Positions 1-64,000 of a stretch of DNA of 64,000 nt are shown here, piece by piece. Both the position numbers and the translations under genes were made by a program. The DNA is taken from the NCBI GenBank assembly GCA_051867895.1, contig JBJDZH010000005.1:103487-167486 (forward strand), given 5' to 3'. Source of the stretch: Eubacteriales bacterium. GTDB lineage: Bacteria > Bacillota > Clostridia > Oscillospirales > CAG-272. A model generated the notes under the pieces. It was not told where the DNA came from, made no database searches, and worked only from the letters and a program-made list of their open reading frames with translations. How positions within the stretch are numbered: the stretch's first letter is position 1; the number at the start of each line of letters is the position of its first letter.

Positions 1-1623
<1,623 letters not shown>

Positions 1624-1670
1624 TTATCCATTGACACGCAGCAGTTTTTGCGCATAATCAGACATATAGT

Positions 1671-1699
1671 ATTATACCGCTTCCGCGGGGATTTGTAAA
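1671..1699 (-). promoter_or_regulatory. Sigma-A type promoter for the PFOR gene
   Basis: The reverse strand reads TTTACA (1699-1694), a 17-nt spacer, then TATAAT (1676-1671), about 80 nt upstream of the ATG. Confidence 0.5.
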
Positions 1700-1769
1700 T
1701 ATGCTTTTTCGGAGAATCATGCGTTTTTTCGCGTTTTACGCTGAAATTTTCTGGAAAGGAAGACGCAGG

Positions 1770-2335
1770 GAGAAACGCAAAGGGAAACGCAAAGGGAAAC
1801 GCAAGGGGGGCGCCTTTTGAAAAAGGCGTCCCCCTTGACCCCCCGCGAAAACTTTCGGGCAAAAACAGGGGTATCGTACAGGCTAAGGTGTATGGTACCA
1901 TGGATCAGTATGAAAGTTTCTGAGGGGTACGGGGGACTCTGCTGCGGGGGAGAGGACCATCTCAGACGCCGAAGTTCCTCTCCCCCGCATCCCTCTCTCC
2001 TTGGCTGAGGGAACGGTTTCTCATGCGTCGCTCCATCAAAAACACAAGGAGCGCGAGCGCGAACGTGTTTTTCGGGAGGGGCGTGCAAGGTGAATTCTGA
2101 CGATTCCGGCTGCACGCTGCCGCGCTGCACGGCATCCGGAGCGATAGCGAGCGGATTTCGCTGTGCTTTGACGGGGATTCAGTGTGAAAGTTTAAGGGGG
2201 TGTGGACGACATTGCGCTCCGCGCAAGTCGGCGAGGTTGCGCAAAGCGCAACCTCGCGGGAGTCTTATTCATAAGGTTCCCCCACGGCGTTCCCCCGCAT
2301 CGTTCTCCCGCCCCGCGTCCCCTGCGCCACGTCCA
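1770..2335 (-). repeat. Mosaic intergenic repeat cluster 1: Z-A-B-degenerate P-B', then a reverse-oriented core G/F/E/D/C/B', then Q and Z'
   Basis: Three 12-bp units GGGAAACGCAAA at 1776-1803. Hairpin A at 1802-1837 (caaggggggcgccttttgaaaaaggcgtcccccttg). 45-bp hairpin H1 at 1944-1988. Module D (aacacaaggagcgcgagcgcgaacgtgttttt) at 2040-2072. Module Q double hairpin (gacattgcgctccgcgcaagtc / gcgaggttgcgcaaagcgcaacctcgc) at ~2205-2258. All modules recur elsewhere in the window. Confidence 0.9.
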
Positions 2336-2345
2336 CCCAGTCCCC

Positions 2346-2374
2346 TTGCAAAACGGTGCAAAGGCTGATATAAT
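2346..2374 (+). promoter_or_regulatory. Sigma-A type promoter for the 2407 gene
   Basis: TTGCAA (2346-2351), 17-nt spacer, TATAAT (2369-2374), about 30 nt upstream of the ATG. Confidence 0.5.
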
Positions 2375-2406
2375 GAAAGAAAAAGCGCAAGAAAGGCGGA
2401 TGAGTC

Positions 2407-3117
2407 ATGGAACAGATATACACGATCCCGGTAAACGAAGCGTTTGAGGCGTCGGCGGCGGACGCGTCGCTCGGCTGCCCGTTCTGCCGGCTGTACAATA
2501 AACTGGAGGGAGACGAGCTGGAGCTGATTCTCGGCGCGTCGATGATGGAGCCGGACGTCCGCATCCGGACAAACGAGCTGGGCTTCTGCCGCGATCATTT
2601 CGCCATGATGCTCCGCCGCCCGAAGCGGCTGCCGCTGGCGCTGATTCTGGAGAGCCACCTCGCCGAGCAGAAAAAGAACATCGGCGCGTCCGCCGCATTC
2701 GTGGGACATGCCGGCGAGAACGCCGCAAAAAAATTCACAACGCTCTCCCAATCCTGCTACGTCTGCTCGCGCATCGAGTACAACTTCGTGCGCATGCAGG
2801 AAACTGCCGCGCTCCTGTGGGAGCAGGACCCCGACTTCCGCAAAAAAACGGAGGCTCAGCCGTTTTTCTGCCTGCCGCATTTCGCCGGCCTCGTCTCCGC
2901 CGCCAGAGAACGCATGAGCCGCCGCACCTTCGCCGATTTCTATAAATCCGTCTCCGCGCGCGAGAACGAATACATGGAAAAGCTGAACGCCGACGTGAGT
3001 TGGTTCGTCAAGAAATTCGACTACCGCTACGACGCGGAGCCGTGGGGCGACGCGAAAGACGCCCCCGAACGCGCAATCACTTTCCTCTCCGGCAAGCTCC
3101 ACGAGGAGGAAACGTAA
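2407..3117 (+). CDS. Cysteine-rich conserved hypothetical protein (two CxxC pairs; resembles the DUF6062 family as I recall it)
   Basis: 236-aa ORF with CPFC and CYVC motifs, non-repetitive composition, its own promoter and a strong terminator. The family assignment is from memory, not a search. Confidence 0.6.
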   Translation: MEQIYTIPVNEAFEASAADASLGCPFCRLYNKLEGDELELILGASMMEPDVRIRTNELGFCRDHFAMMLRRPKRLPLALILESHLAEQKKNIGASAAFVGHAGENAAKKFTTLSQSCYVCSRIEYNFVRMQETAALLWEQDPDFRKKTEAQPFFCLPHFAGLVSAARERMSRRTFADFYKSVSARENEYMEKLNADVSWFVKKFDYRYDAEPWGDAKDAPERAITFLSGKLHEEET

Positions 3118-3161
3118 AGAAAAAGAGGATCCCGTACCGCTGCACGGGATCCTCTTTTTTT
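3118..3161. terminator. Bidirectional rho-independent terminator
   Basis: aaagaaaaa-GAGGATCCCGT-accgctgc-ACGGGATCCTC-ttttttt. An 11-bp GC-rich stem flanked by an A-run and a T-run, lying between the convergent genes ending at 3117 (+) and 3239 (-). Confidence 0.8.
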
Positions 3162-3238
3162 CAGGAAATTTTCTGAAAGACGCGCGCCTTTATGCACGTG
3201 CGTCCGACATAACACCGGAATGGGATATGTCCCCCCGG

Positions 3239-5326
3239 TCAGTCCTCCACCAAAACGCAGAAGGTTCTCGGAGCAACCGTGACTCTGCCGTCCGAGGTCT
3301 CCGTTTCGTCCGTTCCCGGACGGTATACGGTAAACGCCTTGCTGCCGCCGTCAAGGGTGAAGATCACGTCCAGCGTTTTCGACGAATCCTGATTTGCCGC
3401 GACCACGGCCCGCTTTCCGTTTTCTTTGTTTACAAACATCGAGTAGATGAACTCACAGTTTTCCCCTGCGACCTCCGCATGTACGCCGACCGTATGGCGG
3501 AAAACGCCGTTCCAGATGTAATCCTTCAGCTTCATGCGGACTGCCTGCGCCTCAAGAACCGCCTTTTTGGTCAGCGGAACGTCGTCGGGAGTTCCCTTGA
3601 AGTTATAGGGCTCATAGTTCATCGCGTAGCCGTATGTAATGCACTGATTGACCATTTCGCGATCGTCGAAGCCGACGAGACAGGTCGCGATATACAGATC
3701 CGGGTTCATGAATTTCCAGATGGGCGCATGTCCCCAGTTATCCGAGCGGATGTAGTTGCCGGGATAGTACTGGTTGAGCACGTCGAGCGGTCCCTCGCCC
3801 GTCATAAAGAATTCCTCGCCGCACTTGGCGGTCGCTTCGCGCCGGAATTCCTCCGCCAGTTTTACCGACCCGACATGAATGCAGTACCCAGGACGGTGTC
3901 CGTGATTTTTGTCGAAGCAGAGCATCATGGGGTTTGCAAGCTCATCGTACAGAATCCCGCTCGGTTTGAGGTCGAGAATTTTATCGAATTCGCGCAGCGC
4001 GATTTTCCGATAGTCCTCCGAGAGGTGGCAGAGTCCCGCGCCTGAGCGGCGGCTCCCGCCGGATACATTCTGAAGCGTCGTCTGGTATGAATATCCGCCG
4101 AAATAGACGGGATTCCCGAAGAAGTCCTTCATGGTGAGAGGGAGAAGCTCTTCTTTGTATTCGGGCGTGCTGCTGTCCCCCCATTTAAATTTGCACATCA
4201 AAAGGACGTGTATGCCCATCGCTTCGATTTCGGCAATAGCGTCCTTCAGTTCCTGACGTGTGCCGAGCCTCGGGTCGGTATCCTGATAGGGCTCGTCGCC
4301 GTCCTGACCTCCGCGTGCCCATCCGATGAGCTGGAGCACCTTTACACCGCTTTTTTTCGCTTCGCGCATGATAGCGGGCAGCTCGGTGTATCTGTGACGG
4401 CAGCATCCCTCGGGGGAATTGATGTGCAGCGTCATCCAGCAGTCCGCGTCGTCGATCCATCTCGGGCACTTGGAGGAACGGAACCATGTTTTTCTCCAGT
4501 TCATGTAGGGCTGGATCCCCTCGTGCCAGTCTCCTTCGTAGAATTGCAGCGCAATGGGCGTGAGCTTCAGGGTTTCCCCGGGCTGGATAAACGGGAGCTG
4601 GCTCACGCTGACGGAATAGCCTGCCGGAACGCCCGGAATATCGCCGTCGCGCACAACCCGGTGGTGCATATTATCAAGGTAGCCGGGCTTATATTCCATC
4701 AAAAATTCAACAAATTCAGGTTCATACCGGTGAGCGCCCACGTAAAGTCCCTGCTTTTTTCCGGTTATGAGCATAAACGGTGCGGAAACGTCGGGGGAAG
4801 GATAGTATTTTCTCCTGGTAGGGTGGTCGGTCCCCCAATAATCCGAGTTTCCGATGCCGTTGTTTCCAAGATAAAACTGATAGATACCGCCCTGGAAGTG
4901 CATGGTCTGACACAGAAGAGCATCCTCGCCTTCGGGAGCCGCAACGCCGCCGAAGCACGGGTAACGGAATTCTTCAACAATATAAGGCGAATGATTGACG
5001 ACGGTGGCGCTGCACAGAATCAACTCGCCGTTCAGGCGGACTTCAATCTCCGCCGAAATATCCATCTCTCCGCTCCAGTTGCAGAAGATACGGTCATATT
5101 TCAGTGTGACAGTTTCCGCGCCTTTCACAATCCCGCTGAGCCGCTGGTTTTCGCTGAGCGCGAGGTTATTGCGGTGCTCTTCGACCGGAACAAGCATGGT
5201 CAGTCCCAGCGCGAGCGCCGGCTGACGGATCAGCGCGTATCCGGTGCGGCAGTTGGTCAGCTCGACGATGGCACCCGTTGTTTCGTCAAATCCGATCTTC
5301 ACGGAAGCATTTGACAGTTCGTACAT
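3239..5326 (-). CDS. Large uncharacterised cytoplasmic protein, possibly a glycoside-hydrolase-like TIM-barrel enzyme
   Basis: 695-aa ORF with non-repetitive, enzyme-like composition (W/Y/H/D-rich blocks such as GWARGGQDGDEPYQDTDPRLG and FDKNHGHRPGYC). The opposite-strand ORFs are Arg/Ala-rich shadows. Function is a weak guess. Confidence 0.45.
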   Translation of the reverse strand: MYELSNASVKIGFDETTGAIVELTNCRTGYALIRQPALALGLTMLVPVEEHRNNLALSENQRLSGIVKGAETVTLKYDRIFCNWSGEMDISAEIEVRLNGELILCSATVVNHSPYIVEEFRYPCFGGVAAPEGEDALLCQTMHFQGGIYQFYLGNNGIGNSDYWGTDHPTRRKYYPSPDVSAPFMLITGKKQGLYVGAHRYEPEFVEFLMEYKPGYLDNMHHRVVRDGDIPGVPAGYSVSVSQLPFIQPGETLKLTPIALQFYEGDWHEGIQPYMNWRKTWFRSSKCPRWIDDADCWMTLHINSPEGCCRHRYTELPAIMREAKKSGVKVLQLIGWARGGQDGDEPYQDTDPRLGTRQELKDAIAEIEAMGIHVLLMCKFKWGDSSTPEYKEELLPLTMKDFFGNPVYFGGYSYQTTLQNVSGGSRRSGAGLCHLSEDYRKIALREFDKILDLKPSGILYDELANPMMLCFDKNHGHRPGYCIHVGSVKLAEEFRREATAKCGEEFFMTGEGPLDVLNQYYPGNYIRSDNWGHAPIWKFMNPDLYIATCLVGFDDREMVNQCITYGYAMNYEPYNFKGTPDDVPLTKKAVLEAQAVRMKLKDYIWNGVFRHTVGVHAEVAGENCEFIYSMFVNKENGKRAVVAANQDSSKTLDVIFTLDGGSKAFTVYRPGTDETETSDGRVTVAPRTFCVLVED

Positions 5327-5528
5327 TCTTTTTTCCTCCTGAATTATGCAAAGATGCTGTTTCCTGGAGAGAAAATTAGGTGCTTAAAGGAAACGCAAAA
5401 AAATATGAAAACGAAACGTCCGCGCAGCGGATCGTCCATATCAAGCGCGCACGCTTCGCTCCAAACATATGCTCGCGCCGGCGCGCCGCCAGCGTTTTGG
5501 GGCAAAAAACCAACGTATAAGAGCTTTG

Positions 5529-5567
5529 GAAAAAGGACCGGGGAAAGATGCAAAAAGTTTTCCCCGG
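5529..5567 (-). terminator. Terminator-like hairpin downstream of trxA (solo A-type module)
   Basis: The reverse strand reads CCGGGGAAAActttttgcatcTTTCCCCGG followed by tccttttt. The stem and loop resemble the hairpin-A repeat module. Confidence 0.5.
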
Positions 5568-5579
5568 TGTATCCACAGC

Positions 5580-5891
5580 TCAGACGCCGAGCATGGCGAG
5601 AACGGCTTCCTTGTCGCGCACGCCGACGCTCTGCGCGGAAACCTTTCCGCCCTTGAAAACGAGCAGCGTCGGAATGCTCATGATGCCGAACTGCTGCGCC
5701 AGCTCCGCCTCGTCGTCCACGTTAACCTTGCCGACCTTCGCCGACGATACCTCCCCGGCGATCTCGTCCACGATGGGCGACATCATGCGGCACGGTCCGC
5801 ACCAGCTCGCCCAGAAATCCACCAGCACCGGCACGGGCGAAGCGAGCACCTCGGACGCGAAATTGTCTTTTGTAAGCGTGATAACAGCCAT
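5580..5891 (-). CDS. trxA: Thioredoxin
   Basis: 103 aa starting MAVITLTKDNF, with the WCGPC active site. GGAGA SD upstream of ATG 5891. The track ORF 5580..6077 over-extends the N-terminus. Confidence 0.93.
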   Translation of the reverse strand: MAVITLTKDNFASEVLASPVPVLVDFWASWCGPCRMMSPIVDEIAGEVSSAKVGKVNVDDEAELAQQFGIMSIPTLLVFKGGKVSAQSVGVRDKEAVLAMLGV

Positions 5892-5998
5892 ATTGGTCTC
5901 CTTTCCTGCTTTCGCAGATGCCGCCGGTACGGCGGCGTTTTTTAGTTTTTTGTTTTTTAGATAGTATGGAGCGGCGCGCCGCCGTTTATCCGCGCGCG

Positions 5999-6979
5999 TC
6001 AGAGCGGGCGGACGCTGATCTCTCCGGAGGAAAGCGCAGCACTCGCCCCGTCCGGCGTGCGCACGACCAGGCGGCACTCGCCGTCCACGCCGACCGCCTC
6101 CGCCTCATAGGCGGAAGCGCCGTCCGCCGAGATCACGCGCACGCGCCGCCCGAGCACAAAGCAGCGGCGGCGGTATTCGTCGATATACGTTCCGTCCGCC
6201 AGGGAATCGTACAGCGAAAAGAAATGCGACAGGATGAGAGTGAGCAGCCGCGCGCGCGCGTCAGAGCGGCGCTCGGGCAGAAGCGCCCCCGCGATACCGG
6301 CAAGCTCCGGCGGAAAACCGCCCGCCGGTTCCGTCACGTTCACGCCGATGCCGAGCACGGCGTATTCGAGCTGACCGCTCTCGGGCGTAAAGGCGGCTTC
6401 GGTCAGGATGCCGCAGACCTTCCGTTCGCGGATGTAGACGTCGTTGACCCACTTGATGGACGCCGTGCAGGAAGTAAGCTCCTCCGCGGCGCGGCAGACG
6501 GCGACGGCGGCGGCGGTCGTGATGCGGATCGCCTGTTCCGCGGGGATAGCGGGGCGCAGCACGATGCTGAGATACAGCCCTGTGCCGGGCGGAGAAAGAA
6601 ACGCGCGTCCGCGGCGTCCGCGCCCGGCGGTCTGCATTCCGGCGGCGATGACCGTGCCGTGCGGCGCGCCGGCTGCCGCCGCAGCGCGCGCGTCGTCGTT
6701 GGTAGAGGAAGTCTCCGCCTCGATCCGGATCTGGAGAGAGGACAGTGCAGGAGGAAGATACCGGCGGACGGTCTCCTCTGTCAGCACATCCGAAGTTGGC
6801 AGCAGCGTATATCCGCGGCGCGTCGACGCGTCGATGGCGTAGCCCTCGTCCGTCAGCGAACGGATCGCCTTCCAGACAGCCGCCCGCGTCACGCCGAGCG
6901 CCGCCGCGATCTCCTCGCCGGATATCCATTCGCCGCGCCGCGCTTCCAGCAGCGCCAGCGCTTCGTCTCGTTTCGACAT
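5999..6979 (-). CDS. birA: Bifunctional biotin-[acetyl-CoA-carboxylase] ligase / biotin operon repressor
   Basis: 326 aa from MSKRDEALALLE. N-terminal HTH, GRGRRGR biotin-ligase motif and KWVNDV motif. AGGAGGAAC SD before ATG 6979. Confidence 0.9.
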   Translation of the reverse strand: MSKRDEALALLEARRGEWISGEEIAAALGVTRAAVWKAIRSLTDEGYAIDASTRRGYTLLPTSDVLTEETVRRYLPPALSSLQIRIEAETSSTNDDARAAAAAGAPHGTVIAAGMQTAGRGRRGRAFLSPPGTGLYLSIVLRPAIPAEQAIRITTAAAVAVCRAAEELTSCTASIKWVNDVYIRERKVCGILTEAAFTPESGQLEYAVLGIGVNVTEPAGGFPPELAGIAGALLPERRSDARARLLTLILSHFFSLYDSLADGTYIDEYRRRCFVLGRRVRVISADGASAYEAEAVGVDGECRLVVRTPDGASAALSSGEISVRPL

Positions 6980-7014
6980 GGGTTCCTCCTGAAATATACA
7001 GAAGTAAGGGAATA

Positions 7015-7560
7015 CGCCGGGGGAAACTTTTTGAAACAAGTTTCCCCCATGCCCCTTTCAAAAACTTTCATACTGAATACACAATACTGTGCAGCGGGAT
7101 TTTCTTCGTGCGGTACTCTGTTTTTGCTCTGAGAGTTTTGGGGGAACATCTCAGTTATGGAGAAAGACTCATTCACCTCGCATTGCGGGGGAGAGGACCA
7201 TCTCAAGCGCCTCGCATTGCGGGGGAAAGGACCATCTCAGACGCCGAAGTTCCTCTCCCCCGCAACCCTCTCTCCTTGGCTTCCGGAGGGAGGGTGCGGC
7301 ATTTCGCTTTCCACATCAAAAAACACAGGGAGCGCGGGCGCGAACGTGTTTTTCGGGATGGGCGGGCAGAGGGAATTCTAACGGTTTCCGCTGCACTCTG
7401 TCGCACCGCACGGCATCCGGAGGGATAGCGGACAGGTTCTACTGCGCTTTGACGGGCATTCAGTTTGAAAGCTCTTGAGGGGGTGCGGGGGAACTTCTTG
7501 CAGAAGTTCCCCTGCATCGTTCTCCCCACGCCCCTTGCCTCCGCATCCCCTGCTGTTTGC
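7015..7560 (-). repeat. Mosaic repeat cluster 2: A-B-degenerate P-B', then a reverse-oriented core with 2 tail units, then A and Z'
   Basis: Hairpin A at ~7019-7049 and 7485-7515. Tail units at 7146-7218. H1 at 7219-7263. Modules E/D/C at 7264-7460. The cluster fills the whole birA-amidohydrolase spacer. Confidence 0.9.
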
Positions 7561-7615
7561 AATCGGCGTCGTTTTTCGGCAAAATCCTTGCAAAGAGGGA
7601 CAGATTATGCTATTA

Positions 7616-8437
7616 TTATAGGAGATTTTTCCCGCCGAGCAGCGCGCGGGCGTTGCCGGCGAGAATCGCCTCCCGCTCCGCTTCCGACAGCGGCAGCGAC
7701 CGCACGAAACGCACGCCTTCCGCCGGATCGCCCCACGGGCAGTCGGAGGCGAAAAGGATCCGGCTCACCCCGTGCGCGCGGATGATGTCCATAACCTCCT
7801 CCGGCTTCGCATAATTGAAGATGAAGGAAAGATCAAAATACACGTTCCGTCCCGCCAGATACCGCACCACGTCGGGAAACTGCCTGTTTCCGCCCCCGTG
7901 CGCAAACACGATCCGCGCCGTCTCCGGCCCGCCGTCCGCCTCCACCGCGTCCAGAAACCGCGCGGCGCGCTCCGGCGAACAGCGGACCGTGTCCGGAAAA
8001 CCGTCGTCCACGCCCGCGTGCGTGACGACGATCAGCCCAAGCCGCAGCGCCTGTCGCGCAATGCGCACGTAGCGCGCGTCATCAATGTACACCCCTTGGT
8101 AATCCGGATGGATCTTGATGCCGCGCAGTCCCATCGCCTGAATTTCGGCAAGATGCCCCTCTATATCCCCGTCGTCCGGGTGGATGCCGCCAAAGGAGAG
8201 CAGTCCCGGCGTCCGGCACAGCTCCGCCGCGAACGCGTTCACCGAACGGAACTGCGCGGGGCGCGTCACCACGGGCAATACGACGCCAAGCGAGACGCCG
8301 CTGTCCCGCAGCCTGCGCACGAGCGCTCCGGCGGTGCCGTCGGTACACGGTACGGCGGCTGCTTTTTCAGCGAGGTAAGGGATCGTCTTTGCGGCAAGCG
8401 CGTCGGGAAACGCGTGCGTGTGAAAATCAATTATCAT
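7616..8437 (-). CDS. Metal-dependent amidohydrolase-family protein (TIM-barrel hydrolase)
   Basis: 273 aa from MIIDFHTHAFPD (HxH metal motif), ending ...ASDCPWGDP. The track ORF 7616..10420 (934 aa) is this gene fused to an antisense shadow of the ligase gene. Confidence 0.8.
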   Translation of the reverse strand: MIIDFHTHAFPDALAAKTIPYLAEKAAAVPCTDGTAGALVRRLRDSGVSLGVVLPVVTRPAQFRSVNAFAAELCRTPGLLSFGGIHPDDGDIEGHLAEIQAMGLRGIKIHPDYQGVYIDDARYVRIARQALRLGLIVVTHAGVDDGFPDTVRCSPERAARFLDAVEADGGPETARIVFAHGGGNRQFPDVVRYLAGRNVYFDLSFIFNYAKPEEVMDIIRAHGVSRILFASDCPWGDPAEGVRFVRSLPLSEAEREAILAGNARALLGGKNLL

Positions 8438-8533
8438 AAAATACCGGCTCCGTATTGCTGATTCGGGTATATTGTACCCGCTGCGCCGCCGGATTGCAAG
8501 AGTGAATCTGTAAAAAAACGAGGAGAATCCAAG

Positions 8534-10171
8534 ATGCCGATCACCGACTTTCTGGAGCGCAACGCGCGGCTGTATCCGCACGACGTCGCTCTGACCGAAA
8601 TCACGCCGCAGCACCAGCCGGACAGGCAGGTGACGTGGCGCGAGGCGAATCTGATCGAAACGGCGGAGGGTGAGGAATACCGCCGCGAGATCACGTGGCG
8701 CGCCTTCGACGAGGACGCAAACCGCTTTGCAAACCTGCTTTTCACGCGCGGCGTGAAGCGGGGCGACAAGGTGGCGATCCTGCTCATGAACTGTCTGGAG
8801 TGGCTGCCGGTCTATTTCGGCATCCTCAAGACGGGCGCGCTCGCCGTGCCGATGAACTACCGCTACGCCGCGGACGAGATCCTCTACTGCGCCCGTCTGG
8901 CGGACTGCACGCGGATCGTGTTCGGTCCGGAATTCACCGGGCGTATCGACGAAATCCGCGGCGAGCTCGGCGTGCGCGACTATTTCTTTGTCGGGACGCG
9001 GGCGCAGACGCCGGACTTCGCGGACAACTACGCGGAGATGATCGGCTGCTGCTCGCCGGTGCCGCCGCCGGTGGAAATATCGGACGAGGATGACGCGGCG
9101 ATCTATTTTTCCTCCGGTACGACCGGATTTCCGAAGGCGATCCTGCACAGCCACGCGGCGCTCGTCTCCTCCTGCAGAACGGAGCAGGCGCACCACGGAC
9201 AGACGCGGAACGACGTGTTTCTGTGCATTCCGCCCTTGTACCACACGGGAGCAAAGATGCACTGGTTCGGCAGCCTGCTCTCCGCGTCCCGCGCGGTGCT
9301 TCTGCGCGGCGTGAAGCCGGAATGGATCCTGCAATGCGCGTCGGAGGAACGGGCGACGATTGTATGGCTGCTCGTGCCGTGGGCGCAGGACATTCTGGAC
9401 GCCATCGAGCGGGGTGAGGTAACGCTCTCGGACTACAGGCTGGACGCGTGGCGCCTGATGCACATCGGCGCGCAGCCGGTGCCGCCAAGCCTGATCCGGC
9501 GCTGGAAAGAGGTGTTCCCGCACCATCAGTACGACACGAACTACGGTCTGTCGGAATCGATCGGACCGGGCTGCGTGCATCTGGGCGTGGAGAACATCGA
9601 TCACGTCGGCGCGATCGGCAAAGCGGGCTATGGCTGGCGGACGAAGATCGTGGACGAGCATTTTGCGGACGTGCCGCGCGGCGAGGTCGGCGAGCTGGCG
9701 GTCGCGGGGCCGGGCGTGATGCGCTGCTACTATAAAAATCCGGAAGCGACGGCGGAGGTGCTGCGCGGCGAGTGGCTCCTGACGGGGGACATGGCGCGCG
9801 AGGATGAGGACGGCTTCATCTATCTGGTGGACCGCAAAAAGGACGTAATCATCACAGGCGGTGAAAACCTGTACCCGGTGCAGATTGAGGATTTCCTGCG
9901 GGCGCATCCGAAGGTGAAGGATGTGGCGGTGATCGGCCTGCCGGACGCGCGGCTCGGCGAGATCGCGGCAGCCGTGATCGAAGCAAAGGAAGGCGTGACG
10001 CTGACGGAAGAGGAAATCGACGAGTTCTGCCTCGGACTGCCGCGCTACAAACGCCCGCGCAAGCTGATCTTTGCGCATGTGCCGCGCAATCCTACCGGTA
10101 AGATCGAAAAGCCGCGGCTGCGGGAGATGTACTGCGGCGTGCGGCTCGTGGAAGCGGAAACGACAAAATAA
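8534..10171 (+). CDS. AMP-dependent acyl-CoA synthetase/ligase
   Basis: 545 aa with the AMP-binding signature SSGTTGFPKAILHSH and C-terminal GKIEKPRLRE. GAGGAGAA SD upstream. Confidence 0.88.
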   Translation: MPITDFLERNARLYPHDVALTEITPQHQPDRQVTWREANLIETAEGEEYRREITWRAFDEDANRFANLLFTRGVKRGDKVAILLMNCLEWLPVYFGILKTGALAVPMNYRYAADEILYCARLADCTRIVFGPEFTGRIDEIRGELGVRDYFFVGTRAQTPDFADNYAEMIGCCSPVPPPVEISDEDDAAIYFSSGTTGFPKAILHSHAALVSSCRTEQAHHGQTRNDVFLCIPPLYHTGAKMHWFGSLLSASRAVLLRGVKPEWILQCASEERATIVWLLVPWAQDILDAIERGEVTLSDYRLDAWRLMHIGAQPVPPSLIRRWKEVFPHHQYDTNYGLSESIGPGCVHLGVENIDHVGAIGKAGYGWRTKIVDEHFADVPRGEVGELAVAGPGVMRCYYKNPEATAEVLRGEWLLTGDMAREDEDGFIYLVDRKKDVIITGGENLYPVQIEDFLRAHPKVKDVAVIGLPDARLGEIAAAVIEAKEGVTLTEEEIDEFCLGLPRYKRPRKLIFAHVPRNPTGKIEKPRLREMYCGVRLVEAETTK

Positions 10172-10185
10172 GACGCCGGGAGATA

Positions 10186-10375
10186 CCGGGGAAAACTTTT
10201 TGAAAAAAGTTTTCCCCAAGCCCTTTTCCAAAACCTTCAAACGGAACGCCCGGCGCCGTGCAGCGGAATTTCCGCTGTACAATACCCCTGTTTTTGCCCC
10301 GAAAGTTTTGGGGGCGTGGGGACTTTTCCAGAAAGTCCCCGCATCGTTCCCCCTCCTGCACGGGGACGGGCGGCA
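10186..10375. repeat. Mosaic repeat cluster 3 (A-B-small hairpin-half P-B'-A'-Z'), without a long core
   Basis: Hairpin A at 10188-10217 (ggggaaaactttttgaaaaaagttttcccc). Palindrome cagcggaatttccgctg at 10261-10277. A second A-type hairpin ggggacttttccagaaagtcccc at ~10318-10340. Confidence 0.8.
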
Positions 10376-10431
10376 GCGCCTGCCCGTCCACAGCAGACAA
10401 ACCTTACACTCCACAAACAAAGGAGCATTTC

Positions 10432-12159
10432 ATGAAAAAACTACTGATCGGAAACGAAGCGCTTGCCCGTGGCTTTTACGAGGGCGGCGTCGGCGTTGTC
10501 TCCAGCTATCCCGGCACCCCCTCGACGGAGATCACGGAATTTCTCTCCGCGTACCGCGACATCTACACCGAATGGGCGCCGAACGAAAAGGTCGCCTGCG
10601 AGGTGGCGTTCGGCGCGTCGCTCGGCGGCAGGCGTTCCGTCTGCGCCATGAAGCATGTCGGACTGAACGTGGCAGCGGATCCGCTCTTCACGCTCTCCTA
10701 CACCGGTGTGAACGCGGGTATGGTGCTGTGCGTTGCGGACGATCCCGCCATGCATTCCTCCCAGAACGAGCAGGACTCCCGCCACTATGCGGTCGCGGCG
10801 AAGCTGCCCATGCTGGAGCCGGCGGATTCCGGCGAGGCGTACGCCTTTGCCAAGGCATCCCTTGCCCTCTCGGAGCAGTTTGACACCGTGGTGCTGATGC
10901 GTATGACAACGCGCATTGCGCATTCGCAGAGTCTGGTGGAGACCGGCGAGCGCACCGACGCGCCGGTGAAGGAATACAAAAAGAACCCGCAGAAATACAT
11001 CATGATGCCCGCATACGCGAAAGGACGGCATCCCATCGTGGAAGAGCGGATGGCGGCGCTTGCCGCGTACGCGGAGGACTGCCCGTTCAACCGCGTGGAG
11101 GACGGCGCGGATCACGCGCTCGGCATCATCACAAGCGGCGCCTGCTACCAGTACGCGAAGGAGGTATTCGGAGATTCCGTACCCGTACTGAAGCTGGGCA
11201 TGGTAAATCCGCTGCCGCCGCAGCTGATCCGGCGCTTCGCTGCGTCAGTGAAGCGTCTGGTCGTGATCGAGGAGCTGGACGGCGTGATCGAAACGTTCTG
11301 CCGAACGCTCGGGCTGGAGGTGGAGGGCAAATCGATGTTCTCCCCGATCGGCGAATACTCGCAGCGCACCGTTGCAGGTGCATTCGGCATGCCGGTACCG
11401 CCGGTGACGCCGGCGCCGGCGGAGCTGCCGGGACGTCCGCCGATGATGTGCGCGGGCTGTCCGCACCGCGGCATGTACTATGTGCTGGCAAAGAACAAGG
11501 TGACGGTTCTCGGCGACATCGGCTGCTACACGCTGGGCGCGCAGCCGCCTTTGTGCGCGGTGGATACGACGCTGTGCATGGGCGCATCGGTATCCGGTCT
11601 GCACGGCTTCAACAAGGCGCAGGGCGCGCAGGCGGAGGGCAGGACGGTCGCGGTCATCGGCGACTCGACCTTCATGCATTCCGGTGTGACGGGGCTGATC
11701 GACATTGCGTACAACGGCTCCAACTCGACGGTGATTATTCTGGACAACTCCATCACCGGCATGACGGGGCACCAGCAGAACCCGACGACAGGGCTGGATA
11801 TCCACGGCGACCCGGCGGGCAAGATCGATCTGGAGGCGCTGTGCCGCGCCGTCGGCATCCGCCGCGTGACGGTGGTGGATCCGTACGACCTGGCGGCGTG
11901 CGAGCGGGCGCTGAAGGAGGAGCTGGCGGCTCCGGAGCCGTCGGTAATCATCTCGCGCCGTCCGTGCGTGCTGCTCAAAAATGTGAAAAAGAATCCGCCG
12001 CTCGCCGTGAACGCGGACAAGTGCCGCGGCTGCAAATCGTGCATGGGTCTCGGCTGCCCGGCAATCAGCTTCCGGAATAAAAAAGCCGTCATCGACGAAA
12101 CGCTCTGCGTGGGCTGCGCCGTCTGCCGCCAGAAATGCGCCTTTGACGCGATCGGATAA
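10432..12159 (+). CDS. iorA: Indolepyruvate:ferredoxin oxidoreductase, alpha subunit
   Basis: 575 aa from MKKLLIGNEALARGFYEGGVGVVSSYPGTPSTEI. TPP-binding region and C-terminal 2x[4Fe-4S] ferredoxin motifs (CRGCKSCMGLGCP, CVGCAVCRQKC). AAAGGAG SD. The track start at 10258 is a GTG inside the repeat cluster. Confidence 0.9.
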   Translation: MKKLLIGNEALARGFYEGGVGVVSSYPGTPSTEITEFLSAYRDIYTEWAPNEKVACEVAFGASLGGRRSVCAMKHVGLNVAADPLFTLSYTGVNAGMVLCVADDPAMHSSQNEQDSRHYAVAAKLPMLEPADSGEAYAFAKASLALSEQFDTVVLMRMTTRIAHSQSLVETGERTDAPVKEYKKNPQKYIMMPAYAKGRHPIVEERMAALAAYAEDCPFNRVEDGADHALGIITSGACYQYAKEVFGDSVPVLKLGMVNPLPPQLIRRFAASVKRLVVIEELDGVIETFCRTLGLEVEGKSMFSPIGEYSQRTVAGAFGMPVPPVTPAPAELPGRPPMMCAGCPHRGMYYVLAKNKVTVLGDIGCYTLGAQPPLCAVDTTLCMGASVSGLHGFNKAQGAQAEGRTVAVIGDSTFMHSGVTGLIDIAYNGSNSTVIILDNSITGMTGHQQNPTTGLDIHGDPAGKIDLEALCRAVGIRRVTVVDPYDLAACERALKEELAAPEPSVIISRRPCVLLKNVKKNPPLAVNADKCRGCKSCMGLGCPAISFRNKKAVIDETLCVGCAVCRQKCAFDAIG

Positions 12160-12385
12160 GGAACGGAGAACGGGGAACGGAGAACGATGCGGGGGCTTTT
12201 TGAAAAAAGTCCCCGCGCCCCCAAAAACTTTCGGGCAAAAACAGGGATACTGTACGGCGAAATTTTCGCTGTGCGGGACTGTATATCAGTTTGAAAGTTT
12301 TTGAAAGGGGCACGGGAAAACTTTTTTCAAAAAGTTTTCCCCGGCATATCCCTTCCCCCGGCGTCTCCCCGTATCCCCTGTGGGC
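12160..12385. repeat. Mosaic repeat cluster 4 (Z-A-B-degenerate P-B'-A'-Z') between iorA and iorB
   Basis: Z units ggaacggagaacggggaacggagaacg directly after the iorA stop. Hairpin A gggggctttttgaaaaaagtcccc at ~12191-12214. A' gggaaaacttttttcaaaaagttttcccc at ~12314-12342. The repeat lies inside an operon. Confidence 0.85.
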
Positions 12386-12438
12386 AGCGGACCGGTTTTT
12401 CATGCGAATCAAAACATTAACATAACGGAGTACAAACC

Positions 12439-13011
12439 ATGACCACAACCAGCATCATGATCGTCGGCGTCGGCGGGCAGGGCTCGCTGCTCGCCAGCCG
12501 TCTGCTCGGCCGTGTACTGACGGAGGAAGGCTACGACGTCAAGGTATCAGAGGTCCACGGCATGAGCCAGCGCGGCGGCTCCGTCGTCACCTATATCAAA
12601 TACGGCGAGCGCGTATACTCTCCCCTGGTCGATCTCGGGGAGGCGGACTGCATTATCTCCTTTGAAAAGCTCGAGGCGGCGCGTTATCTTCCCTATCTGA
12701 GACAGGGCGGGCGCATCGTCGTCAACACGCAGCAGATCGATCCCATGCCCGTCATCACCGGCGCCGCCGTCTATCCGGAAAACGTACTGGACACGGCGCG
12801 CGCCGCGGGCGCCGTCGTGGACGCACTGGACGCGCTTTCCCTTGCGGAGCAGGCTGGCTCCTCCCGCGCGGTGAACATCGTTCTGATGGGGCATTACGCG
12901 AAAAACTCCGGCATCGCGCCTGAGAAATGGCTTGCGGCGCTGGAGGCGACCGTTGCGCCGAAATTCCTTGAGATGAACCGGCGCGCGTTCGAGCTTGGTT
13001 ATCGTGTATAA
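12439..13011 (+). CDS. iorB: Indolepyruvate:ferredoxin oxidoreductase, beta subunit
   Basis: 190 aa with N-terminal IMIVGVGGQGSLLASRLLG, typical of the 2-oxoacid:ferredoxin oxidoreductase gamma/IorB family. It follows iorA. Confidence 0.88.
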   Translation: MTTTSIMIVGVGGQGSLLASRLLGRVLTEEGYDVKVSEVHGMSQRGGSVVTYIKYGERVYSPLVDLGEADCIISFEKLEAARYLPYLRQGGRIVVNTQQIDPMPVITGAAVYPENVLDTARAAGAVVDALDALSLAEQAGSSRAVNIVLMGHYAKNSGIAPEKWLAALEATVAPKFLEMNRRAFELGYRV

Positions 13012-13033
13012 TTTCATAAAACAGAGGTATACA

Positions 13034-14344
13034 ATGGAAGAGCGCTACTACCAAAAAGAAATCGAAACCATGCCCCGCGAGCAGATGCGCGCGCTCCAGA
13101 GCGAGCGCCTCGTCCGTCAGGTGCGGCACGTCTGGGACAACGTTCCCTACTACCGTTCCCTGATGGAGAAAAAGGGCGTCACGCCGGACGACATCCGCAG
13201 CGTGGACGATCTCAGCAAGCTGCCGTTCCTGACGAAGGCGGATCTGCGGGACGAGTATCCGTACGGACTGCTCGCCGCGCCGCTGTCCGACTGCGTGCGC
13301 ATCCAGTCCACCTCCGGCACGACAGGACGGCGCGTCGTCGCGTTCTACACGCAGCACGACGTCGATCTGTGGGAGGAATGCTGCGCGCGCGCCATCGTTG
13401 CCGCGGGCGGCACGCGCGAGGACGTGGTGCAGGTCGCCTACGGCTACGGTCTGTTCACCGGCGGTCCCGGACTGAACGGCGGCTCCCACAAGGTCGGCTG
13501 CCTGACGCTGCCGATGTCCTCCGGCAACACGGAGCGGCAGATCCAGTTCATGATGGATCTCGGCGCGACGATCCTCTGCTGCACGCCGTCCTATGCGGCG
13601 TACATCGGCGAGGCGCTGAAGGAAAAGGGCTACAAGCCGGAGGATAACCGGCTGAAAGCAGGCATCTTCGGCGCGGAGCCGTGGACGAACGAAATGCGCC
13701 GCGACATCGAGCGCTCGCTCGGCATCAAGGCGTTCGATATCTACGGACTGACGGAGACCTCCGGCCCCGGCGTCGCGTTCGAATGCGGGGAGCAGACCGG
13801 CATGCACATCAACGAGGATCACTTTATCCCGGAGATCATCGATCCGGACACCGGCGAGGTGCTGCCGGAGGGCGAACGCGGGGAGCTTGTCTTTACCTCG
13901 ATCACCAAGGAGGCGTTCCCGCTTCTGCGCTACCGCACGCGCGATATCTGCGTGCTCACGCGCGAGAAATGCTCCTGCGGGCGGACGCTCGTCAAAATGT
14001 CCAAGCCAATGGGCCGCTCGGACGACATGCTCATCATCCGCGGCGTGAACGTGTTCCCGTCGCAGATCGAGACGGTGCTGCTGAACGAGGGCTACTCGCC
14101 CAACTACCAGATCGTGGTGGACCGCGTGAACAACACGGACACGTTCGACGTGAACGTGGAAATGACGCCGGAGCTGTTCTCCGACACGGTGAAGGGCACG
14201 CAGGCAGCCGAGGCGAAGCTCGTGGACGCGATGCGCGTCATGCTGGGCATCACGCCGAAGGTGCATCTCGTCGCGCCGAAATCCATCGCACGCAGCGAGG
14301 GCAAGGCGGTGCGCGTCGTCGACCGGCGCAAGCTGCACGACTGA
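13034..14344 (+). CDS. paaK: Phenylacetate-CoA ligase family enzyme
   Basis: 436 aa from MEERYYQKEIETMPREQMRALQSERL, with QSTSGTTGRRVV and the typical PaaK C-terminal domain. The track start at 12995 overlaps the iorB end; ATG 13034 is preferred. Confidence 0.88.
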   Translation: MEERYYQKEIETMPREQMRALQSERLVRQVRHVWDNVPYYRSLMEKKGVTPDDIRSVDDLSKLPFLTKADLRDEYPYGLLAAPLSDCVRIQSTSGTTGRRVVAFYTQHDVDLWEECCARAIVAAGGTREDVVQVAYGYGLFTGGPGLNGGSHKVGCLTLPMSSGNTERQIQFMMDLGATILCCTPSYAAYIGEALKEKGYKPEDNRLKAGIFGAEPWTNEMRRDIERSLGIKAFDIYGLTETSGPGVAFECGEQTGMHINEDHFIPEIIDPDTGEVLPEGERGELVFTSITKEAFPLLRYRTRDICVLTREKCSCGRTLVKMSKPMGRSDDMLIIRGVNVFPSQIETVLLNEGYSPNYQIVVDRVNNTDTFDVNVEMTPELFSDTVKGTQAAEAKLVDAMRVMLGITPKVHLVAPKSIARSEGKAVRVVDRRKLHD

Positions 14345-14403
14345 TCCACACATAAAAAACTTGCTCCGGAGCGATCCGGACAGAAAACAGAGGGAGGCAT
14401 ATC

Positions 14404-14835
14404 ATGGCAATCAGACAGGTATCCGTATTTGTGGAAAACCGCAAGGGAGCGCTGGCGGACGCGCTCCGTACGCTGTCCGAGGCAGGCGTGGGACTGCGCG
14501 CGCTGTCCATCGCGGACACAAGCGACTTCGGCATTCTGCGCATCATCACGGACGACAACCGCAAGGCGGCGTTCTCGCTCTCGGAGAACGGCTACGTCTG
14601 CTCGGTGACGGAGATCGTAGCGGCATGCGCGGACGACCGCCCCGGCGGACTGGCTTCGCTGCTCACGCTGCTCTCCGACGCCGGGATCGATGTGGAATAT
14701 GTGTATGCCTTTGTGGCGCAGCCGGGCGCGCACGCGTGGGTCGTTCTGCGCGTGGACGACAACGCGGCGGCAGAGCGCGTGCTCCGCGCGGCGGGCGTGA
14801 CGCTCGTCTCGGAGGACGACGTCGCCGCGCTGTAA
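14404..14835 (+). CDS. ACT-domain protein (two ACT repeats) of the ior-paaK operon
   Basis: 143 aa. QVSVFVENRKGALADALRTLSEAGVGLRALSIAD and a second ACT-like half. GGAGG SD. Confidence 0.8.
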   Translation: MAIRQVSVFVENRKGALADALRTLSEAGVGLRALSIADTSDFGILRIITDDNRKAAFSLSENGYVCSVTEIVAACADDRPGGLASLLTLLSDAGIDVEYVYAFVAQPGAHAWVVLRVDDNAAAERVLRAAGVTLVSEDDVAAL

Positions 14836-14917
14836 AACGCGCATAAATTCCCCGCAATACGCCGATACTGATACAAAATCCAGCGGGAGGGCGCGCCCTC
14901 CGGAAAGCGAGAATTCC

Positions 14918-15532
14918 ATGAAACGACTGCTCACCGCGCTGCTTGCCGCCGTGTGTCTGGCGGCGCTCTCCTCCTGCGCCGCCTCCTCCGGCATGAGCGA
15001 GGACGAGATCCGCGAAACCTACCGTACCCTTGTGGAGGCATCCTACGAGCTGAACGGGATCTACTACGGTGACGGACTGCCGTATGAAGCGGACATCGAC
15101 ATGATGGCGTATCTGACCGGCGCCGGCGCGGAGGCGCTCCGCGTCAGCTATATGCCCGTCGCGGAGGACGCCGCCTATCAAAGCGAGGCGGAGATCCGAA
15201 GCGCCACCGAAAAGGTATTCACCGATCAGATCTGCGAGCACCTTTTCACGCTCGCCTTTCAGGGCATCAGCGCCGGAGATGAAAACGAAACCGTCTCCTA
15301 CGCGCGCTATATCGAGCAGGACGGCGTTCTGACCGTCCGCATCGACCTCGCAGGGGAGGCGCTGCCGATGGGACGGACGTACGATTTCTCCGGCATGCAG
15401 CTGATTTCGGACGAGGGCACGCGGATCCGCGCGTCTTTTCCGTCGCTCCTTGACGGACAAAAGTCGGTCGATGTCAAAATAACCATCGTAAAAACGGAAG
15501 ACGGCTGGCGGCTGGATTCACCAACCTATTGA
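14918..15532 (+). CDS. Hypothetical lipoprotein
   Basis: 204 aa. Signal peptide with lipobox LAALSS-C. Confidence 0.7.
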   Translation: MKRLLTALLAAVCLAALSSCAASSGMSEDEIRETYRTLVEASYELNGIYYGDGLPYEADIDMMAYLTGAGAEALRVSYMPVAEDAAYQSEAEIRSATEKVFTDQICEHLFTLAFQGISAGDENETVSYARYIEQDGVLTVRIDLAGEALPMGRTYDFSGMQLISDEGTRIRASFPSLLDGQKSVDVKITIVKTEDGWRLDSPTY

Positions 15533-15557
15533 CAAACGCGCGCTTTTCGTATACAAT
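15529..15557 (+). promoter_or_regulatory. Sigma-A type promoter for the DUF1292 gene
   Basis: TTGACA (15529-15534), 17-nt spacer, TACAAT (15552-15557). Confidence 0.5.
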
Positions 15558-15592
15558 GGTATCACAAGTACAAAGCAGATGCGGAGGACGCT

Positions 15593-15922
15593 ATGGCTGA
15601 CGATATGAATAAGAATCCCCTTGCGGGAGACAATGAAGATACAGACGAGCTGGAGGATGTCGAGGTTTACACCCTGACCGACGAGGACGGAAACGAAAAG
15701 GATTTCGAGCTGATCGGCAAGTGTACGCTGGACGATGCGACATACTACGCTCTGACCGAGCTGGACGACGATGGCAATCAGGTGAGCGACGAATATGTCA
15801 TCCTGCGGCTGGAGGATGAGGACGGCGAGGAGATCCTCGTGTCCGTGGACGACGACGACGAGTTCGACCGCGTGGCGGATTTCTTTGACGACCAGTTCTC
15901 CGATATCGACTACGACGTCTGA
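15593..15922 (+). CDS. DUF1292-family acidic protein
   Basis: 109 aa, very acidic. The pattern DEDGNEKDFELIG...YYAL...VILR...DEFDRVADFF is typical of DUF1292 (YrzB-like) proteins. Confidence 0.8.
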   Translation: MADDMNKNPLAGDNEDTDELEDVEVYTLTDEDGNEKDFELIGKCTLDDATYYALTELDDDGNQVSDEYVILRLEDEDGEEILVSVDDDDEFDRVADFFDDQFSDIDYDV

Positions 15923-16142
15923 GCTGCTGCCTGCTGTGTTCGTGATGCGTGAGTAATTAAACCCACAGATAACAAATGGAGCCCGGACTTCTCCTGCCGG
16001 TATGCAGACCTCCCCCGCGCCGCTCCTTTGACCGGCGCGGCGGACGCTGGGAGCACAAAACAGGAGAGAGGGCACCGCCCTTGCGAAAGCAGGGTTTCTA
16101 TCTTCTTGCGCACACGGCACGGCGGGTATTTTTGCCGGTACC

Positions 16143-16174
16143 GGCGCTCGCCTTCGGGCGGGCGCCGTTTTTTT
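16143..16174 (+). terminator. Rho-independent terminator
   Basis: GGCGCTCGCC-ttcg-GGCGGGCGCC followed by gttttttt. Confidence 0.75.
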
Positions 16175-16301
16175 GAGAAAATGCGCCGCGCGGACTTCAC
16201 GACGGAAGCACGGCAGCTTCCCGAACGGACGGGCTGCGCCGCCCTCCCGCACATATTTCAATCACCCGCCCCGGCGGCAAAGTCCGCCTGAAAGGAATCA
16301 T

Positions 16302-18440
16302 ATGTCAAACGAAACATTGCTCAAATGCCGCTTTTCGGACAGCGGCCGCGGATTCGGCTTCGCCTCTCCCCTGGAGGAGGAGGGCGAGGATCTCTTTATC
16401 GCACCAGACAGCACCATGAGCGCCATGACCGGCGACACCGTGCTCGTCCACCGATACCGGCGGGGCGAGGCGGGCTACACGCGCGGCAGCGAGGGTGAAG
16501 TCACCCGGATCCTCGAGCACGGCAATACCGAGATCATTGGCGCCTTTGCCATGCGCGGCGCCGAGGGCGTCGTTGTGCCGGACAACGAAAAGCTCCACGC
16601 CGAGGTCTCCGTGCGCGGCTCCGACATCGGCGCGGCGCATCCCGGCGACAAGGTCGCCGTCCGGATCACCGCCTATCCGCGCCGCCGCCGCGGGGAGGAG
16701 CTGTTCCGTCTGGAGGGCTACGTCACCGCCGTATTCGGGCGCGCCGAAACAAGAGAGGCAAACTACGCCGCCGTCCTCCACCAGAACGGCATTCCCACCG
16801 AATTCTCCGACGACGCCGAGTGGGAGGCGGAAGACGCCGCCGCCCGCCCGCTTCGTGAGGAGGGTCGGCTGGATTTCCGCGATCAGCCGACGCTGACGAT
16901 CGACAGCGCGGACGCGAAGGACCTCGACGACGCCGTCTCCCTTTCCCGCACCGACGGAGGCTGGCTGCTCGGCGTACACATTGCGGACGTCTCCGAATAC
17001 GTCCGCGAGGGAGGCGTGCTCGACCGCGAGGCGTACGAGCGCGGCACCTCCGTCTATTTTGTAGACAAGGTCGTTCCCATGCTGCCGGTAGCGCTCTCCA
17101 ACGGCGCCTGCTCGCTGAACGGCGGCGAAACGCGGTACGCGCTCTCCGCTTTTCTGACCATCGGCGAGGACGGCGTGACGCGCGGCTGCGAATTTAAGAA
17201 AACGCTGATCCGTTCCGACGTGCGCGGCGTATACAGCGAGGTCAACGATCTGTTTGAAAACGGGCGCGCGTCCGCGTTCGCACAGAAATACGACGCCGTA
17301 TACGACATGCTCGCGGATATGCGCGTATTGTACGAAACGCTCCGCCGCGCCGCCGAGGCGCGCGGTCAGCTCAATCTCGAGAGCACTGAGGCGAAGATCC
17401 TGCTGGACGAAAAGGGGCTGCCGGTCGATATCGTTCCGCGCGTGCGCGGTACGGCGGAGCTGATGATCGAGCAGTTCATGCTGGCGGCGAACATCGGCGC
17501 GGCGACATGGCTGCACGCGCGGGGACTCCCGTGCCTGTACCGTGTCCACGAGGATCCCATGCCGGAGAAGATCTCCGCCTTTGCGGTTTTTGCGCACAAC
17601 ATGGGGCTGGATGTCACCGGGATCACCGGCGGCGTATCCTCCGCGCGGCTCGGGCAGCTGCTCGGCGAGGCGGCGGAGAAGGGCGTCGGCGAGGTCGTTT
17701 CCGGCGTTTTGCTGCGCAGTCTTGCCAAAGCGCGCTACAGCGAAAAGCCCGGCTCTCACTACGGGATCGCCGCGCCGCTGTACTGCCACTTCACCTCGCC
17801 GATCCGCCGTTATCCCGATCTGTTCGTCCACCGGGCGATTTCCTCGGCGCTGACCGGGTCACGTCTGCCGTCCCATCCGGCGGAAAGCGCCCGCGTAACC
17901 AGCGACGCAGAGATGCGTGCCGTGACCGCCGAGCGGCAGATTGAGGATATCTACATGGCGCAATACTGCTCCTTCCACATCGGCGAGGAATATGACGCGT
18001 CGGTTTCGTCCGTCTGCTCCTTCGGCGTTTTCGCGAAAACGGACAAGCTCTTTGAGGGGCTTGTGCCGATCGAGGCGCTGTTCGGCGCATGGGTTCGTCC
18101 GGAATACAATGCCGAGCGCATGACGCTTACCGGTGGGGGGCAGACTTACCGTCTCGGTGACAGGCTCCGCATCCGCATTGAGCGCGCGGACGTCGCCAGC
18201 GGGCAGATCGATTTTGCGCTCGCCTCCGCGCCTGTTTCCGCTGCGCCTTCGCAGAAGCAGCCGGCAGGCGGATACCGCATCCGTCCGTCAGAGAGGCATG
18301 CATCCGGGCGCCGGGCGGATAACCGGCGCACGGGCGGACACGGCGGAACGGACAGGAAAAGCCGTCCGGCAGACAGCAGGGATGGCGCCCGCCGCACAGG
18401 CGGACGCCGCACGGCGGGAAAAAGGAACCGTCGCGGATGA
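16302..18440 (+). CDS. rnr: Ribonuclease R
   Basis: 712 aa from MSNETLLKCRFSDSGRGFGFA (cold-shock/OB). RNB domain (TIDSADAKDLDDAVS, HYGIAAPLYCHFTSPIRRYPDL), S1 domain and an Arg/Gly-rich tail. The track start at 16173 is upstream of the SD AAAGGA. Confidence 0.92.
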   Translation: MSNETLLKCRFSDSGRGFGFASPLEEEGEDLFIAPDSTMSAMTGDTVLVHRYRRGEAGYTRGSEGEVTRILEHGNTEIIGAFAMRGAEGVVVPDNEKLHAEVSVRGSDIGAAHPGDKVAVRITAYPRRRRGEELFRLEGYVTAVFGRAETREANYAAVLHQNGIPTEFSDDAEWEAEDAAARPLREEGRLDFRDQPTLTIDSADAKDLDDAVSLSRTDGGWLLGVHIADVSEYVREGGVLDREAYERGTSVYFVDKVVPMLPVALSNGACSLNGGETRYALSAFLTIGEDGVTRGCEFKKTLIRSDVRGVYSEVNDLFENGRASAFAQKYDAVYDMLADMRVLYETLRRAAEARGQLNLESTEAKILLDEKGLPVDIVPRVRGTAELMIEQFMLAANIGAATWLHARGLPCLYRVHEDPMPEKISAFAVFAHNMGLDVTGITGGVSSARLGQLLGEAAEKGVGEVVSGVLLRSLAKARYSEKPGSHYGIAAPLYCHFTSPIRRYPDLFVHRAISSALTGSRLPSHPAESARVTSDAEMRAVTAERQIEDIYMAQYCSFHIGEEYDASVSSVCSFGVFAKTDKLFEGLVPIEALFGAWVRPEYNAERMTLTGGGQTYRLGDRLRIRIERADVASGQIDFALASAPVSAAPSQKQPAGGYRIRPSERHASGRRADNRRTGGHGGTDRKSRPADSRDGARRTGGRRTAGKRNRRG

Positions 18441-18444
18441 CGAG

Positions 18445-19230
18445 CGGGGAAAGTGCAGGGGAAGGCAGAGAACGGAACGCAAGGGGGCTTTTTGAAAAAA
18501 GCCCCCTTGACCCCCCAAAAAACTTTCATACTGAATCCCCGCCAAGGCACAGCGAAGCCAACTCGCCACCTCTCCGGTTTCCGTGCAGCGCGCCGGAGTA
18601 CAGCGGAATCTGTCAGACCTAACCCTCCCCGCCCCTCCCAAAAAACACGTTCGCGCACGCGCTCACTGTGTTTTTGGATTCCGCGCTCCTTGTATTTTTG
18701 ATAAGGAGCGCACCACTCCCCTCAGCCAAGGAGAGTGGGGGGCGGGGGAGAGGAACTTCGGCGTTTGAGATGGTCCTCTCCCCCGCAGCACGAGGCGTTT
18801 GAGATGAGACGCGAACACGGGCACGCCGCAGGAAAACGCGCAAGAAAACGCAAGGGGGCTTTTTGAAAAAAGCCCCCTTGACCCCCAAAAACTTTCATAC
18901 TGAATCCCCATCTAAGCACAGCGAAGCCAACTCGCCTCCTCTCCGGTTTCCGTGCAGCGCGCCGGAGTACAGCGGAATCCGTCAGACCTAACCCTGTACG
19001 CCTCTCCCGAAAAACACGTTCGCGCACGCGCTCCTTGTATTTTTGATAAGGAGCCCCCATCTCCCCTCAGCCAAGGAGCGCGGAGTGCAAGGGAGAGGAA
19101 CTTCGGCGTTTGAGATGGTCCTCTCCCCCGCATACGAAGCGTTTGAAATTGTCTTCTCCCCCTCAATACATGAATGAGATTTCCCCGCGGCCAAATCATT
19201 TGAGCGGAACTTTCTTCAAAAGTTTTCCTT
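18445..19230 (+). repeat. Mosaic repeat cluster 5: two tandem full-length cores (Z-A-B-C-D-E-F-G x2) plus a terminal A-type hairpin
   Basis: Hairpin A at 18480-18509 and ~18848-18877. H1 at 18742-18786 and 19087-19131. The two copies are collinear over ~360 bp each. A-like gcggaactttcttcaaaagttttcc at 19203-19228. Confidence 0.92.
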
Positions 19231-19264
19231 GGCGCATCCCATTATATAATGTGAGGTACAGTGT

Positions 19265-19888
19265 ATGATTTCCGAATCTCTGTATGAACGCTACCCGGCA
19301 CTCGTCACGTGCCGCGCGTCGATTGATGCGGCGGAGCGCCTGCTCTGCGGCGCATTCCGCGCGGGCGGCAAGCTGCTGATCTGTGGAAATGGCGGGAGCG
19401 CCGCGGACGCCGGTCACATTGCCGGCGAGCTGATGAAATCCTTTCTGCTGCCGCGCCCGCTCGGCGAAGAGGAGAGAGGCGCGCTGTCCCACTTCGGCGG
19501 CGACGGCGAATACCTCGCCGCTGCATTGCAGGGCGGTCTCCCCGTCGTTTCGCTCGCGGCGCATTCCGCGCTTATGACCGCTGTCGCCAACGATACCGCC
19601 GCGGACGCGATCTTCGCACAGCAGACATGGGCGCTCGGGCGTCCGGGCGACGCGCTGCTTGCGATCTCCACCTCCGGCAGCAGCAGAAACTGCGTTCTCG
19701 CCGCGATTGCCGCCAGGGCGCGCGGCATGTCCGTTTTGGCGCTGACCGGCGAGGGATGCGGCAGGCTTGCCGATCTTGCGGACGTCACCGTTGCGGTTCC
19801 CGCCCGCGAGACGTTCCGGGTGCAGGAATACCATCTGCCCGTTTATCACGCGCTCTGCGCCGCCGTCGAGGCGGATTTCTTCACCTGA
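19265..19888 (+). CDS. gmhA: SIS-domain phosphoheptose isomerase-like protein
   Basis: 207 aa. LLICGNGGSAADAGHIAGEL and ISTSGSSRNCV motifs of GmhA/DiaA-type SIS proteins. Confidence 0.75.
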   Translation: MISESLYERYPALVTCRASIDAAERLLCGAFRAGGKLLICGNGGSAADAGHIAGELMKSFLLPRPLGEEERGALSHFGGDGEYLAAALQGGLPVVSLAAHSALMTAVANDTAADAIFAQQTWALGRPGDALLAISTSGSSRNCVLAAIAARARGMSVLALTGEGCGRLADLADVTVAVPARETFRVQEYHLPVYHALCAAVEADFFT

Positions 19889-19890
19889 GC

Positions 19891-20691
19891 TCAGCCGCTC
19901 GGCGCGGTGCGCTGTCGGCGCGCGTATTCCGCCGGCGTACATCCGCACGCGCGCCGGAACACGGCGATGAAGTAGCCCGCGTCCGAGAAGCCGCACTCTG
20001 CTGCCGTATTCGACACGCTTTCCCCCTGCCGCAGAAGCTGTTTCGCCTGATTGACGCGAACCTCGCTCAGAAAGCTGTGTACCGTCATCTGCGTGTACGC
20101 CTGAAAATCCCGGTTCAGCTTGTTCCGGTTTACCAGAAAGCGCCGCGCAAGCTCCGGTGTCGTCAGCGGCAGCGCACAGTTTTCACTGATATACCGCACG
20201 ACCTGCTGGATGTAATTTGGTTCCCCGCGCACAACGGCGCGCCCGGCGTCGCCCGCATAGCGGCACAACACGCACAGAATGAGCGAAAGCAGCAGTCTCC
20301 GCTCCGGCGCGTATCCGTTTTCCGGCGCAAGCCGCAGAAAATACGGCAGGATATACTGCGCTTCCTCTCCGCTCAGCGGCAAAATCCAGAAATCGGCGCC
20401 GGGGAGCGGCTCCTGCGCCGCCGCTTCGTCAAAATACAGCACATACCGCTCATACGGAAGCCCGGTGACGACGTTTGCCGCATGCATGGCGTAGGACGGC
20501 TCGAACACCACGCACGGGCCGTGTACCTCCGTTTCCGCGCCGTCGCGGCGCAGCTGCATGACCGTATCGCTCACGATAAACAGAAGCTCGCAGTGCGGAT
20601 GCAGATGCATATAATCCATTCTGCGCGGCGTCTCGTCCGATGTGTAGGACAAAACGATATCCCCTGTTTTCATGCAGTAGGTTGTCTTCAT
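19891..20691 (-). CDS. AraC-family transcriptional regulator
   Basis: 266 aa. Cupin-like N-terminal half and a C-terminal AraC HTH (AAECGFSDAGYFIAVFRRACGCTPAEYAR). Confidence 0.85.
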   Translation of the reverse strand: MKTTYCMKTGDIVLSYTSDETPRRMDYMHLHPHCELLFIVSDTVMQLRRDGAETEVHGPCVVFEPSYAMHAANVVTGLPYERYVLYFDEAAAQEPLPGADFWILPLSGEEAQYILPYFLRLAPENGYAPERRLLLSLILCVLCRYAGDAGRAVVRGEPNYIQQVVRYISENCALPLTTPELARRFLVNRNKLNRDFQAYTQMTVHSFLSEVRVNQAKQLLRQGESVSNTAAECGFSDAGYFIAVFRRACGCTPAEYARRQRTAPSG

Positions 20692-20844
20692 TTCTTCGCC
20701 CTCTTTCGTGCCGGTTTTCCGATTATCTTTGGCGCATTAGTGTGTTTTTTGACCGCTTTTGTGCCTTTTTTTCCATTATATCGAATTCTGACGCGTTTGT
20801 CAAGGACAAACATGGGGGAGTGGATGCAGGGGATGCGATACAGG

Positions 20845-21412
20845 GAAGGCGCGATACGGGGAACGGAACACAAGGGGGCTTTTTGAAAAAAGCCCCCTTT
20901 ACCCCCAAAAACTTTCATACGAAATACCCATCTAAGCACAGCGGAACCCACTCGCTACTCCTCCGGATACCGGAAAGCGCGCCAGAGTGCAGCGAAAATC
21001 GTCAGATCTCACTCCGCCCGCCCCGCTCGAAAAACACGTTCGCGCACGCGCTCCTTGTGTTTTTGATAAGGAGCGCCCCCATCTCCCCCCAGCCAAGGAG
21101 AGAGGGGTGCGGGGGAGATGAACTTCGGCGTATGAGATGGTCCTCTCCCCCGCATACGAGGCGTTCGTGATGAGACGCAGCGGCAAAAAAGCGCCACGAA
21201 GAGAACGCGCAGGGGATCCTTTTTCAAAAGGCTCCCCAAACCCCCGCAAAAACTTTCATACTGAAAAGCAGGGATATCGTATAGCTCAGCCAGTACGATA
21301 TCCCTGCTTTTGTCCGATAGTTTTTGAAGGGGGACTGTGCGACATTGCGCTCCGCGCAAGTCAGCGAGTTGTGCAAAGCGCAGCATGCGGAACTTTTGTC
21401 AAGAAGTTCTCC
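20845..21412 (+). repeat. Mosaic repeat cluster 6: forward core, then Z-A-B-P-B'-Q-A; overlaps the 3' end of the ROK gene
   Basis: Hairpin A at ~20872-20900. H1 at 21109-21153. P hairpin at 21264-21311. Q at ~21330-21380. The terminal A-type hairpin gcggaacttttgtcaagaagttctcccc (21387-21414) contains the ROK stop codon. Confidence 0.9.
21264..21311. terminator. P-module hairpin, a bidirectional intrinsic-terminator-like element
   Basis: aaaa-GCAGGGATATCGTA-tagctcagccag-TACGATATCCCTGC-tttt. Confidence 0.65.
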
Positions 21413-22373
21413 CCGGCACGTCCCTCTGCGCGTCTCCGGCGAACGCTATGGAAAGCGCCGCCATATCGCCGATCGCTTCGCCGAGGGCGGCGGGAACGAT
21501 CTCCGGGGCGCGGAGCGCCTCCGCTCGCAGTGTTTGCTCCATGGAAGGTCGCAAAAGCGCTTCACTGCGCGCGAAGATACTGCCGATCACGATCCGCTCC
21601 GGATCCAGAAGATCGGACAGGATCGCCAGCGTCCTGCCGAGCATCGCGCCGCTCGTCTCGTACACGCGGCGGCAGAACAAGTCTCCTTCCACCGCCAGCG
21701 CGGCAATGAGCGCAGCCGTCACGCCGTCCTCCCCGCCCGCACGGGAAAGAAGCGCCGACGCGCCCGCCTTATCCTCCCGCGCCATTTGCAGACCGAGACG
21801 TGCGATGCCGCCGCCCGAGCACCAGCCCTCGCAGCTGCCCGCCTTGCCGAAGCCGGACGGCCCGGCCGGCGTCAGCCGCACATGTCCGATCTCCCCTGCC
21901 GCGTCCGACGCGCCGCGGTAGAGCCGCCCGTCCAGGATCAGCCCGGCGCCGAGCCCCGTCCCGAACGTCAGAAACACCATGTTCCGCGTTCCGCGCCCCG
22001 CGCCGTATCTCCATTCCGCGACCGCGCACGCGTTCGCGTCGTTCTCCAGATACGCCGGAACGCCGAGGCGCTCCGTGATGAAATCCGCTGCGGGCACCTC
22101 GTCCCAGCCGGGCAGATTCGGCGGCGACAGGATCATCCCCTGCGCGCTCGACAGCGGTCCTCCCGAGGAGATCCCCGCTGCGCGCACGTCCGGGTTTCCT
22201 GCCGCGCGCAGCATTTCCGCGGCGGCGTCCGTGAGCGCGCCGAGCATGACGGACGGCGCGCTCTTTGTCGGAAAGCGGCGCTTGTCCAGCACGCGCAGCG
22301 CGCCGTCCTTTTCCTCACCGAGCGAAACGGCGCATTTCGTGCCGCCGATGTCAAATCCGACGCAGATGCTCAT
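21399..22373 (-). CDS. ROK-family sugar kinase
   Basis: 324 aa. N-terminal [15 protein letters not shown]-binding motif, ROK signature region and GHVRL...CxGxxGC-like segment. ATG 22373 overlaps the gyrA stop (ATGA). Confidence 0.85.
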
Positions 22374-24904
22374 GCCTCCGTTTTCTCCTCTGCACCCGGC
22401 TCCGCGCCGTTTCCGGCGGCATCGCTTCCGGCGCCGTCCGAATCGCTCTCCTGCGCCGCGATGGCGATATTGCAGATCGAATCGTCCGTGCCGACTCTCA
22501 TGACGATAACACCCGCTGCCGTGCGTCCGTACACAGGAATACCCGCGGCAGGCGTGCGGATGACAGATCCGCTTTCAGTAATCATCATCACGTCGTCCGT
22601 ATCCGTCACGACGCCGATGCCGGCGAGTCTGCCGGTCTTGTCCGTCAGGTTGTGGCAGGTCACGCCCTGAATAGCGCGTCCCTTCGGTTCAAACGCCGAC
22701 GGCTCCATGCGCTTGCCGAAGCCGCCTTCCGTGATGGTCAGCAGCCTGTGCGTTTCATTCCACGATGCGTCGCGGTACAGCACCGCCGCGCCCGCCACCT
22801 CGTCGTCCCCGACGAGGCGGATGCCCATCACGCCGGACGCCGTGCGTCCCATCACGCGCACTCTCTCCTCCGCGAAGCGCGCCGCCTGACCGTCCTTCGT
22901 CGCGATCAGTACGTCCGCCGTTCCGTCCGTCTGCGCGACGAAGAGCAGCTCGTCGCCGTCTTCCAGCGTCAGGGCGATCTTGCCGCCCTTGCGGTTCGGA
23001 CGGAATTCGGAGAGATTCGTGCGCTTGATGGTTCCGCGCCGCGTCACCATCAGAAGCGTCTGCGCATCGCTGAAATCGTCGTCCACGGCGATCATGGCAG
23101 TCAGGCTTTCGCCCTGCTCCAACTCCAGCAGATTGACGATATTCGTCCCCTTTGCGGTCCGTCCCGCCTCGGGGATCGTGTACGATTTCCGCGCGAACAC
23201 ACGCCCGCGACTCGTAAACAGCAAAAGCGTTGCGTGACTGTGGACGACGGCGATCTTATCGATGAAGTCGTCCTCCTTCGTCGTCATGCCGATGACGCCC
23301 TTGCCGCCGCGGTTCTGCGCGGAATAGGTGTCGGCGGGCAGCCGCTTGATATAGCCCGCGCGCGTCAGCGTCACGACGCAGTCCTCGCGCTCGATCAGAT
23401 CCTCATAGACGATGTCGTCCTCCGCCTCCATCAGCGCCGTCCGGCGCGCGTCGGAGTAGCGCTCCTTGATGTCGAGCATCTCGTCCCGGATGATCTGCCG
23501 GATGCGGCCCTCGTCGGCGAGGATCGCCTTCAGATCGGCGATCGTCTTATACAGCTCCGCCAGATGCGCCTCGATCTTCTGCCGCTCCATGCCGGAGAGG
23601 CGGCCAAGCGTCATGGAAACGATGGCGGCTGCCTGCTCCTCGCTCAGGGAGAAGCGGTTCTGCAGATTCACTCTCGCCTCAGCGACGTCGGCGGATGCGC
23701 GGATGATGCGGATCACCTCGTCGATGTTGTCCACAGCGATCTTGTAACCCTCGTAGATGTGCGCCTCGCGCGTCGCGCGGTCGAGATCGAAGCGGACGCG
23801 GCGGGTGATGACGTCCTCCTGGAAGCGGATATATTCCGTCAGCAGCTGCTTGAGGTTCAGAACTTTCGGTTCCCCGCGCACAAGGGAAAGCATGTTGACC
23901 GCGCAGGTATCCTGCAGCTGCGTGTATTTGTAGAACTGATTCAGAATCAGCTGACCGTTCGCGTCGCGTCGGTATTCGATCACGATGCGCATGCCGCCTC
24001 TGCCGCTCTCGTCCCGGATCTCGGTGACGCCCTCGATGCGCTTTTCTCGCACCTGTTCCGCCATCGATTCGATGAGCATCGATTTGTTCACCTGATACGG
24101 GATCTCCGTGATGATGATGCGGTGGTGCTCCTCCTCGATCTTCGCCGTGGCGCGGACGAGGATGCGCCCGTGCCCCGTCATATACGATTCATAGATGCCG
24201 GCGGAGCCGTAGATGGCGGCGCCGGTGGGGAAATCCGGTCCCTTGATATACTGCATGATCTCGGGGATTGACGCGTCCGGATGCTCCATGAGGAAAATCG
24301 TGCCGTCGATGACCTCGCCGAGGTTGTGCGGGGGAATGTTTGTCGCCATACCGACGGCGATGCCGACAGAGCCGTTGACCAGCAGATTCGGAAAGCGGGA
24401 GGGAAGCACGGACGGCTCGTTTCTCGTGTTGTCGAAGTTGCGGTCCCAGCGGATGACATCCTTTTCGATATCGCGCACCATTTCGTCGGAGAGACGGGAG
24501 AGGCGCGCCTCCGTATAACGGTAGGCGGCGGCGCCGTCGCCGTCGACGTTGCCGAAGTTGCCGTGTCCCTCGATGAGCGGATAACGGAGCGAGAACGGCT
24601 GCGCCATACGGACCATCGTGCCGTAGACCGCCGCGTCGCCGTGCGGATGATAGCGTCCAAGAACGGCGCCGACAGTCGTTGCGGACTTGCGGAACGCCTT
24701 GTCCGCGGTGAGCTTGTCCTCGTACATGGTGTAGAGGATACGCCGTTGACCGGGTTTCATGCCGTCGCGCACGTCCGGCAGGGCGCGGGATACGATGACG
24801 GACATGGAGTATTCAATGAAAGATTTGCGCACCTCGCGCTCCATGTCGACGTCTATGATTTTCTGATCCGGAAATTCCAGAGGATGCGGTGTATTCTTAT
24901 CCAA
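22370..24904 (-). CDS. gyrA: DNA gyrase subunit A
   Basis: 844 aa. [29 protein letters not shown] and [10 protein letters not shown] (active-site Tyr) motifs, and a beta-pinwheel C-terminal domain. Confidence 0.97.
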
Positions 24905-24960
24905 AACAGCTTCTCCGTTTCTGTGGTGAATTTTTCATAACGGCGATCCGAAAAAGCGCC

Positions 24961-25965
24961 TTACGCAATGCCGTCCAGCGGCGGGTACGCGCCGCCCGGC
25001 GTCGCGATCTTCCTGGATGCCGCGCGGGAAGCCGCCGCAAGGGATGCCTCCTCGCTCATGCCGCGCTCATACAGGCAGTACAGGAACGCGGCAAGGAACG
25101 TGTCCCCCGCGCCCTTCAGCGTCCGGATGCGCTCGACGCGCACCGACGGCGCAAAATACATCTCCCGTCCGCGGCACAGATACGCGCCGGCGGAACCGAC
25201 CGTTGTTAGAACCGCCGTTTCGCCGCCTGTCGTCACGCAGATCTCCGCCGCCGCTGCCGGCGCCTGTTCTTTTGTCAGACGTCTTTCCGTCAGAGCCGCC
25301 AGCTCATCCAGATTCGGCTTGATGTAATCCGGATGCGCCGCGACCGCGTGCCGCAGCGCGTCCCCGTCGCAGTCGCAGACTGTCAGGGCGCCGTGGAGGC
25401 GGCAGCAGCGGATCAGCTCCGCATATGTATTCTGCGGCATGTCGGACGGGATGCTCCCCGCTAAAACCACAATGGAGCGCTCGCCCGCCGCAGCGTTCTT
25501 TTTTATCAGGCGCGAGAGCAGCAGCCGCACCTTGGAAAGCAGTTCCGCCGTTTCAGACGCGGAGCGGATGCCCGCCGCGCCGGAGTTTCTTCCGTCGTCT
25601 GACTGCCTGTCGGAGGCGCTCCGCATCGGGGGATTATTGATCTCGCACTGACATCCGCCGGACGCCGTGTCCGGGGACACGATAGAAATATTAACTCTCG
25701 TGTCGGCGCTTGTCGCAATCACGCGGACTGCGACATCCTCGGCAAGCAGCAGGCTCCGGATCTTAGAGCCGGTGAAGCCGCCCAGAATGCAGACGGCGTC
25801 ACTCTCTCCTCCCAGCGCATGCAGCGCGCGGGAGACGTTGATGCCCTTTCCCCCGGGGGAAAAGGCGGCGTTCTCCGAGCGGTTCAGTCCGTCGGGGACG
25901 AGCGGACCCGCCAGATTGATGTTCATGTCCAGCGCCGGATTCAGCGTAACGGTTATGAATTTCAT
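24961..25965 (-). CDS. PfkB-family carbohydrate kinase (1-phosphofructokinase / tagatose-6-P kinase-like)
   Basis: 334 aa. TVTLNPALD...GGKGINVSRAL and C-terminal GAGDTFLAAF motifs. Contains a low-complexity insertion (NNPPMRSASDRQSDDGRNSGAAG). Confidence 0.8.
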   Translation of the reverse strand: MKFITVTLNPALDMNINLAGPLVPDGLNRSENAAFSPGGKGINVSRALHALGGESDAVCILGGFTGSKIRSLLLAEDVAVRVIATSADTRVNISIVSPDTASGGCQCEINNPPMRSASDRQSDDGRNSGAAGIRSASETAELLSKVRLLLSRLIKKNAAAGERSIVVLAGSIPSDMPQNTYAELIRCCRLHGALTVCDCDGDALRHAVAAHPDYIKPNLDELAALTERRLTKEQAPAAAAEICVTTGGETAVLTTVGSAGAYLCRGREMYFAPSVRVERIRTLKGAGDTFLAAFLYCLYERGMSEEASLAAASRAASRKIATPGGAYPPLDGIA

Positions 25966-26042
25966 GATGCTTTTTGATTTCCTTCTGAATTTCCTTCCGG
26001 AAAAATTTGATATTCTGACCGTATGCGTACAGCCTTGACGGC

Positions 26043-26070
26043 AGAAAACGGGGAAAGCGGCATTTCCCCG
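26043..26070 (-). terminator. Rho-independent terminator of the 26082 gene
   Basis: The reverse strand reads CGGGGAAA-tgccgc-TTTCCCCG followed by ttttctg. Confidence 0.65.
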
Positions 26071-26081
26071 CGCCGGGAGGA

Positions 26082-26771
26082 TTACTTCTTCTTTTTGCTA
26101 AGGATGATGCAGCCGGCGGCGGCAGCGGCAGCAGCCGCTGCGATCACGACTGCGGCATCCGCCGTCGGAACGCTGGCAGCAGGCTGCTGCGGCTGAGCTG
26201 CCGTTTCGGTGGGAGCTGCCGTCGTAACGGGAGCCGTTGTTTCCACCTTATCTTCAGTCAGAACCTTCATTTCCCAGAAAGTGAGCCATGCGTTCACCTT
26301 CACGCCGTCAAAGGTGTCATAAATGTTGTCGGAGGTATCCGTTTTGCCCCAGCAGTGCAGCTTGATGTATTTTGCATTGTGCGTCTTGTCGAAATCAAGA
26401 GCGGAATAGCCCTTCTCTTCCGTGGCGACCTTGGTATCACCGCGCTTGAAAGCGACGGTCCAGTTCTGGTTATCCGTAGAAACCGAAACCTCCACATCAT
26501 AGAAACGGGTATGTCCGTTAAACCAGGAAATATCCAGTCCCTTGACCGGGTATTCCTTGTCCAGCTCGACGATCACTTCCACGCCGTCGATGTCGTCCAC
26601 ATTGATCGACATACGGGTGTTCATATCCTCGTCAAAGCCATATTCAAGCGGATAGCCTTCCTGGAAAGCGGCGCTCGACATGTCCTTGATCTTCGCTTCA
26701 CCGGCGAAAACAGAGACGCTCATTGCCGCCGCAAGAAGGGCGGTCAGTGCGATTGCTGCGAATTTTTTCAT
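26082..26771 (-). CDS. Secreted discoidin (F5/8 type C / CBM32-like) domain protein with a Pro/Thr/Ala linker and C-terminal TM anchor
   Basis: 229 aa from MKKFAAIALTALLAAAMSVSVFA|GE (signal peptide). DISWFNGHTRFYDVEVSVSTDNQNWTVAF matches the discoidin pattern. The tail ...PTADAAVVIAAAAAAAAAGCIILSKKKK is a hydrophobic helix plus basic cluster. The track start at 26858 is upstream of the signal peptide. Confidence 0.65.
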   Translation of the reverse strand: MKKFAAIALTALLAAAMSVSVFAGEAKIKDMSSAAFQEGYPLEYGFDEDMNTRMSINVDDIDGVEVIVELDKEYPVKGLDISWFNGHTRFYDVEVSVSTDNQNWTVAFKRGDTKVATEEKGYSALDFDKTHNAKYIKLHCWGKTDTSDNIYDTFDGVKVNAWLTFWEMKVLTEDKVETTAPVTTAAPTETAAQPQQPAASVPTADAAVVIAAAAAAAAAGCIILSKKKK

Positions 26772-26883
26772 GATGATGTCTGCGTCCGGGGAGGCCGGAC
26801 GCATTCCTTTCCTGATTTTCTGCGGGAAAACGCCGCCTGCCGCCAAGGCTGCGCGCATACGGATGACAGCTGCGCCGTCGGTA

Positions 26884-28854
26884 TCAGATATCCAGAAACT
26901 GTGCGTATTTTGCGTTTTTCGCGATGAAATCGCGCCGCGGCTCGACCTTATCCCCCATCAGAAGGGAGAAAATCTCGTCGCAGGCGGATGCATCCTCGAT
27001 CGTCACGAGCTTGAGCGTCCGCTTCTCCGGATCCATCGTCGTATCCCAGAGCTGATCCGCGTCCATCTCGCCGAGACCCTTGTACCGTTCCGCCTCGATG
27101 CCGGAGCCGCCGCCCAGCTCTGCGATACAGCGGTCGCGCTCCTCGTCCGAGAAGGCGTACAACTCCTTTTTGCCGCCCCGCCGGTACACCTTATACAGCG
27201 GCGGCATCGCCAGATATACATGCCCCGTCTCGATCAGCGGTTTCATGTGCCGGAAAAAGAACGTCAGAAGCAGAATCTGGATGTGCTCGCCGTCCACGTC
27301 CGCATCGCTCATGATGATGATCTTACCGTAGCGCAGCCGGGCGAGGTCGAAATCCTCACCGATGCCGCAGCCGAGCGCCTGGATGATCGGCGTCAGCGAT
27401 ACATTGGAGTATACCTTGTCGAGGCGGGATTTCTCCACATTCAAAACCTTGCCGCGCATCGGGAGGATCGCCTGGAACTTGCTGTCGCGCGCGTCCTTGG
27501 CGGAGCCGCCTGCGGAATCTCCCTCGACGAGGTACAGCTCCGTCAGATCGACCCGCTTTTCGTTGCAGTCTGCCAGCTTGCCCGGCAGGGTGGATACGGT
27601 GTTCAGAGAGCTTTTGCGCGCGCTCTCCCGCGCCCGTCTTGCCGCCTCGCGTACGACGAACGCCGTCACGGATTTATCGGTGATGGCGCGTCCGACGGCG
27701 GGGTTTTCCTCCAGGTATTCCGCCAGCTTTGAGGAGACGATGCTCTCGACGACGGTACGCACCTCGGAATTGCCCAGCTTCGCCTTTGTCTGCGACTCAA
27801 ACTGCGCGTCCGGCAGCTTGACGGAAACGACGGCGCACAGTCCCTCGCGCACGTCCTCGCCGGAAAGATTTTTATCCTTTTCCTTGAGGGCGCCGGTTTT
27901 GCGCGCGTAGTCGTTGATGACCTTGGTCAGCGCGCTCTTGAAGCCGGTCTCATGCGTGCCGCCGTCGATGGTCGCCATATTGTTGGCGAACGTCACGATG
28001 TTTTCGTTGTAGGAATCGTTGTACTGCATGGCGACCTCGGCGGTGATGTCGCCCTTTTCCGCCTTCATGTAGATGACCTCGGGGTGGATCGGCTCAACGC
28101 CCTTCGCCGCGTTCATGTGTTCGACAAAGGAGCGGATGCCGCCCTCGTAGCAGAGGTCGTCCTCGCGGGGGATCCTGTTGCCGTCCTCATCCTCGATCCT
28201 ATAAGCGGAACGCTCGTCGCGCAGCGTGATGCGGACGCCCGCGTTCAGGAACGCCTGCTCCCGCATACGCTTGAGCAGCGTGTCGTAGTCGAACTCGATC
28301 GACTCGCGGAAAATCTCCGCGTCCGGCTTGAAACGCACGGTCAGACCGTGCCGCTCGCCGCAGCTGCCGAGGCACGTAAACGGACGGGTAATCTCGCCGC
28401 GCTCCATGCGCAGCGTGTATTCCTTTCCGTCGTGGCAATTGTCCACCTCCATCCATTCGGACAGAGCGTTGACGACCGACGCGCCGACGCCGTGCAGACC
28501 GCCGGAAATTTTGTATCCGCCGCCGCCGAATTTTCCGCCGGCGTGCAATACCATAAAGACGACCTCAAGCGTCGGGCGGTTTTCCTCGGCGTTGAAGCCG
28601 GAGGGAACGCCCCGTCCGTTGTCCGCGACAGAGACGCTGCCGTCGTCGTGCAGAACGACATGAACGGTGTCGCACCGTCCCGCCATCGCCTCGTCGATGG
28701 AGTTATCGACGATCTCATATACGAGATGATGCAGCCCGCGCGCACTGGTCGTGCCGATATACATGCCGGGACGCTTGCGGACGGCGTCCAGCCCCTTGAG
28801 CACCTGTATTTGCTCGTCTTCGTAGATTCCCGTGATATCGCTTTGATTTGGCAT
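26884..28854 (-). CDS. gyrB: DNA gyrase subunit B
   Basis: 656 aa. LEAVRKRPGMYIG-type motif (LDAVRKRPGMYIGTT), GHKL ATPase, and Toprim EGDSAGG and PLRGK(V)LNV motifs. Confidence 0.97.
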   Translation of the reverse strand: MPNQSDITGIYEDEQIQVLKGLDAVRKRPGMYIGTTSARGLHHLVYEIVDNSIDEAMAGRCDTVHVVLHDDGSVSVADNGRGVPSGFNAEENRPTLEVVFMVLHAGGKFGGGGYKISGGLHGVGASVVNALSEWMEVDNCHDGKEYTLRMERGEITRPFTCLGSCGERHGLTVRFKPDAEIFRESIEFDYDTLLKRMREQAFLNAGVRITLRDERSAYRIEDEDGNRIPREDDLCYEGGIRSFVEHMNAAKGVEPIHPEVIYMKAEKGDITAEVAMQYNDSYNENIVTFANNMATIDGGTHETGFKSALTKVINDYARKTGALKEKDKNLSGEDVREGLCAVVSVKLPDAQFESQTKAKLGNSEVRTVVESIVSSKLAEYLEENPAVGRAITDKSVTAFVVREAARRARESARKSSLNTVSTLPGKLADCNEKRVDLTELYLVEGDSAGGSAKDARDSKFQAILPMRGKVLNVEKSRLDKVYSNVSLTPIIQALGCGIGEDFDLARLRYGKIIIMSDADVDGEHIQILLLTFFFRHMKPLIETGHVYLAMPPLYKVYRRGGKKELYAFSDEERDRCIAELGGGSGIEAERYKGLGEMDADQLWDTTMDPEKRTLKLVTIEDASACDEIFSLLMGDKVEPRRDFIAKNAKYAQFLDI

Positions 28855-28958
28855 GGGTTTTTCCCTTCTCCTGCGTTTTTCCTGTATCGCTGTTCTATTC
28901 TTATATGGATAGGATTGACAAAATCCGGCTCACTTATGCCGGGGAGGGGCAGCGTATC

Positions 28959-29231
28959 TCATATACTCCCGCGCCCGCCGAGGGCGGACACGGACAGGTG
29001 CGAAAACACCACTGTCTCCGTGCGCGCACGCACTTTCTTTTTGCGGCGCGGCGGCGCGAGCAGCAGAAATGATTTCGGCAGATCCCGCCCCGCCATCACC
29101 GCGGCGCCCGCCTTTTCCGCGCGCCGCAGAAAGGACGCTGTGTCCGCCGTCGTGATCTTTCCATCGAGGTCAAAGATACCGACGATCTTTTCCGTGCGGA
29201 CGACCTCGCCCGCTCCCGCGTGCAGAAACAT
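28959..29231 (-). CDS. remB: DUF370 / RemB-like small protein
   Basis: 90 aa, in the conserved Firmicutes position just upstream of gyrB. The I(V)GIFDLD...T motif is typical of DUF370. Confidence 0.7.
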   Translation of the reverse strand: MFLHAGAGEVVRTEKIVGIFDLDGKITTADTASFLRRAEKAGAAVMAGRDLPKSFLLLAPPRRKKKVRARTETVVFSHLSVSALGGRGSI

Positions 29232-29246
29232 GGTCTTTTCCCGTCC

Positions 29247-30443
29247 TTATCTGCCGTTCATGCGCACCGGCATCACATAATCGAGGAACACGTCCTGATC
29301 CGTGTCCTTTTCCGCTTCCGAAGTCTCTCCGGGGATGTAGGCGCGTGAGCCGCTGCCGCTTGCATCCTCGATCGTCACGCCCATCATGGGACTGTTCATC
29401 CGCAGACGCAACTGCACAGCAGAGTCAGGCGCATTCCGCAGCGCCTCCACCAGGTACCGGCAGTTGAAGCCGATCACCAGATCCGCCCCCGTCTTTGCGA
29501 CCGGCAGCTCATCGTAGATGGAGCCGCCCGCCGAAACGGACGATATCTTGAGCACGTTTCCCACAAATTCCAGCTTCACGTGTGCGCGCGTGTTGCCGCC
29601 GAGCTTATCCTCGGTGACCAGCGTCGCGCGTTCCAGCGATTCGCGCAGTGCCTCCGCCGCGACGAAGACCTCCGTCTCGTGCGTTTTCGGAAGCATGCGC
29701 TTATAATCGATGTATTCTCCCTCGATCAGGCGCGTGAAATAAACATATTCGCCCAATCGGAAAATGATGTGCTTGCGCGCCAGCGTCACTGTCACGTCGT
29801 CCTCGGTGTCCTTCATCATGCGCAGTACCTCGCCGAGCAGCCTCCCCGGCACGATGACGGACGCCTCCGGATTGTCCTCTCCGGGCAGACAGACATGCGA
29901 GATGGCGACACGGTTGGAGTCACAGCCGATAACAAGGAGCCGGTCGTTTTCGATGCGGAAGTAAGCGCCATTGAAAATGGCGCGCTGGTCATTCGCGGCG
30001 ACGGCATAGATCGTGCGCGTCACCACGTCGCGCAGAAGATGCTGCGGCATCGTGTAGTTGCGGTCGCCCGCGAGCAGAGGAAGCTGCGGGAAGTTTTCGC
30101 CGGGCGTCACGATGATTTCAAAGGAGCTTTTCCCCTGCGAGATCGTGGCGCGGCAGCGCTCGTCCACACGGATGCTGATTTTTCCCTCCGGCAGAGCGCG
30201 CACGATCTGGAGCAGGTTCTGCGCCTTGACGACGATCCCGCCCTCCTCCCCGATATCGCACGGGATGGAGGTGCGCATGCCCTTTTCCATATCATAGGCA
30301 GTGATGCGGCAGGTGCCCGGCTCCTCGCCGGGACACTCAAGCAGCACGCCTTCGATGGCGGAGGCGGTGTTTTTGATCGACGCGATTCCCGCGGCGGGCG
30401 TGACGGCGGCAATCAGTGTATCGCGGTCAAACGTTACGTTCAT
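29247..30443 (-). CDS. dnaN: DNA polymerase III beta sliding clamp
   Basis: 398 aa from MNVTFDRDTLIAAVTPAAGIAS, with a three-domain clamp pattern, downstream of dnaA/oriC. The track start at 30593 runs through the AT-rich DUE. The C-terminal region has an acidic insertion (GETSEAEKDTDQD). Confidence 0.9.
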   Translation of the reverse strand: MNVTFDRDTLIAAVTPAAGIASIKNTASAIEGVLLECPGEEPGTCRITAYDMEKGMRTSIPCDIGEEGGIVVKAQNLLQIVRALPEGKISIRVDERCRATISQGKSSFEIIVTPGENFPQLPLLAGDRNYTMPQHLLRDVVTRTIYAVAANDQRAIFNGAYFRIENDRLLVIGCDSNRVAISHVCLPGEDNPEASVIVPGRLLGEVLRMMKDTEDDVTVTLARKHIIFRLGEYVYFTRLIEGEYIDYKRMLPKTHETEVFVAAEALRESLERATLVTEDKLGGNTRAHVKLEFVGNVLKISSVSAGGSIYDELPVAKTGADLVIGFNCRYLVEALRNAPDSAVQLRLRMNSPMMGVTIEDASGSGSRAYIPGETSEAEKDTDQDVFLDYVMPVRMNGR

Positions 30444-30467
30444 TTCGGTGTCCTTTCGGTGTCTCGG

Positions 30468-30503
30468 AAATATAAATAGATAAATAAAAATATAATAAGT
30501 TTT
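30468..30503. other. AT-rich DNA unwinding element (DUE) of oriC
   Basis: aaatataaatagataaataaaaatataataagttt is a 36-bp block with only 3 G and no C, in otherwise GC-rich DNA. It lies between dnaN and the DnaA-box cluster. Confidence 0.75.
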
Positions 30504-30534
30504 CAGCAGCCGCAGCAGTAGGGGGTGTTGATTC

Positions 30535-30948
30535 TGTGGAAAAGCCTGAACGTCCCTGCGCGGCAGGCGTTTCTGTCGATTTTTCCGACGCACGCATCGT
30601 CCGGTTTTGTTTTGGTTTTCTGTGGAAGTGCGTGGGAAAGGCGGCGTTTGCGCGCGGTTCGGGAGCGCGGCGGAAAATTATCCACAGCAATCCAACAGGG
30701 GAGAGGAGAAAAGTTTTCCACAGAGCTGGACAGTTTCACGGAAAATGTCGGGAAAAGCGTGTTTTCCAACGGCTATGGAAGGCATTTTTTCCAAAAGGAA
30801 TTTTTCCCGTGCTGTCGGGATTTTCGGGATCATGAACGGTGAATTTCCACAGGCGGTGCGGAGTTTTCCACAGGAATATCAACAAGCTGTGGAAAACCCG
30901 GGGAGATGGTGTGGGGGAGCTCCGATGCGGGTGAAAAATTTATCCACA
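30535..30948. promoter_or_regulatory. oriC DnaA-box cluster (dnaA-dnaN intergenic)
   Basis: Perfect TTATCCACA at 30678-30686 and 30940-30948. TTTTCCACA at 30714-30722 and 30864-30872. Inverted TGTGGAAAA at 30535-30543 and 30888-30896. Weaker ATTTCCACA at 30843-30851 and TGTGGAAGT at 30621-30629. Confidence 0.85.
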
Positions 30949-30984
30949 TCGTGTCGCGGGGAAAACCCATAGTCAGGTGAGTCA

Positions 30985-31380
30985 CAAACGTCTTGTGTTA
31001 GGGGGGACTCGTGTTGAGGAGGAGTGGTGTATCTCAGACGCCTTGTATTGCGGGGGAGAGGACCATCTCAGGCGCCGAAGTTCCTCTCCCCTGCACCCCT
31101 CTCTCCTTGGCTGGGGGGTGAGGTGACATTTCGCTTTCCTCCATCAAAAAACACAGGGAGCGCGTGCGCGAACGTGTTTTTCGGGAGAGGCGGGCAGAGT
31201 GAATTCTGACAATTCCGGCTGCACGCTGCCGCACGGAATCCGGAGAGATAGCGAACAGGTTTCGCTGTACTTTGACCGTGTCAAAGTCCGAAAGTTTAAG
31301 GGGGCGTGGGGGATTTTTTCAAAAATCCCCCGCGTCGTTCCACCTGCATCCGTGTCTCCTACGGCGTCTCCCGCGTCCCG
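30985..31380 (-). repeat. Mosaic repeat cluster 7: a reverse-oriented full core between the dnaA stop and the oriC boxes
   Basis: Tail units at ~30985-31049. H1 at 31050-31094. Modules E/D/C follow. Hairpin A gggggattttttcaaaaatccccc at 31308-31331. Z' runs up to the dnaA stop (31383). Confidence 0.9.
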
Positions 31381-31382
31381 CT

Positions 31383-32807
31383 TTACCGCTTGATTTCGCG
31401 GCGGATGTCGCTGATTTCCGCGTCCAGCGCAGGGTCGGTCTTGAGCTGTTTTTCCACTGCCGTGATGTTGGAGTGTACCGTCGAGTGATCTCTGCCGAAC
31501 ATCGTTCCGATGGCGGGCAGAGACAAATCCGTCGACTGCCGGATGATGTACATCGCCAGATTGCGCGCGGTCTTGATGTCCTTTGTCCGCTTGGTGCCCA
31601 GAACGTCCTCGCTCGTCACGCCGCAGCGCTTCGCCACGGCGGCGATAATGCGGTCCGCCACTTCGCCGACCGGCTCCGTGTCCTGCTGAAACATCGGCAC
31701 CAGCGTCCGCACCAGATCCATGTCGATCTTCGCTCCGTCCAGAAGATGCGTCGCCGAGATCCGCTTGATGATTCCCTCCAGCTGCCGGATGTTGGAGTGC
31801 AGCTTCTCCGCTATATAGGCGAGCACGTCGTCACCGATGACCAGATTCATGCTCTCCGCCTTGTTTTTCAGAATCGCCAGACGGAGCTCGTAATCCGGCA
31901 GCTGGATGTCCGCGATCAGCCCCTGCTCCAGGCGCGAGCGGATGCGATCCTCCAGCGTCACCATCTCCTTAGGCGGTCGGTCCGACGTCAGAATGATCTG
32001 CTTGTGATCCCGGTACAGCGCGTTGAACGTGTGAAAGAACTCCTCCTGCGTCGATTCCTTGCCCGCAATGAACTGAATGTCGTCGATCAGCAGCATGTCC
32101 ACCTTGCGGTATTTTTCCCGGAACGCCGCGTTCGTCTGCCGTGAGATTGACTCGATCAGCTGATTGGTGAAGTCCTCGCCGCTGATGTAGATCGCGTTCA
32201 TGTCCGGCGAGCGCTCAAACAGCTTGTTTGTGATCGCGTACATCAGGTGCGTCTTACCCAGCCCCGACGGACCGTAGATGAACAGCGGATTGTACTTGGA
32301 CGCAGGCTGATTGGCGACGGCAAGCGCCGCCGCGTGCGCGAATTTGTTCGAGTTGCCCACGATGAAATTCGCAAAGGTGTAGTCGCTGTTGTAGGTGAGG
32401 CGCCTCTCCCCGCCGGAGGAAAAGCTCTTGTCCTGCGTGTCTCCGCCGGATGGCGCCGCATCCGGACCGTGCTGCTTTTTCAGCTCGGCGGCGCGCGTCA
32501 GAGGAGAGACAACGCGTCCGTCCCCCTCAAGCTTCCGCGGGGGCGGCGTTTCCACAATGAATTCGATGGTGGTGCAGCCGTCGATCACAGAAGCGGCGCA
32601 GTCCGCAAGCACGGAGGCGTATTTTTCCAGAATGGTTTTGCGCTTCAGGTCGTTTTCCACTGAGAAAACGACAGTATCCCCTTCTATATAGACGATCTTG
32701 ACGTTGGCGAACCAGAATTCGAGCGCCGTGGAGGAGAGCTCGCCCGTGTTCCGCAGAGCTTCCAGAATGGAGTCCCGGACGCGGTCGTAGTCGGAGGGAG
32801 AAAACAT
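31383..32807 (-). CDS. dnaA: Chromosomal replication initiator protein DnaA
   Basis: 474 aa from MFSPSDYDRVRDSILEALRN. AAA+ Walker A (GPSGLGKTHL), box VII, and the C-terminal DNA-binding helix (HSTV...). Upstream in-frame ATGs at 32888 and 32903 are possible alternatives; the start is uncertain because there is no strong SD. Confidence 0.93.
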   Translation of the reverse strand: MFSPSDYDRVRDSILEALRNTGELSSTALEFWFANVKIVYIEGDTVVFSVENDLKRKTILEKYASVLADCAASVIDGCTTIEFIVETPPPRKLEGDGRVVSPLTRAAELKKQHGPDAAPSGGDTQDKSFSSGGERRLTYNSDYTFANFIVGNSNKFAHAAALAVANQPASKYNPLFIYGPSGLGKTHLMYAITNKLFERSPDMNAIYISGEDFTNQLIESISRQTNAAFREKYRKVDMLLIDDIQFIAGKESTQEEFFHTFNALYRDHKQIILTSDRPPKEMVTLEDRIRSRLEQGLIADIQLPDYELRLAILKNKAESMNLVIGDDVLAYIAEKLHSNIRQLEGIIKRISATHLLDGAKIDMDLVRTLVPMFQQDTEPVGEVADRIIAAVAKRCGVTSEDVLGTKRTKDIKTARNLAMYIIRQSTDLSLPAIGTMFGRDHSTVHSNITAVEKQLKTDPALDAEISDIRREIKR

Positions 32808-32912
32808 ATGTGTGCTTTGCCGCGGCGGACGCGGCTCGTCCTTTCGTTTGGTTTTCGTATGTCTTTCTGCCGCGCGTTCCGCGTGCATGCCGCGAATACG
32901 CATACTGTGTAT

Positions 32913-32941
32913 ATTATAACACGATTTATGAAAAATTTCAA
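32913..32941 (-). promoter_or_regulatory. Sigma-A type promoter for dnaA
   Basis: The reverse strand reads TTGAAA (32941-32936), a 17-nt spacer, then TATAAT (32918-32913). A near-consensus DnaA box TTATCCAAA (reverse strand, 32991-32983) lies just upstream in an AT-rich stretch. Confidence 0.55.
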
Positions 32942-33007
32942 GTCGGAAGCAGGGGAATTATATATAAAGAAGATGGAATCAATTTGGATAAATTGACGGC
33001 TTCTGCT

Positions 33008-33420
33008 TCGCGCAGGGACGCGGACGCAGGAGGACGCTGCTGGGGAGGACGCAATGCAGGGGAATTTCTGCAAGAAGTTCCCCCACACCCCCTCAAGAGC
33101 TTTCACATACTAAATCCCCATCTAAGCAAAGCGGAACCACCCGCTATCTCTCCGGATTCCGTGCAGCGCGCCGGAGTACAGCGGAATCCGTCAGAATTCA
33201 CCCTGCCCTCCCCTTCCGAAAAACACGTTCGCGCCCGCGCTCCTTGTGTTTTTTGATGGAGGAACGCCAAACGTCATGCCTTTTCTCCCCTTCCCAGCCA
33301 AGGAGAGAGGGCTGCGGGGGAGAGGAACTTCGGCGTCTGAGATGGTCCTCTCCCCCGCAATACGAGGCGTATGATATGTTTTTTTCTCCATTGTCCGGCA
33401 AATGAAATTCACCTCATTTC
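33008..33420 (+). repeat. Mosaic repeat cluster 8: a forward full core between the divergent dnaA and rpmH promoters
   Basis: Z at 33008-33055. Hairpin A ggggaatttctgcaagaagttccccc at ~33058-33083. H1 at 33314-33358. Degenerate tail to ~33420. Confidence 0.9.
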
Positions 33421-33533
33421 TTCGAAAAATGGTATATTTTCTCCCCATGCGATACACGGAAAGCACAAACCGGGCAGCATGCCGCCAAAAGCTTTTTTTT
33501 AACGCTTCCGGAAAGAAAAATTCCCGAAATCCC

Positions 33534-33563
33534 TTGACAATTCCCGGCTGCGCCTATTATAAT
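33534..33563 (+). promoter_or_regulatory. Sigma-A type promoter for rpmH
   Basis: TTGACA (33534-33539), 18-nt spacer, TATAAT (33558-33563). Confidence 0.6.
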
Positions 33564-33610
33564 AATATGTGCTATGCGAACAAACCTCAAAATGTAAGGA
33601 GGGTGAAAAA

Positions 33611-33745
33611 ATGCTGAGAACCTACCAGCCGAAGAAGCGCCAGAGAAGCAAGGTACACGGCTTCCGTAAAAGAATGAAAACCGCCGACGGCAGAAAAGTC
33701 CTGAAGAGACGCCGCGCCAAGGGCAGAGTGCGTCTGACGCACTGA
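33611..33745 (+). CDS. rpmH: 50S ribosomal protein L34
   Basis: Too short for the ORF track. Translates to [44 protein letters not shown] (44 aa). AAGGAGG SD at ~33597-33603. Confidence 0.95.
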
Positions 33746-33783
33746 TATGGCAGAGCGCGCCCGTGCCGCGAAATTGAATTCGT

Positions 33784-33836
33784 AACCCCCGATGGAACAG
33801 GCGCAACTGAGCGTCCGCGCATCGGGGGTTTCTTCG
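33784..33836 (+). terminator. Hairpin between rpmH and rnpA (possible attenuator or weak terminator)
   Basis: AACCCCCGAT (33785-33793) pairs with ATCGGGGGTT (33821-33830) around a 27-nt loop, followed by tcttcg. The U-tract is poor. Confidence 0.3.
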
Positions 33837-33868
33837 TACACTACCGTACAGTCAGGATTCAGAAACGT

Positions 33869-34270
33869 ATGAAATTTACCGCGATCCGCGAAAATCACCT
33901 GTTTGTCAAGGCGTACCGCGGCGGGCGGGCGGTGAAGACGAAAAGCTGCGCCGTCTATGTCCTGCGCGACCGTCAGGCGCGCCGCTTTATGCGGGCGCGG
34001 CCGGACAAACAGTATGTCAACCGCATCGGCATCTCCGCCTCAAAGAAGATCGGAGGCGCCGTCGAGCGGAACCGCGCGAAACGGGTTCTCCGGGAGGCGC
34101 TCCGTCTGATTATGGCGGAGGCGCCGCTGAAAACCGGATACCTTGTCGTCATAGCCGCGCGGGAGCCGTCGACGGTATGTAAAATGCAGGACGCAAAGCG
34201 TGACTTGCAGTATGCCCTTGCCCGGCTGGACATGTTTCCAAGCGCGCCGGGGGCGGATAAAACGGTATGA
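33869..34270 (+). CDS. rnpA: Ribonuclease P protein component
   Basis: 133 aa. Basic, with the RNR motif region ([18 protein letters not shown]). Follows rpmH. Confidence 0.9.
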
Positions 34271-34530
34271 AACAGCTGCTTTCCCGCCTGCACGGCGCGC
34301 TGCTTTCCCTCGCGCTTCTCCCGATCCGGTTTTACCGGCGCTTTATCTCCCCCCTGAAGCCTCCATGCTGCCGTTTTACGCCGACGTGCTCCCAGTACGC
34401 TGTGGACGCCGTGCGCGAATGGGGGATCCTCATCGGGTTTGCTCTCTCCCTGTGGCGCGTGCTGCGCTGCAATCCGTTTTCCCGCGGAGGCTATGACCCT
34501 GTGCCGAAGCGCCCGCGCAGAAACCGCTGA
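34267..34530 (+). CDS. yidD: Membrane protein insertion efficiency factor YidD
   Basis: 87 aa. The conserved [23 protein letters not shown] motif. 4-nt overlap with rnpA. Confidence 0.92.
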
Positions 34531-34569
34531 TTTCCAAAGAACGCTTTCCGAAAAAGGAACCGCTGAAAG

Positions 34570-35775
34570 ATGAATTTGTTTGATATTATCAATGTCCCGC
34601 TCGGCTGGATCATGAAGGTCTGCTATGAGCTCGTCGATAACTATTTTGTCGCGCTCCTTCTGTTTGCAGTCGTCATGCAGCTGATCCTTCTTCCCTTGTC
34701 CATCAAGCAGCAGAAAAACAGCGTCCGTCAGGCGCAGCTTGCGCCCAAGACCGCCGCGCTGCGCAAAAAATACGCCGGACGGAACGACGCCGCCACCCAG
34801 CAGAAAATGCAGGAGGAGACGCTGGAGCTGTACAAGCGGGAAAACTTCAACCCCGCTTCCGGCTGTCTGCCGCTCCTCATTCAGATGCCGATCCTCTTTG
34901 CCCTGGTCAATGTCGTGTACAATCCGCTCCGCTACATCACCGGTCTCACTGCCGCGCAGGTGAGCGAGCTTCAGACCTATATGACAGACAAGCTCGGCTA
35001 TGAGCTGTCGCAGAGAAACGTCGGCATCGATATCCTGACGCGCATCCAGGCGGACGGAGCCGCCGCATATACCGGTGTGATTCCCGATCTGACGGAGCGT
35101 GTGCTTCCCAATATGCACGTCGGCTCGCTCGACTTCTCCGCCGTGCCGCAGATCGCCTGGGACTGGATGCTCCTTGTGCCCATCCTGACCTTTGTGTTCG
35201 CGCTGCTTTCCCAGATCATCATCCGGAAATTCACCTACCAGTCCCCCGAATCCATCGAGGCGCAGAAGAGCCCCTCCATGAAGATTATGAACATCTCCAT
35301 GCCGCTGCTCTCCGTGTGGATCGCGTTCAGCGTTCCCGCCGCCATCGGTGTGTACTGGATCTTCCGCAATATCATCATGACGGTGCAGCAGATTCTGCTC
35401 TCCCGCCTGATTCCCGTACCTCAGTTCACTGAGGAAGACTACAAGCGCGCCGAGAAGGAAATGAAGGTCGGACGCCCTGTGCGCGAAAAGAGCAAGACGC
35501 CGCCGCGCTCCCTGCATCACATTGATGATGAGGAATATCAGGCGCGCATTGCTGCCGCCGCGGAAGCGGAAAAGGAAGCGGAAAAGGAAGAAAGCGCGGA
35601 CGAAAAGCCGCAGACGGAAGCGGACGGGGAAGAAAAAGAGAAAACTGCTTCCGCTCCCGCTGAGGAAGTTCCTCCGCTCAAGGAGGACAACAAGGCTGTT
35701 TTTGAGAAGAAGAAGATCACGCCTTCCTCCGGACCGAAGTATGACAAGACCGGTAAGAATTACAAAAAGAAGTGA
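34570..35775 (+). CDS. yidC: YidC/Oxa1-family membrane insertase with a long charged C-terminal tail
   Basis: 401 aa. Multi-TM core (PLLIQMPILFAL...) and a Lys/Glu-rich C-terminus. Confidence 0.9.
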   Translation: MNLFDIINVPLGWIMKVCYELVDNYFVALLLFAVVMQLILLPLSIKQQKNSVRQAQLAPKTAALRKKYAGRNDAATQQKMQEETLELYKRENFNPASGCLPLLIQMPILFALVNVVYNPLRYITGLTAAQVSELQTYMTDKLGYELSQRNVGIDILTRIQADGAAAYTGVIPDLTERVLPNMHVGSLDFSAVPQIAWDWMLLVPILTFVFALLSQIIIRKFTYQSPESIEAQKSPSMKIMNISMPLLSVWIAFSVPAAIGVYWIFRNIIMTVQQILLSRLIPVPQFTEEDYKRAEKEMKVGRPVREKSKTPPRSLHHIDDEEYQARIAAAAEAEKEAEKEESADEKPQTEADGEEKEKTASAPAEEVPPLKEDNKAVFEKKKITPSSGPKYDKTGKNYKKK

Positions 35776-35785
35776 AGGACGAGCT

Positions 35786-37501
35786 ATGAAAAACGAAGTG
35801 ATCCTGACGGCCAAAACGGTCGAAGAAGCCATGAGACTGGCGCGCGCCCAGTACGGAAGCGCCGACAATGAGCTTTCCTTTGAGATTCTGGAGATGCCGA
35901 AGAAGGGATTTCTTGGCATCGGCGCCGCCCCGGCGAAGATCAAGGTGACGATCACCCGGGTGCTGGAGGATGTGGATCTGTCCGATCTCGTCTCCGAGAT
36001 CCGCAATATGAAGCTGACGACGGACCGCGACGGCGGAGAAGAAGAGCGCAAGCCGAAGCCGCAGCCAAAGCCTGCGCAGCCCGCTGCACAGCCGAAGGAG
36101 AAGCCGCAGCAAAAGTCTGCGCAGCCCGCCGCGCAGCAGCCGAAAGCACAGCAGCAAAAGCCTGCGCAGTCTGCTGCACAGCCGAAGGTACAGCAGCAAA
36201 AGTCTGCGCAGTCCGCCGCACAGCCGAAGGCACAGCCGCAGCAGAAGCCTGCACAGCCCACTGCACAGCAGCCGAAGGTACAGCAGCAAAAACCTGCGCA
36301 GCCCGCCGCACAGCCGAAGGCGCAGCCGCAGCAGAAGCCTGCACAGCCTGTCGTGCAGGCGGCGGGAACCGACCTGAATGAAAACGAGCTTCCGGCAGCA
36401 CTGCGCCGTCCGGCGCCCCGCCCCGCGGAGCAGAAAAAGAAGAAGCCGAAGAGCGCGCCGCGCACCCCGGACGGACGCGGCGGCGAAGAAAAGAAGCGGG
36501 ATCTTTTGTCCGCGGTCATGGAGATCCGGGAGACAGCGCCGCAGCCCAGAGCAGAGGCGGAGCCGCAGGAGACGGCACAGCCATCCGCGCCTCAGCCCGA
36601 GGTGACCGGGGAGCGGCTCGCCGAAACGGAGCCTGTTCCGGCGCCGTCCGTTCCGGCTCCGGCGGCGGAGGCCGAGCCGGAAGCGAAGCCGGAGTTTGTG
36701 ACGGTGGAGGAGATGGAGTACGCTCTCGCTTTCACGCAGAAGCTGCTGGACAATATGCATCTGGACGCGCACGCGGTTCCGGGCGGCGCGCCGGAAGGGC
36801 AGGAGGTTCCCGAGGGAATGACGGCGGCGCGCATCTGCGTAGTCGGCGAGGACACGGGTATTCTGATCGGGCATCACGGGGAGACGCTGGACGCCATCCA
36901 GTACCTGATGAATCTCTCTGCCAGCCGCAGAAGCGGCGCGGGCAAGCGCGAATTTGTGAAGATTCTGCTCGATATCGGCAATTACCGCGAGAAGCGGGAG
37001 GAGACGCTGCGCGCTCTTGCCCGGCGTATGTCGGCGCGGGCGATCCGTTACAAGCGGAATGTTGTACTTGAGCCGATGAATCCGTACGAGAGACGCATCA
37101 TCCATTCGGAGATTCACGGCATTGAAAATGTTTCGACTCATTCCGTCGGCAGCGACGAGAACCGCAAGATTGTGATTACCTACGAGGGAGAGGACCGCGT
37201 TCCGCGCGCACCGCGCGCGCAGAAGCCGGGCGACAGGCGCCGCCCGCCGCGCACTTCCGCCTCCTCTGCGGTCGAAAAGGAGAACGCCGCGGACAAGGTG
37301 GACAAGATGGAGCGGAAAGAGCGCCGTCCCAAGCCTGCCCGCGCCAAATCCATTGATGAGATACGCATTGATCTGAGCGAGGCGTCCAGCGAGACGTTTG
37401 GTTCTGTTCTGGTGGACGAGGGAGTGGAGACTGGAGACGATCCTATCGAAAAGATCGCCGCTGCGGAGGAAGCCGCGGAGGAAAACCTCCGCGAATTCTG
37501 A
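35786..37501 (+). CDS. khpB: KhpB/Jag RNA-binding protein (Jag_N-KH-R3H), greatly expanded by low-complexity inserts
   Basis: 571 aa from MKNEVILTAKTVEEAMRLA (Jag_N). KH region (ICVVGEDTGILIGHHGETLDAIQYL). R3H (EPMNPYERRIIHSEI). A ~100-aa A/Q/P/K repeat linker and an ~90-aa charged C-terminal extension. The track start at 35522 overlaps yidC. Confidence 0.88.
   Translation: MKNEVILTAKTVEEAMRLARAQYGSADNELSFEILEMPKKGFLGIGAAPAKIKVTITRVLEDVDLSDLVSEIRNMKLTTDRDGGEEERKPKPQPKPAQPAAQPKEKPQQKSAQPAAQQPKAQQQKPAQSAAQPKVQQQKSAQSAAQPKAQPQQKPAQPTAQQPKVQQQKPAQPAAQPKAQPQQKPAQPVVQAAGTDLNENELPAALRRPAPRPAEQKKKKPKSAPRTPDGRGGEEKKRDLLSAVMEIRETAPQPRAEAEPQETAQPSAPQPEVTGERLAETEPVPAPSVPAPAAEAEPEAKPEFVTVEEMEYALAFTQKLLDNMHLDAHAVPGGAPEGQEVPEGMTAARICVVGEDTGILIGHHGETLDAIQYLMNLSASRRSGAGKREFVKILLDIGNYREKREETLRALARRMSARAIRYKRNVVLEPMNPYERRIIHSEIHGIENVSTHSVGSDENRKIVITYEGEDRVPRAPRAQKPGDRRRPPRTSASSAVEKENAADKVDKMERKERRPKPARAKSIDEIRIDLSEASSETFGSVLVDEGVETGDDPIEKIAAAEEAAEENLREF
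36062..36360 (+). repeat. Intragenic tandem repeat, ~45-bp period x ~6.5, inside khpB
   Basis: The unit cctgcgcagcccgccgcacagccgaagg(t/c)acagc(a/c)gcaaaag recurs starting near 36071, 36116, 36161, 36203, 36248, 36293 and 36338. It encodes (K)PAQPAAQPKxQQQ repeats. Confidence 0.9.
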
Positions 37502-38040
37502 GGCGCGTTTGGACTCCCACCCCGGGAGCCAAGGAGAGAGGGCTGCGGGGGAGAGGAACTTCGGCGTTTGAGATGGTCCTCTCCCCCGCAACACAAGGCG
37601 GATGAGATGAGACGCGAACGCGGTGGGGAACGATGTGGGGGAACTTCTGCAAGAAGTTCCCCCACACCCCCTCAAGAGCTTTCAACCTGAATGCCCATCA
37701 AAGCACACCGGAATCCGCCCGCCACCCCTCCGGATGCGGTGCAGCGCGTCAGAGTGCAGCCGGAACTGTCAGACCTCACTCTGCCCACCCAACCCGAAAA
37801 ACACGTTCGCGCTCGCGCTCCTTGTGTTTTTTGATGAAGGGAAGCACGAAAAACCGCCATCTTACCCCGAAAGCCAAGGAGAGAGGGGTACGGGGGAGAG
37901 GAACTTCGGCGTTTGAGATGGTCCTCTCCCCCGCAACACAAGGCGTTTGAGGTGATCCTCTGCCCCGCATGCGAGGCGGAGGAGATTCTTCTCTCCCCCG
38001 TGTTACGGAAACGCTGCGGGGAAAACGGTTCCCCGCTATA
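37502..38040 (+). repeat. Mosaic repeat cluster 9: a truncated copy (E-F-G) then a full forward core with 2 extra tail units and a terminal hairpin
   Basis: H1 at 37545-37589 and 37890-37934. Hairpin A at 37635-37666. Tail units at 37935-37968 and 37969-38002. Hairpin gcggggaaaacggttccccgc at ~38015-38036. Confidence 0.92.
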
Positions 38041-38108
38041 CGCACGGTTTTTTGAAATATCCCCCTTATTTCCTGATTTATTTTGAGATTCTTGAGAGGA
38101 TGACTCAT

Positions 38109-39254
38109 ATGGATTTCAGAAGACTGGACGAATACCTGGATTCGCTGCTTGCGTACGGTTTTCCCATGTACGACTGCACAGTACACGTGCAGTACAGGGA
38201 GGTATACCGTCGAAAGGGCGGCTATATCGACCGGGAGGCAGAAAAGCGGCACGCGCCGTATACGCGGTATTTTCTGTATTCCGCCTCCAAGCCTGTCACC
38301 TGCGCCGCGGCGCTGACGCTGCTGGAGCGCGGAAAGTTCCAGCTGAACGATCCTTTGTCCGACTATCTTCCCGAATTCGGAAAGATGCGCGTGGCACAGC
38401 GGCTTCCTGACGGGCGCGTGGAGCTGCGCGATGCGAGAACGCCGATCCTCATCCGCGATCTGTTTATGATGACCGCAGGCTTTACCTATGATCTTGCCTC
38501 GCCGTCCATCCGCGCCGCCATAGAGGCGAGCGGCGGACGCGCCCCTACCCGCGAGATTGCCCGCGCGATCGCGCAGGAGCCGCTTTCCTTTGATCCCGGC
38601 GAGCGCTGGCAGTACAGTCTCTGCCACGACGTTCTTGCCGCGCTGACGGAGGTCGTCGCGGGAGAGCGCTTCGCGGATTATGTCCGACGCGTCATCTTTG
38701 AGCCGCTCGGCATGACTCATTCCGCCTATCACCTGCCGGAGGGGGAGGAGCCGTCGGATATGGCGGCGCAGTACCGTTTGAATTTCGCCGCGCACCATGC
38801 CGACCGTGTTCCGCTGACAAACGCGTTTATTTTCGGTCCGGACTATGACAGCGGCGGCGCCGGCATGATCTCCTGTCCGGAGGACTATATCCGCTTCGCG
38901 GACGCCTTGACGATGGGAGGCGTCGGCGAAAGCGGCGCGCGCATTCTCTCGGAGCCGACCGTGTCTCTGATGCGCACCAATTTCCTGACTCCGTCGCAGG
39001 CGAAGGGCTTCACGTGGGCGCAGTATAAGGGCTACGGCTACGGTCTCGGCGTCCGTACCCTGATCGACCGCGCCGCCGCCGGCTCTCTCAGCCCTGCCGG
39101 AGAGTTTGGCTGGGGCGGAGCCGCCGGAGCGCTCGTGTTCTTCTCACCGGAGACAGGCGTGTCGGTCTACTACGCGCAGCATACGCTGAGCCCGCGCGAG
39201 GAGAAGGTTCTCCCCGAGCTGCGCAACGTCATTTTCTCCTGCATCAGCGGCTGA
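38109..39254 (+). CDS. Serine hydrolase (class C beta-lactamase / PBP-like family)
   Basis: ~381 aa. SxxK motif in YSASKPVTCAAAL. The start is ambiguous: ATG 38100 or 38109, with 38109 preferred from the GAGAGG SD spacing. The track start at 38052 is TTG. Confidence 0.8.
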   Translation: MDFRRLDEYLDSLLAYGFPMYDCTVHVQYREVYRRKGGYIDREAEKRHAPYTRYFLYSASKPVTCAAALTLLERGKFQLNDPLSDYLPEFGKMRVAQRLPDGRVELRDARTPILIRDLFMMTAGFTYDLASPSIRAAIEASGGRAPTREIARAIAQEPLSFDPGERWQYSLCHDVLAALTEVVAGERFADYVRRVIFEPLGMTHSAYHLPEGEEPSDMAAQYRLNFAAHHADRVPLTNAFIFGPDYDSGGAGMISCPEDYIRFADALTMGGVGESGARILSEPTVSLMRTNFLTPSQAKGFTWAQYKGYGYGLGVRTLIDRAAAGSLSPAGEFGWGGAAGALVFFSPETGVSVYYAQHTLSPREEKVLPELRNVIFSCISG

Positions 39255-39394
39255 GCGTGCCAGCCGCTCTCGTGCCGCTGTGACTTTGAAAAACGGGATT
39301 CCGCTTCTGCCGGGACGGGTTCTGTTTTGGCCGCTGCACGGGCGCGGATGTCAGCCGGAAAACGAAAATACCACCGAAAAATCGTGAAAAACTC

Positions 39395-39423
39395 TTGCAT
39401 TCCCGGCAAACGTGTGCTATAAT
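39395..39423 (+). promoter_or_regulatory. Sigma-A type promoter for secG
   Basis: TTGCAT (39395-39400), 17-nt spacer, TATAAT (39418-39423). Confidence 0.55.
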
Positions 39424-39522
39424 AACAGAGCATCATGATTTTTCCGTATGCATGCGCGCTTTTTTGTGCGCTCAGCACCGTATATATCGCATATGCCGGT
39501 CGTGCCGGTAATGGAGGTTACA

Positions 39523-39903
39523 ATGGAAATCGTACTCGGAATCCTTCTGATTCTCGCATCTGTGTTTCTTATCGTCGCAGTTCTTCTTCAGCAGGGCAAA
39601 AGCCGGAATCTGTCCGGCGCCATCGGCGGCGGCACTGCCGAGACCTTCTTCGGCAAGACAAAGTCCGACACGTTCGACAAGAAGCTGTCCCGTCTGACGA
39701 CGATCGTTGCGGTTGTATTTGTTGTTCTGGTGATCGTTATGTATCTGGCGCAGGATACGTCGGATTATTCCGGTTATGTGGCTCCCGACACGTCTGCGGC
39801 AGATAATGTGGATACTGGCGACGGTGTGGATCTGACGACGGATGCCGGTTCTGACGCCGGTGTGGATGGAACGGATGCGTCTGCCTCCGGTGCGGAAGGC
39901 TGA
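39523..39903 (+). CDS. secG: Preprotein translocase subunit SecG with an acidic D/G/T-rich C-terminal extension
   Basis: 126 aa from MEIVLGILLILASVFLIVAVLLQQGKS, with a GGAGG SD. The second TM is TTIVAVVFVVLVIVM. Confidence 0.85.
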   Translation: MEIVLGILLILASVFLIVAVLLQQGKSRNLSGAIGGGTAETFFGKTKSDTFDKKLSRLTTIVAVVFVVLVIVMYLAQDTSDYSGYVAPDTSAADNVDTGDGVDLTTDAGSDAGVDGTDASASGAEG

Positions 39904-39932
39904 GCGTCTGCGGGCAGCAGTTTTTGAATGAG

Positions 39933-39967
39933 ATCGCCTTCGGGGGTTTTCCCGGAGGCGATTTTTG
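39933..39967 (+). terminator. Rho-independent terminator of secG
   Basis: ATCGCCTTCGGG-ggtttt-CCCGGAGGCGAT followed by ttttgt. Confidence 0.7.
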
Positions 39968-39974
39968 TATGGCA

Positions 39975-40795
39975 GAAAGCCAAGGAGAGAGGGTTGCGGG
40001 GGAGAGGAACTTCGGCGTCTGAGATGGTCCTCTCCCCCGCACCACGAAGTGGATGAGATGATATGCGGCAGTAAGGGAACGCAGGGGAACGGAACGCAAG
40101 GGGGGCTTTTTGAAAAAAGCCCCCCCTTGACCCCCAAAAACTTCCATACAAAATGCCCGCCAAAGCACAGCGAAATCCGCTCGCCATCCCTCCGGATGCG
40201 GTGCAGCGCGGCAGAGTGCAGCGGAACTCGTTAGAATTCACCCTGCCCGTCCTTCCCGAAAAACACGTTCGCGCCCGCGCTCCTTGTGTTTTTTGATGGA
40301 GGAATGCTAAATGCCACGTCTATCCCCGGGAGCCAAGGAGAGAGGGTTGCGGGGGAGAGGAACTTCGGCGTCTGAGATGGTCCTCTCCCCCGCATCATGA
40401 GGCGGATGAGATTCATCCATCTATAGTTTTTTCCGCATCACGAGGCGGATGAGATTCATCCATCATACAGGTTTTCCCGCAATCAGAGGCGTCTGTGACG
40501 CAAACGCGGGAATGCGCAGGGGGACGCATGGAAACGCCGCAGGAGCCTTTTGAAATAGAGTCCCCGCGAGGCTGCGCTATGTGTAGATCGACGACTTGCG
40601 CTGCACGCAATGTCGCATCCCAGTGCGAAAACTTTTGAGAAAAAACAGGGATATCGTACAGATTCAGCTATACGGTATCCCTGTTTTTCAGCATGAAAGT
40701 ATCTTGAGGGGGGGCGAGAATTGCGCTTTGCGCATTTCGGGCACTGGGAACTCTTTTCAAAGAGTCCCCCGCGCGTTTTCCTGCGTCTCCACGGT
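39975..40795 (+). repeat. Mosaic repeat cluster 10: a truncated E-F-G, a full forward core with reiterated tail units, then Q-B-P-B'-Q'-A-Z'
   Basis: H1 at 39996-40040 and 40349-40393. Hairpin A ggggggctttttgaaaaaagccccccc at ~40102-40128. Tail repeats (ca[ct]gaggcggatgagattcatcca x2) at 40394-40470. P hairpin at 40639-40688. A-type gggaactcttttcaaagagtccccc at ~40746-40770. Confidence 0.9.
40639..40688. terminator. P-module hairpin, a bidirectional terminator-like element between convergent genes
   Basis: aaaaaaa-CAGGGATATCGTA-cagattcagcta-TACGGTATCCCTG-ttttt. Confidence 0.65.
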
Positions 40796-41878
40796 TTATG
40801 AGATCAGTACGGCGCGGACGGGCGCGCCGTCCAGACGGGCGCATTTCAGCGGCGCCGCCGACAGAAGATACTGCCCGTCCGGCACTTCCGCGAGGCGGAT
40901 CCCCTCCAGTGCAGCGATGCCTGCTGAGAGCAGGCACAGATGAACCGCCGCCGGCGCGGCAGGATCGCCGATGCTCTGCGGCTCCACGCCGACGAGCACG
41001 ATTCCCGCACGCACAATTGCCTGCGCACCGGACAGATCCGGGATCGCGCCGCCGCGCAGCAGCAGCCGGCGGCATCCCGGCGGGATCAGCCGCTCTGCTT
41101 CCTTCTCTCCGAACGTCCCCTCGCAGCTCACCACGTCCGCCTCCCCGATAAACTGGCTCAGCGGCATCTCCGCAATCCCCGCCGCGCCGTCCAGAAAGTG
41201 CAGCGGCGCATCCATGTGCGTCCCGTTGTGCGCGCACATACGCAGATTGGACACATTCACCGCATCGCCCGACGCGATCGACATCACCTGCTCCCGCGAC
41301 GGAGCGATATCGCCGGGGAACACGACGCATGACAAAAGCTCCTGCGTGATGTCGTACAGACGTGTCTCCAGCGTCCGTTCATACGCGATCCGCAGCGCGC
41401 CCGCGTCCGCTCCGCCGGCAAGCCGGATGCTGCCGCAGCGGACGAAGCCGTGCCGCTCCAGAAGCCGCTGCATCGGCAGATTGTCCGGGTGCGTATCCGC
41501 GCGCAGCGAGTCAAAGCCGCGTCCCCGCGCCTCGGCGATCGCTGCGCGGAGGATTTCCCCGCCCGCGCCTGTATGCGGATGCGCTGCCGCAACGCGGTGC
41601 AGTACGGCATACTCTGCCTGCGGGGCGCACCACGCGCCGTCGATTTCGCCGTAGGACGCGTCCGGCCCCGGGATCAGGCTGAACGCGGCGGCGGCAGCGC
41701 TGCCCTCCATGGCGATCCGGCAGACGCCCGAGGCGATATCCGCCGCAGCGTTCTGCGCGCCCGGCTCCCCGTGCTGCCACTGATTTACGCCGCGCGCCCG
41801 CAGCAGAGCGCTCCCCTCTGCGTACAGGCGCGTGAGCGCCTCCGCGTCCTGCGGACGCGCGCATCTGAATTTCATCAT
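40796..41878 (-). CDS. Fusion protein: N-terminal GNAT acetyltransferase plus C-terminal cyclase/kynurenine-formamidase-family domain
   Basis: 360 aa. Residues ~1-165 are GNAT-like (RGRGFDSLRADTHPDNLPMQRLLERHGF). Residues ~170-360 carry the cyclase-family motif HNGTHMDAPLHF. Confidence 0.75.
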   Translation of the reverse strand: MMKFRCARPQDAEALTRLYAEGSALLRARGVNQWQHGEPGAQNAAADIASGVCRIAMEGSAAAAAFSLIPGPDASYGEIDGAWCAPQAEYAVLHRVAAAHPHTGAGGEILRAAIAEARGRGFDSLRADTHPDNLPMQRLLERHGFVRCGSIRLAGGADAGALRIAYERTLETRLYDITQELLSCVVFPGDIAPSREQVMSIASGDAVNVSNLRMCAHNGTHMDAPLHFLDGAAGIAEMPLSQFIGEADVVSCEGTFGEKEAERLIPPGCRRLLLRGGAIPDLSGAQAIVRAGIVLVGVEPQSIGDPAAPAAVHLCLLSAGIAALEGIRLAEVPDGQYLLSAAPLKCARLDGAPVRAVLIS

Positions 41879-41907
41879 ACAAATACCTCCGTTTGGCGTA
41901 CCCGCCG

Positions 41908-41951
41908 CAAAAAGCCGGGGAAAGCATACCCTGCGGACAGCTTTCCCCGGC
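41908..41951 (-). terminator. Rho-independent terminator of the M23 gene
   Basis: The reverse strand reads GCCGGGGAAAGC-tgtccgcagggtat-GCTTTCCCCGGC followed by tttttg. Confidence 0.7.
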
Positions 41952-41957
41952 GCCGGT

Positions 41958-43580
41958 TTATTTCACAATGGCAATTTCCTTTTCCCAGGACGGATAGGGC
42001 GAGACGGGAACGTCAAACACGGAAAGTCCCGCATGGACGCCTGTCTGATTCGTGAAGCCTGTGGAGCCTGCGATGCCGACGACGTCTCCCTTTGTGACCG
42101 AATCGCCGACGGCGACGTTGATCTTCGAGAGATGGCAGTACCAGCTCTTCAGTCCGTAGCCGTGCTCGATCACAAGCGTATTGCCGCCCAGCTCCGTGAA
42201 GCCGGCGAAGATAACCTTGCCGCTGTTGACCGCGTAGATTTCGGAATCGCGCGCGGTAATGTAGTCCACGCCCTCGTGAATGTACGTCACGCCGTTTGCA
42301 AGGATCTTGCGGTTGTGACCGAAGCCGGTCGTGATGATTCCGTCATACGTGCCCTTCTTGACGACTGCCTGAATGAACGTACCCTCCCAGAGCTGCTTGC
42401 CCGTTCCGGAGAGCGCCGTGTCGGAGAGTGCCGTGCGGAAGTCGGCGATCGTCTTGTCGGTACGCGTCGCGTTCAGGATTGCGGCGCTCACGTCGTACTG
42501 GAAATAGCGCACGTTGCGCTGCGTGACGTTCAGCGTCAGATCCTCGCTGACGCCGCCGTACTTAAAGGTGAGCGTATAGTCTCCCGCCGCCAGCTCGCAC
42601 CGGATCGGGAGCAGCGCGATGGCGTAATCGCCGTCCTGATAGAACACGGGCGTGTAGCCGATGTCCGGCGAGGAGGAGAACTGGATCCGGGACACATCCG
42701 CGATGTTGCGCGCGGAAACGACAGTAAACTGCCCGTTCTCGATGCTTGTCTCCCCGAGGAAGAACTCCGCGGCGGCGGCTACGTCCGCCGTGAAGGCGTA
42801 CTTCATCTCGCCGTAGTAATCGCGGGCGGCGTCCTCATACCATTTCGCCTCGATTTCGACGTCGAGTGTAACGCTGCGTCCGATGGAGAGCGTGTCGATC
42901 TTGTCGTAGAGATCGTTGAACACGACCTCGCCGGTCGTCTTGTCCGTCAGCTTTACGCTGAAATGATCCGGCTTCAGAGTGAAGCCGAGCAACAGAGAGC
43001 CCTCGACGGAGACCTTCTGGGCAGAGGAGGAGACGGGCGTCTCGCATGCAACGTATGTACCCGCCGAATTCTTGTACATCCATGTGGCGGAATCGGGCAG
43101 CGTGCCTTCCGCGTCTGCGACAAGCAGCTTCGGAACGACGGCGTTCACATAGAGGCTGACGGCGTAGCGACCCTCAATGAATTCGGCGGCGTATTTCTCG
43201 GGAATGGCGAACGTCTCACCCGCGCCGTTCACATAGTACGCCTGAGAGGCGTCCGTGGAGAAATAATACTGATATTCCGCGCTTTGCTGGACGCTGTCCA
43301 TCTTTACCTTGAAAAACGAGGTGCCGACAAGCGGATCGGGCAGAGAGGAGACCTTCTGCGAGGCGGCGTTCATTTTGAGGAAGAAATCGATCATCTCGTC
43401 ATCCTTTTCCGCGCCGCGCGTAAAGGTGAACGTGTTTCCCGCCAGATCGGCAAGCTCCATCGTGCGGATATTTTTTTCCGACACGGGCGCGCTGTTTGTC
43501 CGGTTGTACGAGACAATGGCGACGACGGACGGAATGAAGATCGCCACGGCGAGCAGCGCCATAATGATCTTGTTTTTCAT
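41958..43580 (-). CDS. Membrane-anchored M23/LytM-domain protein (LytM domain apparently lacking the second metal-binding His)
   Basis: 540 aa. N-terminal TM (IIMALLAVAIFIPSVVAIV). C-terminal LytM domain with HEGVDY (HxxxD) but GSTGFTNQTGVHAGL where canonical enzymes have HxH. Confidence 0.8.
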   Translation of the reverse strand: MKNKIIMALLAVAIFIPSVVAIVSYNRTNSAPVSEKNIRTMELADLAGNTFTFTRGAEKDDEMIDFFLKMNAASQKVSSLPDPLVGTSFFKVKMDSVQQSAEYQYYFSTDASQAYYVNGAGETFAIPEKYAAEFIEGRYAVSLYVNAVVPKLLVADAEGTLPDSATWMYKNSAGTYVACETPVSSSAQKVSVEGSLLLGFTLKPDHFSVKLTDKTTGEVVFNDLYDKIDTLSIGRSVTLDVEIEAKWYEDAARDYYGEMKYAFTADVAAAAEFFLGETSIENGQFTVVSARNIADVSRIQFSSSPDIGYTPVFYQDGDYAIALLPIRCELAAGDYTLTFKYGGVSEDLTLNVTQRNVRYFQYDVSAAILNATRTDKTIADFRTALSDTALSGTGKQLWEGTFIQAVVKKGTYDGIITTGFGHNRKILANGVTYIHEGVDYITARDSEIYAVNSGKVIFAGFTELGGNTLVIEHGYGLKSWYCHLSKINVAVGDSVTKGDVVGIAGSTGFTNQTGVHAGLSVFDVPVSPYPSWEKEIAIVK

Positions 43581-43639
43581 GGGCGGATTCCTTTCTGTAT
43601 CGGCGCTCCGGATAAGATCGCCGCAAATATACCGCTTAT

Positions 43640-43668
43640 ATTATACCGTGAACGAGCCGTAAAATCAA
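43640..43668 (-). promoter_or_regulatory. Sigma-A type promoter for the M23 gene
   Basis: The reverse strand reads TTGATT (43668-43663), a 17-nt spacer, then TATAAT (43645-43640). Confidence 0.5.
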
Positions 43669-43699
43669 GCCCTTTCCTGCGCCGCGCGCCGCCGCGCCC

Positions 43700-44350
43700 G
43701 AAAAACTTTTTGTTTGAAGGGGAAGGGATGCTGGGGGAACTTTTTGCATAAAGTTTCCCCCAGTCCCCTTCCTAAAACTTTTGAGGGAAAAAAGGGATAT
43801 CGTACAGGCTGAGCTATACGATATCCCTGTTTTAGTATAAAAGTTTCTGGGGGTGCAGGGGACTCTTTTCAAAGAGTCCCCTGCGCGTTTTTTCCCGCGT
43901 TCCCTGCGCTTGCGTGGCATCTTACCCGCCAGAGGCGTGCGGGGAGAAAACATCTCATCCACCTCGTGTTGCGGGGGAGAGGACCATCTCAAACGCAGGA
44001 GGATTGCGGGGGAGAGGACCATCTCAGACGCCGAAGTTCCTCTCCCCCGCACCCCTCTCTCCTTGGCTGGGGAGGTGGGGACGCTCTTTATCAAAAAAAC
44101 AAGGAGCGCGGCATACAAAACACAGTGAGCGCGTGCGCGAACGTGTTTTTCGGGAGAGACGGACAGGGTGAGGTCTGACGGATTCCGCTGCACTCCGGCG
44201 CGCTGTACGGCATCCGGAGGGATAGAGAACAGATTCCGCTTGTGCTTATACGGGGATTCAGGTTGAAAGTTTTTGGGGGTCAAGGGGGCTTTTTTCAAAA
44301 AGCCCCCTTGTGTTCTCCCCCCGTCTCCCCTGCATCTGCGTTTCCGCGTG
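43700..44350 (-). repeat. Mosaic repeat cluster 11: B-A-B-P-B'-A, then a reverse-oriented full core with 2 tail units
   Basis: Hairpin A at ~43733-43761, 43855-43884 and ~44281-44310. P at 43788-43833. Tail units at 43938-44005. H1 at 44006-44050. Confidence 0.92.
43788..43833. terminator. P-module hairpin, terminator-like
   Basis: aaaaaa-GGGATATCGTA-caggctgagcta-TACGATATCCC-tgtttt. Confidence 0.65.
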
Positions 44351-44368
44351 GGCAGACATGACGTTCTT

Positions 44369-45901
44369 TCAGGGATTGATCTTTTTCAGATCCGCGAGCA
44401 GGGCGGACAGACCGGATTCGGCTTTTTTCGCGGTGGATTCATACACGCTCATGACGACCATGTTTTTCTGTGCGACGGCGGTATGAAGCGTATTGTTCAC
44501 ATAGGCGAGGCGGTTGGCGTATTCATTGCAGAAGTCCTTGCAGGAACTGTCCACGATCAGATCAATCATTTTCGCGGAGTTGGCGTCGCGGGCGTATTTG
44601 GTTTTGAGGGCGACTTCGTAGCATTTTTCCGTTACGCTCCGGTATCCCTCGGCGCACAGCGCCTCCAGTACCGCGCAGACGGACGCGAAACGCTCGTCGC
44701 TGACGGTCACCGGTACGGACGCATTCGTCGAATGACCGTATACAATGGTTTTGTACCCTGTCTGCTCCTCGTCAAACTTCGGAACCGGCAGAATCGCATA
44801 ATCCGCTTTCATGTCGCGCATCGCCGCTTTGGTAGAGGAAAGAAGCACATCCGGCAAAAACAGGCACTTCCCCTCCACAAAGGCGGGAACCATGTTGGCT
44901 TCATTTGAACCGGCGGCAATCACGGCGGCGCTTTCGTTGTAAAATAGATTGATGAGCTTTTCCGTCAGAGTTACCGCGCGCTCATCCGGCGGCTTCAGTG
45001 CGACGCATCCATCCTCGCCGCGCGTAAAGAAGAATACGTCGGAGCCGGCGGCGAAATAGTCGATCGTCTGATACTCATTTCCGTAAAATCCGACGATATC
45101 GCCGTCGTCCAGCGTGCCGCTTCCGTTTACATCGGTGTATACCTGGCGGCTGTACTCGGCGAACGTGTCCAGCGTCCATTTCCCGTCCAGAACCATCTGG
45201 TAGAGCGCGTCCGGATCCCCGAAGTGATCCTCCCATATCTCCTTGTTCGCGTACACGACGGCGGAGGTCAGCAGATTGTTCAGAAGCATGTCACCGATCA
45301 GATACTGGATCGTATTGCCGTCCGGCGACAGATTCAGCATGGATTCCGTCCACCACCACGGCGCATTCAGATCCAGGTACGGCGCCTCCTGAAAAGTGCG
45401 CAGATACTCCACCATGCCGAACTGGATGATGGAATTGTTGGAGGTGATGAACATGTCGTAGTCGCCCGCGCCCGACATGACGACCTGCTGTATTTCCTTT
45501 TTCAGGTCATTCAGACCGGTCGACTGCGAGGGAATGACGTTCAGCGAAACATTCAGCCGTTCTTTGACTTTGCTGTTGCGTTCCCATACGGCGTCAAAGA
45601 CGAGATCTCCGGTGTTGTCCGTGCCGATGACGTCATAATTGAGAACATTCGGAGTGTTGCGCGCAAGTATGGTGATCGTCTCGCCGTTCAGATTCAGCGA
45701 ATCCGGCAGGGAATCCCTGCGGTCGGCGCGTGCCGTTTCACCGTTTCCCGGGTCGGTTGTATCTGTGTCCGGCGCGGCGGTGACTGTCGGGTCTCCGGTC
45801 ACGGGCGCGTCCGGCACATCCTCTTTTGCGCACGAGGCGAGACCCGGGAGCGTCAGCGACGCCAGGACGGCTGCGGTCAGCCGTTTCATGAGGTGAGTCA
45901 T
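44369..45901 (-). CDS. ABC-transporter extracellular solute-binding lipoprotein (large sugar-binding type)
   Basis: 510 aa. Signal peptide with lipobox LPGLAS-C. AGGAGA SD 8 nt before ATG 45901. Divergent from an AraC regulator. Confidence 0.8.
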   Translation of the reverse strand: MTHLMKRLTAAVLASLTLPGLASCAKEDVPDAPVTGDPTVTAAPDTDTTDPGNGETARADRRDSLPDSLNLNGETITILARNTPNVLNYDVIGTDNTGDLVFDAVWERNSKVKERLNVSLNVIPSQSTGLNDLKKEIQQVVMSGAGDYDMFITSNNSIIQFGMVEYLRTFQEAPYLDLNAPWWWTESMLNLSPDGNTIQYLIGDMLLNNLLTSAVVYANKEIWEDHFGDPDALYQMVLDGKWTLDTFAEYSRQVYTDVNGSGTLDDGDIVGFYGNEYQTIDYFAAGSDVFFFTRGEDGCVALKPPDERAVTLTEKLINLFYNESAAVIAAGSNEANMVPAFVEGKCLFLPDVLLSSTKAAMRDMKADYAILPVPKFDEEQTGYKTIVYGHSTNASVPVTVSDERFASVCAVLEALCAEGYRSVTEKCYEVALKTKYARDANSAKMIDLIVDSSCKDFCNEYANRLAYVNNTLHTAVAQKNMVVMSVYESTAKKAESGLSALLADLKKINP

Positions 45902-46072
45902 AGGACAATCTCCTTTCTGATGATATCCATATCATAGCATGTGCGTGCGGAGAGAGATATTATTTTTTGCCGCGATGATACGGAAATAATATCATTTTCT
46001 GCCGCACATGTACTTGACGCGCTCCGCCGTCCGTGCTACAATTGCTGCAACACGGAAAGAGGAGGCGGACGC

Positions 46073-46885
46073 ATGGGAGCAGATATCCGACGGCAGGACA
46101 TCCACGACGACCGGGACGTATGGGTCCACCGGAAAACAACGGCAGGAATGCAGATGCCGACGCACTGGCATACGCATTTTGAGATCCTGCTCGTGTATGA
46201 AGGTGACTGCCGGATCGCGGCGGGAGGGCGGGAATACAATCTGCGGGAGCCTTTTGTCGTTCTGTACCGCCCGTTTACGCCGCACGGTATGACGGTGTCG
46301 GGTACGTATACGCGGAGTATGGTAAATTTCGGCGCGCGGCAGAGGGCGTTGTTCTCCGAGAGGCTGTTTTCTCTTTCATTTTTGGATCGCGCGCCGCTTT
46401 TTCTTGTGCGCATACCGCCAAGCCGGCTTCCGGAGCTGGAAAAGCTGTTCTCCGCTCTGTTCGCCAACCGCGATGATTTCGCGTGCAGCCAGCTCTATCT
46501 GGCGCTGATCGTGAACTGGCTGCGGCTGGAGGAGGGAGACGCGGACGTTTTCACGGAAGCGGAGCCGTATGTGGAGACGGCGCTGCGCTATATGGGGGAA
46601 AATCTGTCGCAGCCGCTGGCGCTGGAGGAAGTGGCGCGGCACTTCGGCGTCGGACGGACAAAGCTGAACCGGGATCTGCGCGAGGCGGTCGGCATGACGT
46701 TCCGACCGTATCTGACAGAGCTGCGGCTGACGCGCGCAAGAGAAATGCTGCTCGACGGCTTCTCTGTGACCCGCACAGCCTTTGAGTGCGGATATTCCGG
46801 CGAATCCCATTTTATCTGCGCTTTCCACCGCCGCTGGGGCGTTACGCCCGGTGCAATGAAAAAACAGGGATATCGTACAGGCTGA
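46073..46885 (+). CDS. AraC-family transcriptional regulator
   Basis: 270 aa from MGADIRRQD (GAGGAGG SD). Cupin-like N-terminal half and C-terminal AraC HTH (FECGYSGESHFICAFHRRWGVTPG). The last 8 codons and the stop lie in the P hairpin. Confidence 0.85.
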   Translation: MGADIRRQDIHDDRDVWVHRKTTAGMQMPTHWHTHFEILLVYEGDCRIAAGGREYNLREPFVVLYRPFTPHGMTVSGTYTRSMVNFGARQRALFSERLFSLSFLDRAPLFLVRIPPSRLPELEKLFSALFANRDDFACSQLYLALIVNWLRLEEGDADVFTEAEPYVETALRYMGENLSQPLALEEVARHFGVGRTKLNRDLREAVGMTFRPYLTELRLTRAREMLLDGFSVTRTAFECGYSGESHFICAFHRRWGVTPGAMKKQGYRTG

Positions 46886-46907
46886 GCTATACGATATCCC
46901 TGTTTTT
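46859..46907. terminator. P-module hairpin, a bidirectional intrinsic terminator shared by convergent genes
   Basis: aaaaaa-CAGGGATATCGTA-caggctgagcta-TACGATATCCCTG-ttttt. The AraC stop TGA (46883-46885) lies in the loop. Confidence 0.75.
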
Positions 46908-47495
46908 GTATAAAAGATACTGGGGGTGGGGGGACTCTTGAAAAGAGTTCTCTGCACGTTTTCCCCGCGTTCCCTGTGCTTGCGCGGCATCTTACCCGCC
47001 AGAGGCGTGCGGGGAGAAAATATATCATCCACCGGAGGAATGAGGAAAGAAATCTCATTTTCCGGACTGTGGAGGAAAAACATATCAAACGCCTCGTGAT
47101 GCAGGGGAGAGGACCATCTCAAACGCAGAGGATTGCGGGGGAGAGGACCATCTCAGACGCCGAAGTTCCTCTCCCCCGCACCCCACTCTCCTTGGCTCTC
47201 GGGGAGATGGGGTGCGTTCCGAATCCAAAAACACAGTGATCGCGTGCGCGAACGTGTTTTTCGGGAGGGCTGGCAGGGTGAATCCTAACAGATTCGGCTG
47301 CACTCTGCCGCGCTGCACGGCATCCGGAGGGATAGCGGGCAGATTCCGCTGTGCTTATACGGGGATTCAGTATGAAAGTTTTTGGGGGTCAAGGGGGGCT
47401 TTTTTCAAAAAGCCCCCTTGCGTTCTCCTGCGCTTTTTCCTGCGTCGTTCTCCCCTGCATTGCGTTCTCCCCCGCATCCTTCTCCCCCGCGCCTG
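46908..47495 (-). repeat. Mosaic repeat cluster 12: B'-A, tail units, then a reverse-oriented full core
   Basis: A-type hairpin at ~46928-46950. Tail units at ~47020-47134. H1 at 47135-47179. Hairpin A ggggggcttttttcaaaaagccccc at ~47393-47417. Z' runs to ~47495. Confidence 0.9.
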
Positions 47496-47659
47496 TTGAG
47501 AAATGGCGGGGAACGTCCGTTTGGGAGCGTGCAGGATCATGATATTGCGTCGGAGCGGATGTTTGCGCACATATCTTGTGCCTTTTCCGCCCGATTTTTC
47601 CACAAAGGGAAGCTACAGTTTTCAACATCCTGTGGAAAACCGTGTGGAAAACCGCAGCG

Positions 47660-49237
47660 TCACGCTGTAAAGCGCGCCATCTTATGCAGGATCTCCCACG
47701 TTCCGGCAATGGTCCGGACCGCAATCACACCGCTGGATACGTCCGAGATGTACTCGTACCGCCCGGCGGGGATGACGATATTCCCCTCGGTGTCCAGCAT
47801 CAGACGCACCCCGTCGGAGAAGCCGGCGACCGCGAGTCCCTCGGAAAACGGACGCGCGTAGTCATAGATCGGCTGCGCGATCCACGCGCCGGTGTAGTCC
47901 ATATAGCCGTATTTTCCATCCTGCTCCAGCAGGATCACGCCGTCCGAGTAGGAGACAATGTCGTATCCCTCCGGGATCGGGAATTCGTTTCCCTCTGTGT
48001 CCATCAGGAAATCCTCGTCCAGCGCAACGCGCTTAAAATTATTGTAGTAGAACATGTGCCAATCCACCACCTGTCGGCGCGCGCGCACCAGACCGTGATC
48101 GTAGTAGTAGAAGCCGATCGACTCCGGACCGCTTGTCAGCGGCGGCAGCAGGAATTCCATCACATACCATTCAAAATAGTAGTAATTGCGCTCTGTCGTG
48201 AACGCCTGATAGCCGCTCTGCCCGATGTAGGTGAGCTGTCCGTTTTCCTTTACGACCGCCGCCAGTCCCTCGCGGAAATCGTACGCCGCCGTGTAATTGT
48301 ATCCGGTGCGGCGCCATGCGGGGGAGTAGCCGTATGCCCAGAGGATGGATTCCTCCCGGGTCTCCTCTCCGTTTTCCTCCGTGATCGTCGTCTGCCGGCG
48401 CGCCAGACGGATCAGAGACGAATCGGTCAGGCCGTAGGACGGCGCATAGTCAAAGTACAGCCCGCGCCCGTCCGTCAGATCCTCGTAGTCGGAGGGCTGC
48501 ATACCGTCCTGCGATACCGTATAATACTCCGCTTCCTCCTCGCTCTTTTTCCAGTTTGTGCGGCGAAAGAGCGGATTGCCGTCCCGGTCACGCGTAAAGG
48601 CGCGTTCGTACATGATCGTTTTGTAGGTCGTCAGATACAGTCCGTCCGCCGTATAGACGCGCGTGTCCGTCCCGTCGTCCATGAGCAGATAGCCCATATA
48701 AAGCTGTACCGCCGGGATCTCCACGGCTTTCTGCGAATAGACCGGCTCCGGCTCGCTCATCTCCTTTGGCCGGACGTAGCTGACGATCGTCTCGTAGCCG
48801 TCGTAAAAGGAGCGTATCTGCGGCAGAAAATCAAAGCCGCCGGCATAGGCAAGGACGGATGTCGAGGCGCTGTACGGCTCGGTCGAGCGAGAGAAGCCCT
48901 GTTCCAGCAGCACCGGCGCACCGGTGGGGGAATAACGGACCGAGCCGCAGAGGCGGAGCACGTCGTCCTCGCTCATCGCCGCCTGCGGGCGGGAGGGCGC
49001 GGGAACGTATACGCGTTCCGTGTCGCCCGGCTTTACAGTCTGCGCCGGAGCGCCGCCGGGGGTCGACTCCTCCCCGCCGAGCGGAGAAAAAATGGACGGC
49101 AGCGAGGCGCCCTCCTCCAGAAAGGAGAAGGTGTAATACCCCTCGGCGAACAATATCACCGCGGCGGTGCAGAGAACAAGCAGCAGGGCAGGCGCCAGGC
49201 GGCGCGCTGCGTGCAGAACGGAATTGCGGATCTTCAT
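47660..49237 (-). CDS. Membrane-anchored WG-repeat (KWG-like beta-propeller repeat) protein
   Basis: ~525 aa. N-terminal TM (LAPALLLVLCTAAVILF). C-terminal repeats of the type DGKYGYMDYTGAWIAQPIYDYARPFSEGLA. ATG 49237 is preferred over 49249 from SD spacing. Confidence 0.7.
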   Translation of the reverse strand: MKIRNSVLHAARRLAPALLLVLCTAAVILFAEGYYTFSFLEEGASLPSIFSPLGGEESTPGGAPAQTVKPGDTERVYVPAPSRPQAAMSEDDVLRLCGSVRYSPTGAPVLLEQGFSRSTEPYSASTSVLAYAGGFDFLPQIRSFYDGYETIVSYVRPKEMSEPEPVYSQKAVEIPAVQLYMGYLLMDDGTDTRVYTADGLYLTTYKTIMYERAFTRDRDGNPLFRRTNWKKSEEEAEYYTVSQDGMQPSDYEDLTDGRGLYFDYAPSYGLTDSSLIRLARRQTTITEENGEETREESILWAYGYSPAWRRTGYNYTAAYDFREGLAAVVKENGQLTYIGQSGYQAFTTERNYYYFEWYVMEFLLPPLTSGPESIGFYYYDHGLVRARRQVVDWHMFYYNNFKRVALDEDFLMDTEGNEFPIPEGYDIVSYSDGVILLEQDGKYGYMDYTGAWIAQPIYDYARPFSEGLAVAGFSDGVRLMLDTEGNIVIPAGRYEYISDVSSGVIAVRTIAGTWEILHKMARFTA

Positions 49238-49265
49238 CGGACACTCCATCTCCCGTGCGGGAATA

Positions 49266-49745
49266 TCATTTGTGGTAGGCGGAGCCGCGCGCGATCTGCG
49301 CGGCGCGGTAGATCTGCTCGCAGAGCATCACACGGGCGAGCTGATGCGGAAACGTCATCCGCGAAAGCGAAAGGCGCAGCCCGGCGCGTTCCTTGAGCGC
49401 GGGGGCAAGCCCATAGGACGAGCCGATCACAAAGCATACGGAGGGATATCCGTGCGAGGCGGCTTCCTCCATCTTCTGCGCCAGCGTGGGCGAGTCAAGC
49501 ATGCTGCCCTCTACGCATAAGGCAACGACGTACGCGCGCGGCGGGATCTTCTCCAGCGCGCGCTTCGCCTCGGCGGCGAGCGCGGCCTCGATCTCCCCCG
49601 GCGACGGAGCGGCGGGGAGCCGCTCCTCAGGCGCTTCCGTGATCGTCAGCGGCCAAAGGCGCGACAGTCGTTTTTCGTATTCGGCGCACGCCGCCCGCCA
49701 GTACGGCTCGGACAGCGCTCCGTGCGCATAAATCGTTACCTTCAT
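49266..49745 (-). CDS. rlmH: 23S rRNA (pseudouridine1915-N3)-methyltransferase RlmH
   Basis: 159 aa. SPOUT-fold pattern, C-terminal SLSRMTFPHQLARVMLCEQIYRA. Confidence 0.9.
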   Translation of the reverse strand: MKVTIYAHGALSEPYWRAACAEYEKRLSRLWPLTITEAPEERLPAAPSPGEIEAALAAEAKRALEKIPPRAYVVALCVEGSMLDSPTLAQKMEEAASHGYPSVCFVIGSSYGLAPALKERAGLRLSLSRMTFPHQLARVMLCEQIYRAAQIARGSAYHK

Positions 49746-49764
49746 GTGTCTCCTTTCTCAGGAC

Positions 49765-50565
49765 GCGGTGGGAATATGCAAGGGGGTGCAGAAGTTCCCC
49801 TGCATCTGCGTTTTCCCCCGTAGCGTTCCCTGTGTCGCGCACCTTACGTTCACGTGTCATCACAAACGCCTCGTGTTGCGGGGGAGAGGACCATCTCAAA
49901 CGCCGAAGTTCCTCTCCCCCGCAGCCCTCTCTCCTTGGCTGAGGGTGAGGTGGCATTTCGCTTTCCTCCATCAAAAAACACAAGGAGCGCGTGCGCGAAC
50001 GTGTTTTTCGGGATGGGCGGGCAGAGTGAGGTCTGACGGTTTCAGCTGCACTCTGCCTCGCTGCACGGTATCCGGAGGGATGGCGAACAGGTTTCGCTGT
50101 GCTTTGACGGGGACTTAGTCCGAAAGTTTAAGGGGGGCGTGGGGGATTTTTTCAAAAATCCCCCACGTCGTTCTATCTTGCGTCCCCCCACGACGTCCCC
50201 CGCGTCCGCGCCTCGTGTTGCGGGGGAGAGGACCATCTCAAACGCCGAAGTTCCTCTCCCCCGCAGCCCTCTCTCCTTGGCTGGCGGGGATGGGGGCGTT
50301 TGCGTCCATAATTACAAAATGCAGCGAGTGCGGCATCAAAAAACACAAGGAGCGCGGGCGCGAACGTGTTTTTGGGGATGGGCGGGCAGAGTGAGGTCTG
50401 ACGGTTTCCGCTGCACTCTGCCTCGCTGCACGGTATTCGGAGGGATGGCGAACGAATTTCGCTGTGCTTTGACGGGGACTTAGTCCGAAAGTTTAAGGGG
50501 GCGTGGGGGATTTTTTCAAAAATCCCCCGCGTCGTTCTCTTGCGTCCGTTCTCCTGCATCCGCGT
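49765..50565 (-). repeat. Mosaic repeat cluster 13: two tandem reverse-oriented full cores filling the nifS-rlmH spacer
   Basis: H1 at 49878-49922 and 50220-50264. Hairpin A gggggattttttcaaaaatccccc at 50141-50164 and 50505-50528. The copies are near-identical, with a ~22-bp indel in module E. An A-type hairpin lies at ~49785-49810. Confidence 0.92.
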
Positions 50566-50570
50566 CCCCC

Positions 50571-51746
50571 TTATCGTTTGGCAAGTCTCCGGGCGCCGTC
50601 GGCGATGGCGGCGGCAAGGACGGCTGCTTCCGCCGTCGTGTTGGCGGGTCCGATGCTCACGCGGATCGTCTCGTCCGCTTCGCGCTCGCTCAGACCGAAC
50701 GCCAGCATCGCGCGGCTCACCGAATGCGCGCGCGCCGAGCACGCCGAGCCGGCCGAAACACAGATCCCCTGCGAGGACAGGTGATTCAGCATCACCTCGC
50801 TCCGCACGCCCGGAATCCGCAGACTCACAATGTTCGCAATCCCCGCCGCCGGTACGTTCACGCATACCTCCGGTGCCAGATCGCGAAGCCCGTCCAGCAG
50901 CGCTGCCCGCACCGCACCGGCAGCCGCCGCATTCACGTCCAGATTCTCCGCCGCCAGCCGCGCGGCTTCTCCGAATCCTGCGATCCCCGGTACATTCTCC
51001 GTACCGGAGCGCATGCCGCCCTCCTGTCCGCCGCCCGGCAGCGTCGGAATCAGCCGCCGCGCGCGCAGCAGCGCCGCGGAAACGTACAGCGCCCCGATCC
51101 CCTTCGGACCGCCGATCTTGTGTCCGCTCACCGTCACCATGTCCGCTCCGAGCTGAAGCGGCGTGAAGCGCACCTTCCCAAACGCCTGTACCGCATCCGT
51201 ATGCGTGACGGCGTCCGGCGACTGCGCCCGGATCAGCGAAAATGCGCGCCGCACGTCGTAGAGCGCCCCGCTTTCGTTGTTCACCAGCATCATCGTCGCC
51301 AGGATCACCCCTGCCGCGTTCGCCGCGACATAGTCCAGATCCAAAGCTCCGCCCCGCGTCGGAACGCGGCAGACCGTGAAGCCGTCCGCCTCCAGCCGGC
51401 GCAGCGCCTGCTCCACCGCCGGATGCTCACTGTCCGTCGAGAGAATCTTCCCGCGCGTTCCATCCTTCTCCGGGCGGCGCTTCGCGTACACCGATCCGAC
51501 AATCGCCAGATTGTCCGCTTCCGTGCCGCAGGAGGTGAAAATCAGACGTCCCTCCGCCTCGCGCCGGACGCCAAGCGCACGCGCAACGCGGCGGCGTCCC
51601 TCCTCGCACAGCGCGCGCGCACCAATGCCTGCCCCGTGTACCGACGACGGATTTGCCCATTCGTTTCGCAAGGCGCGCTCCATCTCGTCAACAACGGACG
51701 GCAGCGGCGCCGTTGTCGCCGAATTGTCAAAATAGATCCAGCTCAT
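50571..51746 (-). CDS. nifS: Cysteine desulfurase (NifS/IscS class V aminotransferase)
   Basis: 391 aa. YFDNSATT, the PLP-lysine motif SGHKIGGPKGIGALY, and the active-site Cys region SAGSACS. Confidence 0.9.
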   Translation of the reverse strand: MSWIYFDNSATTAPLPSVVDEMERALRNEWANPSSVHGAGIGARALCEEGRRRVARALGVRREAEGRLIFTSCGTEADNLAIVGSVYAKRRPEKDGTRGKILSTDSEHPAVEQALRRLEADGFTVCRVPTRGGALDLDYVAANAAGVILATMMLVNNESGALYDVRRAFSLIRAQSPDAVTHTDAVQAFGKVRFTPLQLGADMVTVSGHKIGGPKGIGALYVSAALLRARRLIPTLPGGGQEGGMRSGTENVPGIAGFGEAARLAAENLDVNAAAAGAVRAALLDGLRDLAPEVCVNVPAAGIANIVSLRIPGVRSEVMLNHLSSQGICVSAGSACSARAHSVSRAMLAFGLSEREADETIRVSIGPANTTAEAAVLAAAIADGARRLAKR

Positions 51747-51747
51747 C

Positions 51748-52275
51748 TTATCTCCAGCGGAAATACGTCAGGATCGCGCTGAACTCGTTTGCGTGGTCCA
51801 CGCTCGACGCGGCGTTTTCCGTAAACGTCATCAGATATACGCTGCCGCGGCGGATGCACGCCGTCTGCGTGTAGCGGTACGTGTTTTCGCCCAGCTTGCC
51901 CGTGTATACGTACTTCTGGGCGGCGACGCCGTCCAGCATCGTCGATTCCGTGGACTCAACGGAGAATTCCCGGAAGATCAGATTGAATTCGTCCTGATAC
52001 GATTCCCACCAGTCGTCGAGCGTCGTGTCCGCGTACGGCAGCGCCCATACCATGACCGAAACGCTCGTCGGATCCTGGGCGGATCTGTATGCCGAGACCG
52101 CGCCGCCCGTCTGATCGACGATCCAGTCTTCGGGAACGAACAGATCGTAGTCCACAATTTCGTCCGACGCGCGCGTCATTCCCGCGGGTACGTCCGAATT
52201 TACGCCGCACGACGCGCACAAAAGCAGCGCCGCCGCGCTCAGGATCAATAAACTCAGCCGGATGATGTGCTTCAT
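51748..52275 (-). CDS. Hypothetical secreted protein or lipoprotein
   Basis: 175 aa. Signal peptide LSLLILSAAALLLCASCGV. 1-nt gap to nifS. Confidence 0.65.
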   Translation of the reverse strand: MKHIIRLSLLILSAAALLLCASCGVNSDVPAGMTRASDEIVDYDLFVPEDWIVDQTGGAVSAYRSAQDPTSVSVMVWALPYADTTLDDWWESYQDEFNLIFREFSVESTESTMLDGVAAQKYVYTGKLGENTYRYTQTACIRRGSVYLMTFTENAASSVDHANEFSAILTYFRWR

Positions 52276-52339
52276 GGATGCTTACCTCATATTTTTGATG
52301 TTTGTATGGAAAGGGGGAGCGCCCTCCCCCGCGTACACG

Positions 52340-53218
52340 TCAGAACTGCGGGGTAAAGGCTGCGCTGGCGCTGGCGCGGTCCTGCCCGTAGCCGGAGAAG
52401 CCCAGACGGAGCGCCGCGTCTCGCACCGATTCGTACTCGAACGTGGTCACGCGGCGGGAGAGATGCGCGTCGCCGGGCGGCGCGAACTCCGGCGTGTACT
52501 GCCGCATCAGCGACAGGATCACGCTGCCGGGAGATACCGTCTGCGCGGTTTTCGTGAGCGCCGCGATTGAATCCCGTCGCCCGCCGGGCAGAACGAGATG
52601 CCGCACGATCACCCCGGAGCGCAGCACCTCCCCGTCCCACACCGGCGCGCCAGTCTGCGCCGTCATGGCGGCAAGCGCCGCCAGCGCCGTCTCCGGATAG
52701 TCCGGCGCGTCGCTGTACCGCGCGGCAGCCTCCGCCGTCCCGTATTTCATGTCTGTGAGAAAGATATCCACCAGTCCCGCGCACGCCGCGACTGTTTCGG
52801 GCGTTTCATAGCCGCCCGTGTTCCACACGACCGGGATCGAGAGCCGCTTCCGCACGGACGAGACCGCGGCAAGGATCCCTCGCGCGAACTGCGTCGGCGA
52901 GACCAGATCGATGCACGAGGCGCCCGCCTCCTGCAGGGAGAGCAGCTCGTCCCCGAGCCGCTTCGCCTCCCATTCCTCCCCGGCGAGCGTCCCGTCCGCG
53001 CGCGGATGGGAGATCGCGCGGTTCTGGCAGTAGACGCACCCGAGCGGGCAGCCGGAGAAGAACACCGCTCCCGCCGGCCCCCGCGCCGTCAGGCACGGCT
53101 CCTCCCATTCGTGCAGCATCACGCGCGCGACGGCGATGCCGCGCCCCGCGCCGCACCGTCCCCGTTCGCCCGCCTCTCGGTCTGCGCCGCACCGCCGCGG
53201 ACACATGCGGCACCTCAC
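52340..53218 (-). CDS. Radical SAM protein (PflX-like, homologous to pyruvate formate-lyase activase)
   Basis: 292 aa. N-terminal Cys cluster CRMCPRRCG...RGRCG and the radical-SAM motif GCPLGCVYCQN. GTG 53218 overlaps the upstream gene's stop (GTGA); the alternative is ATG 53206. Confidence 0.8.
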   Translation of the reverse strand: MRCRMCPRRCGADREAGERGRCGAGRGIAVARVMLHEWEEPCLTARGPAGAVFFSGCPLGCVYCQNRAISHPRADGTLAGEEWEAKRLGDELLSLQEAGASCIDLVSPTQFARGILAAVSSVRKRLSIPVVWNTGGYETPETVAACAGLVDIFLTDMKYGTAEAAARYSDAPDYPETALAALAAMTAQTGAPVWDGEVLRSGVIVRHLVLPGGRRDSIAALTKTAQTVSPGSVILSLMRQYTPEFAPPGDAHLSRRVTTFEYESVRDAALRLGFSGYGQDRASASAAFTPQF

Positions 53219-55959
53219 GGCGTCACCTGCGCGGCAAGCGCCGCGAATGCATCCGGCGAAATGCGCACGACGGTGTAGCCGCCCGCCCGGTCTGTGACCT
53301 CAATATACAGCGGGGAGGTGCCGTCGTACTGCGTCACGTCAAACGTAACGGCTGCCTTTTTCTTTCCCGCCGGCGATTCCGCGTTCGCGTCGGCGCGGGG
53401 GAATGTGTAGATCGCGTCGTAGGCGGAGATGCTCAGGAGCGCCTCGTTGTCCGCCGCTGTCACGTCCAGAAGGAGCCGTTCCCCGTCGCGGCGCACCTCC
53501 GTCTGCCCCACGCGCGGCAGAACGGAATCCACCGTGAACGTAAAGCCGAGAAACTGCACCGCGTCCGTGTCCGGCGGAAAGAAGGAGGAAAGACGGATCT
53601 CGCAGGAGTATTCCCCGTCGGGGAACAGATAATCCGCGTTGTCCGCCGCGATGAAGTCCCAAAGCGGAATCACCGCCTCGCCGCCGCGGAGGTATTTCGA
53701 AGCGCCGTCCGTCTCGCGGGAGAACACGAGGCGCCGCTCACTGTCGTAAAAGGAGATCTGTATGGAATCGATGTCGCGCAGCGCGCACAGATGCAGCTCC
53801 ACCCAGCCGTAGCGCAGCGAGGCGGGGTCGACAAGATTGTACGATGCATCCCAGAGCGTCTGTCCGCCGAGCACATACGGGTCGGCGGTCCCAAGGGAGA
53901 GCGCCGATTCATTCTCTCCGTCGAAGCGGCGGATATGCAGCGTCGCGGGTGCGAACACCGCCTCCTCCCCCGTATAGGCGGAGGGATCGGCGAGGGGCGC
54001 ACTTGCCCAGTCGCCGAAGAACGCCGTGAACGGATGCGTCTCCGTCTCCCCGCCGTCGCTCAGTTCCAGAACGCCGTCCGCGTAAAAGCCGTTCCAGAAT
54101 ACGGACAGAAGACGCCTCTGCACCGTCTCCGGGATCGTCAGCCGGAGGCGGATGCTGATCGTGCGGTGCGCACCGATGGTGACCATGGCGGGCGTATAGC
54201 TGCCGCCGTTTGCGCATATGTTGACACCGGAATCGCCGACGTACATCCGCGCCCCGGCAATCGGCTCGCTTTCTCCGTTTAGGAGGTTCTTCCCGTCCGT
54301 CTCTGTGTATCCGTCGCCGTACACGCGCGCGCACAGCGAATAGCGCTTGGCGGTGTCCGTTTCATTCGTTATGCGGACAGAGAAAGAGATCGTCGAATAG
54401 CGCGAGGATCCGAGTACGGAGACCGCCCGCCCCTCCGCGGAGGAGAGAAGCGTCTGTGCGTATTCGCCTTTCCCCGAGACAATGCCCGCTCCCACCAGGC
54501 GCGGCGGGAGCGTATCCCCGTCCCCGTCGCGCGCTGCACGGGCGGCGGACACGCACAAGGAGAGCGCCTCCGAAGCGGGAAGAGAGGCGCGGGTGCAGTA
54601 TTCAGCGGCGCGCGCAATATACCCGGCGGCGGCCGCCGCGGCGTAATAGGAGCCGGTAACGGCGGCGTACAATGCGCCGTCCTTTCCGGCAGCGGCGGGA
54701 ATGGCGGCGCGCACACCCTCCCCTGCGCACAGGAATGCCGGCGTGCGGCTGAGCGCACGGTTCAGCCCCGAGGCGCTGTATGCGGACGCGCCGTCCTTTC
54801 CTTCCCGGAAAACGGCAGTCAGTACCGCGGCGCTGCCGCGCAGAAGCTTTCCGCTCTCCTGATCTACCATGACGGCGGGAATGGGCGCTCCGTCGAGCGC
54901 CATGCGGGAGACGCCGTTCCCCGCGTCCACGACGATCATCGCGGCTGCGCCCGCTGCTGCTGCTGCCTGCGCCTTCTCGGTGAAGGTGATCTCCCCGCGG
55001 GAGACGACCGCGATCGCACCGGTGCAGTCCAGGGAGGCGTAGTCCTCCTCCCGTCCCATGCCGGGCACCGGGACGAGGGGCAGCTCCTGCCCCGCCATCA
55101 GCGCGGCAAAGGACGCGCCGAAATACTCCGTGCAGGAATCCGTATAGGTGATCTCCTGCGGCTCCGCGCCGGGGGAGACGAGTGAAAACGACGAAATTCC
55201 GGCAAACGGGTCGGCGGCGATGCCGACGAGGGTCAGCGATTCGATGGCGGAATAGTCGGCGAGCGTGCCGCGGTCCGTGCAGGTGACGGGCAGCTTCGCC
55301 TTGGACGCAGCGGCGCCGATCTCACCCGTGCCCGCGAGCACGGGTACGCCTGCCGTCTCCGCCTCTCTGAGTGCCTCCAGGAGTGCGTCATTGGGAGACA
55401 GGGACGCGAAATTCACCAGAATCGCGCATGCGCCGAGTTGGAGCGCGTCGCGGATGGCGGCAGCCGCCGCGTCCGCGTCCAGCCGGATGGAATTGTCCTT
55501 TGCCGCCTTGAAGAGCAGCAGCTGCGCGTCCGGCGCCGCGCCGGTGAAGCCGGGGACGCGGACGACAGTGCCGTCGTCGCCCGCCGATGCGGCTGTATCG
55601 GGGGCATGTCCGGCGGCAAGAGAGGAAGCCGCCGTGCCGGTGAAGGAGGTGTTGGATACGTCCGCGTCCCCGCAGGCATAGTCGTAGGCAGCGGGGATCT
55701 TTTCACTGACGTAGCAGTCCCTGCCGCACGCTTCGGCAACCGCCTCCCGGGTGAGGCGCGCCGCAGCGGGCGCGCAGGAGAACGCCGGATGCGTCACGTC
55801 GAAGCCCGCGTCCACCACGGCGATGACGGCTGTGCGCCCGCTGTAGTCGGAGACGGAGCGGGACGGCTCCTCCGGCACGGCAAAGACGGCGGCGGGAAAA
55901 GCGAGGAGCGCGGCAAGGAGCGCCGACGCGGCTTTCTTACAGATATTCAAGATCGTCAT
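53215..55959 (-). CDS. Secreted subtilase (S8)-like protein with degenerate catalytic motifs, a probable pseudo-protease paralog
   Basis: 914 aa. Signal peptide. Collinear with the neighbouring S8 peptidase (Asp motif VVDAGFDVTHPAF retained), but HGTH becomes FTGT, GNDG becomes GTGE, and GTSMASP becomes TGSYYAA. A PA-domain-like insert is present. Confidence 0.7.
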   Translation of the reverse strand: MTILNICKKAASALLAALLAFPAAVFAVPEEPSRSVSDYSGRTAVIAVVDAGFDVTHPAFSCAPAAARLTREAVAEACGRDCYVSEKIPAAYDYACGDADVSNTSFTGTAASSLAAGHAPDTAASAGDDGTVVRVPGFTGAAPDAQLLLFKAAKDNSIRLDADAAAAAIRDALQLGACAILVNFASLSPNDALLEALREAETAGVPVLAGTGEIGAAASKAKLPVTCTDRGTLADYSAIESLTLVGIAADPFAGISSFSLVSPGAEPQEITYTDSCTEYFGASFAALMAGQELPLVPVPGMGREEDYASLDCTGAIAVVSRGEITFTEKAQAAAAAGAAAMIVVDAGNGVSRMALDGAPIPAVMVDQESGKLLRGSAAVLTAVFREGKDGASAYSASGLNRALSRTPAFLCAGEGVRAAIPAAAGKDGALYAAVTGSYYAAAAAAGYIARAAEYCTRASLPASEALSLCVSAARAARDGDGDTLPPRLVGAGIVSGKGEYAQTLLSSAEGRAVSVLGSSRYSTISFSVRITNETDTAKRYSLCARVYGDGYTETDGKNLLNGESEPIAGARMYVGDSGVNICANGGSYTPAMVTIGAHRTISIRLRLTIPETVQRRLLSVFWNGFYADGVLELSDGGETETHPFTAFFGDWASAPLADPSAYTGEEAVFAPATLHIRRFDGENESALSLGTADPYVLGGQTLWDASYNLVDPASLRYGWVELHLCALRDIDSIQISFYDSERRLVFSRETDGASKYLRGGEAVIPLWDFIAADNADYLFPDGEYSCEIRLSSFFPPDTDAVQFLGFTFTVDSVLPRVGQTEVRRDGERLLLDVTAADNEALLSISAYDAIYTFPRADANAESPAGKKKAAVTFDVTQYDGTSPLYIEVTDRAGGYTVVRISPDAFAALAAQVTP

Positions 55960-55970
55960 ACCTCCGCAAA

Positions 55971-58946
55971 TCAGTCCAGGTACAGCCGGAGGACGGTGAG
56001 ATTTCCGGCATAGTCCTCGGCGCTGACGTATACGTAGGACGCGCCCTGCGGCAGCGCCGCTTCGATATACGCTTCGTGTACGCCCTCTTCATAGGCGGGC
56101 GACACGCGCACGTCGAGAAGGTATTTTTCTTCCTCGGGCGCGTTCCGGTCCGCCGCCGGATCGGGCAGATACACGCGCAGCTGCCGCAGATAATGGTTGT
56201 CCGTGAAGCGCGCACGCACGGTTTTGTCATCGGCGGAGCATTCCGACGCGCGGGGACGCTCCGTATCGACGAGCAGCGGTACGGTGAGAATCTGCTGTCC
56301 GCCGGAGAAGGAGGTGAACGTCACGCGGACGGAGTACAGTCCGTCCTCCCAGGAGAAGTGGTCGTTCAGTCCGTCGCTGCCGTCCCAGAGCGGGAGCAGC
56401 GCGGGGACGGGCCGTCCGTCCTCCACGGCGGTCTTGAGCAGATCGAATTCGACGTTTTCATATACGAGCTGTCCGTCGGGGGCATAGACCTCGACGGATG
56501 CCTCGGCGATATTGCGATGGGGGAACAGCTCCCAGACGGTGTCGTCCGCGCGCCTGTCCCCGTTCGGGGAGAAGGCGAAGAGTACGGAAAACACGCCGTC
56601 CTCCGTTTCGCCCGCGGTGTCCGTGACGCCGCGCACCGTGCGGAGGATGAGCTGCCCGCCGTAGTAGCTTTCATAGCCGTCCCAGTCCCCGCCGTCGAGC
56701 ATGGGCGCGTCTGCCCAGCGTCCTGCGAAGGCGAGAAACGGAAGGGACGCCGCGTGTTCCCCGTTTTCGTACCGGGCGATGACGAAGCCCTCAAGGTAGA
56801 AGCCGTTCGGGAAGAGCTTGGCGAGCGAGGCGAAGTATTCCGCGTCGGCGGAGAGGGTCAGCGATACCTCCAGCGTGCCGCCCGCAGGTACGGTGCAGAG
56901 GACGCCCGCGTCCGTGACGGAGACGCCCGCGTCCGGCGCCGCGTCGAGCGTGGCGGGCACCGCTTTCGAGGCGCCGGTCGTGTAGAATACGCCGTCGCGC
57001 AGCTCTGTTTCATCAGTCAGCAGAGGAGCCGTGAGCAAAAGCCGCTGCGGCTCGTCCGTTTCGTTCGTCAGCCGGACGGGGAGGCGCAGAACACCCGCGC
57101 ACCGGTCGCCGGGCTGGAAGGAGAACGCGTTCTCCGGCGCGCTCATCACGATGCCGGCGTCCCAGGAGCGGAGCACGCCCGCGCCCTGCGCGCGGGGAGA
57201 AACAGGCAGACCGGATTCATCCGTCAGCACCTCGGCGTATGAGGCGAAGCGGCGGCGCACCTCTCCTGCGCGGCTGCTTGCCGGCAGGGCGGACAGCTCT
57301 TCGCGGTGGAGAGAGATGTAGACTGCCGCCGCGCCGCTGATCTGCGGGGACGCCATGGAGGTGCCGTTCATGACGGCATAGCCGCCGCCAGGCACGGCGG
57401 AAACGACGGAGACGCCGACGGCACAGATGTCCGGCTTCAGGAGGAGATCGGAGACCGGTCCCCAAGACGAGAAGGAGGCGATGCCGCCCGCTGCGGCAGC
57501 AAAGGCGCCGTTTTTGTCGGAGATATGTACGTTGACGCCGTCCCGCGCGGCGAGAAAGGCGCCGTCATGCGCGGCGACGGAGACAGCGGGGATGGCGGGC
57601 GCTTCGCCGATGCTCATCAGAAACGGCTCGCCGTCCGCCGCGTCGTATACGATCACGCCGGCGGCTCCCGCCGCGGCGGCGTTGGCGATCTTTTCGGCAA
57701 AGGAGATCTCGCCGCGCGCGATGAGCGCCAGAGCGTTCTGTGCGTCCGTCTGCGCGAAATCCTCCGCTGTTCCGACGCCCGGCACGACAGCGAGGCGGAA
57801 GCTCTTCCCGCCGAGCACGTCGGCGAACGCGGGCGCGGTGCCCTCGGATGCCTCGTAGGTTTCATCATAGACGATACGCCGCCCGTCCGCATCGAGATAG
57901 CCGGCGTAGACGACGGAGTTTGACGCCGCGCCGACGGAGAAGGCGAAGGGAAGCGCGGCAGGCTCGCTCGGCAGACCGTAGTCCGGGTCAGAGGCGCGCG
58001 CCAGATCGGAGTGGAGCCCCATCGCGCCTGCGCGACCGTCGTTTCCGGCGGCGCACACGACGAGCGCGCCCGCCTCCTCCGCGCGGCGGAGGGCGTTTGC
58101 GAGCTGGCGCATGGAGCAGTATTCGCTTGTATAGGCGAGGGAGCCGAGGCTCAGGTTGATGACGTCCGCGCCGAGACGCACCGCGTCCTCAACAGCGAGG
58201 ATGAGCGCGTGCTCGCGGCACGATTTGCCCGCGTCGTCAAATACCTTCATCAGAGCGAGCTGCGCGCCGGGCGCAGTGCCCATGAGCGCGCCACCCTCCG
58301 CGACGGAGGCGGCGGCAGCTGCGGCGACGTGCGTTCCGTGCGCGGAGCTCCCGCTCACATCCGCGTCGCTGTTCGCGTAATCGTAGGCGAAGGGGATCTT
58401 CGATGAGTGATAGACGGCGCGGATATTCTCGCGTCCCTCGCGGTAGACGGCATAGGTATCCGTGACCGCCTCGCCGAAATTTTCCTCCGTGATCGCGGGG
58501 GAGACGGAAGCAGGCAGAGCGAAGGCGGGATGCTCCGTGTCAAAGCAGGTGTCCAGCACGGCGATCAGCGTTCCTTCGCCCGCGTTTTCCTCCGCGGCGC
58601 GCAGGACGAGGTCGTCCCGGGACAGCTCCGGGGTATCTGCCGCCTGCGCGTCGCCGGAGGGCGCGCAGAAGGAGGCGGAAACGCTGACGTCCGTCACGCC
58701 GGGCAGAGCGCGCAGCGTATCGGCGGCGCGCGCGGCGGAGGCGGCGGGGACGGAGACGGCGGCGGCATCGATCAGGGAATATGTACAGAGCAGGGACGCC
58801 CCCGGGACGGCGGAGAGCAGCTCGGCGGGATCCCGGTCCGTTTCCACGAGAAGGACGGTTTCGCCGTGGGCGGGCGCGGCGGCGGAGACGGCGGGGAGCA
58901 GCAGCGCGAGCGTGAGCACGGCGGCAGCAATGCGGCGCATAAGCAT
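55971..58946 (-). CDS. Secreted S8-family serine peptidase (subtilisin/C5a-peptidase-like, with PA domain)
   Basis: ~991 aa from MLMRRIAAAVLTLALLLPAVSAA. Catalytic motifs VLDTCFDTEHPAF (Asp), SSAHGTHVAA (His), AAGNDG (Asn) and NGTSMASPQISGAAA (Ser). The track start at 58979 is upstream of the signal peptide. Confidence 0.85.
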   Translation of the reverse strand: MLMRRIAAAVLTLALLLPAVSAAAPAHGETVLLVETDRDPAELLSAVPGASLLCTYSLIDAAAVSVPAASAARAADTLRALPGVTDVSVSASFCAPSGDAQAADTPELSRDDLVLRAAEENAGEGTLIAVLDTCFDTEHPAFALPASVSPAITEENFGEAVTDTYAVYREGRENIRAVYHSSKIPFAYDYANSDADVSGSSAHGTHVAAAAAASVAEGGALMGTAPGAQLALMKVFDDAGKSCREHALILAVEDAVRLGADVINLSLGSLAYTSEYCSMRQLANALRRAEEAGALVVCAAGNDGRAGAMGLHSDLARASDPDYGLPSEPAALPFAFSVGAASNSVVYAGYLDADGRRIVYDETYEASEGTAPAFADVLGGKSFRLAVVPGVGTAEDFAQTDAQNALALIARGEISFAEKIANAAAAGAAGVIVYDAADGEPFLMSIGEAPAIPAVSVAAHDGAFLAARDGVNVHISDKNGAFAAAAGGIASFSSWGPVSDLLLKPDICAVGVSVVSAVPGGGYAVMNGTSMASPQISGAAAVYISLHREELSALPASSRAGEVRRRFASYAEVLTDESGLPVSPRAQGAGVLRSWDAGIVMSAPENAFSFQPGDRCAGVLRLPVRLTNETDEPQRLLLTAPLLTDETELRDGVFYTTGASKAVPATLDAAPDAGVSVTDAGVLCTVPAGGTLEVSLTLSADAEYFASLAKLFPNGFYLEGFVIARYENGEHAASLPFLAFAGRWADAPMLDGGDWDGYESYYGGQLILRTVRGVTDTAGETEDGVFSVLFAFSPNGDRRADDTVWELFPHRNIAEASVEVYAPDGQLVYENVEFDLLKTAVEDGRPVPALLPLWDGSDGLNDHFSWEDGLYSVRVTFTSFSGGQQILTVPLLVDTERPRASECSADDKTVRARFTDNHYLRQLRVYLPDPAADRNAPEEEKYLLDVRVSPAYEEGVHEAYIEAALPQGASYVYVSAEDYAGNLTVLRLYLD

Positions 58947-59144
58947 GGTGGAGATCCTTTTTTCGGGCAGAAAAATCATATGCCTACATTATAACGGATA
59001 CGCGTGCCGAAAACAAGGCGTATCCTGTGAACACGCGCCGAAATTATGTGCAAAATTCACGAAACTTCTTGCAAAGGAATCCGCTTTATGGTACACTGAT
59101 TCCGTACACCGAAAATTTTCCTCAGATTATAAAAGGAGCCGCAT

Positions 59145-60395
59145 ATGATACTTGAAAACATGGCGGGCATCTCCGACGGGGAGCTGCGTTCTGCGCTCGC
59201 CGGGGTGCTCGCGGGCAGAAAGCTCTCCCGGGTGCTGATCCTGCCGCCGGATTTCACGCGCATGTATTCCTGCGCCGGTAAGATCACCGCGATTCTGTAC
59301 GAGCTGCTCAGCGGCAGCTGCGAGGTGGACATCATGCCCGCCCTCGGCACGCATGCGCCGATGACGGAGGCGGAATGGACTGCGTTCTTCGGTGCGGGCG
59401 TGCCGTTTTCCAAAATGATCGTACACAACTGGCGCACGGACGTTGTCAAGCTGGGCGAGGTGCCGGCGTCCTTTGTGAGCGAGGTATCCGAGGGGCTGGT
59501 GCGGGATAAGATCGACGTTGAGGTGAACCGCCGGCTGCTTTCTCCCTCCTATGATCTGATCCTGTCCGTCGGGCAGGTCGTGCCGCACGAGGTCGTGGGC
59601 ATGGCGAACTACTCGAAGAACATTTTTGTCGGCTGCGGCGGTTCCTCCATGATAAACGCCTCGCACATGCTGGGCGCGTTCTATGGCATGGAGCGCGTGA
59701 TGGGACGGGATCACTCGCCGGTGCGGCGCGTGTTTGACTACGCGGAGGAGCATTTCCTCGGAAATATCCCGCTTGTTTATCTTCTGACGGTAACGACGAA
59801 CCAGGGGGATGAGACGACGCTGCACGGGCTGTACGCGGGACGTGAGCGCTCGAATTTCGAGGCTGCGGTGCGGCTCAGCCAGAAGCTCAATCTGACGCAC
59901 ATGGCGCGGCGGCTCAACAAGGTTGTGGTCTATCTGGATCCGCGTGAATTCAAGAGCACGTGGCTGGGCAACAAGGCGATCTACCGCACGCGGATGGCGA
60001 TCGCGGACGGCGGTGAGCTGCTGGTGCTTGCGCCGGCGGTCGCGCGCTTCGGCGAGGACGCCGAGAACGACCGTCTGATCCGGAAGTACGGATACGTGGG
60101 GCGGGAGCGGGTGCTCTCGCTGGTGGAGGAGAGTGAGGAACTGCGGGCGAATCTGTCCGTGGCGGCGCATCTGATCCATGGCTCTTCGGACGGACGCTTT
60201 ACCATCACCTATGCGACGGAGAAGCTGACGGAGGCGGAGGTGCGCGGCGCTGGCTTCGGCTACATGCCCTACGACGAGGCGGCGGCGAAGTACGATCCGG
60301 CGAAGCTGAAGGACGGCTTCAACACCGTGGACGGGGAGGAGATCTTCTATATTTCCAATCCGGCGCTCGGACTCTGGGTGTGTGACGGCGAGTGA
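59145..60395 (+). CDS. LarA-like (lactate racemase N-terminal / DUF2088) domain protein
   Basis: 416 aa. LILPPDFTRMYS and MPALGTHAPM resemble the LarA-family D-x-TR and GTH motifs. AAAGGAG SD. The family call is from motif memory only. Confidence 0.55.
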   Translation: MILENMAGISDGELRSALAGVLAGRKLSRVLILPPDFTRMYSCAGKITAILYELLSGSCEVDIMPALGTHAPMTEAEWTAFFGAGVPFSKMIVHNWRTDVVKLGEVPASFVSEVSEGLVRDKIDVEVNRRLLSPSYDLILSVGQVVPHEVVGMANYSKNIFVGCGGSSMINASHMLGAFYGMERVMGRDHSPVRRVFDYAEEHFLGNIPLVYLLTVTTNQGDETTLHGLYAGRERSNFEAAVRLSQKLNLTHMARRLNKVVVYLDPREFKSTWLGNKAIYRTRMAIADGGELLVLAPAVARFGEDAENDRLIRKYGYVGRERVLSLVEESEELRANLSVAAHLIHGSSDGRFTITYATEKLTEAEVRGAGFGYMPYDEAAAKYDPAKLKDGFNTVDGEEIFYISNPALGLWVCDGE

Positions 60396-60399
60396 CGAG

Positions 60400-60865
60400 A
60401 CGGGGGACGGATACAAAGGGACGGATACAAAGGGCGGGGAACGCCGTGGGGGAACCTTTTGAATAAGACTCCCGCGAGGTTGCGCTTTGCGCAACCTCGC
60501 CGACTTGCGCGGAGCGCAATGTCGCCCACACCCCCTTAAACTTTCGGACTTTGACACGGTCTAAGCATAGTTAACTCTGACCGCTATCTCTCCGGATTCC
60601 GTGCAGCGCGGCAGAGTGCAGCCGGAATCGTCAGAATTCACTCTGCCCGCCCCGCCCGAAAAACACGTTCGCGCACGCGCTCCTTGTGTTTTTGATGGAG
60701 AACGCAAAACGTCATGCTTCTTCTTTCCCTCAGCCAAGGAGAGAGGGATGCGGGGGAGAGGAACTTCGGCGTCTGAGATGGTCCTCCCCCCCGCAATCGT
60801 GAGGCGGATGAGATGCTCCCCACACCCCCGCGCCACGAGACGGGTGAGACCCCCGCGATAAGGGT
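60400..60865 (+). repeat. Mosaic repeat cluster 14: Z-A-Q-B, then a forward core
   Basis: 14-bp units gggacggatacaaag x2 at 60404-60432. A-type hairpin at ~60447-60475. Q (gcgaggttgcgctttgcgcaacctcgc, then cgacttgcgcggagcgcaatgtcg) at ~60474-60523. H1 at 60750-60794. Tail to ~60865. Confidence 0.9.
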
Positions 60866-60961
60866 CCCTTTGATCCTAAGCAAACGCGTTTACGCTATGT
60901 TCGCTCAAACACCCCTCCCCATTTCCTTCCCACCTCCAGCACAAGAACGAAAGGAAACTAC

Positions 60962-61822
60962 ATGAAATACATCGATCTCCATACCCACTCCCTGAAGAGC
61001 GACGGCTCGCTCACCCCTGCCGGGGTGGTTTGCGCCGCGAAGGACGCAGGTCTGGCTGCCATCGCCCTCTCCGACCACGATTCCGTCGACGGCGTTGAGG
61101 AAGCCGTCGAGGAAGGACGCCGCCTCGGCGTCGAGGTTATCCCCGCCGTCGAGCTGTCCGCCCAGTCGGACACCGAGCTGCACATCCTCGGCTATTTCAT
61201 CGATATCCACAACAAGACGCTGCGCGAAAAGCTCGCCTACGCCCTGCAGGTGCGGGACGAGCGCGAGGAGGAAACCTGCGAAAAGCTGCGCGAGCTTGGC
61301 TTCGACATCACGATGGACGAGGTCCGCGCCGAGGCAAACGGCAATCCCGTCCTCTGCCGCGCGCATTTCGCCAAGATCATGGTGCGCAAGGGCTACGCCG
61401 AATCGGTGAAGGACGCCTTCGCGCGCTACCTTTCCAGCGGCTGCTACGCCTACTCCAACCGGCAGGCGCTGACCGGTCCGGAGGCGGTCTCCCTTATCCG
61501 CGAGGCGGGCGGCATTCCTGTCGCCGCGCATCTGCACCTCATCCGCCTGCCGGACGGTGAGCTGCGGGAATTCCTTTCGTCGCTGATCCCGTACGGTCTC
61601 GGCGGCGTGGAGGGCTACTACACCGATTACACCCCCGATATGCAGCTGCGCTATCAGCGGATGGCGGCTGAACTGGGACTGACGATCTCCGGCGGCACCG
61701 ACTTCCACGGCGCGAATAAGCCTCACATCACTATCGGTCGTGGGCTGGGGGAACTGCGCATTCCCTATACCGTCCTCGACGGGCTGCGCGAAAAGCACGC
61801 CGCGATGGGGAAAAACTTTTGA
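60962..61822 (+). CDS. PHP-domain phosphoesterase (TrpH/YciV-like)
   Basis: 286 aa. N-terminal IDLHTHSLKSDGS and SDHDSVDG metal motifs. The last 5 codons and the stop lie in an A-type hairpin. Confidence 0.85.
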   Translation: MKYIDLHTHSLKSDGSLTPAGVVCAAKDAGLAAIALSDHDSVDGVEEAVEEGRRLGVEVIPAVELSAQSDTELHILGYFIDIHNKTLREKLAYALQVRDEREEETCEKLRELGFDITMDEVRAEANGNPVLCRAHFAKIMVRKGYAESVKDAFARYLSSGCYAYSNRQALTGPEAVSLIREAGGIPVAAHLHLIRLPDGELREFLSSLIPYGLGGVEGYYTDYTPDMQLRYQRMAAELGLTISGGTDFHGANKPHITIGRGLGELRIPYTVLDGLREKHAAMGKNF

Positions 61823-61870
61823 AAAGGGTTTCTCCATCCCCCTTTCAAAAACGTTTGAAATCGGGGAAAG
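61806..61870. repeat. Solo A-B repeat module overlapping the PHP gene's 3' end
   Basis: ggggaaaaacttttgaaaagggtttctcc, followed by the palindrome tttcaaaaacgtttgaaa. Confidence 0.75.
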
Positions 61871-61938
61871 CCGGCTGCGTCCGGCGCGCAGGAAAACACA
61901 GAGAAAAATTATAATTACATAAAAGGAGCACTCCCATT

Positions 61939-63402
61939 ATGAAAAAAGCTGACATCGGTCTGATCGGTCTTGCGGTCATGGGCGAGAACCTCGTTCTCAA
62001 CATGGAGTCCAAGGGCTTCACCGTTGCGGTATTCAACCGCACCACGGAAAAGGTGACGAATTTCGTCTCCGGCCGCGGCGCAGGCAAAAACATTATCGGA
62101 ACGTACTCGCTTGCGGAACTGGTCGAAGCGGTGGAGAAGCCGCGCAAGATCATGATGATGATTAAGGCGGGCGACGCGGTCGACGCCATGATCGACGCGC
62201 TGCTGCCGCTGCTGGACGACGGCGATATCCTGATCGACGGCGGCAACTCGCATTTCCCGGACACCGCGCGCCGCACGGCGTATGTGGAATCGAAGGGCAA
62301 ACTGTACATCGGTACCGGCGTATCCGGCGGCGAGGAGGGCGCTCTGAACGGTCCGTCCCTGATGCCCGGCGGTTCGCCCGCCGCATGGCCGCATGTGAAG
62401 AATATTCTCCAGTCCATCTGTGCGAAGGTGGAGGACGGTTCGCCCTGCTGCGACTGGGTCGGTGAGAACGGCGCGGGGCATTTTGTGAAGATGGTACACA
62501 ACGGCATCGAGTACGGCGATATGCAGCTGATCTGCGAGGCGTACCATCTGATGAAGAATCTGCTGGGAATGTCGGACGACGAGATGCACGAGGTATTCGC
62601 CGAGTGGATGAAGGGGGATCTGAACAGCTATCTGGTAGAGATCACGCGGGACATTCTGGCGTACAAGGACACGGACGGCGAGCCGATCGTGGAGAAGATT
62701 CTGGACACGGCGGGGCAGAAGGGCACCGGCAAATGGACGGGTATTGCGGCGCTGGACGAGGGCGTGCCGCTGACGCTGATCGGCGAAGCGGTGTTCGCGC
62801 GCTGCCTGTCGGCGATGAAGGAGGAGCGCGTTGCGGCGTCGAAGGTGCTGCCGGGCGAAGCGGAGGCTGCTCCCGCGCTGACGGCGGAGGAGAAGGCAGA
62901 ATGGATCGAGAACATCCGCTGCGCGCTGCTGGCGTCGAAGATCGTTTCCTACGCGCAGGGCTACACGCTGATGCGTGCGGCTGCGAAGACCTACGGCTGG
63001 AATCTGAACTACGGCGGCATTGCGCTGATGTGGCGCGGCGGCTGCATCATCCGTTCCGTATTCCTGGGCAAGATCAAGGACGCTTTCGACAAGAATCCCG
63101 AGCTGACCAACCTGCTTCTCGATCCGTATTTCACCGAGAAGATCGCGTCTCTTCTGCCCGGATGGCGGAAGGTCGTAGCACAGGCGGCGCTGTCCGGCAT
63201 GCCTGTTCCCGCGTTCTCCTCGGCGCTGTCGTACTATGACGGCTATCGCTGCGAGCGGCTCCCCGCGAATCTGCTGCAGGCGCAGCGCGACTATTTCGGC
63301 GCGCACACCTATGAGAGAGTGGACGCCGAGCGCGGCAAGTTCTTCCACACGAACTGGACGGGACACGGCGGAGACACGGCGGCAAGCCAGTACATAGTCT
63401 GA
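61939..63402 (+). CDS. gnd: 6-phosphogluconate dehydrogenase, decarboxylating (NADP+)
   Basis: 487 aa. IGLIGLAVMGENLVLN Rossmann motif. Conserved GAGHFVKMVHNGIEYGDMQLI and YFGAHTYER. Confidence 0.95.
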   Translation: MKKADIGLIGLAVMGENLVLNMESKGFTVAVFNRTTEKVTNFVSGRGAGKNIIGTYSLAELVEAVEKPRKIMMMIKAGDAVDAMIDALLPLLDDGDILIDGGNSHFPDTARRTAYVESKGKLYIGTGVSGGEEGALNGPSLMPGGSPAAWPHVKNILQSICAKVEDGSPCCDWVGENGAGHFVKMVHNGIEYGDMQLICEAYHLMKNLLGMSDDEMHEVFAEWMKGDLNSYLVEITRDILAYKDTDGEPIVEKILDTAGQKGTGKWTGIAALDEGVPLTLIGEAVFARCLSAMKEERVAASKVLPGEAEAAPALTAEEKAEWIENIRCALLASKIVSYAQGYTLMRAAAKTYGWNLNYGGIALMWRGGCIIRSVFLGKIKDAFDKNPELTNLLLDPYFTEKIASLLPGWRKVVAQAALSGMPVPAFSSALSYYDGYRCERLPANLLQAQRDYFGAHTYERVDAERGKFFHTNWTGHGGDTAASQYIV

Positions 63403-64000
63403 AAAAGACGCGGACGCAGGGGGTGAGCGCGCAGGGGAACGATGTGGGGAAGCCTTTTGAAAAAGGCTCCCCCACGCCCCCCGCGAAAACTTTCAACCTG
63501 AATTCCCGCCAAAGCACAGCAAAACCTGCTTGCCATTCCTCCGGATGCCGTGCAGCGCGGCAGAGTGGAGCGAAAATCGTTAGAATTCACTCTGCCCGCT
63601 CCACCCGAAAAACACGTTCGCGCACGCGCTCCTTGTGTTTTTTGAAGGAGGAAAGCGAAGCACCGTGTCCCTTTTCCCCTCGAAGCCAAGGAGAGAGGGG
63701 TGCGGGGGAGAGGAACTTCGGCGTCTGAGATGGTCCTCTCCCCCGCAACGCGAGGCGGACGAGATGAAGACACGGACGCAGGGTGAGCGCGCAGGGGGAA
63801 CGATGTGGAGAAGCCTTTTTCAAAAGGCTCCTGCGAGGTTGCGCTAAGCGCAACCTCGCCGACTTGCGCGGAGCGCAATGTCGCCCACACCCCCTTAAAC
63901 TTTCGGACTTGAATCTCCGCCAAAGCACAGCAAAACCTGCTTGCCATTCCTCCGGATGCCGTAAAGCGGACCGAAGTGCAGCCACACCACCCCCGGTCTC
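63403..64000 (+). repeat. Mosaic repeat cluster 15: a full forward core, then the start of a second copy (Z-A-Q-B-C...) running off the window
   Basis: Hairpin A at 63444-63475. H1 at 63702-63746. Second A at ~63811-63840 and Q at ~63832-63885. Confidence 0.9.

Follow-up and report, generated by a model that had tools for sequence, protein, structure and literature searches.

Intergenic mosaic repeats around the replication origin of an uncultured gut Clostridia bacterium share a covarying core with the signature of an intrastrand triple helix

The BoxC/PIT/TM_ECO repeats, which have been described in E. coli and other Proteobacteria, are intrastrand-triplex repeats, PIT standing for potential intrastrand triplex (Hoyne and Maher 2000; Holder et al. 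2015, PMC4666352). Purine-motif triplexes are stated not to form in RNA, a statement that rests on in vitro work cited second-hand (PMC4666352), and stable triplexes of the E. coli TM_ECO repeats were not detected by in vivo footprinting. Two further families are the BIMEs of Enterobacteria, which are mosaics of REP/PU palindromes, and the pneumococcal BOX elements, which have the order boxA-boxB(n)-boxC. REPs largely avoid divergent promoter spacers. The DNA analyzed here, called the window, is a 64-kb stretch covering the origin-of-replication region of an uncultured gut Clostridia bacterium, in which mosaic repeats fill about 12% of the sequence. The original prediction had compared these repeats to BIMEs and BOX elements, and the mosaic architecture does stand. 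However, the E-F and A-B modules each include a third segment with mirror-type covariation, which makes BoxC/PIT the closest described kind (PMC4666352), rather than REP/BIME or pneumococcal BOX.

A self-BLASTN comparison of the window recovered 20 repetitive intervals, summing to 8,058 bp (12.6% of the window). The interval 36051-36358 was excluded because it is a 45-nt tandem repeat within the coding sequence of a jag/khpB-like gene and is unrelated to the family. The remaining 19 intervals represent 18 tracts and about 7.75 kb (12.1%), slightly below the 8.3 kb and 13% initially estimated, and all 18 are intergenic on a gene map built from Pfam domains and GC3. Every module named beforehand (Z, A, B, C, D, E, F, G, P, and Q) was found, from a small set in a fixed recurring order. 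Using one copy as the query, nhmmer identified 15 full-length composite copies of about 330 nt in the window, 8 on the plus strand and 7 on the minus strand, plus two solitary E-F units and a copy truncated by the window end, in agreement with the count of at least 15 full and 2 truncated copies given earlier. One copy does adjoin oriC, as had been noted (Table 1). Pairwise identity among the composite cores is 72 to 92% (median, 80%), and conservation among copies is unequal, with 94 to 100% in D and E-F and 62 to 89% in A to C. Z 8-mers and 33- to 35-nt tail units occur as variable tandem modules. Locus L109, from an independent short-read assembly (Logan SRR30616840), matches window positions 2242-7257 at 100% identity and has both ends within repeat tracts, which indicates that the repeats are truly multicopy and not an artifact of the window assembly. 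The observation of a mosaic repeat family is thus confirmed.

Table 1. Repeat features of the window, with the parts of the reference E-F core
Position	Strand	Feature and context	E-F core	Basis
1940..2202	-	Composite B-C-D-E-F, Q in place of 5' A; divergent spacer, PFOR/DUF6062 genes; tract 1768-2296, also with A-B-P cassette at about 1786-1934	1944-2005	nhmmer, alignment
7203..7521	-	Composite upstream of birA; tract 7006-7553, with extra A-B unit 7007-7068 and tail units	7219-7280	self-BLASTN, nhmmer
10178..10352	.	Short A-B-type tract at AMP-binding/POR-like gene boundary; hairpin A at about 10189-10237		self-BLASTN, nhmmer
12165..12358	.	A-B/B'-A palindromic tract without C-F part, 3' of POR-like gene		self-BLASTN, nhmmer
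18457..18805	+	Composite, first of tandem pair downstream of RNase R gene; module D duplicated	18725-18786	nhmmer
18842..19150	+	Composite, second of RNase R tandem pair; most degenerate E-F of the window, stem pairs 11/13	19070-19131	nhmmer
20857..21171	+	Composite between AraC (-) and ROK (-) genes; sole window copy anti-oriented to both neighbors		nhmmer
21200-21417		A-B-P-B'-Q cassette after copy 20857..21171		
31027..31347	-	Composite, dnaA-dnaN spacer; directly adjoins DnaA-box cluster 30535-30948	31050-31111	nhmmer
33044..33378	+	Composite, divergent dnaA/rpmH spacer; upstream of rpmH promoter 33534-33563	33297-33358	nhmmer
37516..37608	+	Solitary E-F unit just 3' of jag-like gene, immediately before copy 37617..37951	37528-37589	nhmmer
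37617..37951	+	Composite upstream of beta-lactamase-family gene	37873-37934	nhmmer
39968..40059	+	Solitary E-F unit ahead of reference composite	39979-40040	nhmmer
40070..40420	+	Reference composite Z-A-B-C-D-E-F with tail units, convergent spacer	40332-40393	nhmmer
40332-40338	+	Reference E-F: E, GCCAAGG		
40339-40349	+	Reference E-F: putative third strand L1 and turn, AGAGAGGGTTG		
40350-40361	+	Reference E-F: purine arm, CGGGGGAGAGGA		
40362-40380	+	Reference E-F: loop, ACTTCGGCGTCTGAGATGG; its CTTCGGC is predicted to pair with E		
40381-40393	+	Reference E-F: pyrimidine arm, TCCTCTCCCCCGC		
40542..40779	.	A-Q-B-P-B'-Q-A palindromic cassette; P hairpin 40646-40683, bidirectional-terminator-like		
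43717..43905	.	A-B-P-B'-A cassette adjoining composite 44005..44324		nhmmer
44005..44324	-	Composite between M23 peptidase and solute-binding-protein genes	44006-44067	nhmmer
46849..46975	.	A-B-P-B'-A cassette downstream of AraC gene; P 46865-46902		nhmmer
47134..47433	-	Composite, convergent spacer	47135-47196	nhmmer
49859..50187	-	Composite, first of tandem pair	49878-49939	nhmmer
50209..50561	-	Composite, second of tandem pair (after 49859..50187)	50220-50281	nhmmer
60527..60816	+	Composite, Q in place of A; tract 60436-60849	60733-60794	nhmmer
61807..61860	.	Lone A-B unit between PHP-domain and 6-phosphogluconate dehydrogenase genes		self-BLASTN
63429..63766	+	Composite downstream of 6-phosphogluconate dehydrogenase gene	63685-63746	nhmmer
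63795..63983	+	Q module, then start of a further composite (63889-63982, cut by window end)		nhmmer

The modules had been described as palindromic. Hairpins are indeed present, but the description is incomplete, since E-F, and less cleanly A-B, has an additional segment whose covariation with the hairpin is of a mirror rather than a complementary type. Read 5' to 3' on the purine-rich strand, E-F consists of the heptamer E (GCCAAGG), a 9- to 12-nt purine/T run designated L1, a short turn, a purine arm of 12 to 14 nt, a conserved 19-nt loop (A-CUUCGGC-GUYUGAGAUGG), and a pyrimidine arm that closes a predicted stem of 12 to 14 bp. Covariation shows that the two arms pair. Stem positions 1 to 10 are 93 to 97% Watson-Crick, with GC, AT, CG, and TA alternatives across 110 distinct stems, and in alignment A3 97.7% of positions are paired, with 11 pairs changed on both sides; none of 500 shuffles reached this value, and slid controls gave at most 62.5%. 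A second pairing, between E and the loop CUUCGGC, is likewise shown by covariation and gives the fold a pseudoknot topology. The standard loop is carried by 129 of 137 units, and the common form joins GCC in E to GGC in the loop (91 units). The swapped form, with GGC in E and GCC in the loop, occurs in 5 + 5 units, all 10 concordant, and no mismatched GGC/GGC or GCC/GCC combination was seen among the units compared.

The relation of L1 to the purine arm is a third layer of covariation. At an offset of +1, 395 of 439 L1/arm triads (90%) are of the allowed types, versus 50 to 60% at eight other offsets and 301 ± 8 triads when L1 was permuted among units (maximum, 329 in 5,000). An independent metagenome replicate gave 358 of 427 versus 271 ± 8.7 (maximum, 304). 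When only variable positions were considered, 31 of 53 distinct combinations were fully consistent with the rules, versus 8.3 ± 2.5 permuted (maximum, 18 in 10,000). The match lies about 10 standard deviations above permutation, a z-score that is inflated because the E-F copies are phylogenetically related. Across 93 units, arm G faces L1 G 551 times, A 114, T 19, and C 6; arm A faces A 123, T 99, G 20, and C 6; and arm C faces T 33, G 11, C 9, and A 6. By covariation, then, L1 tracks the purine arm in mirror register, running antiparallel to it and placing G over G-C pairs, A or T over A-T pairs, and T over C-G pairs, a pattern that we read as the signature of a class I purine-motif (reverse-Hoogsteen) triple helix. 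That either A or T can face an A-T pair is in line with the purine motif but not with a pyrimidine motif on the complementary strand. In long forms of E-F, an extra hairpin is inserted exactly at the predicted turn, and the base preceding the turn varies freely. The triad match in the window's own copies is good but imperfect (5 to 9 of 9). Hairpin A and flank B also covary in mirror fashion, scoring 6.77 versus 5.22 ± 0.23, with none of 5,000 permutations as high.

The E-F unit is not confined to the window. Searches with nhmmer gave 151 hits at 108 loci in at least 35 species-representative assemblies of gut Clostridia/Oscillospiraceae, and metagenomes gave 115 hits in 120 loci, E-F part only. 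None of the 151 hits in the 35 assemblies covers the A-D part, although modules resembling A-B and Z were spotted by eye in some other genomes. The Z-to-G core that recurs in the window is thus a lineage-specific composite of about 330 nt, of which only E-F was found by search beyond the lineage. The judgment that the sequences are unrelated to any named family held up: there was no match in Rfam, even at E ≤ 10, in viral contigs, or in the published literature searched by sequence, and plasmids and phages gave no full-length match, only two short marginal hits. Copies are homogeneous within a genome, with a genome-specific stem in the window, CP091718, and SVTS01, and several genomes have a distinct but fully paired stem in each copy. 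In two genomes (L013 and L099), the orthologous units downstream of gyrA have stems that differ at several positions, both still paired, within a spacer that has diverged around them. Unique intact stems and the unequal conservation within composites argue for constraint in situ rather than decay after insertion. E-F also has RNA-like traits, namely, the invariant 19-nt loop, a UUCG-like sequence, a Shine-Dalgarno (SD)-like E, and the conservation of one unit some 50 nt ahead of an orthologous gene.

With somewhat better than even confidence, we favor a reading, drawn from sequence comparison, in which the repeats are a noncoding intergenic DNA family of the BoxC/PIT kind, arranged in BIME-like mosaics around a triplex-forming E-F core. 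The family's function and means of spread we infer as follows. E-F would be the functional core, and its fold would most likely be adopted by DNA made transiently single stranded during replication, repair, or transcription-driven unwinding. Single-stranded DNA is the likely folding state because purine-motif triplexes are reported to be absent from RNA, there is no transcription-related orientation bias, and G·U pairs are not in excess. The fold itself is probably recognized or selected; a structure-specific protein, host or element encoded, could recognize it, or polymerases could stall, with template switching and recombination to follow. In the lineage of the window, E-F may have joined Z, the A-B foldback, C, and the terminator-like D to make the composite, which would then have been amplified into most intergenic spacers, with whole copies and half-hairpin tail units duplicated locally in tandem. 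No replication-strand bias was detected in the window or in a sampled 500 kb of CP091718, contrary to the prediction of a strictly lagging-strand single-stranded DNA mechanism.

We regard it as unlikely, though well worth weighing, that E-F is instead a structured RNA, a cis-acting untranslated region (UTR) element or small RNA folded as an H-type pseudoknot whose 5' linker occupies the long stem's major groove. Such an RNA could possibly stabilize transcripts against RNase J or 3' exonucleases or bind a protein or the ribosome via E, the other modules being hitch-hiking terminators and hairpins. The near invariance of E and the loop between species is in keeping with this, as are the E:loop covariation, a pseudoknot being a typical RNA motif, a loop variant that lengthens the helix with a stable tetraloop hairpin, and a fold z-score of -4.2 for a whole copy. 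Several units lie 50 to 120 nt upstream of a ribosome binding site and ATG, one has been retained in two species in front of the orthologous gene, and window copies are mainly co-oriented with their tandem neighbors (9:1, or 6:1 by independent loci). Outside the window, however, orientation is unbiased, with 27 co-oriented and 24 anti-oriented units in 51 tandem contexts and 64 versus 69 relative to the downstream gene. There, 19 E-F units lie in convergent and 18 in divergent spacers, some units form head-to-head inverted doublets, stem mismatches show no G·U excess (24 G·T versus 18 A·C), and Rfam gave no match. Finally, the putative third strand runs antiparallel to the purine strand under G/A/T rules, the purine motif that reportedly does not form with RNA.

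It is also quite improbable that the repeats are classical nonautonomous transposons (MITE, REP/REPIN, or IS200/IS605 derived) whose F hairpin is recognized by a transposase encoded elsewhere, in which case the structural covariation would mirror only the requirements of the enzyme. HUH (Y1) transposases are known for hairpin-plus-guide recognition. The high copy number and homogeneity within genomes, with the genome-specific stems described above, would fit, as would REPIN-like inverted doublets, short-read contigs that break at repeats, and a presence or absence of repeats that differs between species in orthologous spacers. Against this, E-F units have neither terminal inverted repeats nor target-site duplications, and Pfam found no transposase, integrase, reverse transcriptase, or RAYT in the window, as originally reported. 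Searches by tblastn with IS200 TnpA and E. coli RAYT were negative (best E = 0.29) in the window and in 717 kb around 150 units, and no open reading frames near the units are multicopy beyond ABC transporters and similar genes. The viral, plasmid, and phage searches and the signs of in situ constraint also speak against mobility of this kind. An assembly or chimera artifact limited to the window, for which unusual repeat density is the only possible argument, has practically no standing given the Logan identity over 5 kb ending inside repeats, the E-F core found in 120 metagenome contigs and in 35 assemblies besides this one, and copies that differ by 8 to 28% and so are not collapsed or duplicated reads.

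The covariation in the shared E-F part is consistent with a hairpin of single-stranded DNA that bears a third strand and would be rare evolutionary evidence for cellular selection of triple-helix DNA folds. H-type RNA pseudoknots with major-groove triplexes, such as telomerase RNA and the SAM-II and preQ1-II riboswitches, likewise pair a 5' flank with the loop and have a linker that follows the long stem's major groove and forms base triples. Their linker is pyrimidine rich and parallel to the purine 3' strand (U·A-U Hoogsteen), whereas that of E-F is purine rich and antiparallel to the purine 5' strand (G·G-C, A/T·A-T), a DNA-type motif, and E-F lacks a ligand or gene association and an orientation bias. 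BOX elements share modularity with a variable tandem module, an intergenic location, and the absence of their own transposase, but they are unrelated in sequence, belong to low-GC Streptococcus, and form a single hairpin of folded A and C arms without a triplex signature. With BIMEs, the window repeats share an intergenic mosaic layout in which a small number of hairpin and linker motifs recur in the same order, tandem units that vary in number, possible cotranscription with neighbors, and dense occupation of spacers. They differ in having no REP/PU sequence, GTAG motif, or detected RAYT, in a far longer unit (about 330 nt) whose hairpins have mirror-covarying third strands, and in occupying divergent promoter spacers as well. 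The likeness to TM_ECO goes further. Both have three blocks, reverse-Hoogsteen, purine, and pyrimidine, in succession on a single strand, purine-motif triads, G richness, a strictly intergenic location, no strand-orientation bias, and some inverted doublets; copy numbers per genome run from tens to hundreds and differ widely between relatives, and neither has a link to transposons, phages, or plasmids. TM_ECO is class II with 9 triads and a loop of 3 to 6 variable nt, whereas E-F would be class I, with the third strand at the 5' end, 10 to 13 triads, and a conserved 19-nt loop paired with a conserved flanking heptamer, a type of pseudoknot not described for TM_ECO. E-F is unrelated in sequence to TM_ECO, whose pattern does not occur in the window. 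The hosts of E-F are gut Clostridia, and in the window the unit sits inside a 330-nt composite. Copies of TM_ECO hardly differ from one another, whereas those of E-F vary enough to reveal covariation.

Comparison of the window against itself by BLASTN, the check proposed along with the original prediction of a mosaic family of palindromic repeat modules in the spacers, returned 20 repetitive intervals summing to 8,058 bp. One is coding, a 45/42-nt in-frame tandem repeat of six units within a jag/khpB-like gene, with many codons for K, P, Q, and A and, though self-BLAST-repetitive, no relation to the intergenic family. With this interval removed, the family repeats amount to about 7.75 kb, or 12.1% of the window. 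All of the predicted modules (Z, A, B, C, D, E, F, G, P, and Q) were found in the order claimed. An nhmmer search seeded with a single copy found 15 full-length copies of the composite, the Z-A-B-C-D-E-F repeat with its G tail units, 8 on the plus strand and 7 on the minus strand, along with two solitary E-F units and one copy cut by the window end. Composite copies are 72 to 92% identical to one another (median, 80%). Conservation across the 15 composites is 94 to 100% in D and E-F, 62 to 89% in A, B, and C, and essentially none in the D-E spacer. Module D (A5-CAC...GTG-T6) resembles a bidirectional terminator. A Logan short-read contig (run SRR30616840) is 100% identical to part of the window, with both of its ends inside repeat tracts. 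The family is thus genuine multicopy DNA and not an assembly artifact, a possibility that had been raised with the prediction, and the observation as a whole is confirmed and its interpretation supported.

The repeats lie in a classical origin neighborhood with a G+C content of about 60%, the gene order being rnpA-yidC-jag on the plus strand and dnaA-dnaN-gyrB...gyrA on the minus strand. Further genes are those for RNase R, PFOR, birA, 6-phosphogluconate dehydrogenase, and peptidases. A cluster of seven DnaA boxes in the dnaA-dnaN spacer, two of them perfect TTATCCACA, marks oriC and is directly adjoined by a composite copy; three more TTTTCCACA sites lie between a repeat tract and a WG-repeat gene. 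The window's sole Rfam match was a 6S/SsrS RNA gene (54.7 bits) just upstream of the RNase R gene, and a 6S gene is also close to the gyrA-linked genes in L013, a locus from another assembly. Two gene runs are head-on with respect to oriC (about 30.7 kb). Long head-on runs beside oriC are unusual for a Firmicute, and these may reflect rearrangements in a repeat-rich region.

Coordinates of features in the window and in loci from other assemblies (L numbers)
Feature	Sequence	Position	Strand
Match of the Logan contig	Window	2242-7257	
G tail units	Window	7165-7211	
Head-on gene run, left of oriC	Window	8400-20000	+
6S/SsrS RNA gene	Window	15925-16132	+
DnaA-box cluster	Window	30535-30948	
Composite copy adjoining the DnaA boxes	Window	31027-31347	
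jag/khpB-like gene	Window	35465-37501	
In-frame tandem repeat in the jag/khpB-like gene	Window	36047-36348	
Self-BLASTN interval of this tandem repeat	Window	36051-36358	
Composite copy used as nhmmer seed	Window	40070-40420	
G tail units	Window	40394-40470	
Head-on gene run, right of oriC	Window	40800-59000	-
G tail units	Window	47082-47131	
Three further TTTTCCACA sites	Window	47596-47651	
gyrA-linked E-F unit	L013	5510-5742	
gyrA-linked E-F unit	L099	6317-6359	
gyrA-linked E-F unit	L043	297-360	
6S gene	L013	4277-4484	
Loop variant with palindromic insertion	L085 (CP091718.1)	6881	
Loop variant with palindromic insertion	L040 (CP091718.1)	6151	
Loop variant with palindromic insertion	L009 (CP091718.1)	1759	
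A-B module in plasmid	L230 (NZ_CP144680.1)	4203-4246	

An exact-pattern scan of species-representative genomes for the F loop matched at least 108 stretches in at least 35 assemblies. Among the matches listed, the hosts are all MAGs of uncultured gut Clostridia, Oscillospiraceae, "Eubacteriales," or Ca. Flemingiibacterium, from human, horse, roe deer, goat, and sheep. One of these genomes is a closed 1.78-Mb chromosome (CP091718.1), and contig ends hold many of the matches. The window's own species is absent among the matches listed, the best identity in gyrA and gyrB being 78 to 81%. The composite profile gave 151 hits in the F-loop stretches, each spanning the E-F part only, and coverage was the same in 120 metagenome loci. 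E-F units are not confined to the window; confinement of the copies to it would have counted against the observation. A-B-like and Z-like modules, seen by eye, recur in CP091718 and other assemblies. Modules C and D were found nowhere outside the window lineage, among either the loci of other genomes in the matches listed or the metagenome loci, a scan of JGI metagenomes for module D gave no hits, and outside the window assembly the full composite was seen in the Logan contig only. By this distribution, the 330-nt core, which does recur in the window as predicted, is better described as a lineage-specific composite of foldback modules with much older modules at its center, E-F being the only part covered by the profile elsewhere.

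The E-F unit consists of the heptamer E (GCCAAGG), a linker (L1), a turn, a purine-rich 5' arm, a 19-nt loop, and a pyrimidine 3' arm. E stands at a fixed distance from 145 of 154 hairpins, and "long forms" carry an extra hairpin between E and the stem. Among 110 distinct F hairpins, stem positions 1 to 10 are 93 to 97% Watson-Crick, with GC, AT, CG, and TA alternatives at most stem positions. In a gap-free alignment of 34 units, 97.7% of cells are paired and 11 of 18 pairs have changed on both sides; none of 500 shuffles paired as well, and slid controls reached at most 62.5%. A second covariation links E to the loop. The variant E GGCAAGG always occurs with the loop CUUCGCC, both in five units of the assembly SVTS01 (two stems) and in five metagenome units (four further stems), the latter drawn from a sample independent of the genome set with a search pattern that left the swapped bases free. 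No GGC/GGC or GCC/GCC combination occurred in the units examined. E is predicted to pair with CUUCGGC in the loop, so that E, linker, 5' arm, loop, and 3' arm would together make an H-type pseudoknot.

Several variants of the unit were seen. Loci of CP091718.1 have a loop with a 14-nt palindromic insertion (CCGTCGCAAGCGACGG), whose apparent position is the invariant A·C mismatch of the E:loop helix, as though this site could accommodate a third helix. Four loci of the assembly JAFTOI01 (L021, L024, L061, and L098) have a second copy of ACTTCGGCG directly 5' of E; a conserved CGCGCGGGAGCGCG-AAAAG hairpin comes after the units, and head-to-head doublets flank a hairpin resembling a bidirectional terminator. 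The 33- to 35-nt G tail units repeat the 3' half of the F unit in tandem (GCG-TTTGAGATGG-pyrimidine arm-spacer); they resemble products of slippage and would give a single purine arm a choice of 3' arms. RNAalifold on the 15 window copies, which are too alike, gave no compensatory pairs, and a long-range pairing of module C with E that it proposed was set aside, as other genomes lack module C. A small open reading frame behind the Shine-Dalgarno-like E was rejected by eye, as its frame relative to the conserved loop varies by species and is shifted by indels in G runs. A small RNA gene with its promoter in A-B and its terminator in D was likewise rejected, since the copies do not all keep TTGAC and the spacing does not fit; K-turn, hammerhead, GNRA-receptor, and attC-like loop readings did not fit on inspection.

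Linker L1 (AG-NNN-GGGG...) is complementary to nothing and mirrors the purine-rich 5' arm. With stem positions counted from the loop and L1 base k facing stem position k + 1, 395 of 439 positions (90%) have G over G, or A or T over A, compared with 301 ± 8 (maximum, 329 in 5,000) when L1 was permuted among the 54 units; eight other registers gave 50 to 60% allowed triads. In 93 distinct units, the base opposite arm G is G 551 times, A 114 times (69 of them the invariant first base), T 19 times, and C 6 times. The corresponding counts are A 123, T 99, G 20, and C 6 for arm A and T 33, G 11, C 9, and A 6 for the interrupting arm C. The rule was replicated on an independent metagenome set, with 358 of 427 positions allowed against 271 ± 8.7 (maximum, 304) after permutation; the z-scores of about 10 to 12 are inflated by the relatedness of the copies. 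Of the 53 distinct arm/L1 combinations at the three positions that vary most, 31 are fully consistent with the rule (permuted, 8.3 ± 2.5; maximum, 18 in 10,000). These include arm AAA with L1 ATT, ATA, or TTT, arm AAG with ATG or TTG, arm GCG with GTG, and arm AGA with AGA, AGT, or TGT.

The L1/arm triads are those of the antiparallel purine (reverse-Hoogsteen) motif, namely, G·G-C, A·A-T, and T·A-T. The purine motif also allows T·C-G at inversions. It is matched by the geometry of L1, which starts at the top of the stem and descends to its base in antiparallel orientation to the purine arm. E-F is thus a predicted class I intrastrand triplex in published nomenclature (PMC4666352). Like generic PIT/BoxC-type elements, it has three consecutive one-strand blocks related by G·GC, A·AT, and T·AT triads. 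Hairpin A and its flank B have a similar but less clean mirror relation (score of 6.77 versus 5.22 ± 0.23, with 0 of 5,000 permutations as high). Templated DNA synthesis yields direct or inverted repeats, never mirror repeats, and the covariation of L1 with the arm is not readily accounted for unless the folded state is under selection.

We lean toward single-stranded DNA as the form in which the E-F fold probably acts, rather than RNA. An RNA would suit the invariance of the loop and E, the Shine-Dalgarno-like character of E, and the start codons that lie 50 to 120 nt downstream of some units, but the stems have no wobble asymmetry (24 G·T versus 18 A·C). The window copies are co-oriented with their neighbors 9:1, or 6:1 by independent loci, which is not significant and may be driven by the terminator-like module D. 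Outside the window, by contrast, units between tandem genes are co-oriented in 27 cases and anti-oriented in 24, the spacers that hold units are convergent in 19 cases and divergent in 18, and of the genes downstream of units, 64 are co-oriented and 69 anti-oriented. Many units also form head-to-head inverted doublets. The equivalence of A and T opposite A-T suits the purine motif, whereas the same changes would be mismatches in the pyrimidine motif of the complementary strand, and purine-motif triplexes are reported not to form in RNA (PMC4666352, citing Semerad and Maher).

Spread of a transposing master is a second reading of the repeats. All copies in the window have one stem (GCGGGGGAGAGGA), as do those of CP091718 (CCGGGGGAGAGGA), and a single stem across the copies of a genome points to recent amplification. 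However, nearly every copy in JAFTOI01, CAZDOX01, JBGVJO01, and JAKSPU01 has a different, fully paired stem. In six loci of different assemblies (L128, L130, and L205 in addition to those in the table), gyrA is closely followed by E-F units. In two species (L013 and L099), an orthologous unit is kept between gyrA and a lipoprotein-like gene, with stems that differ at several positions and are both still paired, while the surrounding spacer has diverged. The varied but intact stems, this orthologous unit, and the conservation of D and E-F argue for constraint on resident copies and not only on a transposing master. No agent of dispersal was found among the window ORFs, the ORFs near units, or the 781 kb searched for TnpA and RAYT.

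As predicted, Pfam searches of all sizeable ORFs revealed no transposase, integrase, RAYT, or reverse transcriptase in the window, and the proposed search for TnpA and RAYT, with IS200 TnpA and E. coli RAYT sequences as tblastn queries, gave nothing better than an E value of 0.29 in the 781 kb sampled. All-against-all clustering of ORFs in the loci and within 700 nt of 280 units revealed no autonomous parent or partner gene, the clusters being ABC transporters, gyrA, and similar genes only. REP/BIME elements are imperfect palindromes of 20 to 40 bp with a conserved 5' GTAG and a REP-flanked RAYT (Y1 HUH) gene; they were rejected, as the repeats have no GTAG-type REP and the sampled 781 kb no RAYT. 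MITEs were rejected because the composites have neither terminal inverted repeats (end-to-end inverted alignments score as shuffled controls do) nor consistent target-site duplications, the latter test being weakened by fuzzy boundaries. Integron attC sites have R''/R' core sites (RYYYAAC...GTTRRRY), extrahelical bases, and cassette arrays next to intI; no GTTRRRY core was seen by eye in the units and no integrase in the window, and the units flank housekeeping genes in both orientations. A PATE or omega-RNA relic derived from IS200/IS605 would have subterminal hairpins at both ends, a replication orientation bias, and TnpA/TnpB genes; no TnpA was found in the 781 kb sampled, and no replication-strand bias of the units was seen in the window or in 500 kb of CP091718. 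Rfam searches at gathering and permissive thresholds of the window, single units, and 12 loci gave no family near its gathering score for the repeats, only chance-level miRNA-type hits to the units, consistent with the view that they belong to no named family. Full-text literature searches with the motifs returned nothing relevant. Plasmid, phage, and viral collections held no full-length or significant match; of two marginal hits, one was a chance phage hit and the other an A-B-like stretch (GGCGGCTTTTTGAAAAAAGCCCCC-TGCA-CCCCGCAAAAACTTTT) in a 4.4-kb stool "Clostridioides difficile plasmid," which is probably misassigned gut Clostridia DNA, since such G+C-rich DNA is untypical of C. difficile. 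The hallmarks of REP/RAYT, MITE, attC, and every Rfam family are absent from the DNA searched.

We infer the mechanism and function of the family from sequence, and the original interpretation can be extended to an old and widely shared core, E-F, as a predicted triplex- and pseudoknot-forming element. Its fold would join a hairpin to a purine-motif triple helix and to a pseudoknot between loop and flank, in effect a DNA "aptamer" within the genome, and could serve as a structure-specific protein-binding, replication, or repair signal. A tentative proposal, which we consider less likely than not, is that natural selection has shaped E-F as a single-stranded DNA fold that performs a host-level function at every locus. 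If true, it would be the first proof from evolution, by covariation, that intrastrand triplexes of DNA arise in living bacteria and matter to them. The family bears on the question of whether triple-helical DNA forms, with consequences, in bacterial cells. It provides more than 130 distinct natural variants whose third strand and duplex change together by the chemical triad rules. The 61-nt unit, with its defined register and natural compensatory mutants, offers a testable system for selected DNA-level structure, and the covariation evidence is what makes the family merit experimental follow-up. A hairpin plus a mirror flank is possibly a general principle behind the mosaic repeats of gut Clostridia. 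In practical terms, the repeats break short-read assemblies of abundant uncultured gut Oscillospiraceae and occupy promoter, terminator, and oriC-adjacent DNA, and they are thus relevant to MAG quality and annotation.

The mosaic organization of the family does resemble that of BIMEs and BOX elements, as the original prediction had noted. The closest described kind to E-F is the BoxC/PIT/TM_ECO repeat of E. coli and relatives, which is intergenic, lacks strand bias, forms inverted doublets, has no link to mobile elements, folds into a purine-motif intrastrand triplex in vitro, and is associated with local genomic instability (PMC4666352). The present family is likewise intergenic and multicopy, with no orientation bias and no association with mobile genes. 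The TM_ECO consensus, CCCTCNCCC-N3-6-GGGNGAGGG-N3-GGGNGAGGG, is of class II and had no match in the window, and E-F, being of class I with other arms and another loop, was rejected as TM_ECO itself. The E-F sequence is unrelated, its hosts are gut Clostridia, its triplex is longer, and, unlike TM_ECO, it has a conserved 19-nt loop that would form a pseudoknot with a flanking heptamer. The E. coli BoxC/TM_ECO repeat has no in vivo footprint, and its copies are too uniform for covariation (PMC4666352), whereas the copies of E-F are diverse enough for such analysis.

Follow-up and report, generated by a model that had tools for sequence, protein, structure and literature searches.

The known system closest to the 63-nt module described here is that of the BoxC/PIT/TMECO repeats of E. 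coli, found also in other Proteobacteria (Hoyne et al. 2000; Holder et al. 2015, PMC4666352). Like the module, these repeats comprise three consecutive blocks on one strand (a reverse-Hoogsteen tract, a purine arm and a pyrimidine arm), all made up of G runs and GAG motifs; they are rich in G/C, occur in many strictly intergenic copies that are highly uniform within each genome, at times as inverted pairs, lie at loci that are rearranged between strains, and are unconnected with any known transposon, phage or plasmid. The order reverse-Hoogsteen tract, purine arm, pyrimidine arm corresponds to a 'class I' intrastrand triplex (PMC4666352), the class to which the module would belong, whereas TMECO (pyrimidine arm, purine arm, Hoogsteen tract) is class II. 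For TMECO a triplex was seen in vitro, whereas double-stranded DNA and in vivo footprinting gave none, and the purine-motif triplex does not form in RNA (PMC4666352). TMECO has 9-nt blocks with loops of 3-6 and 3 nt, whereas the module has 10-16 triads and, between its purine and pyrimidine arms, a constant loop of 19 nt. The connecting loops of PIT-type structures span 1-6 nt in ITxF and 0-10 nt in Hoyne et al.; the 19-nt loop is beyond the 1-6 nt limit of ITxF and is not the short loop required of PIT, BoxC and TM. The module differs further in its conserved AGCCAA 5' flank, in its hosts, which are Clostridia and thus of a different phylum, in forming part of larger mosaic or MITE-like units, and in its three-way covariation across lineages. 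The TMECO consensus, CCCTCNCCC N3-6 GGGNGAGGG N3 GGGNGAGGG, has no match in the window (the whole stretch of 64,000 nucleotides that was analysed, from a Eubacteriales bacterium). Hence, the module is not a TMECO/BoxC member and shares with them only the kind of fold.

Two further groups are comparable. The REP/BIME/REPIN elements of Proteobacteria are, like the module, short GC-rich imperfect palindromes present in many intergenic copies as singlets, inverted doublets or mosaic clusters with other motifs, with a conserved 5' flank beside the hairpin, and their recognition is presumed to be that of a hairpin in single-stranded form. In place of the conserved 5' GTAG and 20-40 nt palindrome of REP, the module has AGCCAAGGAG plus a purine tract and a hairpin of at least 45 nt; its loop rather than its stem is constant between species, and it carries a third-strand tract. 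The Y1 (RAYT) transposase gene of REP/REPIN-RAYT systems is usually flanked by inverted REPs; here a phmmer search with IS200 TnpA (an approximate query) gave no match among 8011 ORFs from the window and 144 loci, a sample of about 1.1 Mb, and inverted H1 pairs enclose ordinary genes. Bacterial MITEs and modular repeats (Correia/NEMIS, RUP, ERIC, pneumococcal BOX) resemble the repeats described here in being non-coding, shorter than 500 bp and intergenic, in bearing terminal inverted repeats (here in some lineages) and in breaking short-read assemblies; the variable-number middle unit boxB of pneumococcal BOX has its counterpart in a 34-nt half-unit. However, there is no sequence similarity to Correia/NEMIS, RUP, ERIC or BOX, the units of the window are without terminal inverted repeats, neither a target-site duplication nor a parent insertion sequence was found, and what is conserved is a structured module in the interior of otherwise unrelated elements.

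The initial annotation of the window described a 45-bp hairpin, H1, in 17 copies, and all 17 were recovered at the same coordinates and in the same orientations, every one intergenic and at a frequency far above chance. The 13-nt arm has 37 matches in the window against 0.24 expected, and the 19-nt loop has 19 against 0.05 expected, namely those of the 17 H1 copies and of two half-units. Copy by copy, H1 was confirmed to be 45 nt long, with a 13-bp stem, a 19-nt loop and 0-3 differences from the consensus; loop position 24 is C in ten copies, T in six and A in one. AGCCAAGGAG stands exactly 5' of H1 in 17/17 copies (0.11 expected). The conserved block thus extends 18 nt 5' of H1, and the conserved unit is one of 63 nt, not 45. 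It reads, 5' to 3', AGCCAA, a purine/T tract GGAGAGAGGGG, 3-4 nt, the purine arm GGGGGAGAGGA, the constant 19-nt loop ACTTCGGCGTYTGAGATGG and the pyrimidine arm TCCTCTCCCCC. The copies of the module are the following:

1944..2006, minus strand, 63-nt module (AGCCAAGGAG, purine tract and H1 hairpin)
7219..7281, minus strand, module; one C>T in the 3' arm gives a G-T pair
18724..18786, plus strand, module; first of a tandem pair, T for A in the upstream tract (GAGAGTGGGG)
19069..19131, plus strand, module; second of the tandem pair and most decayed copy (5' arm GCAAGGG, tract GAGCGCGGAG)
21091..21153, plus strand, module; the sole copy opposite to co-directional flanking genes
31050..31112, minus strand, module; repeat unit between the DnaA-box cluster and the dnaA 3' end
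33296..33358, plus strand, module; between the dnaA 5' end and rpmH
37527..37589, plus strand, module; truncated unit that starts just 5' of AGCCAAGGAG, directly after jag
37872..37934, plus strand, module; full unit after the truncated unit of 37527..37589
39978..40040, plus strand, module; truncated unit that starts at AGCCAAGGAG, just past the secG terminator
40331..40393, plus strand, module; followed by a 43-bp tandem array (40389-40491)
44006..44068, minus strand, module
47135..47197, minus strand, module; T for A in the upstream tract
49878..49940, minus strand, module; tandem pair member
50220..50282, minus strand, module; tandem pair member
60732..60794, plus strand, module; one T>C in the 3' arm
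63684..63746, plus strand, module; the copy taken for fold predictions

In the window the module is carried by mosaic units which, when full, measure about 300-390 bp and are composed of short GGAACGC repeats, a P1 palindrome, a core, a AAAAACACGTTCGCGC island, the module and a decayed half-unit. AAAAACACGTTCGCGC is a second invariant island, exact in 15/15 full units and always located about 60-100 nt 5' of the module. The half-units (duplicates, 3' of the module, of half of the loop plus the 3' arm, devoid of a pairing partner) retain on average 50% of their positions. Units and parts are located as follows:

18847..19149, plus strand, representative full mosaic unit
18476-18805, 20856-21165, 33018-33389, 37638-37969, 40075-40413, 60528-60827 and 63405-63795, plus strand, full units
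1940-2203, 7159-7535, 31011-31376, 43952-44349, 47104-47456, 49807-50203 and 50209-50576, minus strand, full units
37527-37608 and 39978-40059, units scarcely more than the module
19010..19025, plus strand, representative AAAAACACGTTCGCGC island
7185..7218, minus strand, half-unit; 34-nt direct repeat of the loop 3' half, the 3' arm and 7 nt
43971..44005, minus strand, half-unit; 28/31 nt kept
47101..47134, minus strand, half-unit; within a 34-bp tandem array (47081-47163)
37935..37968, plus strand, half-unit; 24/31 nt kept

H1 forms a single module within a mosaic repeat system common to many lineages, and units have been amplified in tandem. The 18-nt 5' extension, the second island and the occurrence of a mosaic system across lineages go beyond what was initially annotated.

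Per-column conservation was obtained from a MAFFT alignment of the 17 oriented copies. The match to the consensus is 98.0% in H1 (37/45 columns invariant) and 95.1% in the 18 nt 5' of it (13/18), against 81.9% in the core from P1 to AGCC (74/227; the core of the repeat is about 270 nt) and 73.1% in the 25 columns 3' of H1 (1/23), which bears out the proposal that H1 is better conserved than its surroundings. Pairwise identity averages 96.7% among H1 copies (range 91-100) and 76.5% among cores (range 68-90). Since the cores differ by about 23%, the copies of the repeat are old and the constancy of H1 does not come from recency; the case considered at the outset, in which all copies would be recent duplicates, does not hold. 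The near-invariance of the 63-nt module inside fast-drifting intergenic repeats of several uncultured Clostridia suggests that selection acts on a single-stranded DNA structure rather than on a gene or a terminator.

Concerted evolution or a recent sweep, by gene conversion among copies or by a young H1 mini-element residing in older, diverged repeats, would produce constancy with no need of function. Hairpins and repeats are substrates of conversion and slippage, tandem neighbours carry the same T/C allele at loop position 24, and two units hold little besides the module. However, tandem neighbours are also mutual nearest relatives in their cores (90% identity), so that the common allele reflects duplication; each AAAAACACGTTCGCGC island has an H1, leaving no empty targets for insertion of a young H1; and neither the sharp stop at the hairpin foot on one side nor the extension of exactly 18 nt on the other would be expected of conversion. 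Moreover, the module is kept between species with unrelated flanks, and its two or three interacting segments change by substitutions that compensate one another. Because of this, ongoing gene conversion, put forward in the initial annotation, is insufficient as the whole explanation, and a history of conversion or sweep is very unlikely to account for the module.

The hairpin was compared among 19 lineage types, which are not fully independent; most of the metagenome loci are of one species. Compensatory changes occur in 16/17 stem pairs, and 88.9% of the stem cells are paired, compared with 72.7% in shuffles (0/500 as high) and about 60% after a shift of the partner. The loop is constant across the 19 types, including copies found otherwise than through it, a constancy that is partly a search effect as the loop served as query; variant loops (GACGTTTGAG) and insertions at the variable site also occur. 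That nearly all pairs show compensation while the loop stays constant supports the hairpin itself as the probable object of selection. As single-stranded DNA, nearest-neighbour hairpin prediction gives the module -20.5 kcal/mol (z = -4.3) with the upstream tract unpaired, and as RNA the predicted hairpin has -33.5 kcal/mol (z = -2.7). The CTTCGG motif from which a C(UUCG)G tetraloop had been proposed is present in the loop, but in the predicted RNA fold UUCGG pairs with CUGAG around a 3-nt loop and the tetraloop is not formed. An intrinsic terminator was rejected, in agreement with the initial reading: the loop is of 19 nt, AAYACGAGG follows H1 instead of a U-tract, with no T-run, and the terminator scan did not return H1.

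Tract, purine arm and pyrimidine arm follow each other 5' to 3' on one strand, with the tract as a mirror image of the purine arm. Read 3' to 5', the tract fits its own 5' arm better than those of other lineages (matched sum 296 against 227 +/- 10 when permuted, p<1e-5). Identity-only scoring led to the same outcome, the top mismatch being T opposite A (12 cases), and the own-arm signal holds within clades (p = 7e-5, 11 short-linker types); for four long-linker types the true tract-arm pairing is the best of 24 permutations, and in the direct-orientation control the match is much weaker. The aligned tract/arm pairs are G/G 131, A/A 44, T/A 17 and other 3, so the code is kept at 192/195, within the limits of the triads G·G-C, A·A-T and T·A-T. 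Mirror runs in 17 lineage types cover 6-16 positions (9-16 except in L018_deg and L025_7740), reaching 12/12 in CP091718, 15/15 in L056 left and 16/16 in L056 right. The linker from tract to arm is 3-4 nt in the short-linker lineages and 35-40 nt in the L056 type, and the loop between the arms is 19 nt in all lineages. In the window lineage the mirror match requires a one-base bulge, giving 12 triads per 13 positions; the right ends of L098 and L134, which belong to one subfamily, have a non-purine arm insert that the tract does not mirror, and the L146 variant and one L033 copy are without any tract.

At the level of sequence, then, tract and arm covary as mirror images in the triplex code, and a triplex may well form. 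Among the recognition sites suggested initially (a protein-binding cruciform, a single-stranded DNA hairpin or an RNA element) the single-stranded DNA hairpin fits best, because the tract mirrors the 5' arm in the purine-motif code and such a triplex is excluded in RNA (PMC4666352); an RNA element fits less well. Most likely, the module is a single-stranded DNA 'head', the selected part of repeats of a REP/MITE-like family, and a putative protein would read it. It would act as DNA when the strand is single, during replication, repair or recombination or in a transposition intermediate. The arms would pair into a hairpin, and the upstream tract would fold back antiparallel to the purine arm and occupy the major groove, so that the resulting fold would be an intrastrand purine-motif triplex of class I. 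The constant loop, perhaps with AGCCAA, would serve as the sequence-specific handle of a putative trans-acting protein with a role in copying, moving or maintaining the element, and units would multiply locally through duplication in tandem and through slippage at the structure. We give about even chances that a class I triplex-forming, single-stranded module of an intergenic repeat superfamily, used as a protein handle, is the whole explanation.

H1 could instead act as RNA. Its transcript would form a stable hairpin in a 3' UTR or between genes, with a role as exonuclease barrier, processing mark or binding site of a conserved RNA-binding protein, and the repeats would multiply because they carry this cis element. 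REP and BOX elements act on mRNA. In the window, H1 is in the sense of transcription in 7/8 intergenic regions with co-directional flanking genes (a 7:1 bias), often just past a stop codon; its RNA hairpin is stable, and the stem covariation fits RNA and DNA equally. However, in a second species, CP091718, 4 copies have the same sense as the flanking genes and 8 the opposite, which supports independence of orientation from transcription there, and copies between divergent genes are frequent in that species (11/29) and occur in 3/13 H1-bearing regions of the window. Moreover, a mirror tract with T opposite A follows a motif not formed in RNA (PMC4666352), the z of the RNA fold is only -2.7 and no UUCG tetraloop is predicted, the hairpin has no U-tract on its 3' side, and no Rfam family matches: with Rfam 15 only 6S RNA exceeded the threshold in the window, and within the element only noise-level miRNA matches were obtained. 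A function as RNA is therefore considered unlikely, and the level of action is probably DNA.

The search for H1 in related genomes, proposed in the initial annotation, had a divided outcome. The module was found in at least ten other lineages of uncultured Clostridia from gut and rumen, within unrelated lineage-specific repeats; it occurs in three other GTDB species representatives and in 110 metagenome stretches, where its flanks are unrelated to those of the window; canonical H1 was not found in the 47 kb orthologous origin region of relatives at 84-91% GyrB identity. The module is the sole part common to a superfamily of non-coding, multi-copy intergenic repeats of uncultured gut and rumen Clostridia, which takes the form of REP/BIME-cluster-like mosaic units in the window and of MITE-like palindromes of about 400 bp in other lineages, some with two inverted modules per element. 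In L056, L098, L107, L134 and L068 the paired inverted modules are contained in long terminal inverted repeats (about 60 bp) that end near TTCAAATTTGGATTTATC, and the same outer repeats also flank elements whose inner module is the P1 palindrome.

This architecture, together with the differences in occupied sites between related species, would suit an ordinary MITE, with a DDE transposase acting on double-stranded terminal inverted repeats, H1 and AGCCAAGGAG as subterminal binding sequences or passengers, and the hairpin or triplex as incidental. Against this, the pairing of the stem is conserved and its sequence is not, and the tract follows the arm in mirror image, a relation that is meaningless to a protein reading B-form DNA. 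Furthermore, the window units have no terminal inverted repeats, no transposase gene was found in the window or adjacent to units, and strain and species comparisons yielded no target-site duplication or clean filled/empty pair. An ordinary MITE is consequently regarded as improbable.

Under the preferred reading of a single-stranded DNA head, the element would transpose. As judged from genome comparisons, elements of related species occupy non-orthologous sites: where one species has a filled spacer, the other has a short one at the orthologous position, and such cases exist in both directions; the flanks are too diverged to place the junctions. The site of the module at 31050..31112 is empty in the relative L146, and in one relative at 84-91% GyrB identity a variant of H1 is present at the position of a 56-bp spacer of the window. 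In the CP091718-like species the copy number of units varies between strains, the only change seen in strain comparisons.

The window comes from around the replication origin of an uncultured Clostridia genome (G+C 61%). Its genes include gyrA, gyrB, dnaN, dnaA, rpmH, rnpA, yidD, yidC, jag, secG and PFOR, together with the gene of an RNase R-type (RNB-domain) exoribonuclease (16173-18440), immediately 5' of which lies a 6S RNA (15925-16132; Rfam RF00013, 54.7 bits). No transposase or recombinase genes were found among the genes of the window. A jag/KhpB-like gene (35522-37501) carries an in-frame 45/132-bp tandem repeat at 36055-36348 (6.6 copies, 73-82% matches). The 17 copies of the GC-rich hairpin H1 claimed by the initial annotation were all recovered, in position and orientation as described, and all of them are intergenic. 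The geometry ascribed to H1, a 13-bp stem around a 19-nt loop with 0-3 differences from the consensus, was seen in every copy, loop position 24 being C in 10 copies, T in six and A in one. The 13-nt arm GCGGGGGAGAGGA gave 37 matches in the window (at most one mismatch, both strands) against 0.24 expected, and the 19-nt loop gave 19 (the 17 H1 copies and two half-units) against 0.05 expected.

H1 terminates a mosaic unit of ~300-390 bp, in which short GGAACGC repeats, the palindrome P1, a core of ~200 nt, a AAAAACACGTTCGCGC island, AGCCAAGGAGAGAGGGnt, H1 and a decayed partial repeat of the H1 3' half follow one another. Per-column alignment of the copies agreed with the claim that H1 is nearly invariant while its flanks drift: the consensus match is 98.0% in H1 (37 of 45 columns invariant) and 95.1% in the 18 nt 5' of it, against 81.9% in the core and 73.1% in the downstream flank. 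The mean pairwise identity, 96.7% in H1 versus 76.5% in the core, indicates that the copies are old, and the core value speaks against the alternative that all of them are recent duplicates. The conserved block is longer than the 45 bp originally proposed. Each H1 is preceded, 18 nt upstream, by an exact AGCCAAGGAG (17 matches versus 0.11 expected), hence the conserved unit, here called the module, spans 63 nt. Nor is H1 the sole invariant island, since AAAAACACGTTCGCGC is exact in 15 of 15 full units; this island is absent from the other sampled lineages and specific to that of the window. It falls within a potential A/T stem-loop, in which 8 bp (AAAAACAC/GTGTTTTT) enclose the 19-nt loop GTTCGCGCnCGCGCTCCTT.

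Copies of the AAAAACACGTTCGCGC island in the window
2057-2072, 7338-7353, 18641-18656, 19010-19025, 21030-21045, 31166-31181, 33219-33234, 37797-37812: first eight copies
40259-40274, 44135-44150, 47246-47261, 49993-50008, 50358-50373, 60659-60674, 63608-63623: last seven copies

A scan for exact patterns, covering one genome per species, detected the inner 33-mer in three further species, namely the closed 1.78-Mb Oscillospiraceae MAG CP091718.1 (~37 matches), a Hadza 'Eubacteriales' MAG and a sheep-omasum Clostridia MAG, but only the module is shared and the flanks are lineage-specific. A loop-anchored metagenome scan yielded 110 stretches, none of which matches the window; the nearest is ~82% identical in coding DNA, and the best GyrB match is 91%. 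Common to the lineages are AGCCAAGGAG, the purine tract and the hairpin only, the surroundings consisting of lineage-specific repeats. Five of these loci (L056, L098, L107, L134 and L068) carry a palindromic element of ~400 bp with two modules that face one another; the element has long terminal inverted repeats, whose ends are near TTCAAATTTGGATTTATC. Elsewhere these outer repeats enclose a P1-like palindrome in place of H1 modules, so that the unit of the window resembles a mosaic assembled from modules that each predate it. Searches of plasmids, phages and viral contigs gave no real matches, and the literature search found no paper with these sequences and none describing such a motif in Clostridia.

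In a gapless alignment (A1) of 19 lineage types, which are not fully independent of one another, 16 of the 17 stem pairs have changes on both sides, and paired cells amount to 88.9%, against 72.7% in shuffles (0 of 500 reach the observed value) and ~60% for slid partners. The element contains its own control: a 31-nt segment made of a loop half and the 3' arm is directly repeated downstream with a 34-nt period, and this partnerless copy is preserved at only 50% on average. The hairpin is thus very probably a selected structure. Tandem arrays of 34- or 43-nt period begin in the H1 loop at GGCG and take in the 3' arm (40389-40491, 47081-47163, 7185-7263 and 43971-44050); they look like slippage products around the hairpin. 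The constancy of the loop is partly by construction, the loop having served as search key. It is kept with different closing pairs in the second modules of the palindromic elements and in a second subfamily of the Hadza MAG, none of which was found via its stem, and element copies anchored on AGCCAAGGAG almost always carry it with at most two mismatches. In a few variant subfamilies the loop contains GACGTTTGAG or has insertions at its variable position. These insertions, of 20-70 nt, lie at or near that position, between GCGT and TGAG.

H1 variants bearing loop insertions
L146, 6290-6400
L083, about 5760-5890, minus strand
L033

Several other readings of H1 were considered. The C(UUCG)G tetraloop put forward for the transcript is not formed in the predicted RNA fold. 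As had been claimed, no T-run lies 3' of H1, and the terminator reading was dismissed. Against known RNA families, Rfam returned only the 6S RNA at the gathering threshold and only noise within the element at the E-value threshold. A promoter at the unit was rejected, TTGACC after P1 being seen in some copies only, and so was a small ORF, since starts such as GTG or ATG, after the module AAGGAG or within the K block, lack conservation across lineages or copies. The orientation of H1 follows transcription in seven of the eight co-directional spacers of the window; in CP091718 four copies have the same orientation, eight the opposite one and 11 lie between divergent genes, as judged with a crude gene caller. 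Pairing of AGCCAA with CTT(C)GGC of the loop was also rejected: the geometry is plausible, yet AGCCAAGG persists where that loop half is replaced. Since both sides are invariant, this pairing shows no covariation.

The purine/T tract that follows AGCCAA, read 3' to 5', repeats the 5' arm of the hairpin read 5' to 3'.

Tract (3' to 5') and 5' arm (5' to 3') of the module, examples by lineage type
CP091718: tract GGGGGAGAGGAA; arm GGGGGAGAGGAA
L016: tract GGGAGGAGAG; arm GGGAGGAGAG
Hadza MAG type b: tract GGAGGGTGAA; arm GGAGGGAGAA
L083: tract GGGGTTGAG; arm GGGGAAGAG
L056 left: tract GGGGAGGGGAGGTAG; arm GGGGAGGGGAGGAAG
L056 right: tract GGGGTAGGGGGTGTGA; arm GGGGAAGGGGGAGAGA
L068 right: tract GGGATAGGGGG; arm GGGAAAGGGGG

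Each tract fits the arm of its own module better than those of other types (matched sum 296 versus 227 +/- 10, reached by 0 of 100,000 permutations), with the same outcome when identities alone are scored. Restricted to the short-linker clade, the effect persists (p = 7e-5), and in the long-linker clade the true pairing of tracts and arms is the best of all 24 permutations. The aligned tract/arm pairs are G/G (131), A/A (44), T/A (17) and other (3); an A of the arm is faced by A or T in the tract, hardly ever by G or C. In the window lineage the mirror match requires a one-base bulge, and in some subfamilies the pattern is broken. A mirror repeat cannot originate by duplication, nor can it have meaning for a protein reading B-form DNA. 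The tract as an alternative Watson-Crick partner of the 3' arm was rejected, because it would call for a direct repeat, not the mirror repeat observed, and the control in direct orientation is weak. A G-quadruplex was likewise discarded, four G-runs occurring in the long-linker lineages only and the window having two. As far as the sequence tells, the mirror tract is what an antiparallel purine-motif third strand needs (G*G-C, A*A-T, T*A-T), and the order tract, purine arm, pyrimidine arm is that of the 'class I intrastrand triplex' as defined in PMC4666352. Purine-motif triplexes do not form in RNA (PMC4666352). The predicted fold of the single-stranded DNA 67-mer is the hairpin (-20.5 kcal/mol, z = -4.3), which leaves the tract free. 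On this pattern of covariation, the upstream tract would, with moderate probability, interact with the hairpin as a third strand.

Comparison of loci bears on the mobility of the element. The spacer between dnaN and dnaA is occupied in the window (about 30990-31376) and empty in L146. For pfkB and gyrA the reverse applies: they are separated by 56 bp in the window, and in L146 by an H1 variant, which is devoid of the AGCCAAGG tract and has 47 nt inserted at the variable loop site. DnaA boxes (TTATCCACA, TTTTCCACAG and similar) cluster between dnaN and dnaA (window 30600-30960), and H1-bearing units flank dnaA on both sides, that is, within the oriC region (30990-33400); in L146, the closest relative, the boxes are present and the unit is absent at that oriC site. 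Three relatives (GyrB identity 84-91%) have no canonical H1 in the 47-kb orthologous origin region. Tandem neighbour units are mutual nearest relatives (90%), and CP091718-like strains differ mainly in unit copy number. The sole public contig of the same strain, L145 (Logan SRR30616840; 1.8 kb, identical to window 19103-20895), is a short-read contig that ends within the H1 loop on one side and within P1 on the other. Taken together with the orientation data, these findings agree with an element that acts at the DNA level, spreading to new sites and multiplying locally. Neither a transposase nor a target-site duplication or precise junction turned up in the sampled sequence. Clean insertion polymorphisms were sought among the CP091718-like strains, which showed tandem copy-number changes only, and the single copy of L016 was discarded as ortholog of a window copy, as synteny stops before it. 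Neither a RAYT nor an IS200 partner was found in the sampled sequence, and inverted H1 pairs enclose ordinary genes. Of the window copies, 10 are on the lagging-strand template and seven on the leading-strand template, a difference that is not significant. It is a plausible proposal, at an even chance or slightly below, that the module acts as single-stranded DNA, read by a putative protein and forming the conserved head of a repeat family that moves or amplifies.

Among known elements, the BoxC/PIT/TMECO repeats of E. coli and other Proteobacteria come closest. [quoted passage not shown] H1 falls outside that family: the window has no match to the TMECO consensus, H1 is of class I whereas TMECO is of class II, and the constant 19-nt loop exceeds the loop limits used in finding such motifs. 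In distribution and mosaic build H1 resembles REP/BIME/REPIN elements and MITEs. It lacks the GTAG of REP/REPIN, and no RAYT was found in the sampled sequence; of the MITE features, terminal inverted repeats are present in some lineages only, and no target-site duplication was found. The role or formation of intrastrand DNA triplexes in bacteria is an unsettled question; the TMECO motif forms a stable triplex in vitro and gave no signal in vivo (Holder et al. 2015, PMC4666352). A possible, if rather doubtful, reading is that the module is an intramolecular DNA triple helix, naturally selected and with the constant loop as its cap, which would serve a putative ssDNA mobilisation or maintenance system in gut Clostridia as its recognition structure. 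If true, the three-way covariation would be the first comparative (evolutionary) evidence for the use of an intrastrand triplex in living bacteria: three segments of one strand covary under the purine-motif code, the same kind of evidence that established RNA secondary structures. The interest lies mainly in this comparative evidence that a DNA triplex may matter in bacteria and in a defined 63-mer with natural compensatory variants, which is directly testable. The finding would also predict a protein partner reading the constant 19-nt loop. Moreover, the repeat family breaks short-read assemblies of abundant uncultured gut Clostridia and is a likely source of strain-level rearrangement.

Other repeated modules accompany H1. 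P1 consists of GGGGGCTTTTTGAAAAAAGCCCCC and covarying forms such as GGGGAACTTCTGCAAGAAGTTCCCC, followed by N3-4, CCCCC and then AAACTTTCA. It is common to several lineages, where it adjoins the same terminal repeats as H1, and its opposite strand, GGGGG-N3-4-GGGGG...CCCCC, could form a short class I triplex of five triads. Tandem repeats of 7, 12 and 14 nt of GGAACGC / GAAACGCAAAGG lie 5' of P1 in most units, and some occur without H1, as with two P1-type pieces at 12165-12371. Another hairpin, the third repeated one (CAGGGATATCGTAYAG...CTRTACGATATCCCTG), precedes a T-run and looks like a terminator copied into several spacers. Other hairpin modules, ATGCAAGGGGCGAAGCCCCTTGCAT and CCCCCTTCCCGCCGGGAAGGGGG followed by GGGATGGGGG, make up a mosaic peculiar to the CP091718 species, in tandem arrays.

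Locations of the other repeated modules
P1, window: for example 18478-18520, 18849-18890, 37640-37690, 40105-40140, 47385-47420
P1, other lineages: L056 11095-11150, L098 2600-2650, L062, L115
GGAACGC-type tandem repeats, window: 1755-1808, 12160-12186, 18827-18851, 50529-50562
Third repeated hairpin, window: 21269-21306, 40646-40683, 43792-43829, 46865-46902; partial at 1866-1881
CP091718 hairpin-module arrays: L006 3180-4100, L007 5500-6180; copy number varies between strains

Follow-up and report, generated by a model that had tools for sequence, protein, structure and literature searches.

The 64,000-nt stretch of DNA analysed here (the window) carries many copies of a palindrome, hairpin A, whose stem differs between copies while remaining self-complementary. 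The question is what keeps the two arms matched: a structure needed in RNA, a structure needed in DNA, or the way in which the copies arise. We conclude that a REP/MITE-like repeat, P-A-B, has hairpin A as its core, and that the pairing-preserving variation of the hairpin lies mostly between subfamilies, which is usual for such repeats; P-A-B is a new family among them. The fuller reading, to which we give a little better than an even chance, is that hairpin A forms the palindromic core of a repeat that has proliferated between the genes of an uncultured gut Clostridia lineage, in the manner of REP/BIME, REPIN and MITE sequences.

Hairpin A and the P-A-B module in the window

P-A-B consists, in order, of P (purine-rich tandem units of 8-12 nt), A (the hairpin) and B (a C-run followed by A(A/G)AACTTT). 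Hairpin A has a G/C-clamped stem of 11-19 bp with a conserved T-GA-A centre. A profile search found 24 clear P-A-B copies in the window, and four more copies of hairpin A are degenerate or interrupted, so the original prediction of about 30 copies is a fair one. The palindromes that it listed were all verified at their coordinates (1802-1837, 7485-7515, 37635-37666, 10188-10217, 18480-18509, 31308-31331, 50141-50164, 50505-50528, 43855-43884 and 63444-63475). The exact sequence TTTTGAAAA occurs nine times on the plus strand and eight times on the minus strand of the window. Perfect hairpins with a stem of at least 11 bp and a loop of at most 5 nt numbered 17, compared to 0-1 per shuffle in 20 dinucleotide shuffles. 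The P-A-B copies (24 + 4) and 15 full copies of a long element of ~350 bp, detected with nhmmer, cover 7,259 nt, amounting to 11% of all window nucleotides and 54% of the non-coding ones.

P-A-B is found alone, in tandem arrays, at the 5' end of the long element, and as inverted pairs bounding composite elements. On the plus strand, copies within long elements lie at 18471-18530 (element 18434-18818; stem CAAGGGGGCTTTTT ga AAAAAGCCCCCTTG), 18846-18899 (element 18827-19177, in tandem with the former), 20859-20919 (element 20817-21184, the sole long copy opposing both neighbouring genes), 33043-33106 (element 33011-33398, upstream of dnaA; stem GGGGAATTTCT gca AGAAGTTCCCC, one T:G), 37623-37686 (element 37620-37955; stem TGTGGGGGAACTTCT gca AGAAGTTCCCCCACA), 40085-40148 (element 40063-40450; stem GGGGGGCTTTTT) and 63434-63497 (element 63397-63767; stem GGGGAAGCCTTTT, one A.C mismatch). 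On the minus strand they lie at 7464-7527 (starting element 7204-7560; stem GGGGAACTTCT gca AGAAGTTCCCC), 31288-31345 (element 31007-31366, in the dnaA-dnaN spacer; stem GGGGGATTTTT), 44262-44321 (element 44001-44348), 47371-47428 (element 47124-47462), 50121-50176 (element 49835-50204; stem CGTGGGGGATTTTT) and 50485-50540 (element 50208-50573, in tandem with the preceding one).

Inverted pairs delimit two short composite elements in the window and one in a related contig (L083, 3353-3990). The element at 10176-10356 is bounded by P-A-B at 10176-10234 on the plus strand (stem GGGGAAAACTTTTT) and 10301-10356 on the minus strand (stem GGGGACTTT ctgga AAAGTCCCC), and the element at 12179-12359 by 12179-12233 on the plus strand (stem GGGGGCTTTTT, one G:T) and 12291-12359 on the minus strand (stem GGGAAAACTTTTT). 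Within an inverted pair, each hairpin comes from a different subfamily. Another short-element end is at 43719-43783 on the plus strand (stem CTGGGGGAACTTTT tgcat AAAGTTTCCCCCAG), and a minus-strand copy lies at 43836-43896 (stem GCAGGGGACTCTTT ga AAAGAGTCCCCTGC). Further plus-strand copies are at 1794-1857 (stem GGGGGGCGCC TTTT ga AAAA GGCGTCCCCC, one G:T), 7006-7072 (stem GGGGGAAACTTTTT / AACAAGTTTCCCCC, one T.C mismatch) and 21198-21260, where the loop is flipped (tc) and one T.C mismatch is present. Two minus-strand copies are incomplete or degenerate: 40739-40781 has P and A without B (stem GGGGGACTCTTT / AAAGAGTTCCC, imperfect), and 46909-46967 is degenerate.

Of the four extra hairpins, the one at ~2258-2290 on the minus strand, in long element 1940-2321, is decayed, and its right arm is split by a 51-bp insert that bears the palindrome GCGAGGTTGCGC..GCGCAACCTCGC (2231-2257). 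The same insert, at 60474-60524, splits the decayed plus-strand hairpin at 60447-60473 in long element 60414-60841. A hairpin-A-like palindrome at 63806-63834 on the plus strand, in the truncated element 63768-63983, is followed by the insert as in 1940-2321 (63833-63859). The fourth, at 61807-61835 on the plus strand, is a degenerate A-like hairpin (GGGGAAAAACTTTTGAAAAGGGTTTCTCC) with a B-like tail.

Stem covariation, subfamilies and the level of change

To describe the stem variation, we built an alignment (A3) of 34 distinct hairpin-A copies, all with a two-base loop, taken from the window and from related species. In this alignment 94.1% of stem cells pair, and both-side changes occur in 11 of the 13 pairs (99 cells). 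The covariation score was 0.564, compared to 0.228 ± 0.017 for shuffled alignments, and none of 500 shuffles reached it; these controls leave relatedness between copies in place. Sliding the pairs by one column gave scores of 0.24-0.27. The pairing-preserving variation is thus real. In the wider set of 72 copies the picture is the same, with 94% of stem cells pairing and both-side changes in 11 of 13 pairs. Perfect core stems, of 16 different kinds, are present in 61 of 72 copies, and the other 11 have one imperfect, one-sided position. Joining the perfect stems in a minimum spanning tree requires 23 both-arm edits, several of which are indels.

In nearly every case a stem variant comes with a variant of its own in the neighbouring B module. 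Stem variants are therefore subfamilies, and most of the apparent covariation is between clonal subfamilies, each derived from a palindromic founder. Copying from palindromic masters, which had been offered as the alternative to maintained structure, thus accounts for most of the covariation. Clear compensatory series inside a subfamily are confined to the two outermost pairs, where CT/AG changes to CC/AG (a C.A mismatch, 8 copies) and then to CC/GG. The claim that secondary structure is maintained holds in that self-complementarity persists through the 16 perfect stems and 23 mirrored edits, but RNA structure in particular is unsupported. Mismatches on the element's strand are of the G:T type in eight cases and of the A:C type in six; because these frequencies are about equal, nothing favours RNA over DNA.

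Two observations bear on the level at which the stems change. Multi-base indels are mirrored on both stem arms, and two strains that share identical flanks at one orthologous site differ in the loop, GA against TC, a single case of exact inversion. These are marks that point to DNA-level, hairpin-templated change. Template switching is credited with both kinds of change and creates and repairs perfect stems (PMC8794818). Hairpin A resembles the template-switch hairpins described by Monttinen and Loytynoja in 2022 (PMC8794818) in its perfect stems, mirrored multi-base changes, stem-half insertions and loop inversion. That work concerned rRNA and other RNA genes on phylogenies, whereas hairpin A is a dispersed DNA repeat whose template-switch signal comes from one orthologous loop inversion and from between-subfamily comparisons.

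The mirrored indels and the loop inversion, together with the documented ability of template switching to make perfect stems and the lack of strand asymmetry among mismatches, would also be expected if the palindromy had no function and were kept up by mutation alone, with short palindromes self-correcting through intra-strand template switching and gene conversion among copies. The 'compensatory' changes would then be single mutational events. We consider this improbable, because 68 of 72 copies carry the T-GA-A loop the same way round, conservation of the loop and of the B motif extends over a broad, family-level clade, and orientation is biased relative to genes. In addition, the arms are mismatched in two of the three copies whose hairpin is split by the 51-bp insert; this decay suggests that the intact state is otherwise maintained or selected. 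The clade-wide conservation of loop and B motif also hints at a function, which counts against the repeat reading.

The palindromic layout and the conserved centre TTGAAA/TTTCAA could also mean that a dimeric DNA-binding protein recognises hairpin A as duplex DNA, in the way of an operator or a nucleoid protein site. This is very improbable, since the half-site between clamp and centre is free in sequence and in length (1 to 11 nt), with complementarity alone kept, dozens of copies lie behind unrelated housekeeping genes, and the P and B flanks are asymmetric.

For the proliferating repeat that we prefer, new P-A-B copies would come from a few founders, and only founders with an intact hairpin would multiply. 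Most likely, a trans-acting enzyme would recognise the hairpin on single-stranded DNA, or copying would need the hairpin. Hairpin-templated replication errors (template switching) may transfer a change or an indel from arm to arm and occasionally invert the loop, so that founders would stay perfectly palindromic. Single insertions would later decay through one-sided mutations.

Gene context, relatives and known repeats

In related species, 39 of 48 copies (strain duplicates included) have P directly against the stop codon of a co-oriented gene, as do 14 of 23 in the window; hairpin A typically lies 30-100 nt downstream. Nine of the ten long elements in non-divergent contexts are co-oriented with the gene, and their orientation tracks genes rather than position relative to dnaA. 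These patterns would be expected if hairpin A were mainly a host RNA element, a 3'-UTR stem-loop cotranscribed with the preceding gene and serving to terminate or protect the mRNA or to bind a protein through its UGAA loop. Selection for RNA pairing would then act at each locus, and the repeats would only seem mobile, the motif being needed after many genes. The conservation of loop orientation and B motif across species, the high stability of the hairpins (mean -20.5 kcal/mol) and the fact that genes preceding P-A-B mostly have no canonical terminator of their own also favour this explanation. We nevertheless regard it as unlikely, if a serious contender. The stem has no U-tract 3' of it, some copies lie in divergent promoter regions, one opposes both neighbouring genes, and in L083 a canonical terminator lies upstream of P-A-B. 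Stem types follow subfamilies rather than loci, G:U-type mismatches are not in excess over A:C-type ones, stepwise selection does not readily yield mirrored multi-base indels, and an Rfam search gave no match. The strong sense-orientation bias after genes would, however, fit a transcript-level role as well as a proliferating repeat, or better.

Hairpin A shares with intrinsic (Rho-independent) terminators a G/C-rich stem-loop placed directly downstream of genes in sense orientation. We rejected it as a terminator of this class: in place of a U-tract after the stem, it has T and A runs within the stem, one copy stands behind a canonical terminator, and the terminator-like modules are internal ones. 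Canonical terminators occur elsewhere in the same genome (3120-3159, 5916-5940 and 16142-16167). If P-A-B is a proliferating repeat, the host may tolerate or retain it mainly immediately 3' of a co-oriented gene's stop codon, a position in which the transcript would carry it as a 3' stem-loop; its terminator-like parts would be the internal hairpins with their bordering A and T tracts, hairpin A excluded.

P-A-B with other stems is present in related human-gut metagenome species (L082-L161, L164 and L165), including tandem arrays in L131 and L153, and more distant relatives carry weak copies. It lies directly 3' of the RNase R stop codon in the window, L164 and L165. In L166-L168, RNase R is followed by a mere 100-nt spacer with a promoter and P-A-B is absent, so these orthologues manage without it, which counts against a host RNA element. 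Presence at the same locus varies among related species, and P-A-B copy number and P units vary between strains of one species. Density, module architecture, distribution in relatives, presence or absence at the RNase R locus and the linkage of stem to B support the repeat reading, as do the palindromy of the founders, the DNA-level marks, the decay of split hairpins and the REPIN precedent. A search of the window and of 586 kb of related contigs turned up no transposase, and no target-site duplication or exact insertion boundary could be defined for P-A-B. These two results, the lack of GTAG, the sense-orientation bias and the different subfamilies of inverted-pair hairpins, where a simple MITE would have terminal repeats that match, count against the repeat reading.

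REP/BIME sequences and REPINs, which occur in Proteobacteria and are mobilised by RAYT (TnpA-REP), resemble P-A-B in being high-copy extragenic palindromes of 25-40 nt that form mosaics with other short motifs, inverted doublets folding into a long hairpin, and tandem clusters, mostly at gene 3' ends. For REPIN hairpins, compensatory changes are described as 'common' (PMC3116915), and the upkeep of the stem is shared with hairpin A. A GTAG/GT(A/G)G tetranucleotide 5' of the palindrome is a defining REP feature (PMC8266576), but P-A-B has none. RAYT-like genes exist in relatives of the window's organism, as for REP systems, but they adjoin different palindromes, their own GTAG-type REPs, and no cognate RAYT was found for P-A-B. 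P-A-B also differs in its purine-rich tandem P units, its sense-orientation bias and its Clostridia host.

BOX of Streptococcus pneumoniae, Correia of Neisseria and ERIC are modular intergenic repeats or MITEs of bacteria, with modular boxes, stable stem-loops, transcribed intergenic sites, terminator-like parts and insertion polymorphism between strains. P-A-B elements are like them in modular build, stem-loops, intergenic location, terminator-like parts and strain polymorphism. They differ in their unrelated sequence, in showing no target-site duplication or matching terminal repeats, and in the composite elements, whose end hairpins come from different subfamilies.

Other modules of the elements

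In the reference copy of the long element (18434-18818, plus strand), nhmmer and alignments gave the order P, A, B, C, an A5CACG..TGTGT6 hairpin, and D. A 4-bp stem in module C had also been predicted to covary. Its variants are where they were predicted: GCGA/TCGC at 18552-18555/18563-18566 on the plus strand and at 40170-40173/40181-40184, GCAA/TTGC at 63519-63522/63530-63533, and GCGG/CCGC at 33131-33134/33141-33144. Support for covariation is thin, with 84.6% of cells pairing and both-side changes in two pairs (5 cells) among 13 sequences; the score was reached by 1 of 500 shuffles.

Short elements contain a 'Mid' module (43793-43828, minus strand) in which a long stem stands between an A-tract and a T-tract, in a layout that resembles a bidirectional terminator. 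Further members of this family, D10, are at 1862-1934, 21265-21337, 40642-40714 and 46861-46933. Module D occurs as D-only fragments at 37513-37618 and 39976-40066, and on the minus strand at 7156-7211, 43937-43998 and 47068-47129. The module D hairpin (GGGGGAGAGGAACTTCGGCGTTTGAGATGGTCCTCTCCCCCGC; 18744-18786, plus strand) has 0-1 substitutions among the 11 copies compared, and its 33-nt core has an exact match in 80 metagenome contigs.

Architecture and genomic setting of the P-A-B repeats

A profile search detected 24 clear copies in the window of a module, P-A-B, in which purine-rich tandem units (P) are followed by hairpin A and then by a C-run with an AAACTTT motif (B). Four further copies were degenerate or interrupted. 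All of the hairpin A palindromes named in the original prediction, which held that the stems vary between copies while pairing is kept, were recovered in their places, as were the four module C stems. There were 17 perfect hairpins with a stem of at least 11 bp in the window, compared to 0-1 in 20 dinucleotide shuffles. With codon-position GC content used to call coding regions, and Pfam to check them, the 28 copies in 64 kb were found to be essentially all extragenic, and their number is in the range of tens to hundreds expected for REP palindromes. The repeats total 7,259 nt, amounting to 11% of the window and 54% of its non-coding DNA.

Alignment of the copies with their surroundings revealed that hairpin A is never solitary. 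It is preceded by P, which consists of 8-12-nt tandem units (e.g., GGGAAACGCAAA, GGRGAACG and GGAGAAGCG), every one of which repeats the 5' foot of the hairpin. It is followed, after 1-4 bases, by the C-run and A(A/G)AACTTT of B. P-A-B occurs in two settings. In the first, it forms the 5' end of a long element of ~350 bp (15 full copies in the window), in which P, A and B are followed by module C, then by the A5CACG..TGTGT6 hairpin, which does not vary, and last by the 65-nt module D, which hardly varies. Module D (AGCCAAGGAGAG..GGGGGAGAGGAACTTCGGCGTYTGAGATGGTCCTCTCCCCC; 18744-18786 and other copies) has 0-1 substitutions across the 11 copies listed. We considered it as a small ORF (AAGGAG and then NTG) and dropped this reading because the putative start base is A, C, G or T depending on the copy. 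Formation of a G-quadruplex by P was also rejected, as the number and spacing of the G-tracts are inconsistent.

In the second setting, inverted P-A-B pairs bound short elements (10176-10356, 12179-12359 and 43719-43896) that have a terminator-like A-tract/T-tract hairpin at the centre. These three elements, and a fourth at 5087-5277 of L165, a locus with an RNase R orthologue, have the layout P-A-B, middle, B'-A'-P', with pairing between B and B'. The inverted doublets can therefore fold into one long hairpin, as those of REPINs do. The two A hairpins differ from each other in each element. The centre, a long stem between an A-tract and a T-tract (43793-43828, 1862-1934, 21265-21337, 40642-40714 and 46861-46933; L165 5150-5230), looks like a bidirectional intrinsic terminator carried around by the repeat. 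A second palindrome family, GCGAGGTTGCGC-N1-3-GCGCAACCTCGC (2231-2257, 60474-60500 and 63833-63859), belongs to a 51-bp insert (..CGACTTGCGCGGAGCGCAATGTCG) that interrupts a C-run in the right arm of hairpin A in three elements.

The window (60% G+C) is a segment of a bacterial chromosome around the replication origin, with rnpA-yidD-jag on one side and dnaA-dnaN-gyrB-gyrA on the other, and it also contains genes for RNase R, PFOR-type oxidoreductases, subtilases and 6S RNA. Among species-representative genomes, the nearest GyrB proteins (≤74% identity) are from uncultured Clostridia/Eubacteriales MAGs from ruminant and human guts. The sole record of the exact DnaA protein is a 1,785-bp contig from one sequencing run, and RNase R at 98% identity was found on a contig of 2,272 bp. 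With these two proteins on contigs of 1.8-2.3 kb, the assembly of such gut organisms from short reads seems to stop at the repeats.

The two parts of oriC in Firmicutes are usually found in the dnaA-dnaN spacer and upstream of dnaA. Long elements are found in the dnaA-dnaN spacer (31007-31366, minus strand) and immediately 5' of dnaA (33011-33398, plus strand). A perfect promoter (TTGACA-18-TATAAT) occupies 33534-33563; a second, at 32941-32913 (minus strand), is near-perfect. Another perfect sigma-70-type promoter (TTGACA-17-TATAAT; 20803-20775, minus strand), near the P end of long element 20817-21184, serves an AraC-family gene (19891-20691).

Pairing-preserving variation and its origin

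The stems of hairpin A differ between copies far more often in matched pairs than in shuffled controls. In an alignment of 34 distinct copies with a two-base loop, 94.1% of cells pair, and changes on both sides were found in 11 of 13 pairs (99 cells). The covariation score was 0.564, compared to 0.228 ± 0.017 for shuffled alignments (0 of 500 reached 0.564) and 0.24-0.27 when the pairs were shifted by one column. A count anchored at the hairpin centre gave a similar picture for 49 distinct sequences, with Watson-Crick pairs in 589 of 637 cells versus 405 ± 12 with the arms shuffled. These shuffle controls leave the relatedness among copies in place. Perfectly self-complementary core stems fall into 16 types in 61 copies, and 11 more copies have a single imperfect position. 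A minimum spanning tree over the perfect stems required 23 edits mirrored on both arms, several of them insertions of 1-5 bases.

Stem types are tied to types of B: CTTGACCCCCAAAAACTTTCATAC occurs with GGGGGC-T5, CACGCCCCCTTAAACTTTCGGAC with GGGGGA-T5, and CACACCCCCTCAAGAGCTTTCA with GGGGGAACTTCT. The stem variants are therefore subfamilies, as in the alternative that had been offered with the original prediction, in which each subfamily is copied from a palindromic master. The main proposal, that structure itself is maintained, holds in part: self-complementarity is what persists, although chiefly between clonal subfamilies of a proliferating DNA repeat. One compensatory series lies within a subfamily; in copies of the ACTC type, the outer pairs go from CT/AG through CC/AG (a C.A mismatch, eight copies) to CC/GG. 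Covariation in the module C stem (13 sequences; changes on both sides in two pairs, five cells) is no more than suggestive. Elsewhere the long element hardly varies and so is uninformative about structure.

Several properties of the variation bear on whether pairing is maintained in RNA or in DNA. Mismatches on the element's own strand were of the G:T type in eight cases and of the A:C type in six; there is no sign of the one-strand tolerance of wobble pairs. Stepwise selection on a structure accounts awkwardly for mirrored insertions and deletions of several bases. At one orthologous site, two strains have GA and TC loops, respectively, with the rest of the hairpin and the 3' flank identical; the change is an exact inversion, and two other copies have a flipped loop. 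Mirrored changes, insertions within stem halves and loop inversions have been attributed to template switching within hairpins during replication (PMC8794818), and compensatory changes in REPIN hairpins have been described as 'common' (PMC3116915). Of the three copies with a right arm split by the 51-bp insert, two have mismatched arms. Taken together, these marks point to maintenance at the level of DNA, by hairpin-templated mutation and selection of founders, rather than to a structured RNA. For RNA-motif discovery this is a warning: subfamilies of palindromic DNA repeats, combined with hairpin-templated mutation, can give very strong covariation in the absence of RNA function.

Conservation and turnover in related genomes

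A 33-nt core of module D was found, as an exact match, in 80 human-gut metagenome contigs, mostly from strains of one related species. The PFOR gene on one contig of this species is 83% identical to that in the window, indicating that non-coding module D is more conserved than that coding gene. The window and these contigs have in common only D and P-A-B. A pattern scan of metagenomes for module C gave no matches, and only the lineage of the window has the B-C part of the long element. A scan of viral contigs gave one match, to a fragment resembling the related species. Hairpins in the related species are GGGGGACTCTT-GA-AAGAGTCCCCC and GGGGGCTTCTT-GA-AAGAAGCCCCC, with longer stems being rarer; the loop and the B tail are the same as in the window, and P-A-B is again directly 3' of stop codons. 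Tandem P-A-B arrays are present in two loci of this species (L131 and L153), and in a third (L083, 3353-3990) an inverted P-A-B pair bounds a 620-bp composite element located 3' of a canonical terminator. Loci of this species also contain arrays of further G/C-rich hairpin modules that vary between strains (e.g., L118 2500-3340 and L131 2911-3600), including GGGGATGCAAGGGGCGAAGCCCCTTGCAT, CCCCCTTCCCCGCCGGGGAAGGGGG and GCCAGTGCCGCGCGGGGGCAAGCCCCCC; none of these has a match in Rfam.

In more distant relatives, a strict regular expression for the element found none in 80 gyrB loci from species-representative genomes (best GyrB identity 74%), and a profile search detected weak P-A-B-like copies in six of the 80. 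These weak copies indicate that the motif is old in the clade and has been massively expanded in some lineages.

The site after the RNase R stop codon contains P-A-B in the window and in two orthologous loci (L164 and L165), with a different stem in each. In contrast, three other loci (L166-L168) have a plain 100-nt spacer with the promoter of the next gene, so this orthologous site is polymorphic between species for presence of the repeat. The gene order bla (beta-lactamase-like)-secG-rnr-M23 peptidase is kept in relatives (the window was compared with L165-L168) and is ancestral. In the window, secG and the RNase R gene are 21 kb apart, and repeat elements occupy both breakpoints (38052-39903 and 16173-18440).

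We found no clean filled-versus-empty P-A-B sites between strains of the related species. The changes seen between strains were in tandem copy number, a break at a hairpin centre and a 170-bp insertion with module D. One unit is tandemly duplicated in L136 and the duplication is absent in L096. At the break, P and the left arm are all that the orthologous copy in L085 retains, and beyond them the sequence differs in arrangement from L095. The 170-bp unit is in L155 (1473-1648) and absent from strain L082. Units of P also turn over between strains (L125 330-520, minus strand, versus L126 2590-2780, plus strand; and L140, L088 and L131 after a response-regulator gene): a new unit goes in beside the hairpin, and the former hairpin foot persists as a unit of P. 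The exact GA-to-TC loop inversion was observed in these comparisons. Four orthologous pairs, too few to use, were available for assessing conservation of hairpins in place.

Known element types and possible roles

P-A-B is a new repeat family of a known type of element, notable for its density, the tandem units of P and its bias toward the sense orientation. The closest known kind is REP/BIME/REPIN, with which it shares high-copy extragenic palindromes, mosaics, tandem clusters and inverted doublets that fold into a long hairpin. Extragenic palindromic repeats seem to have been described less often in Clostridia than in Proteobacteria, and the family adds to Clostridia a very dense one, occupying 11% of an origin-proximal window. 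REP palindromes are defined by GTAG (GT[AG]G) at the 5' foot (PMC8266576). Hairpin A has no conserved 5' GTAG. Its 5' flank reads R-CG-NN on the P side and, on the opposite strand, G-T-N-N or CGT; the sole occurrences of GT[AG]G come from overlap with the G-run in two subfamilies. A scan for the HUH motif across the window and 586 kb of related contigs detected no Y1 transposase, and neither did Pfam among 39 window ORFs (most of the called genes). Pfam and NCBIfam did identify RAYT-like Y1 genes in two relatives, at L003 4502-5135 (between gyrB and gyrA) and L005 5977-6500. They match Y1_Tnp in Pfam above threshold (32.6 and 25.8 bits, respectively), and their best NCBIfam match is REP_Tyr_transpos ('REP-associated tyrosine transposase'; 53.7 and 64.7 bits, below the cut-off of 80). 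The palindromes on either side of these genes are classical REPs (GTAG+GGGCGGAT-N5-ATCCGCCC and GTAG+GGGAGGCG-N3-CGCCTCCC), not hairpin A. The clade therefore has REP-RAYT systems, and we found no link between them and hairpin A. The elements fit the definition of a MITE only partly. Like MITEs, they vary in presence at orthologous sites. Their inverted P-A-B ends belong to different subfamilies and so do not match as terminal repeats, and neither L083 3353-3990 nor the strain-polymorphic sites show a target-site duplication.

Hairpin A does not qualify as a canonical terminator. After the stem comes (N)2-4 CCCCC with no U-tract, and a terminator scan flagged the hairpin solely on the strand opposite to the element, on which the pyrimidine-rich complement of P lies after it. 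Other evidence against a canonical terminator is that one P-A-B copy is 3' of a real terminator (L083), that some copies are in divergent promoter regions and one opposes both neighboring genes, and that the elements contain internal hairpins of their own flanked by A- and T-tracts. Ordinary intrinsic terminators are present in this genome, as indicated by the G/C-rich one with a T7 tail (16142-16167) located 3' of the 6S RNA gene. That gene (15925-16132, plus strand; RF00013, 54.7 bits) was the sole match to Rfam 15 in the window at the gathering score. At a permissive E of up to 10, no Rfam family matched any element, and none was found in 10 related loci.

Other readings were also rejected. 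Promoters (TTGACCCCC..CATACT or TTGAAA) have the wrong spacing and the motif is not kept between subfamilies, and operators of the CodY, Rex or CIRCE type do not fit the motifs or the gene context. An integron attC site has core sites R''(RYYYAAC)...R'(GTTRRRY) around an imperfect palindrome, follows promoterless cassette genes and lies beside an integrase. The outer GAGAACG...CGTTCTC matches just the AAC/GTT core of such a site; the flanking genes are housekeeping genes (dnaA, dnaN, gyrB, rnr and secG), and there is no integrase gene among those of the window. A bias with replication direction, as in IS200/IS605-type elements, was rejected because orientation tracks the genes on both sides of dnaA and not the replichore.

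Module orientation tracks genes rather than the side of dnaA. P-A-B is just 3' of a co-oriented gene in 14 of 23 copies in the window and in 39 of 48 in the related species (strain duplicates included), and outside divergent regions nine of 10 long elements are co-oriented. From species to species, the loop keeps its orientation and the B motif is retained. Together with the sense-orientation bias, this conservation makes it likely that P-A-B has an effect at the transcript level or is tolerated there. We consider it rather unlikely that P-A-B is an undescribed orientation-specific element conserved throughout a family-level clade of uncultured gut Clostridia. On that reading it might be a U-tract-free terminator or mRNA 3'-end module, recognized through the UGAA loop and the CCCCC-AAACTTT tail, or else a substrate for a new hairpin-recognizing enzyme, HUH-type or other, that acts independently of GTAG; its expansion in this lineage to over half of the non-coding DNA would then drive genome rearrangement. 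A genuine 3'-end function behind the orientation bias, or the involvement of a new enzyme specific for hairpins, would give the family wider interest.

Apart from these extragenic repeats, the jag/khpB-like gene (35522-37501) contains seven tandem units inside its coding region (36016-36414, plus strand). They have a period of 42-48 nt (~45 nt) and 62-84% identity to the reference copy, and may encode a repetitive linker that joins the Jag_N and KH/R3H domains.
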